A stretch of 52,981 nt of DNA from a virus. Taxonomy: Duplodnaviria > Caudoviricetes. The position numbers were made by a program, and so were the translations under genes. The stretch spans positions 1 to 52,981 of the IMG/VR virus record IMGVR_UViG_3300018080_000230, one strand, 5' to 3'. Positions 1 to 52,981 of this stretch are shown here, in pieces; positions within the stretch are counted from its first letter, which is position 1, and each line of letters opens with the position of its first letter. A model generated the notes under the pieces. It had not been told where the DNA came from. It did no database searches and saw only the letters and a program-made list of their open reading frames with translations.

Positions 1-156
1 ACCGTCTTTGTTAAGACCGTGATTCTGGTCTCCCAGGTTATACCGATTATGAAAACAAACCATCACACCAAGATTGTCCCATGCCTCTCTTGGATTCTCA
101 GCGCATTCGTCCTGAGATATTTTGATTTCGTACCCCTTGTATTTTTCGCTCTCCAT
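1..156 (-). CDS. conserved phage hypothetical protein, runs off the window edge
   Basis: Not in the ORF track. Manual translation MESEKYKGYEIKISQDECAENPREAWDNLGVMVCFHNRYNLGD..., with an AAGGAG RBS. The NPRE-WDNLG-MVCFH-RY-LGD motif is one I recall from phage/plasmid hypothetical proteins. Confidence 0.8.
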   Translation of the reverse strand, partial: MESEKYKGYEIKISQDECAENPREAWDNLGVMVCFHNRYNLGDQNHGLNKDG

Positions 157-214
157 GATATTCTCCTTTTTATGTTATTGGGGATCGGTTCTGCATCCGA
201 TCCCCGGTTATTAT

Positions 215-517
215 TTACGCCATTGCTGCTTGCTTCTCCTCTGACCTTAAGTATTCAACCGCCATGAAGATCATCTCCTCAAGCTTCTTTGAATCCTTAA
301 CGTCTTTGATATGGTAATGTACCACCGGCATCCCCAGGCTTATCCCGGAGCATTCATCTTTCACATAATCTTCCAGGTCGGGATAATAAACATGCCAGTG
401 TTTTTGACCGCCGAAATCACAAAGACCGATACGGCCATTCACGTCAATCATGAACATTCCGAAAGCCACCCGCCAGGCAGCTACCAGGCTCATCAATTCT
501 TTGAACTGCTTTTCCAT
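215..517 (-). CDS. hypothetical protein
   Basis: 100-aa ORF with AAGGAG RBS, in a co-oriented run of small genes. Confidence 0.75.
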   Translation of the reverse strand: MEKQFKELMSLVAAWRVAFGMFMIDVNGRIGLCDFGGQKHWHVYYPDLEDYVKDECSGISLGMPVVHYHIKDVKDSKKLEEMIFMAVEYLRSEEKQAAMA

Positions 518-602
518 GATACTCTCCTTTACTTTTTTTTGTTTTTCTTTTCCTTTTCCATTTCCTTTTTCATATCCTTTTTCCAGGCAAATTCTTGTAA
601 AG

Positions 603-821
603 TCATTTCTTACTCCCTTCTACGTTGATCATGTAGACATTGCAGACCGCCCCGTTGTACTGTCCAAGGCCGTCATATTTCTTTTCCTGATTCGGAAGCG
701 TCCAGCAAATCGCTTTGCGTCCTTCCGCTCTTAACTCTTTCGCCCTCTTATTCCTGGCCCTCAATGCTGCTTTGTCCGATTCGTAACCATCCCACAATCT
801 TGAGAATGATTCCTGACACAT
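603..821 (-). CDS. hypothetical protein
   Basis: 72-aa ORF; AAGGAG RBS at the end of the 20-bp repeated leader. Confidence 0.7.
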   Translation of the reverse strand: MCQESFSRLWDGYESDKAALRARNKRAKELRAEGRKAICWTLPNQEKKYDGLGQYNGAVCNVYMINVEGSKK

Positions 822-829
822 GGCCGACT

Positions 830-1086
830 CCTTTATTAAGGTTATAGGTTTATTTTAGAAACCTCTTTTTCAAAATCGCCCTCCAATCCTTTTTCACAAT
901 CATGCATTTCTTGTCCGTTTGAATTTCAATAATGATACCGTGACAGTGATTTGACATACTTCCAAACGATAGACTCTCACGATGCTTTTTTAAATTCGCT
1001 TTCTCGATGCGCTTGAGCGCACTGTCAAATTGACCGTAACTTATTATCTCGTTTTCCATGACCACCCCTTTATTAAGGTTATAGGT
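830..1086 (-). repeat. exact 20-bp direct repeat ACCTATAACCTTAATAAAGG (830-849 and 1067-1086), each copy running into an RBS
   Basis: Plus strand cctttattaaggttataggt occurs at both positions, directly upstream of consecutive genes. Confidence 0.9.
850..1059 (-). CDS. hypothetical protein
   Basis: Track ORF 850..1065; the ATG at 1059 (MENEIISY) is better spaced from the G-rich RBS. Confidence 0.7.
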   Translation of the reverse strand: MENEIISYGQFDSALKRIEKANLKKHRESLSFGSMSNHCHGIIIEIQTDKKCMIVKKDWRAILKKRFLK

Positions 1087-1089
1087 ATT

Positions 1090-1495
1090 TCGTTTAAAGA
1101 CTCTTGTTCAACCTGGGCTTGTCAATCCCAAGGATACCTATTGGGAAGGAAATCAAAAACGCTACCACATTCTTGATCCCCTTCCCGGTATCGGAACTTT
1201 CCCTCATCCATTCCCTGCTAAGACTTAGGCTTCTACCCCATCATCGTCTTGGCCTTTCGGCTCTTACAGCTTTCACTCCGGCCCTATACAGTAGTATAGG
1301 CCAGGGCTGGAATCCGTACTGATTCCCAGGCGGTTGGTTTCCCGCCCGGCAACCGAAGGTGGTTGCTCAACCTCACGACTCTGTTCTTATTCGGCCCCTT
1401 GGGGGGGCCCGCCTCTAACGGCTTCGTCGTGACTCATCTTTGAAAGAACGCCCGAAGGTCAAACTTGATTGAAACAGCTTCAATCATCGACCTCC
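1090..1495 (-). ncRNA. large structured non-coding RNA or 5' leader (~400 nt)
   Basis: No credible long ORF; about ten hairpins. The 20-bp helix at 1143-1186 has five G-U pairs that form only on the minus strand. GAAA tetraloop; boxA-like GTTCTTTCAAA at ~1439-1449. Confidence 0.7.
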
Positions 1496-1600
1496 TATAT
1501 ATAATATACTATATGTGTCAACCCGGCCTGGTGAGGAAAAATTGGTGAGGAAAATTGAACAATTTTAAACACTTGACACGATTCATCTAAGTTATTATAT
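1496..1600. promoter_or_regulatory. divergent promoter region with tandem repeat TGGTGAGGAAAA(A)T x2 (1529-1555)
   Basis: Minus strand: TTGACA (1516-1521) followed by TATTATA. Plus strand: TTGACA (1574-1579) followed by TATTATA (1593-1599). Both spacings are shorter than the canonical 17 bp. Confidence 0.55.
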
Positions 1601-1609
1601 ACAGAAAAT

Positions 1610-2251
1610 ATGGAGCTTCTCAAAACCTGCTCAAGATGCAAGCTTACCAGACCGGTTTCTGAATTTACCAAGAACCGTTCTAAAAAGGATGGTCTTTCTT
1701 GTGAGTGCCGGTCATGTAAAGCAGAGTCTCAGGCAAGATATCTAAACTCTGATAAGGGCCGTAAAGCCGTCCAGAGGGCCGTTAAGAAGTACCAGGCGAC
1801 CGGTGGGGGCAAAGAGGCTTTTAATAAGGCTACGGCCAAATACTGTGCGTCTGAGCATGGAAAACGGAAGCGATCTGAATACTATTCCTTACCAGAAGTC
1901 AAAGACATGAGAAGGGACAAAGGACGGGATTATTATAAAAAACGCAAAAAAGAGCATCCCGAAAAATATCGTGCTTATTGTAAATTGAAATATGCTCTTG
2001 AAAGCGGTAAAATCAAAAAGCCGGACAAGTGCGAGGATTGTCCGGCTACTAAGAACATCCAGGCCCACCATGAAGATTACAGTAAGCCCTACAATGTAAA
2101 CTGGTTGTGTCCGAAATGCCACCGCAGACGAGACCGGGAGCGTAGGGTCAGGCTGGCTCTTTCTTCGGGCTCGGCTTCCCATCCAGGTCAGGAAGACCGC
2201 CCGGGAAAGCCCTCTCTATCAGAACCAGGCGATCCTGCAAACCTTTCGTAA
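1610..2251 (+). CDS. Zn-finger/HNH endonuclease-like protein (putative homing endonuclease)
   Basis: N-terminal CSRC...CRSC; C-terminal CEDC...AHHEDYSKPYNVNWLCPKCH HNH-like motif; the only credible plus-strand gene. Confidence 0.8.
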   Translation: MELLKTCSRCKLTRPVSEFTKNRSKKDGLSCECRSCKAESQARYLNSDKGRKAVQRAVKKYQATGGGKEAFNKATAKYCASEHGKRKRSEYYSLPEVKDMRRDKGRDYYKKRKKEHPEKYRAYCKLKYALESGKIKKPDKCEDCPATKNIQAHHEDYSKPYNVNWLCPKCHRRRDRERRVRLALSSGSASHPGQEDRPGKPSLSEPGDPANLS

Positions 2252-2438
2252 CCTGTAAAATTGTCTGAGCAAGCTGATTCTTCTTTTTGCGAATATCCCG
2301 CAGACCTTCTTCTGCCTGGTACTCGGCCAGCATTAAATCCTTGTACTGGTTTTCCAGGTCTGCCAGCTTGACCTCAACCATGCCATCCTGTTTTTTAGTG
2401 TCCGTCACGTTCCGCTCCTTTTTTAATAGGTTATGCAA
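2148..2438 (-). CDS. small coiled-coil protein (possible tail fibre chaperone)
   Basis: Last gene of the tail operon; heptad-like pattern. Start may be the GTG after AGGAG at ~2408. Confidence 0.6.
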   Translation of the reverse strand: MHNLLKKERNVTDTKKQDGMVEVKLADLENQYKDLMLAEYQAEEGLRDIRKKKNQLAQTILQVTKGLQDRLVLIERAFPGGLPDLDGKPSPKKEPA

Positions 2439-4743
2439 ATTTTATGTATATACCATAAATGTCAATCGACTGATCTCCCCCAATATTATTTCCCTCTATC
2501 TCAATCCAGTGAGTCTGTCCTTCATAAAACGGATTCGACCCCGCCGGAGTCGCAACCGACTTGAGTTTATATACAAGATGATCTCCATCAACAAAGGTAA
2601 GGTCTGAATTTAAAAGCAACTGCTCACTGCTTGCTTCTGCCGAATCTATTGCACCCAAACAATAAGAATTTAATCTTATGGTCATACTTGCAGAACCCGA
2701 CCCTTTGTTAATCACGGAAATAATATAAATCGTATAAGCACCAGCACCCGCTCCCGCACCGGGGGGCATGTTAAATGAAAACATGCATTTTGTTCCAGTA
2801 GATGCATTGTTCCAAAAAATAAAGGTATATCCAGAAGCTTTCCATAATTTCGGAGTAGACCCACTATCAATAGGATCGCCATTACTATCAAGTATTACTC
2901 CGCTTATAGGAATATGAATTGTTCCGGCATGAACATGAAGCGGATCGGCATTGCTTCCATTAATAAGTTTTTCTGCCTGTGCGCCGGTCACACTTGTCTG
3001 CCCCGCACCCGTACCGTCTGAACCTCCTAAACGCAGAGACCCTCCATCATGGACTTCCAGCCGTCCACCGGCCTGGAAAATTGTTCTTACCCCACTACTG
3101 GCAAAGTTATTGACCCCGCCGGTCAACCAATTCATGACCCCGTTTATTTCTGGATAGGATAGCAGAAGATTATTTATTCTCCCATTCGTTCCTTCCCATA
3201 TACCTTCAATCGTTCCCAGGTCATTATAAGAATTAAGGATACCCCGGATATTAAGATAATTGCTGGCATCAACATATATCTCACCACCGGAAAGAATTTT
3301 GATTATACTTCCCGCTCCGGTCACGGTCACAATACCGCCATTAAATACCAGGAAAGAGCCATCGGTAACAAAGCTGTCTGCTGCCACGCTGCACTCAAAC
3401 AAAAAGGAGTTTGTACCGTAGGAATACTTCATAAACATTTTCTTGGGCTTTGTATCCCCGGCCCACCATCTTACAGTATTTGCCCCGCTTGCTTTTCCCG
3501 GAAACCAGCGATCAAAACCATTTTCATAAGACCACCATCCGGCATCCATGACGACCATGCCTTCACGGTAATTCCATTCAAATCGTTTGAGACCTTCTGT
3601 TCCAAACCGGCGTTCATCCCATATACCCTTTGTACCGGCACTGGCATCATCGGCTGGTAAAACACATAGCGGACTCCCGCCGTTCCAATCCCATTCAAAT
3701 TTTCCAAGAGGTATTTTGTCCGCAGGAAAATTATAAAGACCCTGGCTGGCGGTCTCTTCCAATAACCCAAACGCACCCGCACTGTCCAGATATACAAAAT
3801 ACGTTTTGCCATCATCACCAGACCCCAGGACTGAACTGGCATCGAAAGAAAGCGTACCCGGTTCTGGAATTTCATCACCGTCAATTATAATGACAGTACC
3901 GGACTTGTACGATGCAAAATTAATCAAGGTATCCGTGACGGCATCAATGGTAGGCTTCAAGGAGTTATTAACATTCTGTGATGCGTCTCCCCAATCCTCA
4001 TCTATGCGATCCGCAAAAGGGGCAATGATGTTATTGATATGGCCCTGGCGACGGTGCGCTGTCCATACATCTTGAGAAGCTGACGTTATAACAGAAGTAA
4101 TCGTTTTTGGTGTAAAGGATTCAAAAGTAATATTTCCCGAACCATCTTTTGTTATCTTTGCCAAAAAAAGATCATTCTGGTTTGACCCAACACTTCCATC
4201 ACTTCCTTTTGCGTTTGCATCCGCTCCTGTTCCACCAAAATCAGTAGGGGCATCCGTACCGGCCCTCAAAAAATAGTTTTCATAAATCTTGACGTTCTCC
4301 GGCGTATAGTCCGCTATGGCTGCACCCATATATTCTGAATGTTCTTTATATGCCAGCGATAAATAAAATGTACCCGTACCCAAAAGAATGTCGCCGGTCG
4401 TTGGATGAAGACTCCATTTATTTTCCGTAGTATATACGGCCCGGTGGCCCTGCCAGGATTCCGGGATGTTCGGTACAATAATTCTATTAATGTCCCTGGT
4501 AATGCCGTATCCCTTAGATATGGCTATGGCATGTGCTTCCGGGGATGTCACGGCCAGGGAGCTTGCCCCGCCGATCTTAACGCCCCAATTAATAGAGGGA
4601 TCAAGAAAAGATTCAATCACAAATTTAATCTGATCGCTTATTGCATTTTGGCCATGCAGTATAACTCCGGCTTCCTCGACTTCACCCTCAAACGCACCAC
4701 GTCTTTTCCGGGCAGTGCTTAATTGCTGATTATTCAGATTCAT
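2431..4743 (-). CDS. tail fibre / baseplate-attached receptor-binding protein
   Basis: 770 aa, Gly/Ser/Thr-rich beta repeats, NADPLHVH trimer-type motif before a C-terminal beta domain; distal position in the baseplate cluster. Confidence 0.65.
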   Translation of the reverse strand: MNLNNQQLSTARKRRGAFEGEVEEAGVILHGQNAISDQIKFVIESFLDPSINWGVKIGGASSLAVTSPEAHAIAISKGYGITRDINRIIVPNIPESWQGHRAVYTTENKWSLHPTTGDILLGTGTFYLSLAYKEHSEYMGAAIADYTPENVKIYENYFLRAGTDAPTDFGGTGADANAKGSDGSVGSNQNDLFLAKITKDGSGNITFESFTPKTITSVITSASQDVWTAHRRQGHINNIIAPFADRIDEDWGDASQNVNNSLKPTIDAVTDTLINFASYKSGTVIIIDGDEIPEPGTLSFDASSVLGSGDDGKTYFVYLDSAGAFGLLEETASQGLYNFPADKIPLGKFEWDWNGGSPLCVLPADDASAGTKGIWDERRFGTEGLKRFEWNYREGMVVMDAGWWSYENGFDRWFPGKASGANTVRWWAGDTKPKKMFMKYSYGTNSFLFECSVAADSFVTDGSFLVFNGGIVTVTGAGSIIKILSGGEIYVDASNYLNIRGILNSYNDLGTIEGIWEGTNGRINNLLLSYPEINGVMNWLTGGVNNFASSGVRTIFQAGGRLEVHDGGSLRLGGSDGTGAGQTSVTGAQAEKLINGSNADPLHVHAGTIHIPISGVILDSNGDPIDSGSTPKLWKASGYTFIFWNNASTGTKCMFSFNMPPGAGAGAGAYTIYIISVINKGSGSASMTIRLNSYCLGAIDSAEASSEQLLLNSDLTFVDGDHLVYKLKSVATPAGSNPFYEGQTHWIEIEGNNIGGDQSIDIYGIYIKFA

Positions 4744-4754
4744 ACTTCACTCCT

Positions 4755-7238
4755 TTAGCCTGGTACAAAAAAATCATTCAGATATTCGAGAACCTGTTTA
4801 TAAATAAAATTCTCTATAATAATATCCGTGGTATCTTTTACCATGAATTTAATTCTGAATTTATGCCATGCCTCAAGCGTTCCATCCTCGGCCCTCAAAC
4901 TGGAATTGTTTTTGAACTCTCTCCAATCCGCACTTGAAAGATCGCCCTGGCTGTAAGCCTGTTTAACCTCAATCCTAAAATAATTTCCTATTTTGTTACG
5001 CATCCAGTGAACAACATCGAAAATATAATTTTTATCCGTGACAGTAAGCTGAACATCTTCACCGGTTATGGTAATTTGCTGGTTCTCATATCCGGTCTTT
5101 AACCTAAAATAAGTCGTCATGTCTTCTATGCAGCCAGCCGGATCGACCGTAAAATTTGTGAAAGTCAAACCGTTTCCGATCTTGGTTATACCGTATGGAG
5201 AAACATTATATTTCCTGAACCCATCCAGGAAAGTAAGCGTGTGAGACGGAATATAATCTTTCAATATTTCCGTAAGCTCATGGCGTTTTGTTATGTAGGT
5301 GGCCAGGACATAGGACGGCGTAGTATTTAAATAAACAGTGCCAAACACACGGCTATTATTATGCTGCTGAATAAAATATTTTTCTACACCAGACTCAATA
5401 TTAATGGCCTTTGCTATTGCTAAAACTTCTGGATCGGCATCTCCATTATAGGCATTTGTTTGATCCGTCAATGAACTGAAAACGTATAAAATCTGAGACG
5501 TAGGATTATACCACAAGTATACTGTTCCCTCATCAGAATTTTCATCGGTTATCCCATTGAGCGTAATATAAATTATCAGGTCTGATATTCCCCCGACCGG
5601 ATCATTCACTTTCTCATCTTCATCATAAACCATGAGATGTCTTATCCAGGGACTAAGAAGTATGGCCGGTGTTCCATTCTTTATTATATCCAGTGTACCA
5701 CCAGGCGATCCCGCACTAAAATTATCGGCATCTATATAAGAACTGGCTTCTCCGATGGCCAGGTATAACCCGCAGTATTTACCGGTAATAACATCGGTAA
5801 AATCAATCGCATTAATAACAAGCTGGCCGTCCACATAGCCCTTAAGCTCCACACCACCGCCTATTTCAATGGCCTCAAACCTGATATTCCTGGTTTCGTT
5901 GCGGAAAGAATAACTGACCTCGGCCAATATAAACGTATTTGGAGTTATCCTTTTCATTATCCTGAAAACATCAAGGTCTCCGATATAAAAAAGAAAATAC
6001 CTGTTGACATTTGCCATCGTGCCTGTTGCAAGCTGCCTTAAGCTTAGTTGTAGGTATCCTGGGTGAGCGTGATCCGAAAAGGTAAAATCCGCATTGACAG
6101 ATTGATCCAGGGATGAAAGCTGGTTTTTATAAGATGCAAAGCCCCTGGGATCGCTGCATCCGTTTACGCTGGTTTTGTTGGTTAATATTAAAAGCCCCTC
6201 ATCCACAGTGTCGTGTATCCAATCCGATCCCAGGCCCACCCCTGCATCCGCAACACAGTTTGTATCCGACCGGTTAAAGTCATCCGAAAATTCAACCTCA
6301 CTGATTTGACTCAAAGCTCTTTGATATTCGTCCGGGATCGAACCAAGACCTGATTCATAGTCATCTAATTGAACATCGTTTGCGCTATTGGTATGATTAT
6401 ATATTTCAAAACCAGCGTACTCACCGGTCAAGTGTTTGTCTGCCGTAGAATCATCACCGGATATGAGAAGAACATCATCTACATACCCAAGAAGTCTAAC
6501 AGTATTTCCAATATTCATAGCCACAAGCTTAAACACGTGGTCGCCACCACCTATACCCGCACTGAGAAGCTGCTTTACCACATATCCGGTATCATTCACA
6601 TATCTTCTAAGATAGAGAACGTCCGCAGCATTGAAATATTCAAGTCGATAATAATTATCTGGATCGGTATCGGAATCCCCTCTTATCAAAAGCTTTGCAG
6701 AATATCCGTTAGTACCGGTATCCAGCGTAAATTTTGCCTGGACATAATGGGATGGATACGCAGTAAGAGGATTTTTATTCACCGCAGCACCATATTGAAC
6801 AGTCAGGCTATTTTCCCTTACCTTATTGCTTTCAATCTCAAGATTTCCGCCATAAACTGACCAATCTGTTCCAAGCGCACCATCGGCACGATCAAAATTA
6901 TCTGTAACTTCGACCGTTTTCCCGCTCAGTACCTTTGCAAACAAACCGCCGATTGCGTTAATCACCTTTGATTGAATTTTATAAAGATTCCCACACTCCT
7001 CCTCAAGAATCGGAATCGCCCCCTTAATAGTGTGCATACCTACAGAATTAAATCCCCGGATTCTCAAAATTTGATCTACATGGTGATGTCTTTCAAGATC
7101 AAGGTCTTTTGCTTTGTTTGTAAGGTAGGTGTCTTCGGACGTTCCAAGATGAAGCATTCTTTTTAAAGTCTTATACAAATCGTCAATGTAATTGATTGCA
7201 TAAGAAATAGGTACAATAAACCAGTACAGTTTTGTCAT
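4755..7238 (-). CDS. baseplate wedge protein (P2 gpI-like) with two inserted lectin/ConA-like domains
   Basis: N-terminal gpI-like segment and later ELTEILKDYIPSH motif; two ~190-aa internal repeats starting TDNFDRAD and SDDFNRSD. Confidence 0.6.
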   Translation of the reverse strand: MTKLYWFIVPISYAINYIDDLYKTLKRMLHLGTSEDTYLTNKAKDLDLERHHHVDQILRIRGFNSVGMHTIKGAIPILEEECGNLYKIQSKVINAIGGLFAKVLSGKTVEVTDNFDRADGALGTDWSVYGGNLEIESNKVRENSLTVQYGAAVNKNPLTAYPSHYVQAKFTLDTGTNGYSAKLLIRGDSDTDPDNYYRLEYFNAADVLYLRRYVNDTGYVVKQLLSAGIGGGDHVFKLVAMNIGNTVRLLGYVDDVLLISGDDSTADKHLTGEYAGFEIYNHTNSANDVQLDDYESGLGSIPDEYQRALSQISEVEFSDDFNRSDTNCVADAGVGLGSDWIHDTVDEGLLILTNKTSVNGCSDPRGFASYKNQLSSLDQSVNADFTFSDHAHPGYLQLSLRQLATGTMANVNRYFLFYIGDLDVFRIMKRITPNTFILAEVSYSFRNETRNIRFEAIEIGGGVELKGYVDGQLVINAIDFTDVITGKYCGLYLAIGEASSYIDADNFSAGSPGGTLDIIKNGTPAILLSPWIRHLMVYDEDEKVNDPVGGISDLIIYITLNGITDENSDEGTVYLWYNPTSQILYVFSSLTDQTNAYNGDADPEVLAIAKAINIESGVEKYFIQQHNNSRVFGTVYLNTTPSYVLATYITKRHELTEILKDYIPSHTLTFLDGFRKYNVSPYGITKIGNGLTFTNFTVDPAGCIEDMTTYFRLKTGYENQQITITGEDVQLTVTDKNYIFDVVHWMRNKIGNYFRIEVKQAYSQGDLSSADWREFKNNSSLRAEDGTLEAWHKFRIKFMVKDTTDIIIENFIYKQVLEYLNDFFVPG

Positions 7239-7708
7239 AGCATAGCCCTCGGTAGATCAAAATAGCAGAACGCATCCCTGGGATCACCGTTCTTCCACCC
7301 CTTCACCCTTACACCCACCCGGACATTTGCCTCAATAGTTTTATAATTCATGAACGGGGGAAATGAGCTTTTAAGCATATTTCTTACTCTGGTATTGTGC
7401 CAGTTAGAAAGCTTGACAGAGATATTCGCTCCGTTCACGCTCTCATTTTCCGTCACCGTATAACTGACAACATTGTTCCCGCCATCTTTAATAAGGTAAT
7501 TGTTTATGTAAAGCTCAAGGGTTTCCGGGATGATATTTGAAATCTCAATATCCAGCTTTTCAAGAACTTCATCGTATACACAGGAAATGTAGTCTGAGGA
7601 TAAAAATAGTATCGCCCCGCCGTACCCCAGGGAGGCTATTGGAACAGACGCAACATCGGGGGCTTCCCCGTATCCATGCTCGACTATTAATAAGGTGGTG
7701 GTTTCCAT
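7235..7708 (-). CDS. putative virion protein
   Basis: Translationally coupled (TAATG and ATGA overlaps) within the baseplate cluster. Confidence 0.6.
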   Translation of the reverse strand: METTTLLIVEHGYGEAPDVASVPIASLGYGGAILFLSSDYISCVYDEVLEKLDIEISNIIPETLELYINNYLIKDGGNNVVSYTVTENESVNGANISVKLSNWHNTRVRNMLKSSFPPFMNYKTIEANVRVGVRVKGWKNGDPRDAFCYFDLPRAML

Positions 7709-8793
7709 TACGGTGAGTATACCTCTCTCTCAACAATAGCACCGGAATTGAGCAATGTTGTAATAATTAAACCGGCTGGATTCTTGAGATAAAATGTTTT
7801 AAGGAGAGTCCCTTCATAATCATAGAGATATAATTTAAGACGGTTACTGTCACCGGAATCATTTTCCATCTTAAACTTTCCGGCGATACCGGAAGTTATA
7901 AGAGCAAGCGTCTCGGCCACGTTATCTACCCCAAGATAATTCTGAGGCTTTGCTTCCATAATTATATTATCGTTGTTCTTGATAATGCAATTTGCACTGT
8001 CGGCCAATAAATCAAACTTAACAAAATCTCCCGGCCCACTCCACACGTTGTCTTTTACAGTATGGTTAGTAACGCCCTCGGCCACATGCAGAACCGCTTT
8101 TCCAAACTTAACATACCTGGCAACACAGTCCCGAAGACTTACCCAACTATGTTCAGCCATCACGCAATCACAGTCTGGTTCCCCAAAAGAAACATCTCTG
8201 AGACTTAATCCGCTCTGTGCCCGGATTCCAACCTTTGTTGCTGCAATGTTATTAAGACCGATTCCTACTTTATTGAACTCAATAAAGCCTCCCTCGGTCA
8301 ACACACAGTCAACCGTATCTTCGTATGAAACACCGCCAATGCTGCTGTTCACAAGTTTTGAACTTGAGTTAAATTTGAAATAGGCAATGCTCCTATGCGC
8401 CCTGGCCTCAAGTCTGACATTGGCCAAAACAGAGCCTTCTCCAACCTCCACGATCCTGTTTGCGCCGGTCACGCCGGTATTTCCGGTAATTCTGACATGA
8501 GACTGTTTCTGGTCTCCCACACTTCCACCATGTCCGGGATGTCCGATAATCAAAATCCCTTTGGGAAAAGTTACATCTTCCTGGAACTCCTCTGCATCAA
8601 TAACGGGTGGAGGCGTACCCGTTTTAAGGGTCGCCGTCGCTATGTGCAAAATGTCACCGGGACTTAAGCCAGCCGTTATTGCTGCGCCTATCGTGGTATA
8701 GGCATTGGCCCAATCCACGCCCGTACCACCGCCGGTAGCCCCCTTCATAACATAAACATGGCTACCATCAAAATATCTTCCTTCGTATACCAT
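7708..8793 (-). CDS. right-handed beta-helix (pectin-lyase-like) tail-associated protein
   Basis: VYV...GTGVDWANAYTTIGAAITA...GDILHIATA cap motif typical of beta-helix N-termini. Confidence 0.65.
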   Translation of the reverse strand: MVYEGRYFDGSHVYVMKGATGGGTGVDWANAYTTIGAAITAGLSPGDILHIATATLKTGTPPPVIDAEEFQEDVTFPKGILIIGHPGHGGSVGDQKQSHVRITGNTGVTGANRIVEVGEGSVLANVRLEARAHRSIAYFKFNSSSKLVNSSIGGVSYEDTVDCVLTEGGFIEFNKVGIGLNNIAATKVGIRAQSGLSLRDVSFGEPDCDCVMAEHSWVSLRDCVARYVKFGKAVLHVAEGVTNHTVKDNVWSGPGDFVKFDLLADSANCIIKNNDNIIMEAKPQNYLGVDNVAETLALITSGIAGKFKMENDSGDSNRLKLYLYDYEGTLLKTFYLKNPAGLIITTLLNSGAIVEREVYSP

Positions 8794-8807
8794 TGCTCAC
8801 TCCTTTT

Positions 8808-10121
8808 TTATAATCCACCAAATTCCACAAGAGAGATATCACTTGCGATCATTGTTAATTTCGGTAATTCATTTTCTGACAAAACAATGTTTGCCGGTGC
8901 GTTCCCATTGATACTGCTTATCCGATAATCATAAACACCACGCAAACCTCCAATAACCTCTTGGAGATCGGTTAGAAGAAGATCAGCCCCGTAATTCCAT
9001 TTGGCATAGCTGTAATAGCTGACCAGGTTTTGCAAAATTCTGGATTTCAAAGATGAATTATAATAACTGCCAGAAAATTCCTCTGTTTTTTCGATCTGAA
9101 CAACGGGCCTGTAATCAATAAAGGTCTGAGCAAATACCCGGATGTCAGTACCAAGCGGAGCTTTTTCTGCAAGATAATCCTCTATGCGTTCAATCAACCA
9201 GGCTGGTGGTATTCCACCAGACTCATCAGAAACAATATAAACATCGACCGAACCCGTACCCCGAACCCTTCCTACCGCCCTGGCCCGGAGAACTCTGTCA
9301 TGCCTGGTAAACTGATTACATGGCGTATATGTCCCATCAAAACAATTTGTTTGCCAGTTAGCATTATTCACCTTGCAATCAAGAACCCCGCCGTCGTTTT
9401 CAAAATTGGCACAAATAATTCTGTCCGATTCAAAAGCCCAGGATTCATGTGCATCCCGAATACCATGCGCTCTTGAAGAAAGCTGCCTCAATGCCCGGCT
9501 TCTGAGCCGTTCATCGGATTCTACAGAAAACCCGCCAACCGCCGGTGACATATTAATAAAACCGTCTATCCCCGCTATCGGATTTATTACCTGGTCGATC
9601 TCCTGTTTTCCATTATCCCCGCCCTCACCGGTTTCCAATGCCCGGATAGGTACGCCGTCAAGAATACGCTTGCCATAAGTAGGAGAATCGGTATCTGTGT
9701 CCAATGGTTGAGGACCGCCCACATTGGCCGATCCTTTAAAAAGTGCAGAAGCAATTGTTTCATAATTCACACCGTTCTTTGCCTGAACTTGATAGCCTAC
9801 CGGAATATTTACATCCGTAGTTAAATAGCTCGCTGCCTCAACCCAAAATCTTAATTGAGTAGTAGATTTTTGCTCGGTCAATCTTTCCGTAGTATAATCC
9901 CCTGCTTTATTATCAAGGTCTGCACCGGTAGCTGTTTGGAGAGAAGAAGCTTTTTCAAGTAGTTTAATCTGAAAATTAACCGTTTCGATTTCCGATCCCG
10001 CACCTTCGAGAATTTGTCTTTGTGGAGTCCCGATACTCCAATCTTTTACGTTTGAGCCGATCCCGATGACCCATTTAATCATGTCACGGACAATCTGCTC
10101 AACGGTCTTATATACGATCAT
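8808..10121 (-). CDS. baseplate J-like wedge protein
   Basis: TATGADLD, GG-x-x-ESDERLRSR, GTGSVDVYI and LRGVYD motifs. Confidence 0.92.
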   Translation of the reverse strand: MIVYKTVEQIVRDMIKWVIGIGSNVKDWSIGTPQRQILEGAGSEIETVNFQIKLLEKASSLQTATGADLDNKAGDYTTERLTEQKSTTQLRFWVEAASYLTTDVNIPVGYQVQAKNGVNYETIASALFKGSANVGGPQPLDTDTDSPTYGKRILDGVPIRALETGEGGDNGKQEIDQVINPIAGIDGFINMSPAVGGFSVESDERLRSRALRQLSSRAHGIRDAHESWAFESDRIICANFENDGGVLDCKVNNANWQTNCFDGTYTPCNQFTRHDRVLRARAVGRVRGTGSVDVYIVSDESGGIPPAWLIERIEDYLAEKAPLGTDIRVFAQTFIDYRPVVQIEKTEEFSGSYYNSSLKSRILQNLVSYYSYAKWNYGADLLLTDLQEVIGGLRGVYDYRISSINGNAPANIVLSENELPKLTMIASDISLVEFGGL

Positions 10122-11797
10122 TATACTACCAACTCCTGTTTGATGGTTAAATAATCTTCTTTAAATATAGGCAATATCTCTGCCTGTACCAGAAACGAAT
10201 CGTCCGTTTTTGTCACCTGAACATTTTTTACATTCGCCACCCTGGGCTCGGCTAAAAGTGTTTTTTCAACTTCTACAGCTATAAGTTGCTGATTTTCATT
10301 TTTACCTGTGTGACCTATTAAATTAAGCGCATAGTTTCCGTATTGAGAATACCTCACCAGCGTTCTTAATGCGGTAAGCATTCTAATCTGCAATACCTGG
10401 ATTAGATTATCCAGACCCGACACCGTTTCGTACCGGCCAGTATCATTATTAAAAACCACATCTCCATCTCGAAACAAAAGGCCAGTGCCAAACACCCTAT
10501 CTTTTTCCCATATATCATAAACGTCAAGTTGATTAGCCAGGGTATCTACAGTAATGCTTTGAGTCGGCTTTGTCAATACCTTTAGTAAAGTGCCCGGCGG
10601 GATATTTTGCGGATCGTCTCCTATAACATCCTTATTGGTTTCATAGATAAGTTTCCACATCGAAGGATCGTTATAAATCTGGCTGGAAAGACGCTCCAAT
10701 GAAACACCATCTTCAAGCTCAATTTCTTGCTCTACAGAATACCCCGTACTTACCAAAATAACCTGCTGCTGCAATGGAGTTAATTCCATCTCACCATTTT
10801 CCAACGCAGTGCCTTTGTATGCTGCTTCTATTTCTTCAATATCTCTATCTGTTAAAGCTATTGACGGCGGGTCTTTTTTGTGGGTTATTGATTCATTATT
10901 CTTAATGAGATTTGTTGCGGACTCCATTCTTTTCAATGCGTTTGACGTAGCTGCAAGATACTCAGTCGGCATATTAATAAGGGCTCTCTTAGCCTCAATA
11001 ATTCCATCAAGAATACTCTGAAAACTTTCTGAAAGAGCAAGAAGCGGATTTATAGTAGTAAGATTATCGACCGTCCTGGCCACGTCCGTAATAATATCTC
11101 CTATGCTCGTAATCGGTTGTAAGCTTTTTTTCCAGACACGATCCGCAACAAACATCAACTCATTTCCTATTTCTAATACACCACGGACAGTATCAAGATA
11201 TTTCTGGACACTGTTTACCATATTGAGCCAATTATCCATTGCATCAAACCCACCACCAAGAACACCAAGGATGTCATATACGCTGCTGTTATAATCTGCC
11301 AAAAGACTCATTTCAATAGTATAAACATACTGGTGATTGCGCTGAACATTCATGGCGATCCTGAAATTGTCAATATTAATGTACCAGGCTTTTCCAACTT
11401 TCAGGTTATAAAAAACAGTCTCAAATCTCTTGCCGTCCCTTTTGAGCTTTTTGGAATTTTCATAAATCTTATAAAGAGCCATCACCTGTTCATAGCCATT
11501 AAGAAACCTAAGCCCCAGGTCTACAAACCTTGGCTTAAATCCCATATTGCCAGTAATTGATGCTTTCTGGATTCCGAACCCGAAAGTATTAAGATGAATA
11601 CCACCCAGGGTTTGAACAATGGCATCTGCACTCGGAGTATCCCATGTCCAGGACTCAGGTTTTGTTGCGAAAATAAATCGCTTATAATTTGAGGGCAGAA
11701 CAAGATCACCGCTTTTGTCGGTCGCACCTTTCGGCATATCTGCCAGATCAAGAGGGTTATAGTCTCTTATCTCGATGGCATAAAGGTCTAATAACAT
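10121..11797 (-). CDS. fused tail-tube initiator + LysM-like + gp25/GPW-like baseplate protein
   Basis: N-terminal PES...VQTLGG...FG-GIQKASITG; LERLSSQIYNDPSMWKLIYETN...IPPGTLLKV LysM-like segment; C-terminal VSGLDNLIQ...QYG...LLAEPRV gp25-like segment. Confidence 0.75.
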   Translation of the reverse strand: MLLDLYAIEIRDYNPLDLADMPKGATDKSGDLVLPSNYKRFIFATKPESWTWDTPSADAIVQTLGGIHLNTFGFGIQKASITGNMGFKPRFVDLGLRFLNGYEQVMALYKIYENSKKLKRDGKRFETVFYNLKVGKAWYINIDNFRIAMNVQRNHQYVYTIEMSLLADYNSSVYDILGVLGGGFDAMDNWLNMVNSVQKYLDTVRGVLEIGNELMFVADRVWKKSLQPITSIGDIITDVARTVDNLTTINPLLALSESFQSILDGIIEAKRALINMPTEYLAATSNALKRMESATNLIKNNESITHKKDPPSIALTDRDIEEIEAAYKGTALENGEMELTPLQQQVILVSTGYSVEQEIELEDGVSLERLSSQIYNDPSMWKLIYETNKDVIGDDPQNIPPGTLLKVLTKPTQSITVDTLANQLDVYDIWEKDRVFGTGLLFRDGDVVFNNDTGRYETVSGLDNLIQVLQIRMLTALRTLVRYSQYGNYALNLIGHTGKNENQQLIAVEVEKTLLAEPRVANVKNVQVTKTDDSFLVQAEILPIFKEDYLTIKQELVV

Positions 11798-11804
11798 AAT
11801 TGCC

Positions 11805-12215
11805 TCACTCTATTGTACCGGAATTGTTTTGCGTAGCCGTGGTATCTTTGTCCGTCCTTACCGATCCCACAACCGGATTCACACCCGCAGCCAGCGCACC
11901 ACCTTTATCACCTATCCCGGTCACATAGGTTTCAATCGTTCTTCCGGTCGCAGCAACATCAAGGTTTGTTGTAACACCTTTAATCTCAGCATTACTCTTA
12001 AAATGCTGGATAATCGCATCAGCAATATCAAAAGCTCTCTCCCTGCTTGAATCATCCAGGGCTTTTAAAACCCGCTCCTTGTATTCTTCTCCGCTTTCAT
12101 TTGCCGGATCAAAAGGAGCGACGGCCTCAATCCTTTCCTTGTGCGCTTGTTCGGCATCGTAAATTACTTTTGCCAGGCCAGCACTCGCCTCTTTATTTCC
12201 GGGATTCATTGCCAT
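11805..12215 (-). CDS. putative baseplate/spike-associated protein
   Basis: Follows the spike gene; IADAIIQHFKSNAEI motif. Confidence 0.55.
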   Translation of the reverse strand: MAMNPGNKEASAGLAKVIYDAEQAHKERIEAVAPFDPANESGEEYKERVLKALDDSSRERAFDIADAIIQHFKSNAEIKGVTTNLDVAATGRTIETYVTGIGDKGGALAAGVNPVVGSVRTDKDTTATQNNSGTIE

Positions 12216-12775
12216 TATACCACCGCCACCTCAAATTTATCAGTTTTATATGTGTCAGGTCTTAAAAACGTCGTTACGAAAGTAGGTAGATGAGTCGGGT
12301 TTACCGGTACTGGTGCTGCCAGGTTTCCAAGACCAAGGGTAGCCGATACCTGGTTGAACCAATCCACAAATTCGCCGGTCGTGAGATAATGGCCATTAAT
12401 CTTGACTCCCTCGCTGGTCATGGAGATCGTATTCCCATGCTTGTCTTCAACCTCGAAATCCCCGTTTGCTTTCATGGTCTGCCTTGTTCCGCTCGGATGC
12501 TCAATTACATAGTCCTGATCTTCCTTGATATTTTCAGGTTTCTGGATCACACCGAAAATAACGGGGCTTGTATAATTATCAAGAAATGTCACGGCCACAA
12601 TGTCATCAACCTTCGGTTTAAGAGCGCAAAAAAGATAGCACTTTTCAATAATATCGTATCCGTTCCACGGCCTGACATCAAACAAATAATTATCGTATAC
12701 TTTAACAATCGTCCCGGATACCATGAGCGGATAATTATTGTACTGCTTGATGTTCTGTATTGATGACTGTAGCAT
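12215..12775 (-). CDS. baseplate central spike (gpV/gp45-like)
   Basis: OB-fold pattern (PKVDDIVAVTFLD...PVIFG) followed by HPSGT beta repeats. Confidence 0.75.
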   Translation of the reverse strand: MLQSSIQNIKQYNNYPLMVSGTIVKVYDNYLFDVRPWNGYDIIEKCYLFCALKPKVDDIVAVTFLDNYTSPVIFGVIQKPENIKEDQDYVIEHPSGTRQTMKANGDFEVEDKHGNTISMTSEGVKINGHYLTTGEFVDWFNQVSATLGLGNLAAPVPVNPTHLPTFVTTFLRPDTYKTDKFEVAVV

Positions 12776-14259
12776 TATGCAAGTCTCCCGATGAGCCCCA
12801 TGTTCTCCGGTAACTCTTTCGGTTCTCCCCTGAAAACAATTCCTGGAAAACGTGTCAGGTAATTATGCAGTGACATTCCCCTTGTGACCGCCAAAGTTGT
12901 AACCCACTGCTGGCCGAAAGACCACCTTTGATCCACGCCCTCTATGTAATAAACAAAATAGTCGTCATCTTTAAGGTTTCTCCAAAGATATTCACCGATC
13001 CTGATGCGGTCGTTTCCATTTATCAAAATGCTGCCATTATGAAACTCGTCATTATAGTAGTACCAATCTATGATTTCTTTCCTTTTTTTCGTGGCCGTAT
13101 CAATACCGCCGGTCGTACTGTAATCGTTTATGAACTTATCTTTTTCGACCATTATGTTCCGGCTCGTTACCTCAAGCAGCTTTAATCCATATCTATCAAG
13201 CAGCTTGCCGATCACCTTGGTAGGAAAATATGCATGAAGATCGTCTTTTGCATTCATTCCGGGAAATGCGGGGGATACACGAAATCCAGTAAAAGCCTCA
13301 CTATCCGATTTTCCCGTATCTTCCATTATAATATCACTGGATGAAATCATGTGATGGTTATACTTACTATTGTATAATGTACCCTGGGTTATTTTTGAAA
13401 ACGGAACAGGCCGGACGATCAAGAACGATTCTGCCGGATTTCTGAAATCGGAATCAATAAACATTTCATAAAATGGTTTCTCTGCAACCCTTTCCAGGAT
13501 ACTGGTAAGCGTTCCCTGCAATGTCGCAATATCTACCCCCTGGATAGTTTCGCCCGGATACTCGTCAATCTTTTCCGTGTAGTTTATCATATCGCCCATG
13601 AGCCAGTATATACGGCCATTGTCCCTGTTCCATCTAATACCATCGTATAGACCCTGGTATGTGTCCATGATGGCCTCGACCGCTTTCTTGACATTTACCT
13701 TACCCGCTATTCTGGCCTGTAAGTCCGACCGTGAGGCAAGACCCGGAAGGGCAAACGCAGCCCTTATTGATTCTTCTTTTGTGATCGTTTTATTGGTATT
13801 AGCCCAATCAACTTTGATGTTGGATATAAGGGACGCATGATTTTTCTCAAGGATTTTTCCAGCATCGTTTCCGGTAATACTTATCGTGTGCATGACTTTT
13901 CCCCTGGTCTCAATTTTCCTTACTCTCCGCACACGGTTTATAAGACCATGCATGGTGTAATTTCTCATACCACGCCGATCATTTGTAAAAGATATTTCCA
14001 CCAGGTCATTGGACTTGAATGTTTTCAGCCATTCATTTTGATAAATGTCACTTGATGTAAAATTCATTCTATCGCCGGTAAAAATATCATTTTTTTCAAG
14101 AGGAGTAGGGGCAATGCTTAGATCAAAGCTGCCTGGAATAGTACCAATCTTTTTACTCGTACCGACCGATACAACACTGCCGGTAATATCATACATTCTC
14201 TCGTTTGTATGCAGTGTTATCTTCGGAGTTACAACGTCAAATTGATATTTATTTTCCAT
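12775..14259 (-). CDS. baseplate hub protein (gp27/gpD-like)
   Basis: Follows the tape measure gene; KPFYEMFID, IRIGEYL and YYIEGVDQRWSFG..WVTTLAVTRG motifs. Confidence 0.8.
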   Translation of the reverse strand: MENKYQFDVVTPKITLHTNERMYDITGSVVSVGTSKKIGTIPGSFDLSIAPTPLEKNDIFTGDRMNFTSSDIYQNEWLKTFKSNDLVEISFTNDRRGMRNYTMHGLINRVRRVRKIETRGKVMHTISITGNDAGKILEKNHASLISNIKVDWANTNKTITKEESIRAAFALPGLASRSDLQARIAGKVNVKKAVEAIMDTYQGLYDGIRWNRDNGRIYWLMGDMINYTEKIDEYPGETIQGVDIATLQGTLTSILERVAEKPFYEMFIDSDFRNPAESFLIVRPVPFSKITQGTLYNSKYNHHMISSSDIIMEDTGKSDSEAFTGFRVSPAFPGMNAKDDLHAYFPTKVIGKLLDRYGLKLLEVTSRNIMVEKDKFINDYSTTGGIDTATKKRKEIIDWYYYNDEFHNGSILINGNDRIRIGEYLWRNLKDDDYFVYYIEGVDQRWSFGQQWVTTLAVTRGMSLHNYLTRFPGIVFRGEPKELPENMGLIGRLA

Positions 14260-16452
14260 TTATTTCCTTGACTGTTCGATCTGCTGGATAGTGGATGTCC
14301 CGCCTTTAAAATACGGCTGCTGCGCTATCCATTCCTGTTCTTCCGGCGTAATGACTGCACCACCGGCACTTTCTTCTTTTGTTACTCGCTCGAATATTTT
14401 CATTGCATCGGCTAATGAACTTTCCGTGGCCTGGATCACAAAAGTATTTCCGCTATTGCGATAAAATACCTGGTGCTTTCCCTCAATACCCGCAGACCTT
14501 TCTCTTATCGTTCTCCATATATCAGTAGGCACTCCCTCAGTCCCGGCCATCCTGGGATCGTATACCAAACCTCGCTCCCCGACCGGTAAAAGCGTTCTGC
14601 GTTTGAGCATTGATTCTATTTCCTCACCGGCTGCAAGTCTTTTTCTCAATACGCTCGGAGCTTGACCCATTCTTAACCAGCTCATTGTTTCTTCCCACCA
14701 TGACGCACCTTCCCCTGGGGCTTCTGCCCTCCCTGTCCGCTCCGCATAACCGATTTCTTTTCTCAACCTGTTCATCTCTTTTTGAAAAAGGGTCTCCCCT
14801 TTAAACTCCCTGGCCTGCCTCGCTGATGGCATTCCTTCTTCCTCACCCAACCACTTATTAATGGTTTTATTAAGCTGAATAACGGCCTGTTCAAGTTTAC
14901 CCATGCCCTTGACGGCCAGCCCCAAGGCCGGTTCTAATACCGTTAATGTTGTCTGTCCCAGAGATGTTGATAAATCCTTAAAACTTTTTACCGCATTATC
15001 CAGGGCAGTGACTTTTCTCTCCTCAAGCTTGGCCTGTTCCTTTTCTTTTTCCGTAGGTGCTGCCATAAGCTTTTGTAACTGCTCATCGGACATGATTTCG
15101 CCGGTCAGGTATTTGTCAACCAAGGTGCTGGCCTGGGTCATAGAAAGACCCATGCCGGAAACAAGCTGCACCATTTGTTCCCGGCTTCCTGTCTCTGTTC
15201 TCGCCCTTTCAAGCATTCTCCTGATATTTTCCGGGTCACTCACGCCCTTTTCAATCTGCATGATTGCCCGTTGATAATCAGCCAGGTTTCCACCCTCAAA
15301 TCCAAGGGAACGTAGCATAAACGCCCTTCTGGTCGAATCCTGGGATGTCATTGCTCCGTGTAGCTGCATTCCGATCCTGGCTGCACGTTCAGGAGACATC
15401 CCCTGGCCGTAAGCTTGCTGTATAGATGCAAGGGCGGTCATCGTACCTGGTGCGCTCGGAGTAACCAGTGTGCGTCCTAAAACATCGGTCGCCATTGCCG
15501 TACCGGACAAAAGACCAAAAATGTCAAATTCACGGCCACCTATCCGGGCTGCACGTCCGGCCTGTAATAGCATGTTGCTAAGTAAATCCTCGGATTCCAT
15601 ACCGGCCATTCTGAACATAGGGGCATATCTGAGCAATTCCCCTTGCTGGAATCCCCGCCTCCATTCAAGGCCGGGTAAAAACTCCATACCGCCACGTCCA
15701 AAGGCTCTGAGACCCTGTTCTGCGTACCTTGCAGCCTCAATCCTGGCCATTGCCGTACCAGCACCCCACCGGCCAATATTATCGCCAATCCGGTCGCTCT
15801 GAACATTAATCCTGGCCATGATGTTGTTAAGCTCGTTAGCCCATCTTGCCCCCTGGATCAACGTTCCTACAATACCACCCGCACCTATCAGGGCTGCGCC
15901 GATCCCTACCGTCCTCATGACCCCGCCTATGGTGGCCATGCCAGCCCCCGCAATCGCTCCCCTTCTGGCCTGGCGTTCATCCTCGGCCTGTCTGCGCTGC
16001 TCTGCCTCGGCTGCTGCTGCCTCCTGGACTTCCCGCCGTCTTTGCTGCATAGTTGTAAGGCGTTCTCGCTCCTCACGGACTCCGACCCGCATTTCCCGGC
16101 CACGCTGGATCACCATGCGGTTTATTTCGGCTTCGGTCGGAGGGGCAAGACCGGCTTCCCGGTGCTGCCGGAAAATATCTGCTGCCATCTGACCCCTGGT
16201 TTCGGGATCAACACCGGCTTTATATGCCTGGGCTGCTTGCTGGCGAATAAACTCTTTTTGTTTTTCGATGGCTTTGTCCATCAAGGATACCTGGCGTTCC
16301 AGATTATCAACAACCTGTTTAGATGCCTTGGTATCTACACTGCTGAGTTTTTCTGCGGATTGAGTTATACGATTGATTTCTTCACGCAAGCGTTCTGCTG
16401 GCATGGTATCAATGTCTAACCCAACTCCTATCTCAACTTTTTTTGCAGCCAT
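14260..16452 (-). CDS. tape measure protein
   Basis: 730 aa, helical and Ala/Gly-rich with a hydrophobic segment; directly after the tube and chaperone genes. Confidence 0.85.
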   Translation of the reverse strand: MAAKKVEIGVGLDIDTMPAERLREEINRITQSAEKLSSVDTKASKQVVDNLERQVSLMDKAIEKQKEFIRQQAAQAYKAGVDPETRGQMAADIFRQHREAGLAPPTEAEINRMVIQRGREMRVGVREERERLTTMQQRRREVQEAAAAEAEQRRQAEDERQARRGAIAGAGMATIGGVMRTVGIGAALIGAGGIVGTLIQGARWANELNNIMARINVQSDRIGDNIGRWGAGTAMARIEAARYAEQGLRAFGRGGMEFLPGLEWRRGFQQGELLRYAPMFRMAGMESEDLLSNMLLQAGRAARIGGREFDIFGLLSGTAMATDVLGRTLVTPSAPGTMTALASIQQAYGQGMSPERAARIGMQLHGAMTSQDSTRRAFMLRSLGFEGGNLADYQRAIMQIEKGVSDPENIRRMLERARTETGSREQMVQLVSGMGLSMTQASTLVDKYLTGEIMSDEQLQKLMAAPTEKEKEQAKLEERKVTALDNAVKSFKDLSTSLGQTTLTVLEPALGLAVKGMGKLEQAVIQLNKTINKWLGEEEGMPSARQAREFKGETLFQKEMNRLRKEIGYAERTGRAEAPGEGASWWEETMSWLRMGQAPSVLRKRLAAGEEIESMLKRRTLLPVGERGLVYDPRMAGTEGVPTDIWRTIRERSAGIEGKHQVFYRNSGNTFVIQATESSLADAMKIFERVTKEESAGGAVITPEEQEWIAQQPYFKGGTSTIQQIEQSRK

Positions 16453-16885
16453 CCTTTTTCCTCACTTCTTCTTCGGCCTGTTCGATTTCCTCAAGCGTGA
16501 CCTCTTTCGTATGGGCTGGCTCTGGATTTAAAGCCTCAATTTTTTCCGTGGTAAACTTTCCTTCCTCGTCCCGGAACTCCTCATTGTTTTCGGCCAGCTT
16601 GCGTTCCATTTCCTTGCACCAATCTTCTATAAAACCGGGCTCGGATTTTGCTTTTTCGATGAACTTCCTGTTTTCAAGCTCTGCCTCAAGATCAAAATCC
16701 GGGTCTTGTTCCCGGAGTCTTTTGATCTGCCAGGCAATATCGGCATAAAACTCTAACCGAATCTGATCTGGCGTAGCATTTGTGTACCTTGGATCGGTTA
16801 AAGGCAGATTGTATTTCTGCCTATACCAGTAGTGAATAGAATCTGCCTCAAGCTCTCCAAGGCGATCCCACTCACTCTTGTTCAT
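16433..16885 (-). CDS. tail assembly chaperone (second)
   Basis: WYRQKYNLPLTDPRY motif, which I recall from pre-tape-measure genes of large myoviruses. Confidence 0.7.
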   Translation of the reverse strand: MNKSEWDRLGELEADSIHYWYRQKYNLPLTDPRYTNATPDQIRLEFYADIAWQIKRLREQDPDFDLEAELENRKFIEKAKSEPGFIEDWCKEMERKLAENNEEFRDEEGKFTTEKIEALNPEPAHTKEVTLEEIEQAEEEVRKKDGCKKS

Positions 16886-17270
16886 CTCCTGTAGTCTCCT
16901 TCTTTTCAGGAGTTTCGCTTACCGGGGGATGGACAGCATCTTCATAAGCACCGTAAAATTCCCGCAAGAACTCAATACCGCCGTCCTTTCTCATCTCCAC
17001 CAGCCAATCAGGAATTGGCTTATCCGGGGGAACGAATATGGCTTTGTTTAACATGCAGACTCGCATATAAATCCACTGGTCGGGCTGCGTAAGATCAAGT
17101 GTGTTCAGATGGAGCATTGACTTGACCTCGGCCTCTATTTGAAGCGATTCCAGCCAATCAAGTTTTCTTCCCTGGTATTCAACACCACGGCATTTAAACG
17201 GTATCGGCGTGTCTTTGCCGATGCGAACCAGTTTTAGTTTTTCCTCAAGCGTCATGTTACTTACGTCCAT
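16872..17270 (-). CDS. tail assembly chaperone
   Basis: Position between tube and tape measure genes; 132 aa. Confidence 0.7.
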   Translation of the reverse strand: MDVSNMTLEEKLKLVRIGKDTPIPFKCRGVEYQGRKLDWLESLQIEAEVKSMLHLNTLDLTQPDQWIYMRVCMLNKAIFVPPDKPIPDWLVEMRKDGGIEFLREFYGAYEDAVHPPVSETPEKKETTGDEQE

Positions 17271-17311
17271 ATTCGTTCCCCTTTCAAAGATTCAATTCCT
17301 GATTTATTGTT

Positions 17312-17749
17312 TTACACCACCACTGCGTTTGCGGTCTTTCTCCGCTTGTAACGCCATGTGACGTTGCGCCCCACAATCGCATGAGGGGCTCTGGTTATCG
17401 ACCCGCCGGTATTATCGCAGCCGATCCATTTGGTCGCTGCTTTGTTGGGATCGCTTTTCTTAACCTCAACAATGGTAATATCGGCGAATTTCATGTCATC
17501 GTCGGTAAAACCATCGGGGGCGATCCCCAATTCTTCCAGTGTACCCAGGGTCAATTCCAGGGATGTCATGGTGAGTGTACCGGAGAACTTGGTCGCAATG
17601 GTTTCTTCCACAAAGTAGTTTCCAAGCTCCTCGATATCCTGGACACCACGATCATAGTTATCGGTAAGGCTTACGCCTTTCCCGATAACCCGATTGTTGA
17701 ACATGATAATAAATTCATTCATGCTCTTTACTGAAGGTTCTTTAGGCAT
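17312..17749 (-). CDS. tail tube protein
   Basis: 145 aa directly after the sheath; IEELGN...ETIATKFSGTLT pattern. Confidence 0.85.
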   Translation of the reverse strand: MPKEPSVKSMNEFIIMFNNRVIGKGVSLTDNYDRGVQDIEELGNYFVEETIATKFSGTLTMTSLELTLGTLEELGIAPDGFTDDDMKFADITIVEVKKSDPNKAATKWIGCDNTGGSITRAPHAIVGRNVTWRYKRRKTANAVVV

Positions 17750-17781
17750 TATATATCTCCTTTCTTATTGCCTGTTTTGTC

Positions 17782-19518
17782 TTAAAGGATAATTCCCTTG
17801 AAGACCACAAAGTTGACCGGATCACTGAAATTCAAACCCGCATCGGCATAAAAAGCGTCCGCAACTTTGTAGATACGGTAAATCTCATAAGCGGGTATTT
17901 TCTCGCCCGTATCCGGGTCTTCGCCTTCCACAAGCCAGCCCTTGTTTTCCTCGAAGTCCTTTAGGGTCGCTTCAAGGTATCCTTCAAGACCAGCACCGGC
18001 ATACCTGGCATTCTGGCCCACAAAGTCACGGCCCGTACCCCTGGCCACACTCATTGATATGGCATCGGCAATACGCCTGAGTGAAATTTCAGGAGTCTTG
18101 GGATTGACACCGGAAGTCCAGAGATTCGTATTGTCCTGTAAGGTCGTAACGCCTTTCTGGATTTCCTTGCCATCGGGAGTCTGCTGGACAACCAGCACAC
18201 CGGCTTCCTGTAATTCCTCACGCTCGGACTGTAGATAAACCGCACTGAGACCGATTGCCTGAATCTTTTTCTTGGTAAGGGGAACTGCGGGATCAAGGGA
18301 TGCAGCCACACCCATCACCTTTGCAGCCACGGCCCATCCACCGATAAGACCCAGGTTTTCATTCAGATCACGATCCTGGTTTGCCGGAGCGCACACCACC
18401 ATCCGATCCGTATCAAAGGTAGTCGCATAACCCTTGATTGTGGAAACACTGTCTGCTGTTCCACCACCTACAAAACCGATGGATTTATAACCGGCATTCG
18501 TAGCTTCGATAATATGTGCCGGAAGCTTGCCGAAAGAAGCTGAATCGCTGGAAGCGACATGGCGTAACTGTGCGTTTGTGGTCACACACTTGCTGAGAGC
18601 GGTTTCAACGTCCGTGGAATCAGCCTCGCCGTCCGCACCACCATACAGGAAAGTCTCGGCCACGTCTGCGGAGAAAGCAGCCGTACCCGTAACCTGGCTG
18701 GTAATATACTGCCGGATATTGCCCATACCATTAAGCCACTGGTTCACGGTCGCATTATCATCGGCCATTGCGTCCGATACCTCGGATTCCACGCTGGCCA
18801 CCCGGACAATTTCGTATACCGGGGAAGTGAGCGTACCCAGGGCCACCGTCACGGTCACGGTATTGGCATCCCAGGATGCTATGGGATAATACCCGTTTTT
18901 TGCACCGGTCGAATTGTCATCAATAATATGGAGAAGATCACCGGCTTTCGTGGTCGCATTAAAAGCAACCAGGCCCAGGGTATCGAATCCCTTACCGGAA
19001 TCTGTGAGAACGGTCGTGGCTGAACTATCAGCCGTATCCTGGGCCACAATTATCTCACCCAGGTTATAAAGCCTTAAAGTCGTAACCACGGTATCCGGTG
19101 TGCCGGATGTCCAATCATGTTCCACAGATATCCGGTTTCCGAAATCCGAATAATCGGCACTTTCGATCTTGATCTTGTTTGTGGTATCATCAAACTCGGC
19201 CTGTTTCGCCGGGACTGTACCCGCCGAACTCTGTGTACGCAGAAAAAAGACTCTCTGCGCTCCGTGTTTGAACGCCTCCAAAAGAGACGTAAGACCGTCA
19301 CCGCTTTTGAGAATTGATTTCGCCTCACTCGGATTCGTGAAATTGTAAATGGGGGGAAGATCATTCACATTCACATTGTAGGGGACACCGCCACCGGCCT
19401 CCCCGACAATAAGGCAATTACCCACCGCTACATCGGCTGCTCTGGCCGGGGGGGTTTTCTCGAAATAGGCTACCCCCTGCGGTATTATGTACTCTTTTCC
19501 CGCAACAACAATAGACAT
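17782..19518 (-). CDS. tail sheath protein
   Basis: IVGEAGGGVP, AAKVMG...PAVPLTKK, GVTT...EISLRRIAD sheath motifs. Confidence 0.95.
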   Translation of the reverse strand: MSIVVAGKEYIIPQGVAYFEKTPPARAADVAVGNCLIVGEAGGGVPYNVNVNDLPPIYNFTNPSEAKSILKSGDGLTSLLEAFKHGAQRVFFLRTQSSAGTVPAKQAEFDDTTNKIKIESADYSDFGNRISVEHDWTSGTPDTVVTTLRLYNLGEIIVAQDTADSSATTVLTDSGKGFDTLGLVAFNATTKAGDLLHIIDDNSTGAKNGYYPIASWDANTVTVTVALGTLTSPVYEIVRVASVESEVSDAMADDNATVNQWLNGMGNIRQYITSQVTGTAAFSADVAETFLYGGADGEADSTDVETALSKCVTTNAQLRHVASSDSASFGKLPAHIIEATNAGYKSIGFVGGGTADSVSTIKGYATTFDTDRMVVCAPANQDRDLNENLGLIGGWAVAAKVMGVAASLDPAVPLTKKKIQAIGLSAVYLQSEREELQEAGVLVVQQTPDGKEIQKGVTTLQDNTNLWTSGVNPKTPEISLRRIADAISMSVARGTGRDFVGQNARYAGAGLEGYLEATLKDFEENKGWLVEGEDPDTGEKIPAYEIYRIYKVADAFYADAGLNFSDPVNFVVFKGIIL

Positions 19519-19556
19519 GAAGAAGCTCCTTTTTTTTGGTTAAACAATTATTTCCA

Positions 19557-19877
19557 TTAATCGGATTCTGATTCGTTTTCGGCTTTCGCTTTCGCTTTTT
19601 CCCGGTCGGCCTTTTTGTATTCCTTAAGATTCTGTTCTGACCGCTTCTCGGCCTCGCTCATGTGTTTTTTCTTCCACTCGTCCCAGGTATAGCGTCCGGG
19701 TTTGCTGTTTGCAAGCTTGGCCACTTTTTTCCATTCGTCGATTGTTCTCGGCCCGGTCTCGCCCAAGAGCCTTAAAACATCATACGTCCCTTTGCTTGCG
19801 CCTGTTGTCTTAATAAAAATTTCCAAGGACTTGGATTGTTTTGCCTTGCTCATTAAATCACTCCTTTTTTTAAACAT
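19557..19877 (-). CDS. hypothetical protein upstream of the sheath
   Basis: Small charged ORF; start may be 19853 (AGGAG RBS). Confidence 0.65.
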   Translation of the reverse strand: MFKKRSDLMSKAKQSKSLEIFIKTTGASKGTYDVLRLLGETGPRTIDEWKKVAKLANSKPGRYTWDEWKKKHMSEAEKRSEQNLKEYKKADREKAKAKAENESESD

Positions 19878-20733
19878 AGGTATAGTTTATTGTCACACCG
19901 CTCACCTTCGGGTCTTTTACACTCATTAAGAAATCGTACCCGATTGTGACCCTTATGGGTCTTGAAAATACCGGCTTTGATATTATCGCCCCCGAAAGAT
20001 CGTCATCGTGTCCCATACCGGCGATCTGTCTTGATATGCAGCCAATGGCCGTAAGCCTTTCCCAATGCTCATAAAGGATTTCTTTTATTGCAAGATAGAG
20101 CCTATTACATTCAGGCTGGATAAGAGAAACCGGTCTGATAATAAAACTCCATTCGTAAATGCCACCGATATAAGTAACATAAGAATCAGGATCGTCCGGG
20201 TCGGGCTCACTATGACTTTCATCCCCGATATTTCTTTGTGTCTCAGGATCATCCATTGGATGAATAAGCACAATGATTTTTTCACCAAGCTCTTGGGGAT
20301 CGACCGAATTGGCCTCCCTGACCTCAAACTCCTCCCATCCTTTATTGATTAATCCTTGCTCTATAATTACCCGAAGCTCGGTAGGGAGATAAATATTATC
20401 CGATACCACGGAATATTCAGGCTCTCCGCTCGTACTCACTACGGTCGAATAAACCGGAGTCGCATCGGTACTATAAGCCCAGGCAGAGTAAAAATATTCC
20501 ACGGAATTTTCAAGCACTCCCGATTTATAATCCCTGCCCCAATCTATCATGTAATCTCTGTTACCGTCATAGACAAGAACTGCATCGGGATCGCTCATAC
20601 TTGTAGGTGCGCTCCCTGTTTTGCGATATATTTTTACACCCGCAAAATCAGAATCGGTAGGATTAACCCACCTGGCAACCATAGCATTGCCCTGGGGTCT
20701 GGACTGAACAGTTAAAGATGATACTGGATTCAT
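19870..20733 (-). CDS. tail terminator/completion protein with N-terminal FN3-like domain
   Basis: WVNPTDSDFAGVKIYRK...YFYSAWAY FN3-like motif; neck cluster position. Confidence 0.65.
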   Translation of the reverse strand: MNPVSSLTVQSRPQGNAMVARWVNPTDSDFAGVKIYRKTGSAPTSMSDPDAVLVYDGNRDYMIDWGRDYKSGVLENSVEYFYSAWAYSTDATPVYSTVVSTSGEPEYSVVSDNIYLPTELRVIIEQGLINKGWEEFEVREANSVDPQELGEKIIVLIHPMDDPETQRNIGDESHSEPDPDDPDSYVTYIGGIYEWSFIIRPVSLIQPECNRLYLAIKEILYEHWERLTAIGCISRQIAGMGHDDDLSGAIISKPVFSRPIRVTIGYDFLMSVKDPKVSGVTINYTYV

Positions 20734-21572
20734 GCCATTGCTATCCCTTCAAAATCTTTTCTTAATCCCTCCATCAAACTTTCCTCAATAAAAGGAGCCA
20801 TTTGATTAAGGGCGGTTTCCGCAACATATTTTCCGGTCACGGCTGGTAAAACCCATGCGTTTGGATCACGCAATCTTGATTCCGCACTGGCTGTCCGAAA
20901 AGTCATGTATTCCATGTGCCTTGTGCTGCCCGGCCTCTCCATTTTAACCATACCCTCGTATTTTCCAGAGGCCCAATTTTTTCCTTCTGGAATATGCATG
21001 AGTTGATTTTCACCCGCAGAGTATCGGCTACCCCACTTATATGTGTACCTGGTAGCCGGTCTTCCATGAATGTTTGGAGAAAAATAAATCCTGGGTAATC
21101 TTCTGGATGCGCCGAACTCCCTGCTTTTCACCACTTGATGAACTTCTTCCGGCATAACATCACTGCCAAACGTAACCGATCCTGGTGTTCCATGCCTGAA
21201 CGGTATAACAAGATATGGTTTGCCTTTTTTGCTCACCCTGGTTTTTGAGCTTACCAAATAATGAGGCAGCATGTCTAATTGTGGCCGTCCTTCTTCAATA
21301 ACAATAGCATAAGGCAAATCGTTTTCCAGCCTCAATTCCAGAGGATCGCCTTTATATGGGTATTGATAGCCCTCCCGCCATTTCCTGAGATAATCCCCTG
21401 ATCGCCGTCCAACACCCTTATCCACGGAAATCCGCTTAATAGCTGATATGAGTTTTGATCCAGCTTCCTCAAAAGCCCTAAACGTATTTGGCAAAACTCT
21501 TGCGCCAAAACGCCTAAGAGCCTCAAGCTCCTCATCCACCATTTTAAAATTGACCTTGAATTTTTTTATCAT
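20730..21572 (-). CDS. neck/tail completion protein
   Basis: PYAIVIEEG, PYLVIPFRHGTPG and YMTFRT motifs typical of large myovirus neck proteins. Confidence 0.7.
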   Translation of the reverse strand: MIKKFKVNFKMVDEELEALRRFGARVLPNTFRAFEEAGSKLISAIKRISVDKGVGRRSGDYLRKWREGYQYPYKGDPLELRLENDLPYAIVIEEGRPQLDMLPHYLVSSKTRVSKKGKPYLVIPFRHGTPGSVTFGSDVMPEEVHQVVKSREFGASRRLPRIYFSPNIHGRPATRYTYKWGSRYSAGENQLMHIPEGKNWASGKYEGMVKMERPGSTRHMEYMTFRTASAESRLRDPNAWVLPAVTGKYVAETALNQMAPFIEESLMEGLRKDFEGIAMA

Positions 21573-22600
21573 GGGTCAATAAAATCCTTTTTCTTCAAAA
21601 TGCACCGCTTCGGTAATAACTGAGCATCTTGTCTGCGGTTCATCGGTATTTCCCTATACACGATATAGGTCGGCTGGATCAAATACTGAACAGCATACCG
21701 CTCGGAACTTGTGCTTGTTGCATCAAGATAAAATGTATACTGGCCGTTAAGGTCGATTGTCTGGTTTGTCACCGTTGTTATTTGCCCCCACAAAAAAATT
21801 GTCCCAGGTTCCATCTGGCCTGTCTCGGCAAATCCCACAAACTCATTATGCAAAATCTGATCTGTGTTGTAATCTTCCGTGAAATCCAGAACAAATTCAT
21901 GGTTCAAACTGTCTATCATGGTCAGTTTGTTCCAATTTCCGTACTTGTCCCGTATATAACCGCCTCCAACCTGTTTCAATGATTTTGAGACATCAAGATC
22001 AAGTCTGAGCCGTTTTCCCTTAACCGGGTGATCGTTAAAATCAATTTTATTGTTATCGGTCAAGGTGAATTGAAGACCCTCGGTTAAAACCTTGTCCCAT
22101 GATCTTACGTCCAGGATGGAATCAATAAAAATATTCCGAAGTCTGTAATCGTGTTCACGCTTGATCACGTCCTCGATCCTTTGCTTGACATCCAGGAGAA
22201 TTACCTTGTCACCTTCGCCTATCACATCCCATATATTATTATGAACAAAGTGCCAGGGAACTGAGCTTTTATCCCAGGTATAATATGGTATGGTAAGCAG
22301 CATATCTCCAATTTCACCTTCTCCTATCCTGTCCCTCATTTTTTCATTATGGATCGCACTTACAAGAATACGGCTGTAATCCTCGTAAGCTTTATAGATT
22401 CTGCCATTGCCCCTGCATGTAGGACAATCTTTTTTGGGGTTATCTGAGGAAAAGGCATAATAGTCGTCATTAAAATTCCTCTCTTTGCAAGCGCACCTGT
22501 AAGAGCGGTAATAACGAACACGCTGCCCCATTGAATATGCCAACATAGCAAATTTTTGTGGGGCTATGGTAAGAAGCGGTAGTTTATCCCCGATAGCCAT
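21569..22600 (-). CDS. head closure/stopper-like neck protein
   Basis: CAC...CPTCRGNG Zn motif; follows the adaptor gene. Confidence 0.7.
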   Translation of the reverse strand: MAIGDKLPLLTIAPQKFAMLAYSMGQRVRYYRSYRCACKERNFNDDYYAFSSDNPKKDCPTCRGNGRIYKAYEDYSRILVSAIHNEKMRDRIGEGEIGDMLLTIPYYTWDKSSVPWHFVHNNIWDVIGEGDKVILLDVKQRIEDVIKREHDYRLRNIFIDSILDVRSWDKVLTEGLQFTLTDNNKIDFNDHPVKGKRLRLDLDVSKSLKQVGGGYIRDKYGNWNKLTMIDSLNHEFVLDFTEDYNTDQILHNEFVGFAETGQMEPGTIFLWGQITTVTNQTIDLNGQYTFYLDATSTSSERYAVQYLIQPTYIVYREIPMNRRQDAQLLPKRCILKKKDFIDP

Positions 22601-23664
22601 TAGATAAACTCCATAAGTACACCTTTTTCAGAATCTCTCCAATTCTCGATGAGCCCCGGTCTTCCAGGTTCACCGTTAAGCTCTTTCTTGTACTGAATTA
22701 TCCTTGCGCCGAAAGTCGCATTTTCGACCCCCGCCGTATAGCTTGTGCTGGCAGAAAGACCGTCTGCACTCCATGATTCCGATGATATCCCGACCCTCAT
22801 TGCATCACCAAGAAAATGGAGAACATTCACGGCTGAAAGCTTTCCAACAATCATGATTGCTGTCATCATGCCCGGCATACTACGGTCAACCAAACGGTAT
22901 GAAACGTCTGTCAATGCCGTACCGGTATAGACTTCCCTGAGTTTAAGCTGAGTATCGCTGTCAACCTGTTTTACCACATAACACCGATCCTGGTTATCCA
23001 TATTTATTTTAAGATTTCCAGGGGGAAGATTTTTAAAAGCCGTTCCCGTACCGGTCACCGTATCGCTGTTATTTGCTATGGATATCGTACCGGTTTCTTC
23101 TCGTCTGCCATACCCGCATGTATAATCACATTCAAGTAAAGCAGGAACAACTTTATGGTAATGCGTACACCAGGGGAGCCAGAACGTTCCGGCTGTCAAC
23201 TGAGTCAGGGCCAGGTCAAACGATACGCCGGTAACAGGCCGGACAACCACCATGCCATTCTTGGTTTTCCACTTAAGCCATTCAAGAGGAAAATTCAAGG
23301 CTGGCTGCTGATCCGCTTTTGCCAATTTCCAGGCAAACCGTTCAATGGAAAGAATTGGGGTTATCGGGAGCTTTTTCTTGCAATAAAAAAGCCCCGTACC
23401 AAACCCGATCTCGTCACTGTAGACATTGATCGGATCAAGCAATTCATCGTAGTCATACCCCAATTTTTTATCACTGGTAGGATTCGTAAGAAATTTAGTC
23501 TGTGCCAGCCTTACGCCCATGAAATTCTCAAACTCATCAATGGCCGTGTCTATCTCATGCTGGATCGTTTCGTCTGGAATAAGATTTCCAGACTGATCCA
23601 TAAGATCAAGACCGAACAAAAAATGAGATTTAAGCTCATAGGCATCAAAGCAGATTTTATTCAT
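22600..23664 (-). CDS. head-tail adaptor protein
   Basis: ELKSHFLFGLDL, YTCG and GISSESWSADGLS...FGARIIQY motifs. Confidence 0.75.
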   Translation of the reverse strand: MNKICFDAYELKSHFLFGLDLMDQSGNLIPDETIQHEIDTAIDEFENFMGVRLAQTKFLTNPTSDKKLGYDYDELLDPINVYSDEIGFGTGLFYCKKKLPITPILSIERFAWKLAKADQQPALNFPLEWLKWKTKNGMVVVRPVTGVSFDLALTQLTAGTFWLPWCTHYHKVVPALLECDYTCGYGRREETGTISIANNSDTVTGTGTAFKNLPPGNLKINMDNQDRCYVVKQVDSDTQLKLREVYTGTALTDVSYRLVDRSMPGMMTAIMIVGKLSAVNVLHFLGDAMRVGISSESWSADGLSASTSYTAGVENATFGARIIQYKKELNGEPGRPGLIENWRDSEKGVLMEFI

Positions 23665-23990
23665 TACGCCCTTCCCATGTATTTGACGGTAATTTTTCCG
23701 CTCGTATAAGCAGAAACTTTTGCCCGGATTCCCTTAACATAGGGAATACTTGTTATCAGGGATGCGGACGTTATATTGCTTCCGATCTGGAAGAAAGTGA
23801 CATCATCTGCCGTCCCTTCAAGCTGCACAGTACCAACAAAAGTGCCGGTAACTGCAACCGATTGCAACCGCATCTTGCTCACGTCCAGGACATTGCCATT
23901 TACCTGCGCTTCCACTTCGTTGAGTAAAGTGGCAACTATCCTGTACGGATCAAAAGGGTTTCCTCTCGGAGTTACAGGAATTGTATCCAT
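23664..23990 (-). CDS. small beta-sandwich virion protein
   Basis: VTGTFVGTVQLEGTAD...IRAKVSAYTSG jelly-roll-like pattern. Confidence 0.6.
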   Translation of the reverse strand: MDTIPVTPRGNPFDPYRIVATLLNEVEAQVNGNVLDVSKMRLQSVAVTGTFVGTVQLEGTADDVTFFQIGSNITSASLITSIPYVKGIRAKVSAYTSGKITVKYMGRA

Positions 23991-23993
23991 TTT

Positions 23994-24497
23994 TTACCTT
24001 TCACGTTTATAAACCCGATATGTTCCGTTACGATAAATCAAGACAGGTCGCCTTGATTTAATGGGAAAACGAAAAATAAGCTCCCTGGCCGTGGACACAT
24101 GGATAAAATTATTATCCGGGTAAAGAATAACCTGATTGAAAAGCATATTATCAATAATCCAGTGAAACACCTTTTTGCAGTTTCTTTTAAAATTCGGAAA
24201 GGTGAAATCACACGCACCGCTTCCAATAGGATTTAATTCACACCAGAAAAAATGATCCGATGTCCGGCTGGCCGGATACTTTGCATTCCGCAGAGCTTCG
24301 TAAATAATCATATCACGAATCCCGCTTGTAACCGATATGGGTTTGTTTATAAAATCCCGTATTGGCTGCATTAACTGAATACAAAGGGTTTCCACCCCGA
24401 AGACGTTTTTATTCGTCTTCGGGATGGAATAGCCGGGAACCAAGCTGGAATGATTAAACTCATTCCAGCTAAAATTTTTCGTCAAGTCTCCCATCAT
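23994..24497 (-). CDS. peptidase M15A-family cell-wall hydrolase (putative endolysin)
   Basis: LTKNFSWNEF, SGIR, SDH, ACDF and FIHVS Zn-peptidase motifs; start moved to the ATGA overlap at 24497. Confidence 0.85.
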   Translation of the reverse strand: MMGDLTKNFSWNEFNHSSLVPGYSIPKTNKNVFGVETLCIQLMQPIRDFINKPISVTSGIRDMIIYEALRNAKYPASRTSDHFFWCELNPIGSGACDFTFPNFKRNCKKVFHWIIDNMLFNQVILYPDNNFIHVSTARELIFRFPIKSRRPVLIYRNGTYRVYKRER

Positions 24498-25435
24498 GCT
24501 GCCACTGCATCGATCACAAGCGTCGGAGCGGTCGTATCCAGGATAATGCTGCATTCAACTGTCACATAGTCGGCTGATGCGCTCTTTGCCCTGAACCGGA
24601 CATCGAAATTTTTCGTACCGTCACCGGCGTTCAGTGTTACGGTCGAAACCGATCCGATTGAAGTTTCCGTGATTTCCTGGATGGAACCGCCCGATCCCCC
24701 GCCTTCACCCAGGGTATGATCGAATACGGCCACGGTCACTGCCCCGCCTTTATTTGTCCATGAAGACATAAAGGCGATACTTACGGACGTGCTGCCTGTT
24801 GTTTGGCCCTGATATGCACCGCTATTAAGCTGAACGATATCGGACTGATTCTCACGGATATAAAAGTTTTCTTCACTTGAACCTTCATTGGCCGTTGCAT
24901 CCTCACCCCAGGCTTTGACATAATTTATCTGACCGCCGGAACTCTTGGCCAGGGGGCTGGTATGGGTAGTGGTATCCCACCGCCATCCGATCTGGAAGCT
25001 CACATTGGTCTGGTCTCCATCCGTATAATCACTCCCCAGGGTAAGGTCTGTACCCGAAACACTGGCCACGGAATAAAGGCCATCGGTAATTGATGCATGA
25101 CTGAGATAAATCCAATCACCTGTCCCGATATCCGTGTCCCACGATCCGATGGTTGAGGACGTAAGCACCAGGGAGCTTATTGATCCATCCGTTGCCTTGT
25201 CCACTGCATCGGGGGAAAGGTTTGATTTCTGATCGTTCCCGGTAGGATTCGGGGATTGACCGACAAAAAGATTCGGGCGACCGGCCACGCTGCTTTTGTC
25301 CGCAACCAAATCCATTGAAGTACATGCGATCCTGATCTCAATTCCAAGACCGGTATCGGAGACACCGTTGGAGCCGTTACCGGCCAGCATGGGATCGGCT
25401 GCGCCTCCACCTGCACTGTTAAGACGTACTGACAT
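24494..25435 (-). CDS. Ig-like virion structural protein (putative head fibre/decoration subunit)
   Basis: Ser/Thr/Gly-rich; GDGTKNFDVRF...IILDTTAP Big-domain-like motif. Confidence 0.6.
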   Translation of the reverse strand: MSVRLNSAGGGAADPMLAGNGSNGVSDTGLGIEIRIACTSMDLVADKSSVAGRPNLFVGQSPNPTGNDQKSNLSPDAVDKATDGSISSLVLTSSTIGSWDTDIGTGDWIYLSHASITDGLYSVASVSGTDLTLGSDYTDGDQTNVSFQIGWRWDTTTHTSPLAKSSGGQINYVKAWGEDATANEGSSEENFYIRENQSDIVQLNSGAYQGQTTGSTSVSIAFMSSWTNKGGAVTVAVFDHTLGEGGGSGGSIQEITETSIGSVSTVTLNAGDGTKNFDVRFRAKSASADYVTVECSIILDTTAPTLVIDAVAA

Positions 25436-25457
25436 TTAGAAACTCCTTTTTAAAAGG

Positions 25458-26846
25458 TTATTTAGCTATTGAACTTATTGCCAAACTCGGAGGGGTAATA
25501 TCTCCACCCCATTCATAAGCACTTTTTGAAACCTTGTTGGTATCATGCGGTCTTGCATTGCCGTCGATACCAGCCGTGTTTTCCGAAAACAATCCGCTAT
25601 TGGTTCCACCTTCTTTTGCATCCGTATAATCTTTGATCTTGAGAAAGTTACCACTCGTATCATCCGTAGATAAAACATAGTCAGTGATACTCTTGCCAGC
25701 AGCATTATAATCAACATTGCCAGTACCAGCACCCAATGAAGAATCGTTTGCGGAACAATAAGTAGGATTGGAAGATGTACTTGTAACACACTGTCCACCA
25801 GCTTGCACATGATAAAGACAATTTATCTGGCCTTTAATTCTGCCCCATCCTCGAATACAATTACTTATACTATTATATATCACACAATTCTGAATATCGC
25901 ATGAATCATTATTACCGTCGGTACACTCAATTCCTCGGTACATATCCCAAATTACAAGGTTATGCAACTCGGAAGTAAGGCTCTCTAATGTACTTGGGTT
26001 AAGACGCACTGCACGTCCACCACTTGTATATGTATACCCGTTACCGTCCATCTTGCAGTTATAGACTTTGAGTTTCCAACTCCCGGTCGCACTGGCAGTT
26101 TGTTGGACACAGGATTCCATAGTAGAAGCATTGGCTTTAAAAAAGTGGTTATCAACTATACAATTTCCTGACCCGACATTTGTAAAATTATAACCGTTTG
26201 TCGCAACATTGATGATATAGGAAAATTTTGTTGTTTGGGTAATCTTAAAATCGTAAGAACTAATATCGTGTGTAAAGGTTTGGTTAGAAAGAACAAATTC
26301 TTCAATAACTTGACAGGTTAAATTTCCCGTCTGTGTCCCAACATCAGCAGTAAAATCGCCCCAGGTATCGTAAGTCCCACCCTCTCCAACCGTACAAGTA
26401 CCCGATGTTATGGCATTAAGATCAATAATGTTATCGCTGAATATTTTTAAAGTGGAATCTTGCATTACATCCTGGGTAAGACTCGTACCGTCAATAGGCT
26501 CCACCACCTTTCCCTCTGCTCTCCAATCATCTTCAAGACCTTTTATTTTTAATGCTCCGGCTATTTCTGAAATATTGATGTGTAATGGCGATCTCCGAAA
26601 ACTCGAATCCAGAACAATTTTAATCTCAGGATTGAGAACCATAGCCTGTTCTTGAAAAGAAAGGATGCGGGTCAGGTAGCTTTTGGGAAATTTTATGATA
26701 GCAAAGGTTTTTTTCATGTGATCGGATAATTGCTTATCCGCATCTTTCCAGGAAACAAACATGCCGTCTTTATAGCCCCAATGCTCACGGCCAACCGGCA
26801 TTTCCTGGTTTCCGACTTTCCAGACAGTATTTATGAAATCAGACAT
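25458..26846 (-). CDS. beta-helix virion protein (putative head fibre tip/adhesin)
   Basis: TVGEGGTYDT cap, Asn/Cys-ladder repeats (IQNCVIYN), C-terminal IDGNARP...SAYE motif. Confidence 0.65.
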   Translation of the reverse strand: MSDFINTVWKVGNQEMPVGREHWGYKDGMFVSWKDADKQLSDHMKKTFAIIKFPKSYLTRILSFQEQAMVLNPEIKIVLDSSFRRSPLHINISEIAGALKIKGLEDDWRAEGKVVEPIDGTSLTQDVMQDSTLKIFSDNIIDLNAITSGTCTVGEGGTYDTWGDFTADVGTQTGNLTCQVIEEFVLSNQTFTHDISSYDFKITQTTKFSYIINVATNGYNFTNVGSGNCIVDNHFFKANASTMESCVQQTASATGSWKLKVYNCKMDGNGYTYTSGGRAVRLNPSTLESLTSELHNLVIWDMYRGIECTDGNNDSCDIQNCVIYNSISNCIRGWGRIKGQINCLYHVQAGGQCVTSTSSNPTYCSANDSSLGAGTGNVDYNAAGKSITDYVLSTDDTSGNFLKIKDYTDAKEGGTNSGLFSENTAGIDGNARPHDTNKVSKSAYEWGGDITPPSLAISSIAK

Positions 26847-26854
26847 TTTCTCTT

Positions 26855-26902
26855 TTCCAAAAAAAGCCAGCTTTCATAGAATATATGGGAAGCTGGCTTT
26901 TT
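26855..26902. terminator. intrinsic terminator, potentially bidirectional
   Basis: aaaaaagccagctt...aagctggctttttt inverted repeat with A and T tracts on both sides. Confidence 0.8.
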
Positions 26903-26941
26903 TAAAAAAACGATGGTAAAACAATCTATTTCAAAATCTCT

Positions 26942-27487
26942 TTAACCGGCTAATTCAGCTTTCCTTTCCTGGATAGCTTGTAACACCGTTTTTCTTGCCT
27001 TGTTTCCCTTGGCTTCTTCCTGTAGCTGGTAAAAATCCAGCATCTCAGGATTTTCCTCACCACTGATGGTATCAATAGCATCGTCGGCCTTGTAGTCTGA
27101 TATGTTTTCAGCCCCCTGGCTTTCGCCCGGAAACCCTTCATCTTTGCCGTCGTCGCCACCTTCTCCATCATCCTGGCCGTCGTCCACGTCACTCAGGCCA
27201 TCGTCTTCATCCAGACCGGGGGGCAGGGGAGGTAATATCGGATCTTTTGCCTGGCCGATAGCTGTGGGGCTGTCCACCATCGGCCTGTCTTTGCAGGGCT
27301 CGAACTGCTTGCCATCCTGGAAGGAAAGAGCCCATGCGATCTGCTGCGGAGTTAAGGGATCGGAAACTCCATCAACAAACCGGATTTTCTGGCCCATATA
27401 GGCCGGGAGAAGCTTTTCGCCTTTGCGAAAAGACTTGTCAACCTTATCGGTCATCTTAACCCGGTCGAAGTCAAAATTGCTTTTCAT
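26942..27487 (-). CDS. post-capsid hypothetical protein with acidic linker
   Basis: C-terminal EEAKGNKARKTVLQAI helical motif often seen after capsid genes. Confidence 0.75.
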   Translation of the reverse strand: MKSNFDFDRVKMTDKVDKSFRKGEKLLPAYMGQKIRFVDGVSDPLTPQQIAWALSFQDGKQFEPCKDRPMVDSPTAIGQAKDPILPPLPPGLDEDDGLSDVDDGQDDGEGGDDGKDEGFPGESQGAENISDYKADDAIDTISGEENPEMLDFYQLQEEAKGNKARKTVLQAIQERKAELAG

Positions 27488-27513
27488 TGTTCCACCTCTC
27501 TTTTTATGATCGG

Positions 27514-27543
27514 AAAGAGGGGGGAGAAAAAATCTCCCCCCTC
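27514..27543 (-). terminator. hairpin/terminator after the major capsid gene
   Basis: GAGGGGGGAGA-TTTTT-TCTCCCCCCTC followed by a short T run. Confidence 0.7.
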
Positions 27544-27563
27544 ATGACTTGATCACGGGTTGA

Positions 27564-28940
27564 TTAGAGCTTGCCCTTGACGTTCTTGAAGACCACGAAC
27601 TTGTTGGGAGCGGTCAACTGCAAGGTTACATAAAGATTCTGCAACCACTGGACATACGCCCCCACCCTGGCAAGCGGAAGCTTGGTCAGGGGAGCAAGAC
27701 GCTTGACACAGATCGTATCAAGCAGCGTGTCCACGTCACAGACGAAAGTATTGCTCGTTCCCGGTATGTCTTCATTCTTGTCATCCACGTTCTGAGGCGA
27801 TGCTGAAAAGGCGACCGTCCTCATGTATTTCAGCACCGTGGAGGTCGGGGTCTGCAACCGGTAAATCTTGTACGCCTGGGGAGTCGCCCCCGAACCGTTC
27901 TTGGTCACGGCAATACGGATTCCTTCACCGGAAGCGACCGCAATACCGGATTCTGCGGACGGAGCGGATTCACCCTTATCCGTGATGGCGGTCACGGCAA
28001 AGGTATACGTCCCGACCGCTGCGCCGAACTGCTCATCGGCTGCTGCAATTGTGGACAGGGCAATGGTCGGGGCTAACGGGCCACCCGTTCCCTTCGCTGC
28101 CGTGGGTTTCGCCTGACCTTCTTTAATAAAGACATCGGGCCGGAAAGCAATGTCTCCGAAAGATGTCCGCACACCGGCGGTCGGCGTACCGATCATGATA
28201 CCCTGCGCCGGATTTACGGGCAGGATGAGACGCTGATCGGGCTCAATAGAGGCATCCAGGGAAGACTGAACACCGTGAGCATGGAAGGAATAGTTGGCTG
28301 AACCGTAATTATCGGCAATGATCTGCGCTGCATCCTGGAAGTTAAGCTGTGAAAGCTCGGCGTTTCTCATGTCGATAATGTGATCCGCACTGGCATTTGC
28401 CACCACCAGGGCCAGGAGTCCATCAAACTCCTTGGGGATGTTTGTGGAATTGCCGTTAAAAATGGTTTCTTCCAGTTTCCTGAGAAGAAAGCGTGTACCG
28501 GCAATGGTCTGGACATTGATCGGGCTCTGGATATTTTTCACCTGACCGGACACGTCTGAAACTTTGCGGAGAGTCCGCAAATATTTCACGACCGAATACT
28601 TACGGGTCAGGGTCGGGTCTGATTCTTCGGGATTCTCGATCTCGGAGACAAACGCACCCTCGTTCTCACCGTAGTCGCTCTCGACCGAATATTCTTCCAC
28701 CGTGGAATATGCGGGACGCTGCGGGATGACCTTTACGGCCTTGAGATGTTTTTCGGAAAAGGTCACGTTTTTCAACGTGCCGTCAAGAGACTGCATACGC
28801 AGTGCTGAACCGCCGGTAAAACCGGACGGATCAACTCCCTGACCCGTTTCCAACGCCTTGATAAGCTCCTGAATCTGTTCGGGAGTCGCCGTGGCGTTCT
28901 CAACGTTGTCAGTGTTGGCAAGTTTTTGAATGTCGTCCAT
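27564..28940 (-). CDS. major capsid protein precursor (SPO1/Twort/A511-like)
   Basis: ELIK|ALETGQG...GGSALRMQSLD, AYSTVEEY and EFDGL motifs; inserted FN3-like domain; C-terminal PNKFVVFKNV. Confidence 0.95.
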   Translation of the reverse strand: MDDIQKLANTDNVENATATPEQIQELIKALETGQGVDPSGFTGGSALRMQSLDGTLKNVTFSEKHLKAVKVIPQRPAYSTVEEYSVESDYGENEGAFVSEIENPEESDPTLTRKYSVVKYLRTLRKVSDVSGQVKNIQSPINVQTIAGTRFLLRKLEETIFNGNSTNIPKEFDGLLALVVANASADHIIDMRNAELSQLNFQDAAQIIADNYGSANYSFHAHGVQSSLDASIEPDQRLILPVNPAQGIMIGTPTAGVRTSFGDIAFRPDVFIKEGQAKPTAAKGTGGPLAPTIALSTIAAADEQFGAAVGTYTFAVTAITDKGESAPSAESGIAVASGEGIRIAVTKNGSGATPQAYKIYRLQTPTSTVLKYMRTVAFSASPQNVDDKNEDIPGTSNTFVCDVDTLLDTICVKRLAPLTKLPLARVGAYVQWLQNLYVTLQLTAPNKFVVFKNVKGKL

Positions 28941-28991
28941 TCTTTAAACTCCTTGAATTAAATTGAGTTTGGTTACTTGAATAATTTCCTT

Positions 28992-29879
28992 TTACACAAG
29001 CTTGGCTTCTGTCAGCACTGCCTTGACACCGGGCGTTAGCTGGCCGGTAAGCTCGAAATTGGTCGCCTCCTGGAGACTGATCCGGCCATCGTTGTTTTCA
29101 ATGGCTTTATTCAGGGCATCGACCCTCTGGCCGTGGTTTGCCCCGCCACTGCTTTCATGACCGGCATTGTTCAGCCTTTCGGAATCCAGAAATGATTTCT
29201 CAAGCGGGGATGCATCGGTCGGCTGGCTGGATTTCCTGGGAAGGGGCTGACCGCCGATTTTCTCCACGGTCTCATGTACCGATTTCATAAGGCTTGCCTC
29301 GGCCTTTTTCACTTCGGTAAAAGATTTGTAGAAATCCCCCTGGCCTTTCTCGATGGCCGTAATGGATTTGCTGATCTTGGAAATCTGGCCGTTGATTTTG
29401 TCAATGGCCTTGTTCTGGTTCTGGATGGCCGTACACAGACCCTTGACAAGCTCACTGGATTCGTAGGCTTCCACGAAATCGGCATCCTGTTCAGTCAGCG
29501 ACTTGACAATATCGTTCTCCTCGGAGAGCGATTTTTCGGTATTGGCTCCGGTCTCACCGTCACCGGCTTCTCCTCCGGTCTCACCGTCACCGGTCTCACC
29601 GTCACCGGTCTCACCGTCACCGGTCTCACCGTCACCGGCTTCTCCTCCGGTCTCACCGTCACCGGCCTCTTTTCCGGCCTCGCCACCGGCTTCCCCGCCG
29701 GTTTCTTCGCCTTCGCCCTTGACCAGTTTTTCCATCGTACCCAGGACGGAATCAAGTGATTTCCGTAACGGGTTTTTGTCCTTGTCGTCCTCGACCTTTT
29801 CACCGGTCAGGGACTTGGCGATTTCGGAAAGCTCATTGAGGGATGCAAGAGCCTTCTTCCTCTGTTCCTCTGTAAGCAT
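28992..29879 (-). CDS. scaffold protein
   Basis: Acidic/coiled-coil, between protease and capsid genes, many xxKS/KG sites. Confidence 0.8.
   Translation of the reverse strand: MLTEEQRKKALASLNELSEIAKSLTGEKVEDDKDKNPLRKSLDSVLGTMEKLVKGEGEETGGEAGGEAGKEAGDGETGGEAGDGETGDGETGDGETGDGETGGEAGDGETGANTEKSLSEENDIVKSLTEQDADFVEAYESSELVKGLCTAIQNQNKAIDKINGQISKISKSITAIEKGQGDFYKSFTEVKKAEASLMKSVHETVEKIGGQPLPRKSSQPTDASPLEKSFLDSERLNNAGHESSGGANHGQRVDALNKAIENNDGRISLQEATNFELTGQLTPGVKAVLTEAKLV
29548..29710. repeat. in-frame tandem repeats (15-bp ccggtctcaccgtca x6 interspersed with 12-bp variants) encoding GDGET/GGEA
   Basis: Directly visible within the scaffold gene. Confidence 0.95.
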
Positions 29880-29891
29880 TGGAAAACTCCC

Positions 29892-30848
29892 TTACGTTAA
29901 AATAGTGTAAAGTTTATTTACTCTTTGTCTCTTTTTATCATTCGAGAGCATCTTAACAATTTCACTCGCAACCTTTTCGGATAAACCACGGCACTCTTTA
30001 AGATGCTTCTTAAGTTTTTTTAAGTCGCTGGTCGGTTTGTTTGTTTGATGAGAACAGATTTTACCCGATACATCATCAATGTAAGTTGAACCATCCAGCA
30101 GTTTCAGAAATTCAACGCTTGCTTTCGCAATCTCATTATTCGTGAAAGTGGTAACCTTGAGACCCTTATCAATAGATTGCTTTCTGAGCGTACCTGCCCC
30201 GGATGCTGGCATGATTGCCTGGCCGGTCTCCATTGCCTTTTCAACATCCAGGTAACAAGATGCATAATGAGGACACGACTCAGTACAGGCAATGGAAGGA
30301 TTGAATTGGCAAACACCGGCAAAAGATTTTACAATATCCACCCAGGTATTGCGATTGATCGGATGTTCCGTGATGGCAATGTTCTTGACCCACGCCTTAA
30401 CAATGCGATTGCCTTTGCGTTCCAGGGTCTTGCCCTCTACGCTTGCACCGATCCTGCGTTTTGAACCCACGGATTTAAGAACACGGAGATGCTTGATAAG
30501 CTGCTCTGCAACCGGCTTCTCATTGGACTTGTAAAGAAAACCCTTTACCAGAAGTCCGCAATAACCGGTCTTGGTATTTTTGACAAACTCATAATCGGTC
30601 GGCTCACCGATCAAATACTGAGAGCCCTTATTGTGATCGTAGTTGAAATACCCGCCTTTCATAAGATAATCCAGGATAAAACCTTCCGGCTCAACCACTT
30701 CTTCCTGGATATCCTCAACGTTGTCACCGGCCAAAAGCTTGATGAAATACTTGTTGTCATCCTCGCCACCGGATTTTTCCAGATCGGTCTCCATACCCAA
30801 AGGGATTGAGAAGTCCTGTCCTACCTTGTAGTGTTCCAGATTTTCCAT
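29892..30848 (-). CDS. prohead (maturation) protease
   Basis: D..EE, GYFNYDH, IGEP, GASVEG and NIAITEHPINRNT motifs (His/Ser protease of the HK97/herpes fold). Confidence 0.9.
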   Translation of the reverse strand: MENLEHYKVGQDFSIPLGMETDLEKSGGEDDNKYFIKLLAGDNVEDIQEEVVEPEGFILDYLMKGGYFNYDHNKGSQYLIGEPTDYEFVKNTKTGYCGLLVKGFLYKSNEKPVAEQLIKHLRVLKSVGSKRRIGASVEGKTLERKGNRIVKAWVKNIAITEHPINRNTWVDIVKSFAGVCQFNPSIACTESCPHYASCYLDVEKAMETGQAIMPASGAGTLRKQSIDKGLKVTTFTNNEIAKASVEFLKLLDGSTYIDDVSGKICSHQTNKPTSDLKKLKKHLKECRGLSEKVASEIVKMLSNDKKRQRVNKLYTILT

Positions 30849-30849
30849 A

Positions 30850-31000
30850 ATAAAAAAGCCAACCTCTATAACGTAAGGGGAATCCCTTGGTTATGTGAGG
30901 TTGGCTTTACCCTTAGTGGAGGCTTTCGCCGTAAACCTCGCCGGTTTCCCGGCTTTATACTGGACAGGGGAATCATGGGCTAAACCATGATCCCCCGTTT
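30850..31000 (-). promoter_or_regulatory. structured leader/attenuator upstream of the prohead protease
   Basis: Terminator-like stem 30855-30908 plus a T tract, abutting the ATG; two GAAA tetraloop hairpins; three AAAGCC copies; alternative pairing segment at 30931-30939. Confidence 0.7.
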
Positions 31001-31046
31001 ACGAATATTCTATTTATTTATTAAATAACTAATTTTTTCACAAAAA

Positions 31047-31271
31047 TCAAATTTTTTTAATCAAAATCAGCCCAAACCCGGAATCCTGGGGATTCGTAAT
31101 TGCACCAAGATGGTTCTCGGTTTTGCAATATTTACAGACCGCCATTACCTGATTATCCCGGATTCTGAGCATTCGGGATTTTATGAGTGGATCGCCGTTG
31201 TCTTTTGCCGTCGCTGTTAAGGATTTTTTGCATCCTTTACACCGGAGCTTTCTGACATCTGTTTTAATCAC
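31047..31271 (-). CDS. Zn-ribbon protein, Mu Com-like
   Basis: 74 aa, LRCKGCKKSL...AVCKYCKTEN. Confidence 0.7.
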   Translation of the reverse strand: MIKTDVRKLRCKGCKKSLTATAKDNGDPLIKSRMLRIRDNQVMAVCKYCKTENHLGAITNPQDSGFGLILIKKI

Positions 31272-33174
31272 CCAGGATTCCTTTTAGGGTTTTTACCAGG
31301 TCAAGCAGCCTAAAAGCGGATTTCGTAATATATTGGGCCAGGTGCTTATTCACATAGATTTTGTTCTGGTAATAGCCTTCTTTTTTCATTGGCTTTTTGG
31401 ACAAAGTAATCACGCCCTGGCGTTTAAACATCTTCACATTGGCCACTCTTTCCTCAAGCTCGTCATAATGTTCTGATGAACTGCTGCGGATATCGGGAGC
31501 CCACCATGAATCCTTAATTGAATTTTTATACTCGTTAGAAGTACGGACAGTGCGCTTGTTCAAGAAAGCATTGACTTTCTCGGCCTCGGCTTTATCCTTG
31601 CATCGGAAAACAATGGCGTATTCTGCGGACTTGCATAACCGGTATCTTTCTTTTTTTCCGGTATCGGGATTTTTCTTGATAACGGATTCTTTGCTGAACT
31701 CCACCGGATCGTCCTCACCCCAGGAATCAGGCCACTGTACTGCGGATGCTTTAACCTTAATATCGTAATCAGGAGTAAGCCCCGCACTTTTAAGCTCGGT
31801 CAAAAGCTGCTTTCCGTGTTCGCCATTAGCTGTATAATTGTGGTACATGAGATTAAATTTATCATTGGCCGTCATGTCATTGATATAATCCTTACCGGCC
31901 ACGTCATAGGAAAAAACATTGTACCCTGTTCTCTCACCCTGCTTTAATGAAATAAGGCTGTCACCTTCTTTCTCCGCTTCTTTCTCAACAAAATTTGAAT
32001 AAGTCGTGTTCTTAAACTTTTTTGCAGCCTTATCAAATTTTGAAAAGTATTCGGTTTCCTTTGGCTTGGCGACTCCGGGTTTTTTCTCAACCACCGGTTT
32101 TTCGCCCGGCCTTTGATGTCTGCGTTTTGTAGGGTCTTTTTTCGATGGCAATAAAGGCAAATCCTTCACACCCTTAACAAGCTCAAAGTTGTCATCAAAA
32201 GACTTGGCGATAGCGATCCCCCGATTCCTGGCCTCTTGCATCAACCTGGCCAGGCGATCCTTTTGGGTTTTCATAAGCTTTTTAGATCGCTTAATCTTCC
32301 CTGCATAAAATCCCAGGAGATACGCCCTGCTTGCGTTTTCTTTCGGCCTGGTTTTATACTTCGATTCAAAGATTCCCTGTTTCCAATCCTTCGTCATGTC
32401 GTTTTGGTTATGCGCTGACTCCTTCATCATTTTTTGCCAGCGTCTTATCCGTGGATTTTTTGTTGATGGAGCAAGATGCAATCTCTCCTTTATTTTTTGA
32501 ATCAGCCCTTTACTCAATATAGGCAGATACATTGGAATATCCCTACCAAGACCTTTGCGGATGATATGAAATCCATGAAGATTTGTGAACATTTTATACT
32601 TATTGCGCTCAAGCAAATCCATGAAGTCATCCATGCTCATTCCTTTGGCTGCGCCCATCCTGACCTTGTAAGCGTATACTTGTTTATCCGGCCAATCCTG
32701 GACAAAACTAAAAACACGCTTCTCGATCTCAGTCTTTGGTTTTTTAACCTTGGATAAGTATTTATCTACTAAAGGCTGTCTCGGTTCTTTTTCGCCCATA
32801 GACTGTGCGTAAGCTGCCCCAAGTTTTGAAACCTCGGTCGCAATCTTACGCTCTGCTGCTGCCTCTTTTTTCACGGTCTCTTTTTTGACCTGTTCTTTTT
32901 TCACTACCCGTTGTTTCGACCTTTTGGCAACAAATTTTTTCCTGGCCTTGATATCAGAACGGTAAACTTTTTTTCCTTCTTTAATCTCGAATTTTTTCTC
33001 TTTCTTCTGTTTTTCTTTTTTGGCCTTTTCACGTTCAGCTTTTCGCTTGGCCAAATACCGTTCCCTGGCCTCGATATCGGACTGATAAAGAACCTTGCCG
33101 GAAGGGAGAATTTTTACAACTCTCCCTTTCCGGCCTATGCCTCTCGGCATAGCCTTTATTAGAATTTTAGGCAT
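31264..33174 (-). CDS. Lys-rich putative internal head (cargo) protein
   Basis: N-terminal ILIK|A, internal K|G/S motifs and repeats; head cluster location. Confidence 0.65.
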   Translation of the reverse strand: MPKILIKAMPRGIGRKGRVVKILPSGKVLYQSDIEARERYLAKRKAEREKAKKEKQKKEKKFEIKEGKKVYRSDIKARKKFVAKRSKQRVVKKEQVKKETVKKEAAAERKIATEVSKLGAAYAQSMGEKEPRQPLVDKYLSKVKKPKTEIEKRVFSFVQDWPDKQVYAYKVRMGAAKGMSMDDFMDLLERNKYKMFTNLHGFHIIRKGLGRDIPMYLPILSKGLIQKIKERLHLAPSTKNPRIRRWQKMMKESAHNQNDMTKDWKQGIFESKYKTRPKENASRAYLLGFYAGKIKRSKKLMKTQKDRLARLMQEARNRGIAIAKSFDDNFELVKGVKDLPLLPSKKDPTKRRHQRPGEKPVVEKKPGVAKPKETEYFSKFDKAAKKFKNTTYSNFVEKEAEKEGDSLISLKQGERTGYNVFSYDVAGKDYINDMTANDKFNLMYHNYTANGEHGKQLLTELKSAGLTPDYDIKVKASAVQWPDSWGEDDPVEFSKESVIKKNPDTGKKERYRLCKSAEYAIVFRCKDKAEAEKVNAFLNKRTVRTSNEYKNSIKDSWWAPDIRSSSSEHYDELEERVANVKMFKRQGVITLSKKPMKKEGYYQNKIYVNKHLAQYITKSAFRLLDLVKTLKGILGD

Positions 33175-33192
33175 TGTGAAACTCCCTGGGAA

Positions 33193-35220
33193 TTAATGAG
33201 CAAAGCCCTGGTCACGACCTTTTTCAAAATCCTCGGCCTCTTTGCTGGCCTTGGTGATATCACCGTCATCCACGGATTTTATCAGGCTTTCACCGATCTG
33301 CCGTTCCGATGATTTGAAAAGGTCTGTGAACATATTTTGGTTTGCATTCATGGATTTGTGAAAATCAACCTCATGCTCCACACCCATGACATTGACCAGA
33401 AGTTTCCCGTTTTCACTTTTCATGATTGTGCCGGAACCCTTGTTCGGGATATGAAAAACACCGCCGACCGGGAACTTGATCGAAAGTGCTTTATAAAGGT
33501 CTTCCACCTTGATACTTTTTTCGGTTTCCATTTCTTCTTTCTCCTCCTTTTCTTCTTCTTTTTCACCAATAGGTTTTCCAATCGGGCCGTTGCCTTTGCC
33601 GACACCAAGGCCACGGCCTTTCCCCTTGGATTTTATTTTACCGCCGGGACAGGATACGGCTTTAATAAGATCGTCCCAATCCTCACCCATGCCGGACAAG
33701 GATTTTTTTGTTTCCTTTCCGATAGTGGTATCAATACCAAATTTCTTGGCTGCTGCTGCAAGTTTGCGCTGGATAAATTTGCGCTCCTCCGGCTTGTACT
33801 TTCCGTAATTTCTCGGCATCCCGAAATACTTGATAGCTGCCTGAGTCCGCTCCTTGGTATCAATCGGATAGCGGTTATTTTTCTCATCCGCATAATCCTT
33901 ATGCTCGGCCTCGGTATATTTTTCCGGCCTCTTTGTAGTAATGGCCTTTTCCAGATTTTCGATGGCCGTATCCAGTGCGGTCACGGATTTTTTCACGCCC
34001 TTGGTTTTATTGTACTTGGCAATAATGCCGTCAAGCTGCTTTTTAAACTGGTTCATCTTGGGATCGTTATTGTCAATCGCTCCCTGGCGTACCGCATACT
34101 CAAGATTCCAGATCAGGTTATTGGCAACCTGGGCCGTCACCTTGGGCTTTGCTTTCTCGGCCATCTGCATGATTTTTTCAATCTCGGCCTTTGTGCAATT
34201 CCCCGTATAGAAATAGGAATTTTTCACCCAATCCTTGATGGAAAGCTTATAGATATCGAAATTCCTTTCCAGGGCTTCCCGGTATTCACGGAGAAGGTCT
34301 TCATACCTCTTAAGAACCTTGGCAGGTCTTACATCGGTCGGTTTCAGTTTTTTTCCGGCTTCATCAACCACGATATTTGTGGCCGGTGTTGACTGAACTA
34401 CTTCTTTTTTGGCCTCGGTAATAATGGCCTTGATTAAATCTTCTGTGGTTTCTGGAAGGTTTGAATAACCGTTTGTTGATTTATTAAAAGCACCGGCTTT
34501 CATAGAGTGTTTTTCGGCCATAAACTTATGATGCTTAAATTTTTTATCACTTTCGTCGTCGGTTTTTTTTGATTTTTTCCTATGACCTTCTGACTCTGTG
34601 TAATGCGCCTTCGCTGCATCCTCATAGTCTTTTTTAGTCCAGCCCTTTTCATGAATCCCAACCTGTTTCTGACTCGATGTCCCATAAATCGGTTTCCCGC
34701 TTCTTGTGTGTCCGATCACCTTTCCACCCCTCGATCCCTCACCTTTTATAGCCTTCTCCAATTCTTCTCCGCTAAAGATTTCTTTCAGCGACTCGATGGC
34801 CTTGACTAATTTCTCCACGTTTACCTCCTGTTTAATTTCTTTTTCACTGGAAACGCTTGATGCGCTCCCTTTCTGGATATCAATGCCGAAAATATTCATA
34901 AGATTTGCGATCACATCTCCGATTGATTTGGCAACCGGGGCTTTTCCGTATGTCTTGCCCTCGGCCTTTCTGGTTTGCGATCTTTTCTGACCACTCATTT
35001 TATGATACCAGATGCTCCCGATTGTTTCACGGATTTGCTCATCCGAATAATCGGGATTACCGGACTTGATTTTCTTATACATCTCATCCCACCATTTTTT
35101 CGGGGGCTTTTTCGACGGTGCGCTTTCGGGCTTGGCCTTTACCAAATTAAGCTCGTCCTGAATAAGTAAATCCAGGTCTGAGGTTGATTTAAGGATGTCC
35201 AGTAGTTTCTCGGACAGCAT
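33193..35220 (-). CDS. multi-module putative internal head polyprotein containing a DUF6582-like domain
   Basis: About 20 xxK|[ASG] motifs; YADEKNNRYPIDTKERTQAAIKYF...AAAKKFGI resembles DUF6582 (from recall). Confidence 0.7.
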   Translation of the reverse strand: MLSEKLLDILKSTSDLDLLIQDELNLVKAKPESAPSKKPPKKWWDEMYKKIKSGNPDYSDEQIRETIGSIWYHKMSGQKRSQTRKAEGKTYGKAPVAKSIGDVIANLMNIFGIDIQKGSASSVSSEKEIKQEVNVEKLVKAIESLKEIFSGEELEKAIKGEGSRGGKVIGHTRSGKPIYGTSSQKQVGIHEKGWTKKDYEDAAKAHYTESEGHRKKSKKTDDESDKKFKHHKFMAEKHSMKAGAFNKSTNGYSNLPETTEDLIKAIITEAKKEVVQSTPATNIVVDEAGKKLKPTDVRPAKVLKRYEDLLREYREALERNFDIYKLSIKDWVKNSYFYTGNCTKAEIEKIMQMAEKAKPKVTAQVANNLIWNLEYAVRQGAIDNNDPKMNQFKKQLDGIIAKYNKTKGVKKSVTALDTAIENLEKAITTKRPEKYTEAEHKDYADEKNNRYPIDTKERTQAAIKYFGMPRNYGKYKPEERKFIQRKLAAAAKKFGIDTTIGKETKKSLSGMGEDWDDLIKAVSCPGGKIKSKGKGRGLGVGKGNGPIGKPIGEKEEEKEEKEEMETEKSIKVEDLYKALSIKFPVGGVFHIPNKGSGTIMKSENGKLLVNVMGVEHEVDFHKSMNANQNMFTDLFKSSERQIGESLIKSVDDGDITKASKEAEDFEKGRDQGFAH

Positions 35221-35623
35221 CGGGAACTCCTTTGTGATTGTTTACCCTATCTTTTATTTCCAGTACAGTGTTTATTGAAATAACGATGGCGAATATAGCC
35301 AATATGACATATAAAAACCATCTGATAAATTCCCTCAAATTCATTTTATATTCTTTTATCCCTTCCTTGACCGATTTGATTTTTTTAATCTCATTAAGAT
35401 CACGGTAGTCATTACCAAGTTTGATTTCAACATCTTCAAACCTGGTTTCACATCTGGATTTTGTCATCTCAAACGTATTCTTAAAAAGATCAACCTTTTT
35501 ATCAAGGGAAGCAATCTGCTCTGTCTGAGCTTTCCTTTCATTAAACAAAGCTTCAATATTGCTTTTTATATTCTGGATAGCTTCATGAATTGAACCAAGT
35601 TGGGCTTCAACTGTTCCGTTCAT
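35189..35623 (-). CDS. coiled-coil protein with one transmembrane helix (holin-like candidate)
   Basis: FLYVILAIFAIVISI hydrophobic helix after a coiled coil. Confidence 0.6.
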   Translation of the reverse strand: MNGTVEAQLGSIHEAIQNIKSNIEALFNERKAQTEQIASLDKKVDLFKNTFEMTKSRCETRFEDVEIKLGNDYRDLNEIKKIKSVKEGIKEYKMNLREFIRWFLYVILAIFAIVISINTVLEIKDRVNNHKGVPDAVRETTGHP

Positions 35624-35976
35624 TATAATCCCTTGTGGTGAGGTTCATAATCAATAAGGGGCATCGGTCTTTTTGATGTCTGGTAGGTCGCCTGGGCGAT
35701 CTGCTCATTGGTCAAATGCCATTCCTCGTTTGCCCGGTCAATTAAGTTATTATAGAATTGTATTGATTTCTGATCCGTCTGCTTATCCCGTTTTTCTTTT
35801 AAGCTTTTCATAGCTTCGGTAAGCTGGCCCAAGTTTTTCTTAAGCTCTGCGGTCGATGCGTCAAGTTGTCTGGTAGCGTCCGTATATTCTCCCATAATGC
35901 CAACGGTATCGGCTTCGAGACTCGTATAAGGCTTTTTGCTGGCCTTGAAAAGATTTAATATTAGTGCCCGGATCAT
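35623..35976 (-). CDS. small putative head protein
   Basis: N-terminal LILNLFK|A motif; coupled to neighbouring genes. Confidence 0.6.
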   Translation of the reverse strand: MIRALILNLFKASKKPYTSLEADTVGIMGEYTDATRQLDASTAELKKNLGQLTEAMKSLKEKRDKQTDQKSIQFYNNLIDRANEEWHLTNEQIAQATYQTSKRPMPLIDYEPHHKGL

Positions 35977-38900
35977 GCTGCTTTCCTCCTTTTTATGGCC
36001 AGCACCGGTTTGACCTCTTTTTTCTTTTTCATAGCCAATACTGGTTTAGGTTCTTCTGCAATGGGTTTGGCCTTGCCTCCCCATTTAATATTTCTCGGTG
36101 CGCCTCCCTTACCGGCAATGGCTTCCAGTAATGTTTCCTCACGTTTCATATTGCTCATGCGCTGGCTATCAATAGGATTCTCGGCATCACTCATGAAAAC
36201 CGTTTCCGCATCCCCGTACTTTTCACGGCCTGTTCTGGCATGACGGCCAGTGGCCTGAATCTTATCCCTGGCCGTCTTTGGGGTCTGGTAAAAAATGGCC
36301 GTATCTGCTCTCTGTGCATTTACACCCGCCGTACTATCACGGTCGATCACAAGAAATTTCACATCGGCCTTATCCCGGAAATTCTTAAGATGCTTGTCAG
36401 CGATTTTCTGCTTTTCCTCTTTCGTGGCTGCTTTCTCGGCCATGTCCGCAACTGTACCGGCACCATAGGTTTTTTCCAAATTTCTCACCACGGATTTCCG
36501 GGCCTCTCCGTCGCTAACATGGATAATAAACTTATGCTTTTTACCCTGTTTAGATTTTGAAAAACGCTGGTCTATCTGCTGCTTTAATGCCTGGAATCTT
36601 CCATTGTGTTTTGCATCACCGGACAAAATAGCCCTTTCTTGAAGAGCATCATAATCCTGTTCAATTTTATCCAGGGCTGCTTTTCGTTGCTTTGCGCTCC
36701 ATTCTTCTTTCTCGGCTTTAAGGTTTAGGGCTTTCCGGTCTTCCCGTTTCCTTGAATTAAGCTCTATGACCTTGAGCTTTTGCTTTTTGGTCATATTGGA
36801 TTTTACCTCAGAAATCTTATTCTTGAAATCGTGCTTTGATTCTGAGGAATATATAAACGGGCTCACATGCTCCTTGAGACCTTCCACCACGGAATTTTCC
36901 CACCCTGTCGTTCCGGTCGCAATAGTATTGTATTTATCCCGGAACTCCTTGGTCGTTCCAAGCTCTTTTGATTTATTGGAAACATACTGCATGATAGCAT
37001 AGGTATCCATCACACCCTTGTTCCCGACCGGCGTACCGGTTAAAGCTAAACGATATTTAAGGTTTTTATCCCTTCGGGTTTTCGTCCTGGTATGTTCTGG
37101 AAGCTGGTCATATTCATCCACCGCTCCGGCCTCGAATCCGGCTGCGTTAATCGCATCGACATTCTTGGCGTAGAAATCATGGGTAATGATTTTCACATCG
37201 ATCTTGGGATTTTTTAAATCCTTAACATTGGTAACAATCTTCCCCTTCATCTTGGTAAAATTATGAAGCTCATCCAATGCCTGTTTTGCGGTTTTGTTCG
37301 GACACGCATAATATTTGTTTAATTTTTTGCCGTCCCGCTTTTCAAGCTCTGAAAACACACCGAAAGAAACCGCCGTCTTTCCACCACCCACTTCAATATT
37401 ATGCAGCATTCCACCGCCCTTATCCTTATCCATTGCTGCAAGTGAGGACCGTATGGCTGTCTGCTGATGACGGTATTTTGGGTCTTTGCTCATATCCAGG
37501 GGGACAATTTTTTTCTTGCCATCCACAACCACGGTTATTTTTTTGTTGAACCTATCCGGTAGCCAGCCCTTCTTATCCGTCTTCCCTTCTTTAACAGCCC
37601 TCAGATGATCCATCCTGGCTTGTTCACGCTGAACAGCCTTTGTATAGTTTTTGAGGGAATCTACCGGAACAGAGATTTTATAACCCACGTCCGTTTTTCG
37701 GACATTGTACTTTACGCCCTTTTCCTTGAGCTTAAGACCAAGACCACGGATAGCCTGGGTAACATTTTTGCGCTCCTTACCTACGTTCATGTCAATCGTG
37801 CCATTCTTAAACCCGGAGTCAAGAATGTGCTTTAGGGTCGCTATTGTTTGAAGACTCCCCATTGCTGTACCAAGATGCAAATTTTTCTGAACCCTGGCCT
37901 CGTTCTGTTTCCGATTAATGGCTGTCCCGGTAATAAGCGCAGCCTCGGCCACAACCTTACCGCTCGGATCGGTGAGCTTTTCCTTGACTCCTCGTTTTTC
38001 TTCAAGGTCTTTTATCACCGCATCATAATGGTCTGCTTTTTTCAAAACGTCCTGGACAAGCTGCGGATGCTGCTTTTCGATATACTTGTCAAGACCTTCC
38101 TTGATATTCTTAAGCTCTCCCGGTGTTTTCCCGGACATAATGAGATGAGCAAGAACCGCCGTACTCCCCTGAATACCAAGACCCTGCATAACCTCTTTCT
38201 TGATTCCCGTACCGCCGAATACTTCTACCTGGACACCGTTCAGGGCTTCAAATGCTCCCTGCTGAATATTTTTCTCCATTCTCGGATCGGTATGGATTCC
38301 CTTTTTCCTGAACTCCTCACCCTCGGTTTTTCCAAGGATCGCAAAATTGATCTCGTCATAGAGTCGCCGGTTATCTTCGATTGCTTTATTGCTCATGAAT
38401 TTTTTACTGGCACGATGCAATAATTCATCCGGGGAAATTTCGACGTGTTCCAGGCCAGATAATGAATCAAGAACCTTTGCGCCTTTTGTCTCAACTTGTT
38501 TGAGCCGTTTATCAATCTTACGGATTTCTCGTAACCGATCATTGTGGGCCTCAATATGGGATTTTAGAGATAAAGCTTCCTCCATTCTCATTGTCATAAG
38601 GTCATGCTTTGCAGCCATGTTCTCGTCTACCTGGCCCGGATCACCTTTTTCATAAAGCTGAGTATTCTCGCCATCACGAAATCTTGCTGTTCCTTTATAG
38701 CTGAGATCGTTATTTTCAATAGCCTGGTCGCCTGATTCCAAAACATTAAAGCCGGGCATTCCCTGTTCTTTACCCATAGACTCGCCCATTTCTTTGCGTC
38801 TGCGGATTTCAAGCATTCGCTGGCGTAACTCCTCACGCTGTTCATCGGTCAAGTCCCTGGTAATCTTTTCTTTGGGTATAGGTTCACCGTCATCGTTCAG

Positions 38901-39809
38901 CTTGAGATTATCCTGTTCCCCTTCGGGCTTAAGGGGCTTTTCGTCCACGGTTTTAATTTCCGGTTTCGGTTCTTCTTTATAAACCTTCTGGACATCCTGG
39001 GGCAAAGATTTAACCTCATCCTCGGTCAAACTATGCCCTACCAGGCTATCCGGTTTCCGGGCCTCGGCTTTAAGGTTATCCCTGGATTTTTTATCAAGCT
39101 TGCTGACCGCCTCATCATTAATGACAAATTTCTTGGGCTCTGGTTCTTGCTTAAACTCATCCAGCTTGCCGGTTTTCTTGGCCGTGGTGATAAAGTCCTC
39201 GCCGGTCGCATGTGCCTGTAACATAATATCAAGCTGCTTATCCAGCTTGCGGATCGCCTTATTGTGTTCCCGCTTAATCTGCTGGTTTTTTCTCCTAACG
39301 GCCTCTGCAATTTTACCTTTCATTTCCTCCGGGGCAACTCCAAGCTTTTTAAATTCCCACTTCTTCTTTGCGATAAAAAGCTTCTTTTCCTTTTCCCCTA
39401 ATTCTTTTTTGACACCTTTCCTGGCAACCACCTTGCTTAATTTTTCCCGCTTTTCCTGGGAGATCGCTCTTTTCTCTTTCCTTAATTGCCTGGCTTCTTT
39501 TGAAAGCTCCCTTTTCTTTTCCCGTTGCTCCTGGCGAATCTTTGCGGTCTTTTTCTTTTTCTCCATATCAAGCTCGATGTGTTCCAGGTGTTTCCGCTTT
39601 GCATTCATGCCACCACCGGCAATGATACCCCATGTTCCACCGGCTTTTTTCTTGATAAGGATATGACGGCCATGCAGGGGGCTGGTATCATCCGTTATTG
39701 TAATCCAGCGTTCTGTTCCCACGGCTGCTGCACCGTAGTCAAAGGATTTAGGTTCTTTGGCCTTCTTTGCCTTTGACAAATCCGGGAATAATGATAAGAT
39801 CAGTTTCAT
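35973..39809 (-). CDS. large SNF2/SF2-like ATPase, putatively virion-packaged
   Basis: Walker A VGGGKT, DEYD, LTGTP, GVNAQ and QATGRHARTG in the C-terminal half; N-terminal DLSK|A and ERWITI motifs. Confidence 0.85.
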   Translation of the reverse strand: MKLILSLFPDLSKAKKAKEPKSFDYGAAAVGTERWITITDDTSPLHGRHILIKKKAGGTWGIIAGGGMNAKRKHLEHIELDMEKKKKTAKIRQEQREKKRELSKEARQLRKEKRAISQEKREKLSKVVARKGVKKELGEKEKKLFIAKKKWEFKKLGVAPEEMKGKIAEAVRRKNQQIKREHNKAIRKLDKQLDIMLQAHATGEDFITTAKKTGKLDEFKQEPEPKKFVINDEAVSKLDKKSRDNLKAEARKPDSLVGHSLTEDEVKSLPQDVQKVYKEEPKPEIKTVDEKPLKPEGEQDNLKLNDDGEPIPKEKITRDLTDEQREELRQRMLEIRRRKEMGESMGKEQGMPGFNVLESGDQAIENNDLSYKGTARFRDGENTQLYEKGDPGQVDENMAAKHDLMTMRMEEALSLKSHIEAHNDRLREIRKIDKRLKQVETKGAKVLDSLSGLEHVEISPDELLHRASKKFMSNKAIEDNRRLYDEINFAILGKTEGEEFRKKGIHTDPRMEKNIQQGAFEALNGVQVEVFGGTGIKKEVMQGLGIQGSTAVLAHLIMSGKTPGELKNIKEGLDKYIEKQHPQLVQDVLKKADHYDAVIKDLEEKRGVKEKLTDPSGKVVAEAALITGTAINRKQNEARVQKNLHLGTAMGSLQTIATLKHILDSGFKNGTIDMNVGKERKNVTQAIRGLGLKLKEKGVKYNVRKTDVGYKISVPVDSLKNYTKAVQREQARMDHLRAVKEGKTDKKGWLPDRFNKKITVVVDGKKKIVPLDMSKDPKYRHQQTAIRSSLAAMDKDKGGGMLHNIEVGGGKTAVSFGVFSELEKRDGKKLNKYYACPNKTAKQALDELHNFTKMKGKIVTNVKDLKNPKIDVKIITHDFYAKNVDAINAAGFEAGAVDEYDQLPEHTRTKTRRDKNLKYRLALTGTPVGNKGVMDTYAIMQYVSNKSKELGTTKEFRDKYNTIATGTTGWENSVVEGLKEHVSPFIYSSESKHDFKNKISEVKSNMTKKQKLKVIELNSRKREDRKALNLKAEKEEWSAKQRKAALDKIEQDYDALQERAILSGDAKHNGRFQALKQQIDQRFSKSKQGKKHKFIIHVSDGEARKSVVRNLEKTYGAGTVADMAEKAATKEEKQKIADKHLKNFRDKADVKFLVIDRDSTAGVNAQRADTAIFYQTPKTARDKIQATGRHARTGREKYGDAETVFMSDAENPIDSQRMSNMKREETLLEAIAGKGGAPRNIKWGGKAKPIAEEPKPVLAMKKKKEVKPVLAIKRRKAA

Positions 39810-39819
39810 TGTTTCCTCT

Positions 39820-40239
39820 TTATGATATATAGCCGTTTATCTCGAACTTGCCGGACGGCATCTTATACCATTGTATATGTAGCTGCTGCTTTATGGGCTG
39901 GTAAAATTCTCCCTTCTTGGTATCCTTATGAGCTATACCGATACTCGCCCTCCCTTTTGCGCCGGTCAAAATCCCCTCGTACTCTGTATTGTCTTCCTGT
40001 AACAATACATAGCCATGCTCATTAAACTTTTTTTCAATCTTATCCAGGGGAATTGTTTTATGATATTCTTTTCCAAGATTGCTTATAAAAGTAACAATCT
40101 TGTTTTTTGATGCCTGGTCGATTTTCTTCCACCGCTTGCCTTTACCGGTCTGCTGCAATGCCAGGCCCGGCCTCCCTTTTATCGGCTGCGCTTTTGACAA
40201 TCCAAGATTGCCAATGGTCTTTTTAAATAACTGGATCAT
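39820..40239 (-). CDS. putative head cargo protein
   Basis: GLSK|A leader, PGLALQQ...KRWKK motif, C-terminal QWYKMPSGKFEINGY domain. Confidence 0.65.
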   Translation of the reverse strand: MIQLFKKTIGNLGLSKAQPIKGRPGLALQQTGKGKRWKKIDQASKNKIVTFISNLGKEYHKTIPLDKIEKKFNEHGYVLLQEDNTEYEGILTGAKGRASIGIAHKDTKKGEFYQPIKQQLHIQWYKMPSGKFEINGYIS

Positions 40240-41132
40240 GAAAACAGTTTTGAGAAAAATCCTTTTTTCTTTTTAAGACTTTCCCCGGTCTGCATTTTCA
40301 TCTCTGCCGGTTTATCGCCATACTTTTTGCTGGCATTGTCAATGGCTTTATCAAGATCGGCTAATGAATTATGCTCCATTTCCAGGGGGCTTGTTTTGAT
40401 ATCCGTGGATTCCAGACCTTCAATGGTTTGCTCAAGCTTATTAACATAGTCGGTCAATTCCACTTTTTCCTTTTTGGCATGGGCTTCCCGGAAAAGCTTA
40501 ACCAGGCGATCCCGCTCGTCAATCATCCTGAGAATAAGGGTCTCAAGATTCCTGATCTCAATGTCTGTTGATTCGGGACGGCTTTTGATTTCTTTATAGG
40601 CATCCTCAATTTCCTTTTTGCGCCGTTCCAGTAAATTCATTTCCCTGGCGATCTCGCCATCCATTTTCTTGTGCTGCGATTCCTTATAGACCTTAAGGGC
40701 GACATCATACTGCGGGTCTTTTTCGTCAAGACAAATAATCTTGCGCCGGTTTCCAGCACCGGTTTCCCAATAACCGATCTGGTACATTCCATCTCTCGCT
40801 CCCCTGGCAAGCTTTTTCCTGAACTGACCACGTAAATGATTATGCACCTGCTTTTCCAGCCGGTTATAATCTATCCATTCCCCGTAAGTAGCCAGGGCCA
40901 CAATAACCATTTCCCGCATCTTGGCAGAAAATTGTTTTGCATCCAGGGGGATCACATCATTTATAGAAAGCTTGGATTTATTGATTTCATCCTTAGTTTT
41001 TTTAACACCGGCCTCGTTCTTGTGGTGTGTTATTTTTTCAATTCTTAATGCCTGGCCGTCCGATGTTCTGATAACCTTTCCCTCTTTTGCAGTTTCCAGG
41101 TCTAATACCGCCGTTTCATTTTCTTTATTCAC
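40236..41132 (-). CDS. hypothetical coiled-coil protein
   Basis: 298-aa ORF coupled to the MuF gene by a GTGA overlap. Confidence 0.7.
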   Translation of the reverse strand: MNKENETAVLDLETAKEGKVIRTSDGQALRIEKITHHKNEAGVKKTKDEINKSKLSINDVIPLDAKQFSAKMREMVIVALATYGEWIDYNRLEKQVHNHLRGQFRKKLARGARDGMYQIGYWETGAGNRRKIICLDEKDPQYDVALKVYKESQHKKMDGEIAREMNLLERRKKEIEDAYKEIKSRPESTDIEIRNLETLILRMIDERDRLVKLFREAHAKKEKVELTDYVNKLEQTIEGLESTDIKTSPLEMEHNSLADLDKAIDNASKKYGDKPAEMKMQTGESLKKKKGFFSKLFS

Positions 41133-42289
41133 GCTGCCTTCCTTTTCTTAAAAGATTCGTACCACTGTTCCCACTTCTTTGAATCTTCTTGTTTCATTCG
41201 TGGATATCCTTTTTCATCTATCCACTGAGATTCTGGAAAGAACTTATTCCAGTTACACCGGCAATGAGGATGCAAGGGTATGGTAGGCATCCATATCATT
41301 GAATCCGGTCTGCGTACCCACTTGCCGGAAACCGGGTCTTTCGTGTAGTGCGCTGCGTACCGGCCATAATTTGTTTTCCCTACCCATATTTGGGTCTTCC
41401 AGTTTCCGGGGGCATCGGTCTTCTGATAAATCTTACCATGAATCATATCCAGGCAATGCTCACACGCATCCGGGGCAGAATCCCCGATCACCCATTCCCC
41501 TTGAGACAGGGCATCAATATACCCGTTTGAATCCCCGTAAGATACCTCGGTCAATGCCACCCTTCTCCAATCCCGGTTATCGCTCCCAAGCTCCTGGAAT
41601 AAATTCTGCCGAATTTTCCCGGTCGCATAATTGTTCCGGTATCCATCAAGAATGATTCTCTTAGTCCCTTCTTTGACCTTATCAGTTTGGGTCTGGATGA
41701 GAGAGCCGGTAAAATCTTTTGAGAAAATCATAGACCTGGCTATGTCCGGTTTTACCCGGTATTTTTTCATGGCTTCAATAACGGTCTTTGGGAGTTTCCT
41801 GGGATCGACAAGTTTGAAAGGCAGGGCTGCGGATTCCCCGGCCCGGATCAATCCCAAAAGATGAGACCGAACAGCCACCATTTCCGCTATTGCCTTATTT
41901 TTTTCCGGGGATGGAAAATACTTTTTCATAAGCCGGTCAATCAGATCGATATCATCCGACTCGTATTTAGGCATGGCTTTTACCAAAGTCTCACGCCGTT
42001 TTCCCAAATTGAATTTTTCCAGAACAGCATTCTGGAAACTTTTCATGGGCTCTGCTAAATAAAGGTAATAGATATCCTCAAGAATAGCCTGGGGTTTATA
42101 GGTGTGAGGATTCCAGATTTTGCTTGAATCTTTTTCTTTAACGGCCTTGATTAATTCACTGGCATCATCTGTAGAAAAAGATAGATAAGAAGTAAAAGCC
42201 TTAAATAAATGAGGGGATAAGGCAAGTCTTTCCGATGCGCTCAAATCATCGTCGAAATTAACCTTGTACGCTTCTGTTAAGCCTTTCAC
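41129..42289 (-). CDS. MuF/SPP1 gp7-like minor head protein
   Basis: RDWRRVALTE, ACEHC and PLHPHCRC motifs; directly after the portal. Confidence 0.85.
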   Translation of the reverse strand: MKGLTEAYKVNFDDDLSASERLALSPHLFKAFTSYLSFSTDDASELIKAVKEKDSSKIWNPHTYKPQAILEDIYYLYLAEPMKSFQNAVLEKFNLGKRRETLVKAMPKYESDDIDLIDRLMKKYFPSPEKNKAIAEMVAVRSHLLGLIRAGESAALPFKLVDPRKLPKTVIEAMKKYRVKPDIARSMIFSKDFTGSLIQTQTDKVKEGTKRIILDGYRNNYATGKIRQNLFQELGSDNRDWRRVALTEVSYGDSNGYIDALSQGEWVIGDSAPDACEHCLDMIHGKIYQKTDAPGNWKTQIWVGKTNYGRYAAHYTKDPVSGKWVRRPDSMIWMPTIPLHPHCRCNWNKFFPESQWIDEKGYPRMKQEDSKKWEQWYESFKKRKAA

Positions 42290-44120
42290 TTATACGCCTT
42301 ATGGTAAAGGAAATGGATTTACCCATTTCCGCACCCTCGGCTGGCTTAAAGCGTCCACCGGTCTTAGCTTCGGGACTTTCCTGTGGTGTAACTTGTTCTC
42401 CCTCGACTGTGCCTTGCTCCCCGGTCGGTTCCTCTCCTGGTGCGCCTTCTTCTCCTTGTGCGCCTTCTTCCATTGAGAACTCACCGCCGGTTTGGGCTTT
42501 AGCCATTTTTTCTGATTGCCAGGCTTGAAAAAGTATCGGGTTGGCCGGGGCATCTAACCATTCCTGGTTTTCTCCTTCCGGTATCTCCTCATCATTCTCC
42601 TTGATAAGTTGACGTACCGTTGACCCGGTTTCCAACCTTAATTTTCTGATCTCAAGTTTATCTTTTGTGCGGTCTTCTTTGACACCCACCCAATAAAATT
42701 CATATTTACCGCCATCGATCTCATTGAGGATATTGTTATTGAAAATATCCGCAATGAAATCCATAAGGGGCTCAAACCCCTTATCTTTCGATGACTTGAT
42801 TTTATCAAGAGGGCTTCCCTGGGATAGCGGAGCAGCACCCATCCGCAATGACTGAAATCCGATCTCCTCCACGTCTATGCGGAAAAGCGCACCGCATATC
42901 TGAGCCATGAAGGTCAAGAATTTATGTTGCTCCTCGGACGTTGCGTTCTTTCCCTTGAACTCCACAAAGGAAACGCCCTTGCCGTCCTTGGTTCTCATAA
43001 TGGGTATCTTGTGCTTGTAATTGGGATTTGACATGGAAAGATAAAACTGGTCTTTGAAATCTTGTAGCTCCTGGGTGTTCCAGTTTCCGATAATGGACAA
43101 GACACCGGCTGGAAGTTTGTTCTCGGAAAAGGTGCTGGTCGAAAAGCTCAATCCGTTTATCCATGCCGTGACCGCTCTGATCAAAAGCTCAAGCTCGGCC
43201 ACGCCATATCCGAAAAACCTGATATCAGTCCTGGGATTCTCAGAAATGTTCAGCATTTCATTTCTGAGAAAGTAAGCCGTATCCCTGTTATAGATGCGCT
43301 GGACATAAACGATGTCATCCGGGTTTACATTCTTGTCCTCTAACAAATCATGGTCATGCAAAAGGGCTGGCTGCATCTGCTGTGGATTTTTCCCCTGGAA
43401 ATAAAGCTCTTTCATGTACCTGGGAACAAGGGGATAAATAGTTGCTGCATCCACGGCATAGAAACTGTGAATATCTCCTTTGCGTGTGCGCTGCAATTCG
43501 ATATTCACTTTGTCACAGGTAAGCCGGTCACGGATAACCTTGGTCACGAATTTTTTAAGGGTGTCCCTTTTCTGAAATCCAACATAACCCTCGTCCCATC
43601 CGGTATGATACAGGAATTGTTCAATCTCGGCCATGCGTTTCTTATCCTGTTCAGTCGCCTTGGCGTTCCGATCCTTGAGCCTTATCCTGTATCCAAGCTC
43701 GTCCAATCCTTCATCGGTCGGCTTTGTGAATCGTACCGCCTGGGCGATCCTGGTAGATATGATAGCTGCGGGGATTTCGGTATCGGCCATTTGCCGAAGA
43801 ACGTCAAAGGTAAGAAAACGCTTTGTGCGGATTTGCCCGTAAGATGAATACTCGTACATATCATACGGGTCTACCACATAGGATTTGAGATCGTCAAGCT
43901 GAACAGTGTTTGAGCGTTTGCGGTCGTTCAGGTCTGAGACTTTTTCCTGAATGTCCAAAACTCTGTTTTGGATATCAAGAGCTTTCTCAATCTGATTCGG
44001 ATCGACCCATTGAATAATTCCACCGGCTTGAATAGGAATTGGGGTATTTGAGGATTTTTGAATATTGGATTTCTTTTTATTCGTAATTCCAAGAGCTTCC
44101 AATTCTTCCAACTGGATCAT
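42258..44120 (-). CDS. portal protein
   Basis: FYAVDAATI, NPRTDI..GYG..ELE, P.GVLSI and IDVEEIGF...SKDKGFEPL motifs. Confidence 0.93.
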   Translation of the reverse strand: MIQLEELEALGITNKKKSNIQKSSNTPIPIQAGGIIQWVDPNQIEKALDIQNRVLDIQEKVSDLNDRKRSNTVQLDDLKSYVVDPYDMYEYSSYGQIRTKRFLTFDVLRQMADTEIPAAIISTRIAQAVRFTKPTDEGLDELGYRIRLKDRNAKATEQDKKRMAEIEQFLYHTGWDEGYVGFQKRDTLKKFVTKVIRDRLTCDKVNIELQRTRKGDIHSFYAVDAATIYPLVPRYMKELYFQGKNPQQMQPALLHDHDLLEDKNVNPDDIVYVQRIYNRDTAYFLRNEMLNISENPRTDIRFFGYGVAELELLIRAVTAWINGLSFSTSTFSENKLPAGVLSIIGNWNTQELQDFKDQFYLSMSNPNYKHKIPIMRTKDGKGVSFVEFKGKNATSEEQHKFLTFMAQICGALFRIDVEEIGFQSLRMGAAPLSQGSPLDKIKSSKDKGFEPLMDFIADIFNNNILNEIDGGKYEFYWVGVKEDRTKDKLEIRKLRLETGSTVRQLIKENDEEIPEGENQEWLDAPANPILFQAWQSEKMAKAQTGGEFSMEEGAQGEEGAPGEEPTGEQGTVEGEQVTPQESPEAKTGGRFKPAEGAEMGKSISFTIRRISERLNRSVQG

Positions 44121-44210
44121 TCATAACTCCTGAAAAAAAATTGAACTATGCTGATTATAATACCCTGTTTCTTAAGAAATAATAATAAGTTACAAATTTG
44201 TCAAGTCTTA

Positions 44211-44290
44211 TAAAAAGAGCCCAGGTCAAGGAGTAACCTGGGCTCAATGCCTGGCATTACCGAAAGGTAACGGAGTGTGCCATGTTTACC
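44211..44290 (-). ncRNA. candidate ~80-nt small RNA between terminase and portal genes
   Basis: Lies between a canonical promoter and a terminator (stem 44217-44226/44236-44245, then TTTTT); internal TGGCA/TGCCA and TTACC/GGTAA stems. Confidence 0.5.
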
Positions 44291-44295
44291 CTTAT

Positions 44296-44324
44296 AATAT
44301 ACCATATCTTGTGATCCCGGTCAA
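44296..44324 (-). promoter_or_regulatory. sigma70-type promoter TTGACC-17bp-TATTAT with TGn extension
   Basis: Exact 17-bp spacing. Confidence 0.7.
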
Positions 44325-44345
44325 GAAATCTCTACATTTTGGGGT

Positions 44346-46340
44346 TTATGCGCCGAAATCGAATCCGTGAGCGTCCAGGTCTGTATCGGTAATCATCTTG
44401 ACCACCATAGCGGTCGCATCGGCCACGTCCTTTGATCCCCCTGGTGGATGGTCAACTTTATTGTGGTTTATGTCCAATAGCTGCCTTAATTCGGTTTCCA
44501 GTTTTGGATAATCCATGCATCGAAAAAGACCGCTATAAACTACCCGCCGTAAATGGACATAGAGTTGATACTGAACTTTGTTGCTGAAAAATTTCACATC
44601 GGCATCCACGCCTTCCGATTCCAACTGCTGCTTTGCCAATTCACTTTGCCAGTGGTCATACTTAATTTTTCTCATGTTTGGGAAAACCATGTTTAAGGTA
44701 CTGACCACGTTTTGAACATTGACAAAATCCACCGGTATCTTCATGCCGGATTTGTCTTTGATAGGCAGAAATTCAACAATCAGATCAATGACCGGCATGG
44801 ACAAGACTTTGAACCTGGCTGCTGCCTCGGCCAGCGTTTTATTCTGAATATCTATGCGCTCACAATACCCGCACACAAGCGCATAGGTATCCCCGCTCAA
44901 TCCTGGATCACACGCAACAAACCGGATTCTATTATCACCGATCAACTTCTCATGCGTTCCCCGGCCACGGCCAACAAATTCGCCCTTTGCATTATACGAT
45001 CCTTCGGTAATGGTACTGCGTAACTTCATGGCCTTTAATTCTTCGAGACGTTTCATTTGATCGGGAATACACATTATCCTGAAATGCTCATTGAGATCAT
45101 CCACGGTTTTTATCTTAATGCTTTCATCCAAAGGATTGACTTTAATTAAACGGTCTGAAATCATTTCTGTAAAACTGATGGCCGTATATTTCCTTACCGC
45201 AACCACCTTGTTATCTTGCTTGATAACCCTTTCCGTAATTCCCCGTTTATACTCAGCGAAAGGTTTAAGCTCTTTGTCCATGATTTCTTTTATGCGCTCT
45301 GGATGCGCTGCAAAGAAACCGGTCTCAGGGGATTTCACATTGCAGTTATACGCAACGTCCGCAAACTCTGGATCGTCATCGAATATTTGCTGCAAATCTT
45401 CCTGGGTCAGATCGTCTCGTACCTCGACCGTCCGGGCCAGGTCTGTATAAACATTGGGGTTATTGATATTAGTTTTGTACCGCTCCCACCCGTAGTCAAT
45501 GGTATCGTTATCCGGGTATGTTATCAGCATCCCGCTTCCGTATTTTTTGAAAGTCGCCTTGCAGTTTGCGATCACGGTCTTAAGCTGCGCTTTCGCTTTT
45601 TCATACCTGGGCTTTGTGTTCGCCCTGGAAATCTCATCACCTACCCAAAAGTACACATTGAATCCCTGGAAAGCATCGGCTTCTGTATTGAATGAGCATA
45701 ACCGGATATTACCTGGGATATCCATTTCCTTGGTTTTAATATCTTTGCCATCCCGGATATCCATACCTAATCTTGATTGAAACCAGTTAAGACCGGTATC
45801 CGGGTCTATACAATGCTTCAAAGTATTACAAGCATTTTTAAAAAACACCTGCCGGGCCTGGCGTTCATTCACCACGGACACATTGATAAGGTCAATGGTT
45901 CTATCCGGGGTCAGTCCGAAATATCCATGAGGATCGATGAGGCATTTAAGCTGGTATGTTTTATAAACGTAAATCCCCTCACTTAAATAATTCTTTCCCG
46001 ATCTCATGCCCCATATCAGATCGGCTTCTTGCTTTGGTGGAATAAGGGAAAACGGGTCTTCACCGCAGATGGCCAGCCCTGCTTTTCTTTGACGATCAGA
46101 TAATTTTTTGTTCAAAAACTTTCTGAAAAAATATAGAACGTCAACAGGCTCGTACCTCCAAATATCATCAAAGGTTTTTTCTTCTTCCATATATGCCTGG
46201 TCAACAACATTTATATTCCGTCCGCTCGAAGCTTGGGGATGCGCTATGCTGCCGAAGTGAGTAGGGATTACCGGTTTAATTAAAACAGATTCGATCAAAG
46301 AGTCTTCGGAAATTCCACCGGAATTTTTCAATCTTGACAT
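44346..46340 (-). CDS. terL: terminase large subunit
   Basis: Walker A GMRSGKN, Walker B WVGDE, nuclease DPGLSGD and KVDHPPGGSKDVADA. Confidence 0.95.
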   Translation of the reverse strand: MSRLKNSGGISEDSLIESVLIKPVIPTHFGSIAHPQASSGRNINVVDQAYMEEEKTFDDIWRYEPVDVLYFFRKFLNKKLSDRQRKAGLAICGEDPFSLIPPKQEADLIWGMRSGKNYLSEGIYVYKTYQLKCLIDPHGYFGLTPDRTIDLINVSVVNERQARQVFFKNACNTLKHCIDPDTGLNWFQSRLGMDIRDGKDIKTKEMDIPGNIRLCSFNTEADAFQGFNVYFWVGDEISRANTKPRYEKAKAQLKTVIANCKATFKKYGSGMLITYPDNDTIDYGWERYKTNINNPNVYTDLARTVEVRDDLTQEDLQQIFDDDPEFADVAYNCNVKSPETGFFAAHPERIKEIMDKELKPFAEYKRGITERVIKQDNKVVAVRKYTAISFTEMISDRLIKVNPLDESIKIKTVDDLNEHFRIMCIPDQMKRLEELKAMKLRSTITEGSYNAKGEFVGRGRGTHEKLIGDNRIRFVACDPGLSGDTYALVCGYCERIDIQNKTLAEAAARFKVLSMPVIDLIVEFLPIKDKSGMKIPVDFVNVQNVVSTLNMVFPNMRKIKYDHWQSELAKQQLESEGVDADVKFFSNKVQYQLYVHLRRVVYSGLFRCMDYPKLETELRQLLDINHNKVDHPPGGSKDVADATAMVVKMITDTDLDAHGFDFGA

Positions 46341-46610
46341 TTATCCCCGCCACTTCTTTTTAAATATCGGCTTGTTACCGTGACAAAACCATCTATTATC
46401 AAACGTTCCCAGGACATCATAGTATCCTTTGTCCGTAGGACAGATAATAACTTTGTTTGGATAATAAATGTCACGCTCAAGCACGTGCCATAACCCGAAT
46501 ATGGCGGTCAATCTGCCCGTACCTTCTTCGATAATGGAATAGGTAAGATCGATAATAGGGCTGGCCGGTTCAAAATTAAGAATAACTTGTATTTTAAATC
46601 CTTGCTTCAT
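46341..46610 (-). CDS. hypothetical protein (possibly leaderless)
   Basis: Abuts terL; no RBS; ATG lies 2 nt after a promoter-like motif. Confidence 0.5.
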   Translation of the reverse strand: MKQGFKIQVILNFEPASPIIDLTYSIIEEGTGRLTAIFGLWHVLERDIYYPNKVIICPTDKGYYDVLGTFDNRWFCHGNKPIFKKKWRG

Positions 46611-46612
46611 AT

Positions 46613-46625
46613 CTATAATATAACA
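46613..46625 (-). promoter_or_regulatory. late-promoter-like motif TGTTATATTATAG
   Basis: Resembles late promoter cores I recall for A511 (TGCTAGATTATAG) and Kayviruses (TGTTATATTA); sits at the start of the morphogenesis block. Confidence 0.55.
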
Positions 46626-46661
46626 AAAAAAGAGCCGATGGGAGAGATGCCACCGGCTCTT
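46625..46661 (-). terminator. intrinsic terminator ending the accessory gene block
   Basis: AAGAGCCGGTGG...CCATCGGCTCTT followed by a T tract. Confidence 0.85.
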
Positions 46662-46746
46662 ACTTAACCACGGAGGGGAGCGGAATCGGCCAAGATCGAC
46701 CGCCCCCTGGCCAGAAAAGTTAAAAAGCTATTTCTAATATACATTT

Positions 46747-46956
46747 TTATTTCGGGGATTCCACTCTAATACTTTTCCTGATAATCTCTATTACCTTATT
46801 GTAATCATCAAGGGTTTGCACCTTCCAGTATTTTATACAATTCGGGGAATTGAAATAAATCTCCGCTCCTATTGCGTCCACCACCCTGGTCTGTTTGTAG
46901 TGAATAATTCCCCGCCGGTTCACCCAATAGTATCCGCTTCCATTAAACATAGTCAA
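46747..46956 (-). CDS. hypothetical protein
   Basis: Small co-oriented ORF. Confidence 0.6.
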   Translation of the reverse strand: MTMFNGSGYYWVNRRGIIHYKQTRVVDAIGAEIYFNSPNCIKYWKVQTLDDYNKVIEIIRKSIRVESPK

Positions 46957-47072
46957 GCTCCTTTACTCTGCATGACCGGCATTCTCTTTCTTGAAAAAGC
47001 TTTCCCTTTAAAATGCACTCATGGCAAATAGGATTAAAGCCCTTGGTCTTGAATGAATAATAGCAATTTTTT

Positions 47073-47267
47073 TTAAACAGGCGAAATACCAGAAGGATAA
47101 TTATTGCTGTCATCATCCAGCATATCAGGTCTGGTAACATTATCTACCCTTTTGCTTAATTCATTTCTGCAAGGGAGATGCGCCGGTCTGCCAGTACATT
47201 TTGTACGGTATAGCGGACACGCCTGGCACTCGGTAGAAACCGATTGAGTATCATCGTGTATACCCAT
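47073..47267 (-). CDS. small Cys-rich hypothetical protein
   Basis: CQACPLY..C motif; AGGAG RBS. Confidence 0.45.
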   Translation of the reverse strand: MGIHDDTQSVSTECQACPLYRTKCTGRPAHLPCRNELSKRVDNVTRPDMLDDDSNNYPSGISPV

Positions 47268-47491
47268 TAAAAATTACTCCTGAAAAACTGATCAAAGAAC
47301 AACATTGAGTCCTTTATTAATCATGGCCTCAAATCTATGTTTGCATACAGACATCCCTTCACCGTCAATAGTTCATAACCAGTAAAACGGTTCTCCTGGG
47401 GCTGACCGGCAATGTTCCTCATCTGGAAAACGGTAGATTTCATAATCTTTTGTTCTCATCACAAAAGTCATTCTGCCCTGGTCTGTTTCTG

Positions 47492-48046
47492 TCATGGATG
47501 CCTCGGATGCCATACGATTACCATTGATGGAAAACCGGCTGCGTTCTTTTTCCCATATTGATGATAAAGAGAATTGGGCTTATTGTGAATCGTGTGCTGT
47601 TCCCATAGCCATTCCCAATATTCGTCTGAGCCGAAAATTAACCGGCCCTGCTGCGGTCTGAACTCGATCCCCTTTTGAGGCATATTGATTTCATCGTCCC
47701 ATATATACCGGTGAAACCATTTTGTATCTATCCGTCCAGGGATTAAACCAACTACCTGGATGTGCCTTGAAGATTCGAGAAAAGCTTTCCTTACCCATTT
47801 GTCCGTGATACTCCGGCCATAGGGGGGATTCATGAAAGCGCATTTATAGCCGTCCCAGGATTCTGCCAAACCGTCCTGGCCTTTGTCCAAACAAAAACCA
47901 TTGGGAGCTTTCTGGCTTTTTGTTGTGCAGCATGGATCAAGGTCGAAATGAAATTCCTTGTCCAGCATGTTATAAAAATCCTGGGGAGTATCGTGTTCTC
48001 CATCCTGGGGTTTAAGGTTTTCTGAAAACATTAGATCGGTATTCAT
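47492..48046 (-). CDS. phage N6-adenine DNA methyltransferase
   Basis: TPQDFY...FHFDLDPC, FMNPPYG, LIPGR.DTKWFH and GRL.F motifs. Confidence 0.9.
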   Translation of the reverse strand: MNTDLMFSENLKPQDGEHDTPQDFYNMLDKEFHFDLDPCCTTKSQKAPNGFCLDKGQDGLAESWDGYKCAFMNPPYGRSITDKWVRKAFLESSRHIQVVGLIPGRIDTKWFHRYIWDDEINMPQKGIEFRPQQGRLIFGSDEYWEWLWEQHTIHNKPNSLYHQYGKKNAAGFPSMVIVWHPRHP

Positions 48047-48774
48047 TTTAACGCTGCCTTATAATATCCGCATGGAGGACACATACCGATTGCACCCTTG
48101 CCTATAAGATCGGCATTCACAGGGGCAATCCATACCGGTTTATGGCATACTGAACACTCCCCGCCTTTCCATTTCTTTTCCGGGGCTGGATGCGCCACCA
48201 TTGCCTGTAAGGGTAACAGCACGATTTTACCACATGGGTTTTTATCCCCTATCCGATACAATGGGATCGCCTGGGCCTTGCGCTGAATCATGCGCCGGTG
48301 ACGTTCCAGGTTCTTTTTCTGCATACGCAATTCCCGGATATGCTCATGGGCTATATTCTCATAGCTCTCCCATTCCGCAATCACCTGGTCAATCTGTGCA
48401 TCGTTCAGCTTGGTATCAATGGTAAAGGGTTTGTAATAATTCACGATCATGGTCATCCCACGGCCACGCACCAGGGCTTCCAGGTCTGCATCGGAAAACT
48501 TGTGGGGCTCAAACTGGAAATCATAGGGAGTAAATAAAATCATGGCCTTTCCCAAAGTCTCTGCCTTGAAATTCATCTTGCTCAATTCTCTGTTAAAGGA
48601 TTTCATGATTTCATGCTTTTCGGAATTGCCAATACTCTCCATGCCTTGAACCTTGAAAAGAAAAAACGTCTCCTCAAGATCGGTGAAGTCAATGCGCTCC
48701 ATCTTGAGCCGAATTTTTTCAATCATCTTCAATGCTGCTGCGTCAATGGTCTCTTTGGTTTTATTCTCGCTCAC
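48043..48774 (-). CDS. hypothetical protein with C-terminal Zn ribbon
   Basis: CSVC...CPPC. Confidence 0.7.
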   Translation of the reverse strand: MSENKTKETIDAAALKMIEKIRLKMERIDFTDLEETFFLFKVQGMESIGNSEKHEIMKSFNRELSKMNFKAETLGKAMILFTPYDFQFEPHKFSDADLEALVRGRGMTMIVNYYKPFTIDTKLNDAQIDQVIAEWESYENIAHEHIRELRMQKKNLERHRRMIQRKAQAIPLYRIGDKNPCGKIVLLPLQAMVAHPAPEKKWKGGECSVCHKPVWIAPVNADLIGKGAIGMCPPCGYYKAALK

Positions 48775-49028
48775 TCGTTCCTCCTTTTATCATCCACCAC
48801 GGTATTAAACAGTCGCCTGAGATTTGCACCGTATATATAAACCTTGAATCCGTCCTTGCTCTCAAATACCATGCTGTCTGATTTTTTAATTTCCATTTCC
48901 ACCACCGGCGTTCCCGGTGTTAATCCAATGTCTCTGAATAAACTTTGGTCTTGTGTTTCAAACCTGGAAAACCTCATGAGTAAATTTGCTTTCTGATTGA
49001 CGGTGAAACAAAAATTTCCCTTCCACAT
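48771..49028 (-). CDS. hypothetical protein
   Basis: Co-oriented ORF; true start may be 48977. Confidence 0.5.
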   Translation of the reverse strand: MWKGNFCFTVNQKANLLMRFSRFETQDQSLFRDIGLTPGTPVVEMEIKKSDSMVFESKDGFKVYIYGANLRRLFNTVVDDKRRNE

Positions 49029-49236
49029 GCGCTATGTTATAATACGGAATTTGCTCATCCTCGGAAAGATTATCAAAATCAGCGCATCGGCATTTATATT
49101 CATAGCACTTGCTCTTGAAATCAAATTCCACGCTGAGAATTTTAACCTCGGACAATAAAGCATCCCGTATTTTCTCACCACCAGGCACAAAGAAAAAACT
49201 GCTGCCTAACTGAAATCTGCCTATTCTCCTTTCCAT
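48958..49236 (-). CDS. hypothetical protein, paralog of 49236..49571
   Basis: Shared RR.G...AL.S...E.D...Y...C..FD.L.E....P.Y pattern. Confidence 0.7.
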   Translation of the reverse strand: MERRIGRFQLGSSFFFVPGGEKIRDALLSEVKILSVEFDFKSKCYEYKCRCADFDNLSEDEQIPYYNIAHVEGKFLFHRQSESKFTHEVFQV

Positions 49237-49571
49237 TATCCCCTTCTTAAAACTTCAACAACCATCACGCTCCCCAGGCCCGAATCGTGACGCTCCTTTT
49301 TAAACACTACGTCATAGTGCGGGGCTTTGCAGTTTTCTGGTAAAACGTCAAACAAAGGACACCACCCATAGTATATAACGGAATCACTGCACATATCATA
49401 CTCTGCCTTGTAGGGAAAAAACTGGCTGAATAAAGCTTTGAACGCTTCGTCGTTTGACGTATCATGGTACATATCAAACCGGATAGAGATATGGCCAAAT
49501 CTGCGATCCCTATTGTCATGCTTGATTTTCTCCGGCTCGTTTTCCTTTTTTGATCCCTGGCTTGTCATCAT
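49236..49571 (-). CDS. hypothetical protein, paralog of 48958..49236
   Basis: Same shared pattern; coupled by overlaps. Confidence 0.7.
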   Translation of the reverse strand: MMTSQGSKKENEPEKIKHDNRDRRFGHISIRFDMYHDTSNDEAFKALFSQFFPYKAEYDMCSDSVIYYGWCPLFDVLPENCKAPHYDVVFKKERHDSGLGSVMVVEVLRRG

Positions 49572-49897
49572 GGCCTTGCTCCTTTTCCATTTTTCTTAAG
49601 ATGGACAAATCCCAAGGCATTCAAAATAAATACCACGGCCACGCCTATCATCGTACCGTATGCATTTATTTTACTTGAGCTTATTTGCTGCTCATAAATC
49701 CGATCACGCTTTTCCTGTTCCTTGTACCGCTTGCTCCCCTTGATATAGATTTCATGATAATACTGGTTCAGGTCACTCTTGATTTCTTCAATGTCTTCCT
49801 TGAGATTTTTATTATCGGCTTCCAGGGTAACTATCCGATCCCGTAAGGTCTGCGGGATCGCCACGGATACAAGGATTAAAAAAAGAATGGTCTTCAT
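49568..49897 (-). CDS. membrane protein: signal peptide, coiled coil, C-terminal TM helix
   Basis: MKTILFLILVSVA N-terminus; MIGVAVVFILNALGFV. Confidence 0.7.
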   Translation of the reverse strand: MKTILFLILVSVAIPQTLRDRIVTLEADNKNLKEDIEEIKSDLNQYYHEIYIKGSKRYKEQEKRDRIYEQQISSSKINAYGTMIGVAVVFILNALGFVHLKKNGKGARP

Positions 49898-50304
49898 GCT
49901 CCCTGCCTTGACTGTAATTCCTCCCTGGCCCGTTCAACCTCGGTTATGAACGTGTCACAGGCAGATATCTCCGCTTCGTCTCCGTATATCATGGTAAGAA
50001 TTTTATTGTGGAGCTTAAGAGAGTCGTGGGTTTTTGCCTCGTCCTCCGTGATAACTCCGATGTCCACACCTATTGCCAACTGTTTGGGTATTGGAAGCTG
50101 AACAAACTTCTCATGCGCTTTGCGGGTCTCATCGAACATGCTCTTATCCCCTACCGGAAATTCATTTACCAGCTTAATCCAATCATGTGCATTGATTTTT
50201 AAATCAATGGATATATCACCTTGCTTGGCCTTTAAAAGAATCACGCCGTCCTCAAGGGGCTTCACCGATAAGTTATCATTGACTATAAACATCTTAACCT
50301 CCAT
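49894..50304 (-). CDS. hypothetical protein
   Basis: Coupled ORF; alternative start 50292 after GGAGG. Confidence 0.7.
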   Translation of the reverse strand: MEVKMFIVNDNLSVKPLEDGVILLKAKQGDISIDLKINAHDWIKLVNEFPVGDKSMFDETRKAHEKFVQLPIPKQLAIGVDIGVITEDEAKTHDSLKLHNKILTMIYGDEAEISACDTFITEVERAREELQSRQGA

Positions 50305-50459
50305 TAATTAAAGTCTTCATCTGGCCATTCTTCTTCATTGGCCAATTCGTCAAGGTCTTCTATGAGACCGGAATTTTCTTGTGCAAAAATATCTTCGTCA
50401 TCCGGTTCACCATTAAGTAGGTTATCCGGGATTGTTTTGTCTTCGCCTTCGCCAATCAT
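50304..50459 (-). CDS. 51-aa very acidic protein (not in ORF track)
   Basis: MIGEGEDKTIPDNLLNGEPDDEDIFAQENSGLIEDLDELANEEEWPDEDFN; AGGAGGAG RBS; TAATG coupling to the next gene. Confidence 0.7.
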   Translation of the reverse strand: MIGEGEDKTIPDNLLNGEPDDEDIFAQENSGLIEDLDELANEEEWPDEDFN

Positions 50460-50580
50460 CTAACTCCTCCTGGCTTTTTGGAATATAAGCACTCTCAATC
50501 CTGCCCTTTATTAGTGAAGCTATCTTATCTGCCAGGTAATCGTCAAGGCGTTCTTGTTTGCAGTCTCCTATTTCATCCAT
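50422..50580 (-). CDS. small hypothetical protein
   Basis: ATG overlaps the upstream stop (TGATG); 52 aa. Confidence 0.45.
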   Translation of the reverse strand: MDEIGDCKQERLDDYLADKIASLIKGRIESAYIPKSQEELDDWRRRRQNNPG

Positions 50581-51032
50581 CAACTCATCCACACACAATT
50601 TGGGTAATACGAATTGTATCCTTTGCTGGCATAAGTGGCCGGTATTGTTCCGTAGCTGGAACACATATCAGGCTTAATCTCATGAATAGTGCATACCGCT
50701 TTTCCGTTCTCCATAACAAGATGTTTGCACCGATACATATATTTCTTTTCTCCCTGGATGTTTCCGGCCTGAGTAATTCCATTGAACTCATTGGCTTCTC
50801 TTATGAAAATCAGCATTGTATAAATTAGCCAAATCTCATGAGGCACAGTACGTCTTTTTACTTTCGATACCCTGCGCCTTGTTTTATCATGCCAATCTTT
50901 CCAAAGCATATAATTTCTTTTAAGTCTTAATGGCGATAATGGCAAAACAATCTGTGAGCAGCACTGACCGCACCGCTTACATTTCAATTCCTCTTTGGCC
51001 GGGGGCTCTTTTACTGCTGCCACTTTATTCAT
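50580..51032 (-). CDS. YkgJ-family cysteine cluster (Zn/Fe-S) protein
   Basis: CKRCGQCC...CKHL...CTIHEIKPDMCSSY. Confidence 0.85.
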   Translation of the reverse strand: MNKVAAVKEPPAKEELKCKRCGQCCSQIVLPLSPLRLKRNYMLWKDWHDKTRRRVSKVKRRTVPHEIWLIYTMLIFIREANEFNGITQAGNIQGEKKYMYRCKHLVMENGKAVCTIHEIKPDMCSSYGTIPATYASKGYNSYYPNCVWMS

Positions 51033-51337
51033 GCTTTCTTTTTCCTCATAAGGTTCTGGTCTATTAAATGGATGAGCCGAATCCTGTCATCCGGCGTACA
51101 GTTTACCAAGTCCCAATGGATAATATGCTGGCCGGTATCATAAAGAGCCGTCTTGCCTTTAATCAGTTTTTCAAAGTGCGCCTTGCTCCACGGCATATCA
51201 AATTTAAGATCACCGATATCCTGTAACTGAGATGGATCACAAATTATCTCATTCGGCTCGAAAGGGAGATTGAGAACAAACTTCTTGAATAAATCAGGAG
51301 TAATGAATAAGTTTACTTTTTTCTTCACGTCAAACAT
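51029..51337 (-). CDS. hypothetical protein
   Basis: Track ORF 51029..51427; the ATG at 51337 has a GGGAG RBS and removes most of the overlap with the upstream gene. Confidence 0.6.
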   Translation of the reverse strand: MFDVKKKVNLFITPDLFKKFVLNLPFEPNEIICDPSQLQDIGDLKFDMPWSKAHFEKLIKGKTALYDTGQHIIHWDLVNCTPDDRIRLIHLIDQNLMRKKKA

Positions 51338-51575
51338 TAAAATAAATTCTCCCGCTCCCCTTGCAAGTATTACATTTATGTTCCGTGTTATCTGGCAAAA
51401 GGAAAATGCCCGTACCGTTACAATCACCGCATGGTCTTACCTGGTATCCTCGTTCTGATTCATAGGGAAAGATTAGGATAACGCTGCATGGCTCTCGAAA
51501 TATTCCACCTATGATCCACCCGTAATTGCATCCTACCAATTCTGCCGGTGTGAACTCGGTATCTGATTTGTCCAA
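51330..51575 (-). CDS. small protein with DnaJ-type CxxCxGxG Zn finger
   Basis: CGDCNGTG...CNTCKGSG; GGAGGAG RBS with TTG start. Confidence 0.7.
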   Translation of the reverse strand: MDKSDTEFTPAELVGCNYGWIIGGIFREPCSVILIFPYESERGYQVRPCGDCNGTGIFLLPDNTEHKCNTCKGSGRIYFNV

Positions 51576-51611
51576 TTAACTCCTCCGGTTAATTAACCCC
51601 TGGGGTTAATC

Positions 51612-52079
51612 TTACTTATAGACCTGCTCATACTTGAACTGAGCAACCACAAGACGATTCAAAGCAGACCCCACGGACTTGGACGTTTTCACAAGCTCGA
51701 ATGTTTCTTCCGGCACTCCCTGATAATGGTACATGGATTTGTTCTTGAACCGGACACGCATCGTACCGTCTTTGAATCCCACACTTTCAATGTTTGAGGA
51801 TTCCACGGACTCCATGCCAAACAACTGATCAACATCCTTAACCCTTTCAAGATAACTCTTTCCATCCGATTCATTATTTTTCGGTGGCGGGTTAGTTGAT
51901 TTGCTGGCCGTCTCCGGCTGTCCGATGTTCATGGCCTGGATGGTCTCTACCATTGCACCCAGGACTTCCAGAATTATGATCTGGTTATCGCAGAGCATTT
52001 TTGCCACACCACTGATTTTTGGTGATTGCCTCAATGACTTTGCATCACCCAGGGCATGTTGAATTTTTTCTTTTAGCAT
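51612..52079 (-). CDS. KTSC domain protein
   Basis: VESSNIESVGF...RVRFKN...YHYQGVPE...SKSVG. Confidence 0.85.
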   Translation of the reverse strand: MLKEKIQHALGDAKSLRQSPKISGVAKMLCDNQIIILEVLGAMVETIQAMNIGQPETASKSTNPPPKNNESDGKSYLERVKDVDQLFGMESVESSNIESVGFKDGTMRVRFKNKSMYHYQGVPEETFELVKTSKSVGSALNRLVVAQFKYEQVYK

Positions 52080-52082
52080 GAC

Positions 52083-52463
52083 TCACTCCTTGTTTAATTT
52101 TTTATAAATAGCTTCCAGCGCACTCATCAAAGCTATTTGATTTGTTAAAATCCTTCTCAATGGATCGGCCAAACTGAAATTCTCTTTAAACCCTTCGGCC
52201 ATTAATTCAAAGGTGTCCTTTACACCTATCAGCAAAGGTTCAAGATAATCGTATTCTCTTTGATATGGCAAAAACTTAATCTGTGATGGATAAGCTTCAA
52301 TAACTCTGCCGTCCGGCATTTCAATTATACCGACCGTACTCAATCCGTTTTCTGTATCGCCATCTTGCCCCCAGGTATGGAATAAACCCTCCTCGGTTTT
52401 TTCCTCGCCCTGTTTCTTTTCTTCCTTGATCCATTCACGGTATGTTACCTGGCATTTCCGCAT
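52083..52463 (-). CDS. hypothetical protein
   Basis: GLFHTWG...VGIIEMPDGRV...IKF common phage small-protein motif. Confidence 0.75.
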   Translation of the reverse strand: MRKCQVTYREWIKEEKKQGEEKTEEGLFHTWGQDGDTENGLSTVGIIEMPDGRVIEAYPSQIKFLPYQREYDYLEPLLIGVKDTFELMAEGFKENFSLADPLRRILTNQIALMSALEAIYKKLNKE

Positions 52464-52465
52464 AA

Positions 52466-52981
52466 TTATTCCTCGCTTTCGTAATTTTCCATGAAGTCTT
52501 GCATCTTCTCCTTATCCACTTCTTCTTGGTCAAGCTGCTCTTGGTACAAATCCATATCCATTAAATCCTCAATGGCTTTTGTCAAAAGCTTATTAAGGAC
52601 TTTGGGCTCAAGCGCATCCACTTCCCAGGATGTCCCGCCGTGTTTGCTAATATACCATCCGGCCCTTGGGTCTGTTATCTTTGCCGGGTTTGGCGGGGGA
52701 TTGTACCTGGTAATCTGCTGCCTGGTAAGTGCGATATGAATAACGTCAATGGAAATTCCAAATTCTTCTTCTCGCTCCGTGATATCCCGTATCATATCCA
52801 GACCGGACGGATCATGGTCTCCCAGGTAAATCAATTTTAATTCCTGGTCATTGTATTTGCTGGCATTTGCATAACGCTGGTATGCATCATGCATAGCCGT
52901 ACAGCTTGAATACCCACGATTGACCATTAGCCGGACATGGTATTTATTTGTAACTCTTTTCAGGACGTTTGATAGCGCATC
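52466..52981 (-). CDS. Toprim-fold protein (topoisomerase VI-A/DUF2399-like), 5' truncated
   Basis: Frame is open to the window edge (DALSNVLKRVTNKYHVRL-MVNRGYSS); YLGDHDPSG and WEVDAL motifs. Confidence 0.8.
   Translation of the reverse strand, partial: DALSNVLKRVTNKYHVRLMVNRGYSSCTAMHDAYQRYANASKYNDQELKLIYLGDHDPSGLDMIRDITEREEEFGISIDVIHIALTRQQITRYNPPPNPAKITDPRAGWYISKHGGTSWEVDALEPKVLNKLLTKAIEDLMDMDLYQEQLDQEEVDKEKMQDFMENYESEE

Follow-up and report, generated by a model that had tools for sequence, protein, structure and literature searches.

A conserved, uncatalogued structured RNA of about 400 nucleotides upstream of small genes in an uncultured marine-sediment phage

An uncultured marine-sediment phage of a little-known lineage carries a real, conserved and uncatalogued structured RNA of about 400 nt, of which two members are known. 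The stretch 1495-1076 (minus strand) is read here as a genuine conserved non-coding RNA of ~385-420 nt that probably forms the untranslated head of a small-gene transcript and acts in cis as a leader in the style of ribosomal RNA (rrn) operons; the probability of this reading is put at somewhat under one half (about 0.45). Large structured RNAs without an assigned role are few in number, and new examples have tended to bring new RNA biology to light. The present candidate is clean, with ~400 nt, 17 helices, 39 helix positions changed in a second phage and no pair broken. It is placed behind a conserved control region and ahead of small genes of the kind that phages use for cell takeover, and its modest size makes it amenable to chemical probing, cryo-EM and reporter assays.

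Genomic setting and search for relatives

The window, i.e., the whole stretch of DNA that was analysed, corresponds to an IMG/VR virus record 52,981 bases long, with an estimated completeness of 33%. The phage is contractile-tailed, with PHROG matches to a major head protein (phrog_752, E 3e-89), portal, tail sheath and baseplate. Its capsid protein finds its best match among 784 matching phage records in the capsids of Bacillus SPO1-like phages (Herelleviridae), at ~31% identity; capsid relatives at 88, 79, 69 and 68% identity are known as proteins. Seven public runs from five studies contain the window stretch; these are sediment and seawater metagenomes, and five of the seven are flagged as possible DNA sources.

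The long open reading frames of the window all lie on the minus strand, with the exception of an HNH endonuclease gene (phrog_2340, E 9.4e-28). The minus-strand order is: structural genes to 2148, the HNH gene in antisense, an AT-rich conserved block, the RNA, and then small genes (69 aa, 72 aa, 100 aa and one open-ended) with strong Shine-Dalgarno (SD) sequences. The small proteins downstream of the RNA have no Pfam family and no functional PHROG match, and ARAGORN reports no tRNA or tmRNA gene in the window. The features discussed below are collected in Table 1.

Table 1. Features of the RNA and its surroundings, in window coordinates (L003 is the second contig that carries the RNA)
Feature	Position	Strand	Description
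HNH endonuclease gene	1610-2251	plus	70% identical in L003
Conserved upstream block	1496..1560	minus	55/65 columns identical to L003 (0.85)
Candidate RNA	1495 to ~1076	minus	between conserved upstream block and first small gene
5' hairpin	1454..1495	minus	GGAGG, then helices 1491-1458; SD-like purine run at very 5' end
boxA-like run GUUCUUUCAAA	1439..1449	minus	in linker, 5 nt after extended 5' hairpin
Three-way junction	1373..1432	minus	UCACGAC/GUCGUGA, hairpins GCC/GGC and GGCCCC/GGGGCC, 13-nt joining strand GAAUAAGAACAGA
Hairpin GCAACC/GGUUGC	1349..1366	minus	helix 6: 6 pairs, 2 double and 1 single change
41-nt invariant block	1306..1346	minus	GGCGG/CCGCC with loop GAAACCAA; GGAAUC/GAUUCC with loop AGUACG
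Hairpin GGCCUAUAC/GUAUAGGGCC	1275..1307	minus	loop UACU; helix 9: 12 pairs, 1 double and 1 single change
Branched element	1215..1269	minus	closed by CUGU/GCAG; helices 10-13: 15 pairs, 1 double change
Hairpin GGAAU/GUUCC	1193..1214	minus	invariant 12-nt loop GGAUGAGGGAAA; helix 14 invariant
Long helix	1133..1192	minus	6 bp GAUACC/GGUAUC, 4-nt bulge AAUA, 20 bp, invariant loop UGGUAG
Hairpin CUUGGG/CCCAGG	1112..1132	minus	helix 17: 8 pairs, 1 double and 2 single changes
3' tail	1060..1111	minus	runs into translation start of first gene; SD, then ATG at 1059
First small gene	850..1059	minus	69 aa, ATG at 1059; 72-aa, 100-aa and open-ended genes downstream

The RNA is in no Rfam 15 family. At gathering scores, the 4227 models of Rfam 15 (including RNase P, tmRNA, SRP, 6S, group I and II introns, riboswitches, GOLLD, ROOL, OLE, HEARO, raiA and EAR) give no match in the whole window, and at E ≤ 10 with permissive filters the stretch 900-1700 returns five matches, all far below gathering; the best of these is a miRNA model placed on the long hairpin (23.2 bits versus 100 for gathering). 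L003 returns five chance-level matches only. The RNA had been noted at the outset as belonging to no recognised family, and the Rfam 15 scan of the window and L003, with no match at gathering scores, agrees.

Particular classes, several of them suggested by single motifs, were considered and rejected. An GAGGGAAAGUUCC run and a GUGAAAG...GUAAGAGC run recall conserved regions of RNase P; their order is wrong, and no covariance-model match to RNase P appears at E ≤ 10. No model supports a tmRNA, SRP RNA, group II intron, T-box, or cobalamin or ZTP riboswitch, and a C/D-box or K-turn RNA is represented by a 15.5-bit chance match only. A retron and a guide RNA for the HNH protein were considered and dropped. 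A group I intron has no Rfam match at E ≤ 10; a promoter-like block and the antisense HNH gene lie upstream of the RNA, and the downstream gene is equipped with an SD and ATG of its own.

Searches for further members cover: (i) 50,697 phage records, in which blastn finds nothing at E ≤ 0.01 and, when the cut-off is relaxed to E ≤ 10, nothing beyond a 26-nt chance match to six Bacillus phage records, (ii) IMG/VR, and (iii) GTDB genome contigs, in which the capsid alignment and a loop pattern find nothing. In IMG/VR, the 69-aa protein downstream of the RNA has no relatives, three exact or gapped RNA motifs return 0 matches each, and the major capsid protein alone finds none. A capsid alignment finds one IMG/VR locus at 33% identity that is without the RNA, and an HNH alignment finds two weak partial loci. 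Three distant IMG/VR records searched whole with the RNA give no match (0/3), and the 10 matches to a loop-anchored pattern are all due to chance, as they lack complementary stems and any similarity beyond the pattern. The lncRNA regions of phage K have no similarity to the RNA by nhmmer at E ≤ 100. Topic searches of the literature find no paper on this RNA.

A second member is found through the neighbouring gene. The tail-fibre protein that adjoins the RNA has one relative, 71% identical, which is encoded on a 20.6-kb contig; a metagenome scan with the two aligned tail fibres leads to one contig of a related phage, L003, of 6,385 bases. L003 has the gene order of the window: fibre, a 91-aa gene, HNH on the opposite strand, the conserved block and the RNA, followed by a small gene of which the translation start is present. 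The family size is two sequences, the window and L003, across the phage records, IMG/VR, GTDB contigs and JGI metagenomes.

Fold, covariation and parts of the RNA

The folded stretch of 406 nt (minus strand) has a minimum free energy (MFE) of -166.1 kcal/mol versus -128.5 +/- 5.7 for 100 dinucleotide-preserving shuffles (z -6.63), none of which folds as well. The L003 RNA has a fold z of -4.97, again with 0/100 shuffles as good, and the plus strand of the RNA region has a z of -3.58. The GC content is 0.55 over 1201-1500 versus 0.36-0.43 in the flanks. The earlier note had described a highly structured RNA of ~400 nt on the basis of its helices, a description that the shuffled control upholds. 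Every helix it listed is present in its place on the minus strand and appears in the computed folds, including the 20-bp helix extended by GAUACC/GGUAUC (1192-1133), for which a per-pair table gives the five G-U pairs that had been counted. The arrangement drawn around UCACGAC/GUCGUGA (1432-1373) stands in part: the helix is present, but it encloses two small hairpins only and not the rest of the list.

The RNA region holds no conserved open reading frame. Its frames reach 72 aa at most, and the 72-aa frame on the plus strand has no counterpart of at least 40 aa in L003. A mini-ORF begins inside the 5' hairpin, 2-3 nt from the SD-like run, and is of 17 codons in the window and 40 in L003; the two share the first seven codons only, which correspond to the conserved hairpin top. 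A protein-coding gene or leader peptide is dropped, as the frames are short and unconserved between the two sequences.

The window and L003 RNAs are ~81% identical overall, with 77 substitutions in L003. The covariation model counts local helices only (110 pairs in 17 helices) and is derived from both sequences. All 220 cells (110 pairs in each of the two RNAs) form standard pairs; 12 pairs differ at both positions and 15 at a single position, and all 39 of the substitutions in paired columns preserve pairing. None of 500 shuffles reaches any of five covariation measures, and when the partners are displaced by 1-3 columns, 1-2 double changes remain and pairing falls to 32-51%. Because the 110-pair structure came from both sequences, the fold of the window alone was also set against the L003 substitutions: it has 11 double compensatory changes versus 2.1 expected (0/5000 random placements) and 15 broken pairs versus 26.9 expected (P 0.0018), the broken pairs being mostly in weak outer closing helices. 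G-U pairs account for 12 of the 110 in the window and 13 in L003; on the other strand they are A-C mismatches, and thus they fix the strand. The double changes are found in the base of the 5' hairpin, GGCCCC/GGGGCC, GCAACC/GGUUGC, the GGCCUAUAC hairpin, CUGU/GCAG, the 20-bp helix (four) and CUUGGG/CCCAGG, while the five helices that never vary are neither supported nor contradicted in this comparison of two sequences. Four runs searched at a likeness of at least 80% yield contigs that are all identical, with 0 other letters, and thus provide no covariation data. Selection at the RNA level, argued earlier from the strand-specific G-U pairs, gains from the one homolog, in which 39/39 helix substitutions keep pairing; the check for covariation finds the 12 double and 15 single changes compatible and 0 pairs broken, again in two sequences.

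The rate of change points the same way. In the three flanking genes, 35/57, 20/27 and 123/255 of the four-fold sites are identical, or 178/339 in total (0.53), versus 300/362 (0.83) for the RNA core and 0.85 for the upstream block. Unpaired core columns are also slow to change, with 18 substitutions in 128 versus ~47% change at four-fold sites. Three blocks are invariant: 41 nt that form two hairpins, 30 nt around the three-way junction and 24 nt that include the loop GGAUGAGGGAAA. The linker after the 5' hairpin is the least conserved part (13/21 identical). This pattern indicates that the RNA is under purifying selection.

The helices are considered here from the 5' end. The 5' hairpin at 1495-1454, which had been picked out as the start of the RNA, is covariation-supported: helices 1-2 have 13 pairs with two double and two single compatible changes and none broken. 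The three-way junction (helices 3-5) has 14 pairs, with one double and two single changes, and its joining strand is invariant. The loop of the GCAACC/GGUUGC hairpin differs in length between the window and L003. The next block has no change in 41 columns, and its helices 7-8 never vary, which suggests constraint at the level of the sequence itself. Within the branched element, the tetraloop of a GNRA hairpin (1261-1252; GCC-GAAA-GGC) is GAAA in the window and GAGA in L003, and AAGAC/GUCUU (1250-1220) surrounds a purine-rich loop with GAUGAUGG ... CCUAAG. Helix 14 (GGAAU/GUUCC) is invariant, and thus its pairing is unsupported.

The long helix (helices 15-16) keeps 26/26 pairs in both sequences, with four double and seven single changes. 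Having at least 20 bp (about two turns) of near-perfect double-stranded RNA, it is of RNase III-substrate size and is a candidate processing site for a double-strand-specific, RNase III-type enzyme. Beyond the last hairpin, the 3' tail is nearly invariant in L003, and conservation is unbroken into the SD of the first gene. A 19-nt start motif in the tail, CCUAUAACCUUAAUAAAGG (1085-1067), is exactly repeated before the second gene (848-830), with 0 such repeats expected by chance. Several complementarities would allow pseudoknots or kissing loops; all are invariant and thus have no covariation support. Two RNAalifold pairings are dropped from the counted structure: the long-range AGGUUG/UAACCU pair, which never varies, and GGAG/UUCU, which depends on gap placement.

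Start region, leader mechanism and rival readings

The conserved block upstream of the RNA includes two invariant direct repeats of TCCTCACCA (1551-1543 and 1537-1529) that overlap the -35 region, a TTGACA (1521-1516) and an AT-rich run that ends in TATATA directly before GGAGG. The block is presumed to be a promoter/operator region that is common to the divergent HNH gene. The distance of 14 nt between TTGACA and TATATA departs from canonical spacing; TATATT at 1508-1503 would put the start at ~1496-1495 but is without a -35. A promoter directly before the RNA, as the earlier note had it, stays a presumption: a consensus scan calls no sigma-70-type site there; the nearest site on the minus strand is at 1623-1594. 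No further copies of the promoter block occur within the window. As the promoter is neither canonical nor called, the 'early' timing of the transcript is an assumption. No terminator-like site is found in 1040-1500, and no strong terminator that needs read-through is seen in the 1.1 kb of the operon within the window.

The boxB/boxA-like start proposed for the RNA holds in its layout and less well in its letters. A hairpin is directly upstream of the boxA-like run near the presumed 5' end of the RNA, and this order mirrors the rrn leaders of B. subtilis, in which boxA immediately follows a small 5' hairpin and has the consensus AUGAUCUUUGAAA (PMC13753749). The runs of the window and L003 are both 8/9 to UCUUUGAAA, the core of that consensus. 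Compared to the gammaproteobacterial consensus GYTCTTTAANA (PMC5725501), which may not be that of the host, the run is 10/11 in the window and 9/11 in L003 (GUUCCUUGAAA), and it resides in the linker that is 13/21 identical between the two; the window contains 17 matches of such quality versus 8.8 expected. Nus-dependent antitermination is plausible, with the odds leaning against it, because of the 9/11 match in L003, the position in the least conserved segment and the 17 matches of such quality in the window.

The absence of a terminator-like site and the unbroken conservation into the 19-nt start motif make the RNA most simply the untranslated head of the operon transcript. As a cis-acting leader, it would work as follows. 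Transcription would begin at or just before GGAGG, and the 5'-terminal hairpin, with its SD-like purine run, would protect the 5' end. The single-stranded boxA-like run may recruit host NusB-S10, as happens in the leaders of rRNA operons, such that RNA polymerase would cross 340 nt of untranslated folding RNA and the genes without premature termination. The 15 further helices, including the two sequence-invariant hairpins, would fold compactly as a domain to which a host or phage factor binds. The 26-bp helix would be a double-strand-specific cleavage site, at which a hairpin-capped 5' RNA is parted from an mRNA with a strong, repeated translation start region. Of these steps, Nus loading, cleavage and factor binding are inferred, as are transcription itself and the positions of both RNA ends. 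None of the seven runs that contain the window stretch is on record as RNA, which is a point against the leader reading.

With 17 helices the RNA is far larger than known antiterminator RNAs, a size that suits a free-standing functional RNA at least as well. This would be a discrete, stable, trans-acting non-coding RNA (a scaffold, decoy, ribozyme or self-assembling 'ornate' RNA) that is co-transcribed with the small genes and then freed when the transcript is cut at or beyond the long helix, a possible reading at well below even odds. An RNA of this type would be among the first products of its transcription unit. Cleavage would leave the 5' RNA hairpin-capped at both ends; for this reason a leader that acts in cis only is favoured just slightly over a trans-acting RNA that is set free. 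The bracketing of the RNA by the 5' hairpin and the 26-bp 3' helix is a layout that would protect both ends. The size and complexity of the RNA, its invariant loops and 41-nt block, and the constraint on unpaired core columns all favour a discrete RNA; the RNA and start region are conserved, while in L003 the gene that follows, of which 14 codons are visible, seems unrelated to the first small gene of the window. A precedent is provided by the abundant long non-coding RNAs of phage K, one of which is made from its own early promoter (PMC9241854). The loop AGUACG holds a self-complementary GUAC, and UACU is complementary to the loops AGUA and GGUA, such that loop-loop contacts are possible; however, these complementarities are invariant, and helices of such length are expected by chance. 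A discrete RNA is further disfavoured by the lack of a terminator-like site at the 3' end, by an antisense search of the remaining window that yields no target (best match 13 nt, E 0.27) and by the absence of similarity to the phage K lncRNA regions or to the GOLLD, ROOL or OLE models. A bolder proposal, and a doubtful one, is that the RNA is the founding member of a new large phage RNA class: a self-contained ribozyme, RNP scaffold or self-assembling RNA of 300-400 nt, made as the first product of its transcription unit under rRNA-style antitermination, with invariant hairpins and loops (GAAACCAA, AGUACG, UACU, UGGUAG and GGAUGAGGGAAA) that would bind a host machine or each other. If this were true, the phage would exploit the rRNA-production pathway of the cell for a functional RNA of its own.

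Control of first-gene translation by a riboswitch-like leader is improbable. In such a leader, AUAGGUAU would pair with either GAUACC or AUACCUAU in the start region. AUAGGUAU is the 3' strand plus the bulge of the long-helix base. The alternative helix of 8 bp (alignment columns 359-366/412-419) is present in both sequences and appears in the MFE fold of L003, while the MFE fold of the window has GAUACC/GGUAUC; RNAalifold, in addition, pairs AGGUUG with UAACCU just before the SD. However, the letters involved are all invariant, and thus do not covary, and in 425 nt chance alone would yield complementarities of 8 bp. The RNA matches none of the known riboswitch classes and lacks a terminator, the second gene has the same start-region motif without such an RNA, and 340 nt is far above known aptamer sizes. 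An element that works at the DNA level, whether a replication origin with a structured primer transcript or the target region of an HNH homing endonuclease, would account for a promoter-like block followed by a non-coding stretch beside a conserved HNH gene; it is rendered very unlikely by the pair-preserving substitutions and the 12-13 strand-specific G-U pairs, which point to a fold of the minus-strand RNA, and the RNA has no tandem or iteron-like repeats. That the structure arose by chance in a functionless GC-rich spacer is scarcely credible: only two sequences are compared, and they are fairly close over the RNA, but both fold far better than their shuffles (z -6.63 and -4.97), the 0/5000 and 0/500 controls stand against it, and identity is 0.83 versus 0.53 at neutral sites.

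Comparison with known systems

Leaders of rRNA operons consist of a 5' hairpin or boxB, boxA and a long untranslated structured RNA, and are associated with a NusB-S10/NusA/NusG antitermination complex. The phage RNA is similar in that a hairpin is followed by a U-rich boxA-like run and then by several hundred nt of untranslated folded RNA, as in the rrn leaders described in PMC13753749; its long helix could be a processing stem. By contrast, the phage RNA is not rRNA and has no Rfam match, protein genes follow it, and its boxA match is imperfect and poorly conserved. If the rrn-like start functions in the manner of rRNA operons, this would be another case in which a phage borrows the transcription mode of host rRNA for a long untranslated RNA.

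HK022 put and EAR are cis-acting folded RNAs that are found directly after the promoter at the head of phage or bacterial operons, and are of ~70-120 nt with two or few stem-loops. The phage RNA, as a leader, would share with them the position of a cis-acting folded RNA at the operon head; it differs in having 17 helices and no Rfam match to EAR.

In the early-mRNA leaders of phages T7 and SP82, as in this RNA, the first gene is preceded by a long untranslated region in which a long double-stranded hairpin stands next to the gene, and the 5' end has an SD-like purine run. These leaders are not known to contain a conserved multi-helix domain of ~15 further helices, and the present RNA differs in its lack of sequence similarity to any of the 50,697 phage records. 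For the SPO1-like phage SP82, RNase III sites in early mRNA are on record together with a purine-rich stabiliser at its 5' end (both cited in PMC4838370 and PMC7509114).

Compared to GOLLD, ROOL and the lnc001 and lnc002 of phage K, the RNA is smaller (~400 nt), has no adjoining tRNA genes, no terminator of its own and no Rfam-model match, and is not similar to the phage K regions. What it has in common with these RNAs is that it is a large, intricately folded phage RNA with no assigned function. Phage K (Herelleviridae) produces abundant lncRNAs of unknown function, one with its own early promoter (PMC9241854), and GOLLD, ROOL and OLE form RNA-only homo-oligomers (PMC12286853).

Translation starts and genes behind the RNA

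The minus-strand row of small genes headed by the RNA includes two sets of repeated start contexts. The 19-nt motif CCTATAACCTTAATAAAGG occurs as exact copies at 1067-1085 and 830-848, before the first and second small genes, where the chance expectation for an exact repeat of this length is 0. Another start context is repeated at 152-180 and 513-541, ahead of two further genes. Both are cassette-like, strong translation start regions.

The RNA and the translation start region that follows it are nearly identical between the window and L003, a metagenome contig of a related phage. By contrast, the gene behind the RNA in L003 is visible for 14 codons (6344-6385, MYRSISQLKKERAE), and these bear no apparent relation to the start of the window's first gene (1059-1018, MENEIISYGQ...); as L003 stops at 6385, the comparison of downstream genes rests on these 14 codons. 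Different-looking gene starts behind a near-identical RNA indicate that, as judged from these codons, the RNA is apparently not linked to a single specific gene.

The divergent HNH gene and the intervening repeat

The HNH endonuclease gene, divergent from the RNA, is the sole plus-strand gene in the window, and the tail of its ORF overlaps an 86-aa gene on the opposite strand. On its 5' side, TTGACA is followed by a 17-nt spacer and TATATA, which ends 8 nt from the ATG. The L003 counterpart has TTGACT, 17 nt and TATATA, with 6 nt to the ATG; this layout is kept despite a diverged spacer. No Shine-Dalgarno sequence was found ahead of the window ATG by sequence reading of 1561-1612. These features suggest an HNH mRNA that is leaderless or near-leaderless.

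The direct repeat TGGTGAGGAAAA is unchanged in L003 and is a possible operator or alternative-sigma element. The exact 9-mer core of this repeat has one additional copy within the window, at 27054.

Coordinates of features in the window and L003
Feature	Position	Strand	Remarks
Direct repeat TGGTGAGGAAAA	1529-1554		copies 14 nt apart; between divergent HNH gene and the RNA
Motifs ahead of HNH ATG	window 1561-1612; L003 5795-5850	plus in window	letters read directly
Folded non-coding stretch	30849-31046	minus	flanked by 74-aa ORF and 318-aa head-module gene
664-aa ORF	44346-46340	minus	directly upstream of portal gene

Other regions of the record

A second non-coding stretch with a strong fold is preceded by an AT-rich run and includes a hairpin of 12 bp and two hairpins with GAAA caps; a GC-rich hairpin comes last, after which UUUUUUAUU lies immediately 5' of the ATG. 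The z-score is -8.3 for this 198-nt gap (mononucleotide shuffles) and -6.09 for 30849-31270 (422 nt folded, minus strand). The stretch has no Rfam match; it may represent a gene for a small RNA, or else a terminator/leader cluster.

The 664-aa ORF occupies the site expected for a large terminase subunit, but no PHROG family matched it at E<=0.001.

Assemblies branch at the record end (1-82), where the open-ended ORF 1-156 encodes a peptide with a weak match to phrog_6186 (E 0.0015). In public metagenome runs X1 and X6, several short contigs align with 29-82 alone, at reduced identity, before passing into unlike sequence; one contig of run X4 extends 16.2 kb past position 1. The assembly break is probably caused by a motif common to co-occurring phages.

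Follow-up and report, generated by a model that had tools for sequence, protein, structure and literature searches.

Candidate protease sites and leader peptides in the head gene cluster of a tailed phage

The head gene cluster of a large, uncultured tailed phage (Caudoviricetes), found in the IMG/VR record IMGVR_UViG_3300018080_000230 and analyzed here over its whole stretch of 52,981 nt (the window), raises the question of why several ORFs between the portal and protease genes begin with short leaders that end in the same hydrophobic-x-Lys signal as the N-terminal segment of the capsid protein. At the level of sequence, a single signal of this kind is common to the capsid protein, scaffold, protease, portal and leaders of the ORFs in this island. 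The signal is most likely the cut site of the head-maturation protease, so the tagged island proteins are probably passengers that enter the capsid and lose their leaders inside it, in the manner of T4. We assign the complete explanation, comprising cleavage code, capsid maturation, cargo trimming and leader targeting, a probability of roughly 0.7.

Excess and placement of the motif

Matches to [LIVF]-x-K-[ASG] were counted against composition-preserving shuffles (2000 for block counts). The 13 ORFs of the head block (5438 aa) contain 63 matches vs 29.2±5.3 in shuffles, none of which reached 63; the recurrence across the head cluster described in the sequence-only reading is therefore real, and Lys content alone is insufficient to produce it because the shuffles preserve composition. 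That reading also called the motif sparse in tail genes, which is roughly right, although the 24 tail-block ORFs (8281 aa) still exceed expectation (34 vs 23.9±4.6, p = 0.017, 1.44x); the other 15 ORFs of the window show no excess (9 vs 8.9 expected from shuffles). The highest excess per ORF falls in the scaffold (12 sites vs 1.5 expected), the protease (10 vs 1.8), and the 675-aa (19 vs 4.5) and 636-aa (8 vs 4.0) proteins, while the 1278-aa protein (3 vs 7.8), capsid protein (1 vs 1.6) and portal (2 vs 2.1) have none. When every a.bc pattern in the head block was counted with no motif assumed, L.KA (18 vs 3.6) and I.KS (10 vs 2.3) came out as the top recurrent patterns, and the same scan of the tail block found nothing comparable.

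The sites are also concentrated near N-termini. The site Lys lies at residue 5-20 in 5 of the 13 head ORFs (1.08 expected; reached by 2 of 1000 shuffles) and at residue 4-31 in 11 of them (1.8 expected; 0 of 1000), with no such bias in the remaining 39 ORFs of the window (2 vs 2.06 and 4 vs 3.44, respectively). In the extended site logo, P5/P4 are acidic and P2' is Leu. The N-termini quoted in the sequence-only reading are all present at their minus-strand starts (Table 1). These starts are credible: an AGGAG-type Shine-Dalgarno box stands ahead of each of the capsid, scaffold, portal, 636-, 675-, 117- and 1278-aa ORFs. The 139-aa ORF has no such box, and there the start and the upstream stop overlap.

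In 80 IMG/VR relatives, 2068 sites (665 expected) fall in ORFs upstream of the capsid gene and 303 (286 expected) in those downstream, counts that are not independent events since many of the loci are related to one another, and whose expectations are residue-frequency products on crude longest-ORF calls rather than shuffles. The ORF directly upstream of the capsid gene has 589 sites (84 expected). Similarly, the site Lys falls at residue 5-20 in 137 of 493 unique upstream ORFs (27.6 expected) vs 19 of 532 downstream (18.8 expected), and in 89 of 377 upstream ORFs (19.6 expected) when protease and scaffold ORFs are removed. Twelve control motifs (reversed, shifted, with Arg or Glu for Lys, or with other P1' or P3 classes) reach 0.79-1.49x in the upstream ORFs, vs 2.98x for [LIVF]-x-K-[ASG].

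Table 1. Head-cluster features, all on the minus strand; arrows mark predicted cuts.
Feature	Position (nt)	Remark
Major capsid protein, 458 aa	27564..28940	phrog_752, 3.2e-89
Predicted capsid propeptide, residues 1-28	28857-28940	cut at ELIK28↓A29
Scaffolding protein, 295 aa	28992..29879	phrog_15087; acidic, pI 4.6
Prohead protease, 318 aa	29892..30848	phrog_1028, 2.7e-41
Protease residues about 200-245	30114..30251	internal copy of capsid cleavage site and N-arm, DVEK↓AMETGQ...LRKQSIDKGLKVTTF
74-aa ORF	31047..31271	CxxC...CxxC zinc-ribbon-like; one site, K31, within ribbon
636-aa cargo candidate	31264..33174	basic, pI 10.0
Leader of 636-aa protein	33154-33174	MPKILIK7↓A; start 33174
675-aa cargo candidate	33193..35220	basic, polyprotein-like
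Leader of 675-aa protein	35188-35220	MLSEKLLDILK11↓S; start 35220
144-aa ORF	35189..35623	coiled-coil-like; inside island, untagged
117-aa cargo candidate	35623..35976	near-neutral member of cargo set
Leader of 117-aa protein	35944-35976	MIRALILNLFK11↓A; start 35976
1278-aa protein	35973..39809	basic; C-terminal SNF2-type ATPase/helicase module, ~residues 780-1195
Leader of 1278-aa protein	39771-39809	MKLILSLFPDLSK↓A, K13; start 39809; 2 further sites only
139-aa ORF	39820..40239	basic; KG[RK]PGL...KGKRWK module after leader
Leader of 139-aa protein	40192-40239	MIQLFKKTIGNLGLSK↓A, K16; start 40239
298-aa ORF	40236..41132	basic; first site K52
386-aa minor-head-protein candidate	41129..42289	sites K30, K48, K104
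Portal protein, 620 aa	42258..44120	phrog_15361 and phrog_12
Portal leader	44055-44120	N-terminal site IQK22↓S; IQKS begins at residue 20

The capsid site and the protease

The sequence-only reading took it as established that A511-type capsid precursors are matured at an N-terminal K-S site, and the GenBank record agrees: the mat_peptide of Listeria phage A511 Cps starts at codon 24 (K23↓S24). The capsid protein of the window, ~30% identical to those of SPO1, CP-51 and the A511 type, places its site at this same boundary (...QELIK↓ALETGQG, aligned with ...EDALK↓SFTTGYG in A511 and ...DALNK↓ALEAGH in SPO1), and L26, K28 and A29 do not vary in 22 homologs (30-88% identity), which supports the motif as a prohead-protease site. 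In all 63 capsid proteins compared from the relatives, h-x-K-[AS]-h-x-x-G occurs within the first 70 aa. We infer cleavage after Lys by homology with the A511 record, that is, from the GenBank annotation of a capsid protein ~30% identical to that of the window. The A511 site (A-L-K↓S) has its Leu at P2, vs P3 in the window, so not every member of this capsid lineage follows the rule of a hydrophobic P3. SPO1, counted with [LIVFM], has 11 sites in its scaffold (1.3 expected) and 8 in its protease (1.5 expected), whereas A511 shows little excess (scaffold 2 vs 1.4, protease 4 vs 1.1). Taking [LIVF]-x-K↓[S/A/G] as the cleavage code of this phage's prohead protease is very probably correct.

The protease has a catalytic core at ~residues 30-175, in which H72 and S136 are invariant (alignment A4, 40 sequences) and which is modeled by AlphaFold with pLDDT above 90. 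Foldseek searches with this model returned herpesvirus assemblins (prob about 1.0) and T4 gp21 (prob 0.80), and on our reading the protein is an SPO1-type, assemblin-fold Ser/His prohead protease. Its K25↓S, K174↓S and K204↓A coincide with, or slightly precede, the low-confidence segments on either side of the core (1-28, 176-188 and 206-233), and K174↓S is invariant. Moreover, the internal segment that resembles the capsid N-terminus is 41% identical to it over 44 aa (BLASTP, E 6e-9), and in the relatives' protease-capsid pairs the shared segment scores z>3 in 31 of 50 and z>5 in 20 of 50.

The portal and scaffold carry the motif as well, as the sequence-only reading had stated. The scaffold sites include a seven-residue-spaced run at residues 172-199, and under the wider [LIVFM] count the scaffold orthologs have 11 and 13 sites, the window scaffold likewise 12. 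The portal ortholog in relative L003 retains ISK↓S, and the SPO1 and A511 portals likewise bear N-terminal sites.

Leaders and junctions of the island proteins

The five cargo candidates have pI values of 7.9-10.0 and 15-24% K+R, four of them at pI 9.3-10.0 and the 117-aa protein near-neutral. Across orthologs of the 1278-, 117- and 636-aa ORFs and the portal, leader length and sequence change while the site stays. In relative L089 the 636-aa ortholog (28-36% identity) begins MRFLIDIIK↓G and the 117-aa ortholog (42% identity) MMRFLLNLFK↓A, and leaders of 1278-aa homologs vary in length with constant ends, DL[SI]K↓A or LLK↓A. Homologs in cultured phages begin MKRLMIK↓A (Mecenats66) and MKPILFLK↓A (Bordetella phage PHB04). 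In PHB04 the latter leader belongs to a helicase of 1518 aa, and leaders are also borne by a methylase of 2097 aa (MIILLTK↓A) and an InPase-like ORF of 169 aa. The 1278-aa protein matches Pfam SNF2-rel_dom at 28.9 bits (cutoff 24.9), with Helicase_C and ResIII just under their cutoffs. Family searches returned no match for the 636-aa protein, whose internal sites are conserved no better than its other lysines (2 of 6 vs 35 of 89).

The 675-aa protein consists of basic segments of 70, 91, 147 and 95 aa separated by site-flanked, mostly acidic spacers of 14-23 aa, and of the alignment-covered sites 12 of 15 recur in its L087 ortholog and 6 of 11 in that of L089. It contains a DUF6582 domain at residues 439-497; as a lead, other viral proteins, ~186 aa long, consist of this domain standing alone.

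Comparison with relatives directly supports the claim of polyprotein processing, in that leader-bearing ORFs have been joined or split at sites. Residues 12-139 of the 139-aa protein correspond to residues 260-387 of a 387-aa fusion protein, P0033 (77% identity, E 9e-71), and its LGLSK↓A aligns with the internal LDLVK↓S junction of P0033. The KG[RK]PGL...KGKRWK module occurs in three copies in L003_742 and two in L003_346, where the internal junctions hold leader-like peptides flanked by two sites (e.g., VKK↓SMLLILDIFK↓G) that look like fossil leaders.

Other members of the island lack leaders. The motif count finds no site in the 144-aa ORF, and the 298-aa ORF, with a 73% identical ortholog in L003, has no N-terminal leader. 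The 74-aa ORF has orthologs at 93% and 68% identity, and similar 73-74-aa ORFs occur in several relatives. The 386-aa ORF carries the LFKA, LIKA and LVKA copies attributed to it (residues 28, 46 and 102); its earlier label, MuF, has no more behind it than a TIGR01641 (SPP1-gp7) match far below cutoff (E 0.085) and the names "minor head protein" or "particle associated protein" given to its homologs in cultured phages. Sites in conserved folded sequence, as in this ORF and the 74-aa zinc ribbon, may never be cut.

Cut site, address or structural by-product

In the explanation that we favor, the protease would act inside the prohead, taking off the 28-residue capsid propeptide, chopping the scaffold at ~12 sites, clipping its own chain where the catalytic core begins and ends, and trimming the portal N-terminus. 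It would then remove the amphipathic leaders of 7-16 residues from the 636-, 675-, 117-, 1278-aa (SNF2 ATPase) and 139-aa basic proteins, and multi-domain members (the 675-aa protein here, larger polyproteins in relatives) would be cut at internal junctions. Before cleavage the leaders would probably be capsid-targeting peptides, and the trimmed basic proteins would probably stay associated with the DNA and go into the host along with it. The likeness to T4 would lie in a capsid-targeting leader and trimming inside the head; targeting, packaging and injection of cargo we infer by analogy only. That the leaders are propeptides that get removed is probable; that they serve as the loading address is a tentative proposal, somewhat short of even odds. 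The motif itself is more likely to be the cut site than the address; an address, if there is one, would be in the amphipathic leader ahead of the cut or in another part of the protein.

The sites may instead be cut with the leaders having no address function: cargo would enter by other contacts, its body or its post-cut basic module binding scaffold, portal or minor head protein, and the protease would trim any content of the prohead, the leaders being mere propeptides that, for example, hold enzymes inactive until assembly. Two post-cut sequences could be real docking elements, the conserved and recurrent KG[RK]PGL...KGKRWK and the K↓A[LM]xxGQ...LRxES common to the capsid protein and protease, and the leaders show no strict consensus past hydrophobicity (mean hydropathy -0.19 vs -0.40 for the next 15 residues). 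For phage P1 DarB, passages of PMC9024508 describe the first nine residues as insufficient to target a reporter and 30 as sufficient; against this stands the T4 precedent, cited in those passages, in which a leader of roughly 10 residues is sufficient. Moreover, leaders are kept in kind across orthologs of 27-52% identity, and fossil leaders with two flanking sites persist in fusion proteins, which is hard to explain if leaders are idle before cleavage. We consider entry without a leader address unlikely.

Far less likely still, the motif could be a by-product of amphipathic or coiled-coil helix register in Lys-rich head proteins, with only the capsid propeptide cleaved. The seven-residue spacing in the scaffold does resemble coiled-coil heptads, the relatives show a slight enrichment of the reversed motif (1.49x), and the tail genes of the window show their own mild excess. 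However, an excess of ~3x appears only for the claimed orientation, register and residues, while motifs with a shifted register, with Arg or Glu at P1, or with D/E, T/N/Q or a hydrophobic residue at P1' all give 0.8-1.3x. Sites are concentrated at N-termini and in the low-confidence stretches beside the protease core, they stand exactly where otherwise independent ORFs have been fused, and the capsid site coincides with the annotated A511 maturation cut.

It is barely credible that the leaders stem from miscalled starts, the true ones lying downstream (the start rule took the first ATG/GTG/TTG after a stop, and alternative in-frame starts exist at codon 9 of the 636-aa and codon 11 of the 1278-aa ORF) or, as their hydrophobic character might suggest, Sec or lipoprotein export signals, since the 636-, 675-, 117- and 1278-aa ORFs each have a strong Shine-Dalgarno box 5-9 nt upstream of the chosen ATG, leaders of this length are too short for Sec signals, the proteins that bear them are highly charged and have no further hydrophobic segments, the motif is also found on the cytoplasmic capsid, scaffold and protease proteins, and starts and leaders recur in orthologs and annotated cultured phages.

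Head module layout and capsid kinship

The window is an entire IMG/VR virus record of 52,981 bases, estimated to hold about 33% of a complete virus genome, and PHROG and Pfam scans give it a myovirus gene layout in which all long ORFs lie on the minus strand (see table). The major capsid protein shares about 30% identity with its counterparts in SPO1, CP-51, A511-type phages and other Herelleviridae (784 phage records, all below 60%), and megablast of the whole region under study against 50,697 phage records returned no DNA-level match. No related locus was found among viral contigs with the single capsid protein as query, nor among genome and metagenome contigs with an alignment of the 1278-aa head-block protein; a search with a capsid alignment recovered at least 500 IMG/VR contigs, of which 80 were analyzed as relatives. 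Closer kin in gene content than SPO1 and A511 are the ~90-kb phages Mecenats66 (Morganella) and PHB04 (Bordetella).

Features of the window and their positions (nucleotides unless marked kb)
Feature	Position	Strand	Match
Baseplate, sheath and tube genes	~2.4-27.5 kb	-	PHROG/Pfam
Endolysin-like ORF	23994-24554	-	phrog_894, 2.9e-15
Major capsid protein	27564-28940	-	phrog_752, 3.2e-89
Scaffold	28992-29879	-	
Scaffold residues 55-126, low-complexity repeat	29502-29717	-	
Prohead protease	29892-30848	-	phrog_1028, E 2.7e-41
Protease residues ~200-245, copy of capsid cut site and N-arm	30114-30251	-	41% over 44 aa, E 6e-9
Ten ORFs between protease and portal	31047-42289	-	
74-aa zinc-ribbon-like ORF	31047-31271	-	
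Portal	42258-44120	-	
664-aa ORF, large-terminase position, upstream of portal	44346-46340	-	
Dam-type N6-adenine DNA methyltransferase	47492-48046	-	PF05869, 8.1e-16

Several other genes of the window deserve mention. The 664-aa ORF is kept in L003, a relative at 82% identity; it contains none of the sites described below (2.3 expected) and matched no PHROG, Pfam or NCBIfam family and no PDB sequence at E<=1. A 74-aa ORF with a CxxC...CxxC pattern lies just upstream of the protease, has counterparts of 93% and 68% identity in close relatives, and is matched by ORFs of the same size and type in several distant ones. The endolysin-like ORF lies between the modules for head and tail with structural genes around it, and the methyltransferase lies outside the head block.

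Motif excess and the predicted cleavage code

A site of the form [LIVF]-x-K|[ASG], with Lys at P1, had been proposed from the DNA as a maturation tag recurring across the head genes, and every N-terminus quoted for it is present at the start given, most with a strong Shine-Dalgarno box ahead. The recurrence exceeds that in shuffled sequences: the 13 head-block ORFs contain 63 sites (29.2±5.3 expected), a count reached by 0 of 2000 shuffles, with 34 sites in the 24 tail-block ORFs (23.9±4.6 in shuffles, p=0.017) and 9 in the remaining 15 window ORFs (8.9 expected). Four proteins account for most of the head-block excess, namely the scaffold (12 sites, 1.5 expected), the protease (10, 1.8), the 675-aa protein (19, 4.5) and the 636-aa protein (8, 4.0). 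When all patterns of the type a.bc were scanned without a prior motif, L.KA (18 against 3.6) and I.KS (10 against 2.3) were the top recurrent patterns of the head block, and nothing like this excess appeared in the tail block. Near the N-terminus, a site with its Lys at residue 4-31 occurs in 11 of the 13 head ORFs (1.8 expected; 0 of 1000 shuffles), and in five the Lys falls at residue 5-20, ending leaders of 7-16 residues (1.08 expected; 2 of 1000 shuffles); N-terminal sites in the other 39 window ORFs are at expectation. The 1278-aa protein has 3 sites against 7.8 expected, a depletion that is not robust because its orthologs are near expectation (5 against 6.4, and 4 against 3.5 in the on-contig part of the L003 ortholog), and site avoidance inside this enzyme was dropped.

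The excess recurs among the relatives. Gene calling there was crude, with each plus-strand ORF read at its longest from its first start codon; such calls can weaken N-terminal signals but not sharpen them. The 585 ORFs upstream of the capsid gene (179,680 aa) contain 2068 sites where composition predicts 665, and the 598 downstream ones (132,383 aa) contain 303 against 286, counts that are not independent because the 80 loci are kin to one another; in a handful of loci the excess is small or absent (e.g., 8 against 8.4 in L058). By class, scaffold-position ORFs carry 589 sites against 84 (7.0x), proteases 282 against 67 (4.2x) and the other upstream ORFs 826 against 418 (2.0x); of the 377 ORFs in this last class, 89 have a leader site (19.6 expected). 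With identical ORFs removed and an analytic expectation in place of shuffles, a site Lys at residue 5-20 is found in 137 of 493 upstream ORFs (27.6 expected) and 19 of 532 downstream ORFs (18.8 expected). Twelve control motifs, comprising reversed and register-shifted forms, Arg or Glu in place of Lys, and other P1' and P3 classes, reached 0.79x-1.49x in the upstream ORFs, compared with 2.98x for the claimed motif. The site logo adds a preference for acidic residues at P5/P4 and for Leu at P2'.

All 63 capsid proteins examined in the relatives carry h-x-K-[AS]-h-x-x-G within their first 70 residues, and an alignment of 22 capsid homologs (30-88% identity) has only 17 invariant columns, which include L26, K28 and A29. 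The window sequence ...QELIK|ALETGQG aligns with ...DALNK|ALEAGH of SPO1 and with ...EDALK|SFTTGYG of A511, whose Cps mat_peptide in GenBank starts at codon 24 (K23|S24). That boundary was reportedly derived from N-terminal sequencing, in work ascribed to Loessner and Scherer in 1995. Through its alignment with the A511 boundary, and thus purely by homology, the capsid precursor of the window is predicted to be cut after Lys, at K28|A29. Counted with the wider [LIVFM] set, SPO1 shows 11 sites in its scaffold gp3.3, where 1.3 are expected, and 8 in its protease gp3.2 (1.5 expected). In A511 the signal is far smaller, with 2 sites in the scaffold (1.4 expected) and 4 in the protease (1.1 expected), and the Leu of the A511 capsid site stands at P2 instead of P3. 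The PHB04 scaffold has 8 sites against 1.4 expected.

The prohead protease belongs to phrog_1028, the SPO1 gp3.2 type, over residues 20-243, and a Pfam scan and a PDB sequence search (E<=1) gave no match. H72 and S136, the latter in G-x-S-x-E-G-K, are invariant across 40 aligned homologs and are the putative catalytic residues. In an AlphaFold model, core residues 30-175 score above pLDDT 90; a Foldseek search with the model placed herpesvirus proteases/assemblins on top (prob 0.9-1.0) and included T4 gp21 (5jbl_B, prob 0.80), with TM-scores lowered to 0.3-0.44 by the disordered tails that were part of the model. As modeled, the protease has the herpesvirus-assemblin/T4 gp21 fold. Low-confidence segments flank the core, and the protease's own sites K25, K174 (invariant) and K204 fall at them or directly ahead of them. 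We consider it very likely, with a probability of roughly 0.85, that [LIVF]-x-K|[ASG] is the cleavage code of the prohead protease. This part of the sequence-only reading stands on the invariant capsid site and the A511 alignment; the further idea that the leaders serve as a loading address falls just short of even odds.

A copy of the capsid cut site and N-arm follows directly on the catalytic core of the protease. Such capsid-site mimicry reaches z>3 in 31 of 50 protease-capsid pairs from the relatives, and the capsid-like segment may bring the protease into the prohead or act as a pseudo-substrate. The scaffold contains a Gly/Glu/Ala/Asp/Thr repeat of GGEAGDGETG-like units flanked by sites, and a comparable acidic, Gly-rich stretch is found near the N-terminus of the PHB04 scaffold.

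Leaders, putative polyprotein junctions and candidate cargo

The leader-bearing ORFs encode proteins with 15-24% Lys plus Arg and pI values of 7.9-10.0 (9.3-10.0 in four of the five; the 117-aa ORF is near neutral). The 1278-aa ORF matches the Pfam domain SNF2-rel_dom (28.9 bits, cutoff 24.9) and has no methylase domain in Pfam, unlike the DarB-type dyad of PHB04; the 636-, 117-, 139-, 298- and 386-aa ORFs belong to no PHROG or Pfam family. NCBIfam gave only sub-threshold noise for 12 head ORFs, and in the ESM Atlas the 636-aa protein had no match and the 675-aa protein only DUF6582 leads (0.76-0.77). The 386-aa ORF, earlier named MuF, matches TIGR01641 well below threshold (E 0.085, 13.2 bits, cutoff 39.65), and its homologs in cultured phages are labelled "minor head protein" or, in Yersinia phage fHe-Yen8-01, "particle associated protein."

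The leaders are followed through the orthologs by their ends. In 1278-aa homologs of 86% and 52% identity they vary in length and sequence and all end in DL[SI]K|A before the conserved body; the L003 ortholog ends in LLK|A. In L089, a relative with 68% capsid identity, the 117-aa ortholog starts MMRFLLNLFK|A, and MRFLIDIIK|G opens the 636-aa ortholog (28-36% identity). The portal ortholog of L003 keeps ISK|S. The number of internal scaffold sites is likewise kept ([LIVFM] set: 12 in the window, 11 and 13 in two orthologs), with only modest conservation of their positions. Internal-site position was dropped as a strong test: pooled against the 68% relative, 23 of 38 motif lysines are kept, compared with 63 of 161 other lysines.

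Junctions of the same form occur inside larger proteins. The 139-aa ORF begins MIQLFKKTIGNLGLSK|AQPIKGRPGLALQQTGKGKRWKK, and in L003 its leader-plus-module heads a 742-aa protein and recurs internally twice more, while a neighboring 346-aa protein contains two further copies. A site stands at the start of every copy, and the internal copies resemble fossil leaders between two sites (e.g., ...QVKK|SMLLILDIFK|G...). Between two of these junctions the 742-aa protein carries an InPase domain (PF18823, 1.6e-54). In P0033, a 387-aa fusion protein, the stretch 260-387 shares 77% identity with residues 12-139 of the 139-aa ORF, and LGLSK|A of the latter aligns with the internal LDLVK|S of the former, so that one body occurs both as a leader-bearing stand-alone ORF and as a fusion tail, joined exactly at the site. 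Such fusion or fission at sites, a pattern read from sequence, speaks for leader removal only indirectly. The 675-aa protein consists of basic segments of 70-147 aa and mostly acidic spacers of 14-23 aa bounded by sites.

The two cultured phages show a comparable arrangement. Mecenats66 has the order portal, minor head protein, 1371-aa SNF2 helicase (MKRLMIK|A...), protease, scaffold and capsid, and in the same place PHB04 encodes a 2097-aa methylase (MIILLTK|A), a 1518-aa helicase (MKPILFLK|A) and an InPase-like ORF (...VVLLK|A). In the available part of the Mecenats66 paper text, the terms "mass spectrometry," "cleav" and "prohead protease" do not occur. Removal as propeptides of packaged cargo is the probable fate of the short leaders, and by analogy with other phages this cargo would be injected with the DNA.

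Comparison with known packaging systems

One of the closest known parallels is T4, with its prohead protease gp21 and the capsid-targeting sequence (CTS) of the internal proteins IPI-III and of Alt: there, too, short N-terminal leaders sit on unrelated basic proteins inside the head, the motif that ends them is also the one used by the protease to process the capsid protein and a scaffold core cut many times, and the protease destroys itself. T4 gp21 cuts after Glu, in Leu/Ile-x-Glu. In the window, by contrast, P1 is Lys followed by Ser, Ala or Gly, the capsid protein and protease are SPO1-type rather than T4-type, relatives carry internal fossil leaders and polyprotein junctions, and the system is known from sequence alone. 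The pattern h.E[ASG] is not enriched in the relatives (0.98x), and the cargo ORFs match no T4 family in PHROG or Pfam. The lysine-tag system would work like the T4 CTS system and is not a member of it; the T4 leader precedent is itself referred to in the accessible text of PMC9024508.

The Herelleviridae share with the window a homologous capsid protein (~30%) and protease (phrog_1028), an aligned cut site and, in SPO1, a site-rich scaffold and protease. Their portal, protease, scaffold and capsid genes are contiguous in SPO1 (gp3.1-gp3.2-gp3.3-gp6.1) and A511, whereas the window has 10 ORFs over ~11.4 kb between portal and protease, five with leaders. A511 gp80-82, three small ORFs just upstream of the portal, have no N-terminal leader site. 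Given the low capsid identity and the non-contiguous genes, the head module of the window is not of the Herelleviridae kind.

Among the phiKZ-like giant phages, the gp245 prohead protease of SPN3US is T4-like and its motif ends in Glu. According to the accessible text of PMC10052503, many head proteins of SPN3US have N-terminal propeptides that this protease removes at a short motif, with extra motif copies within the propeptides. The ejection and inner-body proteins of these phages parallel the leader-bearing proteins of the window, whose leaders would be such propeptides, and differ in that their propeptides are long, unlike the 7-16 residues here.

P1 DarB, as described in the accessible portions of PMC9024508, is a very large methylase/helicase-type protein whose gene lies beside those for portal and protease and which is packaged via an N-terminal signal, its first 30 residues sufficing to load a reporter; the same text places the cut in the P1 capsid protein between E120 and S121 and holds no report of DarB leader removal. 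The 1278-aa SNF2 protein and the PHB04 methylase/helicase pair look like cargo of the DarB kind. Polyvalent proteins with SNF2 ATPase and InPase domains are also predicted to be packaged and injected, and, in the part of that study available, their processing is ascribed to built-in zincin-like metallopeptidase domains (Iyer et al., 2017, PMC5512222). Conflict-type domains occur in head-module proteins here as in the polyvalent set (SNF2 in the window, InPase in the L003 742-aa protein). Unlike polyvalent proteins, however, those studied here showed no zincin-like domain, and the prohead-protease motif stands at their junctions. Domain scans of the cargo ORFs of the window, L003 and L089 gave no peptidase above threshold, the nearest being a sub-threshold SprT-like match in a 248-aa ORF of L089 (21.4 bits, cutoff 25.6). 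Because each has one recognizable domain, the window proteins are cargo of the polyvalent kind rather than classic many-domain members.

Lysine-specific maturation of A511-type capsids is already on record; in literature that mostly excludes subscription journals, we found no account of a Lys-code leader/cargo system in SPO1-type heads. More tentatively still than the loading address, we suggest a lineage-wide, sequence-readable cargo code in the SPO1-type heads of at least 500 IMG/VR contigs and of ~90-kb cultured myoviruses (Mecenats66, PHB04). An amphipathic h-x-K|[SAG] leader of 7-16 residues would load DarB-like methylases/helicases, InPase and other effectors into the prohead, which the protease would enter by carrying its copy of the capsid cut site and N-arm; this one protease would remove the leaders and also sever polyproteins where fossil leaders mark a junction, and cargo genes would interconvert freely between leader-bearing stand-alone ORFs and fused polyproteins. 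Such a code would provide a simple rule for the proteins packaged and delivered by a large, mostly uncultured phage group, making the injected proteome predictable from sequence. Among these proteins would be SNF2 ATPases, DNA methylases and pyrophosphatases, which probably act in counter-defence. The code would also extend the T4 principle of "target, pack, trim" to SPO1-type heads with a different protease specificity, and explain how polyvalent multi-domain proteins are taken apart without a peptidase of their own. The leader would then be a portable packaging tag, and phage-based delivery of proteins could draw on a short capsid-loading leader as it already does on the signals of T4 and P1. 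The cultured relatives (Mecenats66 and PHB04, with SPO1 for the core code) make the idea directly testable.

Directly upstream of the minor head protein, PHB04 (locus L094, 1-1116) has annotated (p)ppGpp synthetase/hydrolase and Ser/Thr phosphatase genes, possibly further cargo, the phosphatase having no leader site. In L003, residues 647-687 of the 742-aa protein (6743-8971) give a sub-threshold ADP-ribosyltransferase match (E 0.0014, 18.4 bits, cutoff 23.4), which recalls the packaged T4 Alt enzyme.

Follow-up and report, generated by a model that had tools for sequence, protein, structure and literature searches.

The leader RNA in front of the prohead protease gene of the virus record IMGVR_UViG_3300018080_000230 can form two mutually exclusive helices that share bases, and the conservation of both helices among related leaders makes it well supported that both are under selection. 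One of the helices belongs to an intrinsic terminator that ends directly before the protease gene, and the other contains a copy of the terminator 3' arm. We consider it highly probable that this RNA is a real two-state attenuator. The more far-reaching statement, namely that we are dealing with a protein-operated transcription attenuator which times head-gene expression and has the product of the adjacent zinc-ribbon gene as its effector, would in our judgement prove right or wrong with about equal probability.

The record is a linear IMG/VR virus sequence of 52,981 bp with a CheckV completeness of 33%, and its whole length is called the window below. The phage is present in sediment and seawater samples. 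The minus strand carries nearly all large ORFs, and the gene order on this strand is portal, several genes without an assigned family, a 675-aa gene, a 636-aa gene, the zinc-ribbon ORF, a gap of 198 nt, protease, scaffold and capsid (Table 1). A terminator is located downstream of the capsid gene (intergenic region 27488–27563). The protease ATG (30846–30848) has no Shine-Dalgarno (SD) sequence at the normal distance; when the 30-nt upstream stretches of the other 48 genes were read, most of them contained an AGGAG-like word approximately 5–10 nt before the start. A search of the window for tRNA or tmRNA genes found none, and no DNA-level match to the window was found in the phage collection.

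Table 1 Coordinates of the head genes, the zinc-ribbon gene and the leader elements in the window
Feature	Position	Strand	Sequence or basis
Portal	42258–44120	minus	phrog_15361, 5e-33
Zinc-ribbon gene, 74 aa, basic	31047–31271	minus	ORF list; C11, C14, C46, C49
Promoter-like element	31022–31050	minus	TTGATT (31045–31050), 17-nt spacer, TATTTA (31022–31027)
5' hairpin P1	30967–30996	minus	GGGGGATCATGG / CCATGATTCCCC, loop TTTAGC; folding
Hairpin P2	30940–30953	minus	GCCGG-GAAA-CCGGC, abuts antiterminator strand; folding
Second GAAA-capped hairpin	30921–30930	minus	GGC-GAAA-GCC
AAAGCC copies	30951–30956, 30921–30926, 30903–30908	minus	sequence
Predicted antiterminator 5' strand	30928–30939	minus	GAGGTT (30934–30939), bulge TAC (30931–30933), GGC (30928–30930)
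GAGGTTTAC	30931–30939	minus	sequence
Terminator 5' arm AAAGCCAACCTC	30897–30908	minus	sequence
Terminator 3' arm GAGGTTGGCTTT	30855–30866	minus	sequence
Intrinsic-terminator hairpin, 54 nt	30855–30908	minus	−28.1 kcal/mol folded alone
T tract TTTTTT	30852–30857	minus	ATT next, then ATG (30849–30857 overall)
Prohead protease gene	29892–30848	minus	phrog_1028, 2.7e-41
Scaffold gene	28992–29879	minus	phrog_15087, 1.9e-7; own SD
Major capsid protein gene	27564–28940	minus	phrog_752, 3.2e-89; own SD

A sequence-only reading of this DNA had listed a stem with a T tract, a GAGG within this stem, the sequence GAGGTTTAC, GAAA-capped hairpins, AAAGCC copies and a 74-aa CxxC/CxxC ORF, and all of these elements were found where it had placed them. 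The inner stems ATAAC/GTTAT and AAGGG/CCCTT join the two terminator arms into one 54-nt hairpin, the stem of which ends 6 nt before the protease ATG. The only SD-like word, GAGG (30863–30866), is inside this stem, 14 nt from the ATG. The antiterminator 5' strand is a copy of the terminator 3' arm, and the segments GCC (30903–30905) and AACCTC (30897–30902) are used by both the antiterminator and the terminator. The promoter-like box of the window is weak (7/12 to the consensus), and its TTGATT overlaps the stop codon TGA of the zinc-ribbon gene (31047–31049). Hairpin P2 is restricted to the window and its relative L003 (see below), and the sequence of P1 is not conserved, with folds placing a hairpin at the same position in all four close relatives. 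The predicted folding energy of the 211-nt leader was −80.2 kcal/mol, compared with −47.5 ± 4.4 kcal/mol in 200 shuffles (z −7.4); the structure of the leader exceeds chance. An Rfam comparison, which the sequence-only reading had named as a check, gave no family match at the gathering score in the whole window, and within 30700–31400 there were only chance-level matches with bit scores far below the gathering scores. No variants of the leader were found in the DNA contigs of four public runs, in which none of the listed pieces covered the whole stretch, and no RNA run was among the public runs listed for this DNA.

The protease of the window has few close relatives. A metagenome scan resulted in 23 loci, three distinct ones of which are close to the window: L003 with 81% protease identity, L006 with 68–80% (the range it shares with L004, which has the identical leader) and L005 with 48%. 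L003, L005 and L006 all keep the zinc-ribbon gene, a TTGA box at its stop codon and variable hairpins, and in each of them a long hairpin with a run of T6–T9 is present immediately 5' of ATGGAA. The window and these three loci provided an alignment of four distinct leaders (A4), on which the covariation check was run. All 36 cells of the antiterminator were paired (36/36), three of its nine pairs had changed on both sides (compensatory), 6 of 500 column shuffles were as good, and sliding the partner by 1–3 columns left 14–47% of the cells paired; these counts rest on four related sequences, for which kinship alone can beat shuffles without structure. The compensatory changes fall into two separate lineages, and no pair is broken. 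The lower stem of the terminator was paired in 42 of 44 cells with two compensatory pairs, the two unpaired cells being the bulged U of L006 that the alignment placed one column off.

The conserved part of the antiterminator is a 9-bp helix, in which GAGGUU, a 3-nt bulge (UAC, UAA or AAC) and GGC pair with GCC-AACCUC. The pairing is GAGGUU:AACCUC in the window and in L003, GAGGUC:GACCUC in L006 and AAGAUU:AAUCUU in L005. The alternative pairing had originally been drawn with UUUAC:GUAAA as an extension of GAGGUU:AACCUC. The core of this proposal held, with GGC:GCC added and UAC bulged out, but the extension is restricted to the window, since L003, L005 and L006 have no GUAAA at this place. Apart from the terminator and the copy of its 3' arm, the RNA body of the leader shows no conservation.

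Folding of the four leaders was consistent with two alternative states. When they were truncated before the 3' arm, the minimum-energy fold contained all six GAGGUU:AACCUC pairs in 4/4 leaders, and after addition of the 3' arm and the U tract these pairs dropped to zero in 4/4 leaders and the terminator folded instead. A terminator/antiterminator pair, as proposed from the sequence, was thus recovered in all four leaders, with both helices kept through compensatory changes and the antiterminator as the first fold. Folded alone, the antiterminator domains had energies of −12.7 to −19.5 kcal/mol and the terminator domains approximately −28 kcal/mol. Since the terminator is more stable than the antiterminator, the open state needs kinetics or a bound factor. 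A terminator hairpin was predicted in all four close leaders and, in addition, in L008, L009 and L013.

The exact motif of the window occurs once in it, and the copy at the protease leader was matched in the records of four out of five relatives. Four extra one-mismatch matches, which have no terminator, were not accepted as further copies of the element within a genome, and a DNA pattern of the terminator arms matched only four copies of an unrelated coding stretch. Two other ways of controlling the protease gene were discarded as well: leader-peptide attenuation, because small ORFs are missing from L005 and L006 and occupy different frames in the window and L003, and a split SD sequence, in which the hairpin would bring AAGGG near the AUG, because L005 and L006 lack the AAGG that precedes the hairpin.

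The zinc-ribbon gene upstream of the leader starts with GTG and shares 8 nt with the end of the 636-aa gene. The cysteines C11, C14, C46 and C49 of its product are invariant in 75/75 aligned family members, and basic residues are conserved at positions 20, 29, 31, 33 and 47 among these 75 sequences. The pI of the window protein is 9.9, the family median is 9.2, and 68 of the 75 members have a pI above 8. In the AF2 model, the protein is a five-strand zinc ribbon (mean pLDDT 75.9) with a low-confidence C-terminus (residues 59–74; 59–63 and 65–74 below 50). Foldseek found no match to the model at E ≤ 0.001, and VIA-align retrieved generic zinc ribbons only (best Z 2.9). At the sequence level, the protein has no Pfam or PHROG family, the best match being PyrI_C with 1.8e-4, which is below the cut-off of this family. 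The Protein Atlas returned unnamed or CpXC-type clusters only, and a PDB sequence search gave weak matches to papillomavirus E6 and to RNA polymerase zinc ribbons only (E ≥ 0.009). Ogr_Delta was matched neither by the window protein nor by any of the 75 members (E ≤ 0.01), and Q-family Pfam entries were matched neither by the window protein (E ≤ 0.1) nor by the 75 members (E ≤ 0.01).

The protein had been described as Com-like, after the Com protein of phage Mu. The Pfam family Zn_ribbon_Com (PF10122) had no match to the window protein at E ≤ 0.1 and matched 0/75 members at E ≤ 0.01, whereas Mu Com itself, used as a positive control, matched it with 2.7e-9 (36.8 bits). An hhalign comparison of A5 with Mu Com, however, gave a probability of 59.6% (E 8.9e-5) over 32 columns, in which both knuckles are aligned and Com has a gap of 14 residues; in the control with P2 Ogr the probability was 1.1% over 7 columns. 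These profiles point to a possible remote relation of the zinc-ribbon family to Mu Com, not to membership in the Com family.

To find more distant relatives, we used a profile (HMM) search with seven zinc-ribbon sequences, which gave 128 cluster representatives at E ≤ 0.001, almost all of them of 56–129 aa. Five distant representatives, used as queries against viral_contigs, led to 15 loci. A protease homolog is next to the zinc-ribbon gene in 15/15 of these loci, with a gap of approximately 81–143 nt; the blastp matches of the protease were 1e-61 to 1e-84 for 14 of them, and L059 was read from the sequence. Among the loci found with the protease, the zinc-ribbon gene is directly upstream of the protease gene in the window, L003, L005, L006, L008/L010, L009 and L013. 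In L008/L010, L009 and L013, which have 36–39% protease identity, this is a small CxC/CxxC...CxxC gene, and a terminator is present before the protease. The complete module, consisting of a zinc-ribbon gene, a sigma-70-like promoter, a short copy of the 3' arm, an intrinsic terminator and a prohead protease, is present in 20 distinct loci, and the linkage of gene and leader proposed for the window is thus a recurrent one. The start of the zinc-ribbon gene mostly overlaps the end of the upstream gene (17 loci), and this upstream neighbour belongs to seven unrelated families among 17 loci, while the block itself stays together.

Not all relatives have the zinc-ribbon gene. In L011, L012, L014–L025 and most of L030–L054, the place immediately before the protease gene is occupied by a large portal-like gene or lacks a zinc-ribbon ORF. 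The proteases of these loci resemble the prohead protease of an Exiguobacterium phage, and relatives without the zinc-ribbon gene also have a T-tailed hairpin between portal and protease. The pattern GYFNYDH matched 25 stretches of viral_contigs, mostly an ORF of approximately 250 aa for a prohead protease with a large upstream gene which is not a zinc-ribbon gene; the matches in L032, L040, L044 and L046 and that in an unrelated ORF of L034 look like chance and were rejected. Searches of viral_contigs and genome_contigs with the protease or with the close zinc-ribbon set, run with single proteins and with alignments, gave no relatives.

The leaders of the distant group appear to repeat the logic of the window in other letters, with an upstream copy of the 3' arm that, as judged from its sequence, is able to pair with the 5' arm. 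The arrangement YUCC-A(N)4–5-GGGAG is present in 16/16 distant loci, where the terminator begins its 5' arm with GGGAG and has CUCC(C) and a U run as its 3' arm. In L069, all three strands have changed together (UUCC, GGGAA and UUUCC). The resulting mini-hairpin has 4–5 pairs and the loop AUAAAG, in which A7, A9 and A11 are invariant in 16 sequences. It is paired in 56 of 60 cells, L069 being the single compensatory case, and equally good pairing was reached by 121 of 500 shuffles; as the mini-hairpin is nearly invariant, covariation there is indistinguishable from chance, and the evidence for it is the conservation of stem and loop sequence. A promoter-like TTGACA-17/18-TAnnnT scores 9–10/12 in 12 of 16 distant loci, and likewise in L005 and L006, and often overlaps the stop codon of the zinc-ribbon gene, an overlap with TTGA that could account for part of the conservation of this box.

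The mini-hairpins have energies of −3.9 to −6.3 kcal/mol (seven computed) versus −17 to −26 kcal/mol for the distant terminators (six computed), and this weakness argues for a factor holding the mini-hairpin. The distant terminators end 10–27 nt before the ATG, and the weak SD is outside the hairpin. Thus the burial of the SD-like GAGG, correctly noted for the window, holds for its subclade but not for the distant relatives. Since their start codon and weak SD are uncovered, the conserved target appears to be transcription termination, not translational unmasking of the Com type.

Taken at face value, the architecture is that of a protein-dependent attenuator, Com-like in its gene arrangement and possibly so by remote homology. 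What the sequences display directly is a strong terminator, the U tract of which runs into the SD-less AUG of the protease, and a competing 9-bp helix that can form and would exclude this terminator. We propose that the 198-nt gap may be the leader of a head-morphogenesis operon (protease, scaffold and capsid) and may act as a transcription attenuator. Transcripts starting at the box at the zinc-ribbon stop codon, or coming from upstream, would stop at the terminator by default and yield an RNA of approximately 150 nt. The preceding operon would end with the zinc-ribbon gene, whose product, once accumulated, would bind the antiterminator hairpin and hold it, allowing RNA polymerase to read into the protease, scaffold and capsid genes. 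In the subclade of the window, the same refolding may also free a U-rich, SD-less ribosome landing site at the protease start. The net effect would be a timer for the capsid assembly genes with a single target. The zinc-ribbon protein is probably the effector in this scheme, its candidacy having gene–leader linkage as its basis; synteny could by itself keep the gene beside the leader, and the true effector could be a factor of the host or a polymerase modified by the phage.

The terminator could also do without a dedicated factor. It would then be a leaky terminator or insulator that stops transcripts arriving from the earlier, upstream operon as well as those of the local promoter, the head genes being expressed by fixed read-through or by a terminator-resistant late polymerase; the copy of the 3' arm would tune the efficiency co-transcriptionally, and the zinc-ribbon protein would act elsewhere, for instance as a virion, assembly or DNA-binding protein. 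The position of the hairpin between two gene blocks fits this, as do the other window terminators, which mark operon ends, the T-rich-tailed hairpin of the relatives without a zinc-ribbon gene and the fact that the antiterminator is kinetically the first fold without any factor; moreover, it is gene linkage that ties the protein to the RNA. We nevertheless regard this explanation as unlikely, because a mini-hairpin as weak as that of the distant group would not compete unaided with its terminator, because the letters of its stem and loop are conserved in spite of this weakness, which suggests recognition by a factor, and because the zinc-ribbon gene stays with the leader while its upstream neighbour varies over seven families. 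Even less probable to us is a stand-alone gene for a trans-acting small RNA of approximately 75–160 nt, for which the position before the protease would be incidental; we give it hardly any credence. Promoter-like and terminator elements do bracket a strongly structured RNA, and a similar unit of the window (44121–44345) has a separate promoter and an SD after it, but the RNA body is not conserved beyond the terminator and the copy of its 3' arm. Furthermore, a second promoter would not fit into the 6 nt between terminator and ATG, so that the polymerase has to pass the terminator to reach the head genes.

Two further explanations retain the zinc-ribbon protein as a regulator and move its site of action. 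In one of them, the protein acts on DNA or on the polymerase at the promoter overlapping its stop codon, either as an activator or as a terminator-resistance factor, and the short RNA is a by-product like lambda 6S RNA or StxS. The order of regulator, constitutive-looking promoter, terminator and late structural genes is indeed that of lambda Q-PR'-tR', as outlined in three reports (PMC7547250, 10.1101/651190, PMC9388147). Immediately behind the zinc-ribbon gene there is a conserved promoter of the sigma-70 type, and whereas all 20 loci have kept the terminator, the long RNA antiterminator is confined to one subclade. On the other hand, the window protein matched no Q-family Pfam entry at E ≤ 0.1, and with 74 aa it is far smaller than lambda Q, which has approximately 200 aa. 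P2 Ogr, a small zinc-finger late activator, aligned with a negligible probability only. A mechanism that rides on the polymerase would not require the copy of the 3' arm to change in a compensatory manner, as it has in A4 and in L069. Taken together, we find this kind of control rather improbable. In the other explanation, control is translational only: the hairpin blocks the ribosome at the protease start and is not a terminator, and the protein opens it as Com does for mom. The subclade of the window is in favour, since there the only GAGG is inside the stem and 6 nt separate this stem from an AUG that lacks an SD, and so are the hhalign result and the description of Com as a small zinc finger of the CCCC type, which recognises a short hairpin with a hexaloop beside an inhibitory hairpin (PMC6483171). 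Nevertheless, a canonical intrinsic terminator with a GC-rich stem and U6–U9 is present in all four close leaders, occlusion of the start is not the conserved feature in view of the 16 distant hairpins described above, and a promoter separates the regulator gene from its target, unlike in the overlapping com and mom. We therefore consider exclusively translational control very improbable.

A protein-dependent attenuator of the kind we favour has known counterparts. In the BglG/LicT-RAT, ANTAR dual-hexaloop, HutP and PyrR systems, a weak antiterminator hairpin shares bases with the terminator 5' arm and needs a bound protein. The architecture of competing hairpins with common 5'-arm bases is the same here, but the protein proposed as effector, a zinc ribbon of 74 aa, does not have the CAT/PRD, ANTAR, HutP or PyrR fold, the setting is that of phage late genes with one target per genome, and there is no Rfam family for the leader. 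Lambda Q-PR'-tR' shares with the module the succession of regulator, promoter, nearby terminator and structural genes, including an expected short default RNA like 6S and StxS (PMC7547250, 10.1101/651190). The zinc-ribbon protein has no sequence relation to the Q families, however, and Q acts via DNA and polymerase and not via an alternative RNA fold, while a competing RNA helix is conserved here.

Mu Com is a protein of 62 aa with a CCCC module and a disordered tail, and its target is a short hexaloop hairpin next to the translation-inhibition hairpin, with the RNA motif CC(N)2-3GAG (PMC6483171). The zinc-ribbon proteins resemble Com in being small, basic CCCC zinc-binding proteins with a floppy C-terminus, encoded directly upstream of a single target (here a putative one), and a six-residue hairpin loop beside or overlapping an inhibitory hairpin is common to Mu and the distant group (PMC6483171). 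They differ from it in the 31 residues between the knuckles, and the inhibitory hairpin is an intrinsic terminator here instead of a start-codon trap. Regulator and target are separated by a promoter in the module, whereas the com and mom genes overlap in the Mu record, and the putative targets are head genes instead of a DNA-modification gene. The Com RNA motif is present as CCGGCGAG (30937–30944) in the window only; L003, L005 and L006 lack it at the corresponding alignment position, and the loop of the distant group is AUAAAG. Hence, of the likeness to Com that had been suggested, a possible profile similarity is left, but neither the Pfam assignment nor the conservation of CC(N)2-3GAG held. 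Literature searches led to work on antitermination by Q, Xp10 p7, P23-45 gp39, AlpA, LoaP, pLS20 and BaGTA, and among the titles and abstracts listed none describes a terminator switch that is linked to a zinc-ribbon gene and precedes the head genes of a phage.

We tentatively suggest, with somewhat less than even confidence, that the zinc-ribbon family of 60–90 aa may represent a new class of dedicated RNA-binding antiterminators and be perhaps remote kin of Mu Com. Each member would clamp a mini-hairpin that shares bases with one terminator and would serve as a single-target capsid timer in one lineage of uncultured phages. The proteins would have co-diversified with their RNA sites, with CUCC-AUAAAG-GGAG in most members and GAGGUU-bulge-GGC in the subclade of the window. 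With regard to the timing of capsid production in large uncultured phages, the unit described here is a compact one, made up of one terminator, one small protein and an RNA element of approximately 45 nt. Should the protein prove to be the effector, a zinc-ribbon RNA binder would join the short list of antiterminator protein types, the Com idea would be extended from translation to transcription termination, and a small orthogonal protein–RNA switch would become available for synthetic biology. Even without the protein, the leader would be an unannotated cis-regulatory RNA family missing from Rfam.

Two minor observations concern the records themselves. The records of the two most complete relatives are 125–139 kb long. 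The window has a second unit consisting of a promoter, hairpins and a terminator at 44121–44345, which is followed by a separate promoter and an SD sequence.

Two more intrinsic terminators were found on the minus strand (26847-26941 and 27488-27563), one following the major capsid gene and the other following the next gene, so that terminators lie on both sides of the head genes. A second site in the window at which a strong terminator precedes an ATG without a Shine-Dalgarno (SD) sequence was observed on the minus strand at 46610-46750. Here, 19 nt separate the terminator from the SD-less ATG (46610) of an ORF of about 90 codons, and a GC-rich hairpin lies upstream of the terminator. The motif of the protease leader was absent from this region.

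Coordinates of the promoter-like and terminator elements
Feature	Position	Strand	Placement
Intrinsic terminator	26847-26941	minus	
Intrinsic terminator	27488-27563	minus	
Strong terminator (12 bp, T7)	46630-46661	minus	
Promoter-like site TTGACC-17-TATATT with TG	within 44121-44345	minus	first element
Hairpin-bearing segment, ~75 nt	within 44121-44345	minus	after the promoter-like site
Strong terminator	44217-44245	minus	third element, after the hairpin segment
Second promoter-like box and AGGAG SD		minus	between terminator 44217-44245 and ATG at 44120
Strong promoter-like TTGACA...TATATT box	~1500-1522	minus	upstream of GC-rich stretch 1140-1500

The unit that precedes the portal gene (intergenic region 44121-44345, minus strand) has the appearance of an independent gene for a small RNA. 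Also on the minus strand, the GC-rich stretch of about 360 nt at 1140-1500 has no obvious ORF and is a candidate structured non-coding RNA. Its folding energy was -149.6 kcal/mol (z -6.6), several of the hairpins in the fold are capped by GNRA and UUCG, and the terminal hairpin comprises 20 bp; an Rfam search of the stretch gave only chance-level matches.

In the related loci L008 (85-507) and L069 (2033-2476), the upstream neighbour of the zinc-ribbon gene encodes a protein of 140-147 aa that is rich in Cys (CxxCxxCC-type) and unrelated to the product of the 636-aa gene upstream in the window. Among the more distant protease loci that lack a zinc-ribbon gene (L011-L025 and most of L030-L054), many carry a hairpin whose tail is T-rich. 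A conserved GATATT box comes after it, about 15-25 nt upstream of the protease gene's SD, which is of the GGGGGTGA type. We take this GATATT to be similar to the -10 of SPO1 late promoters.
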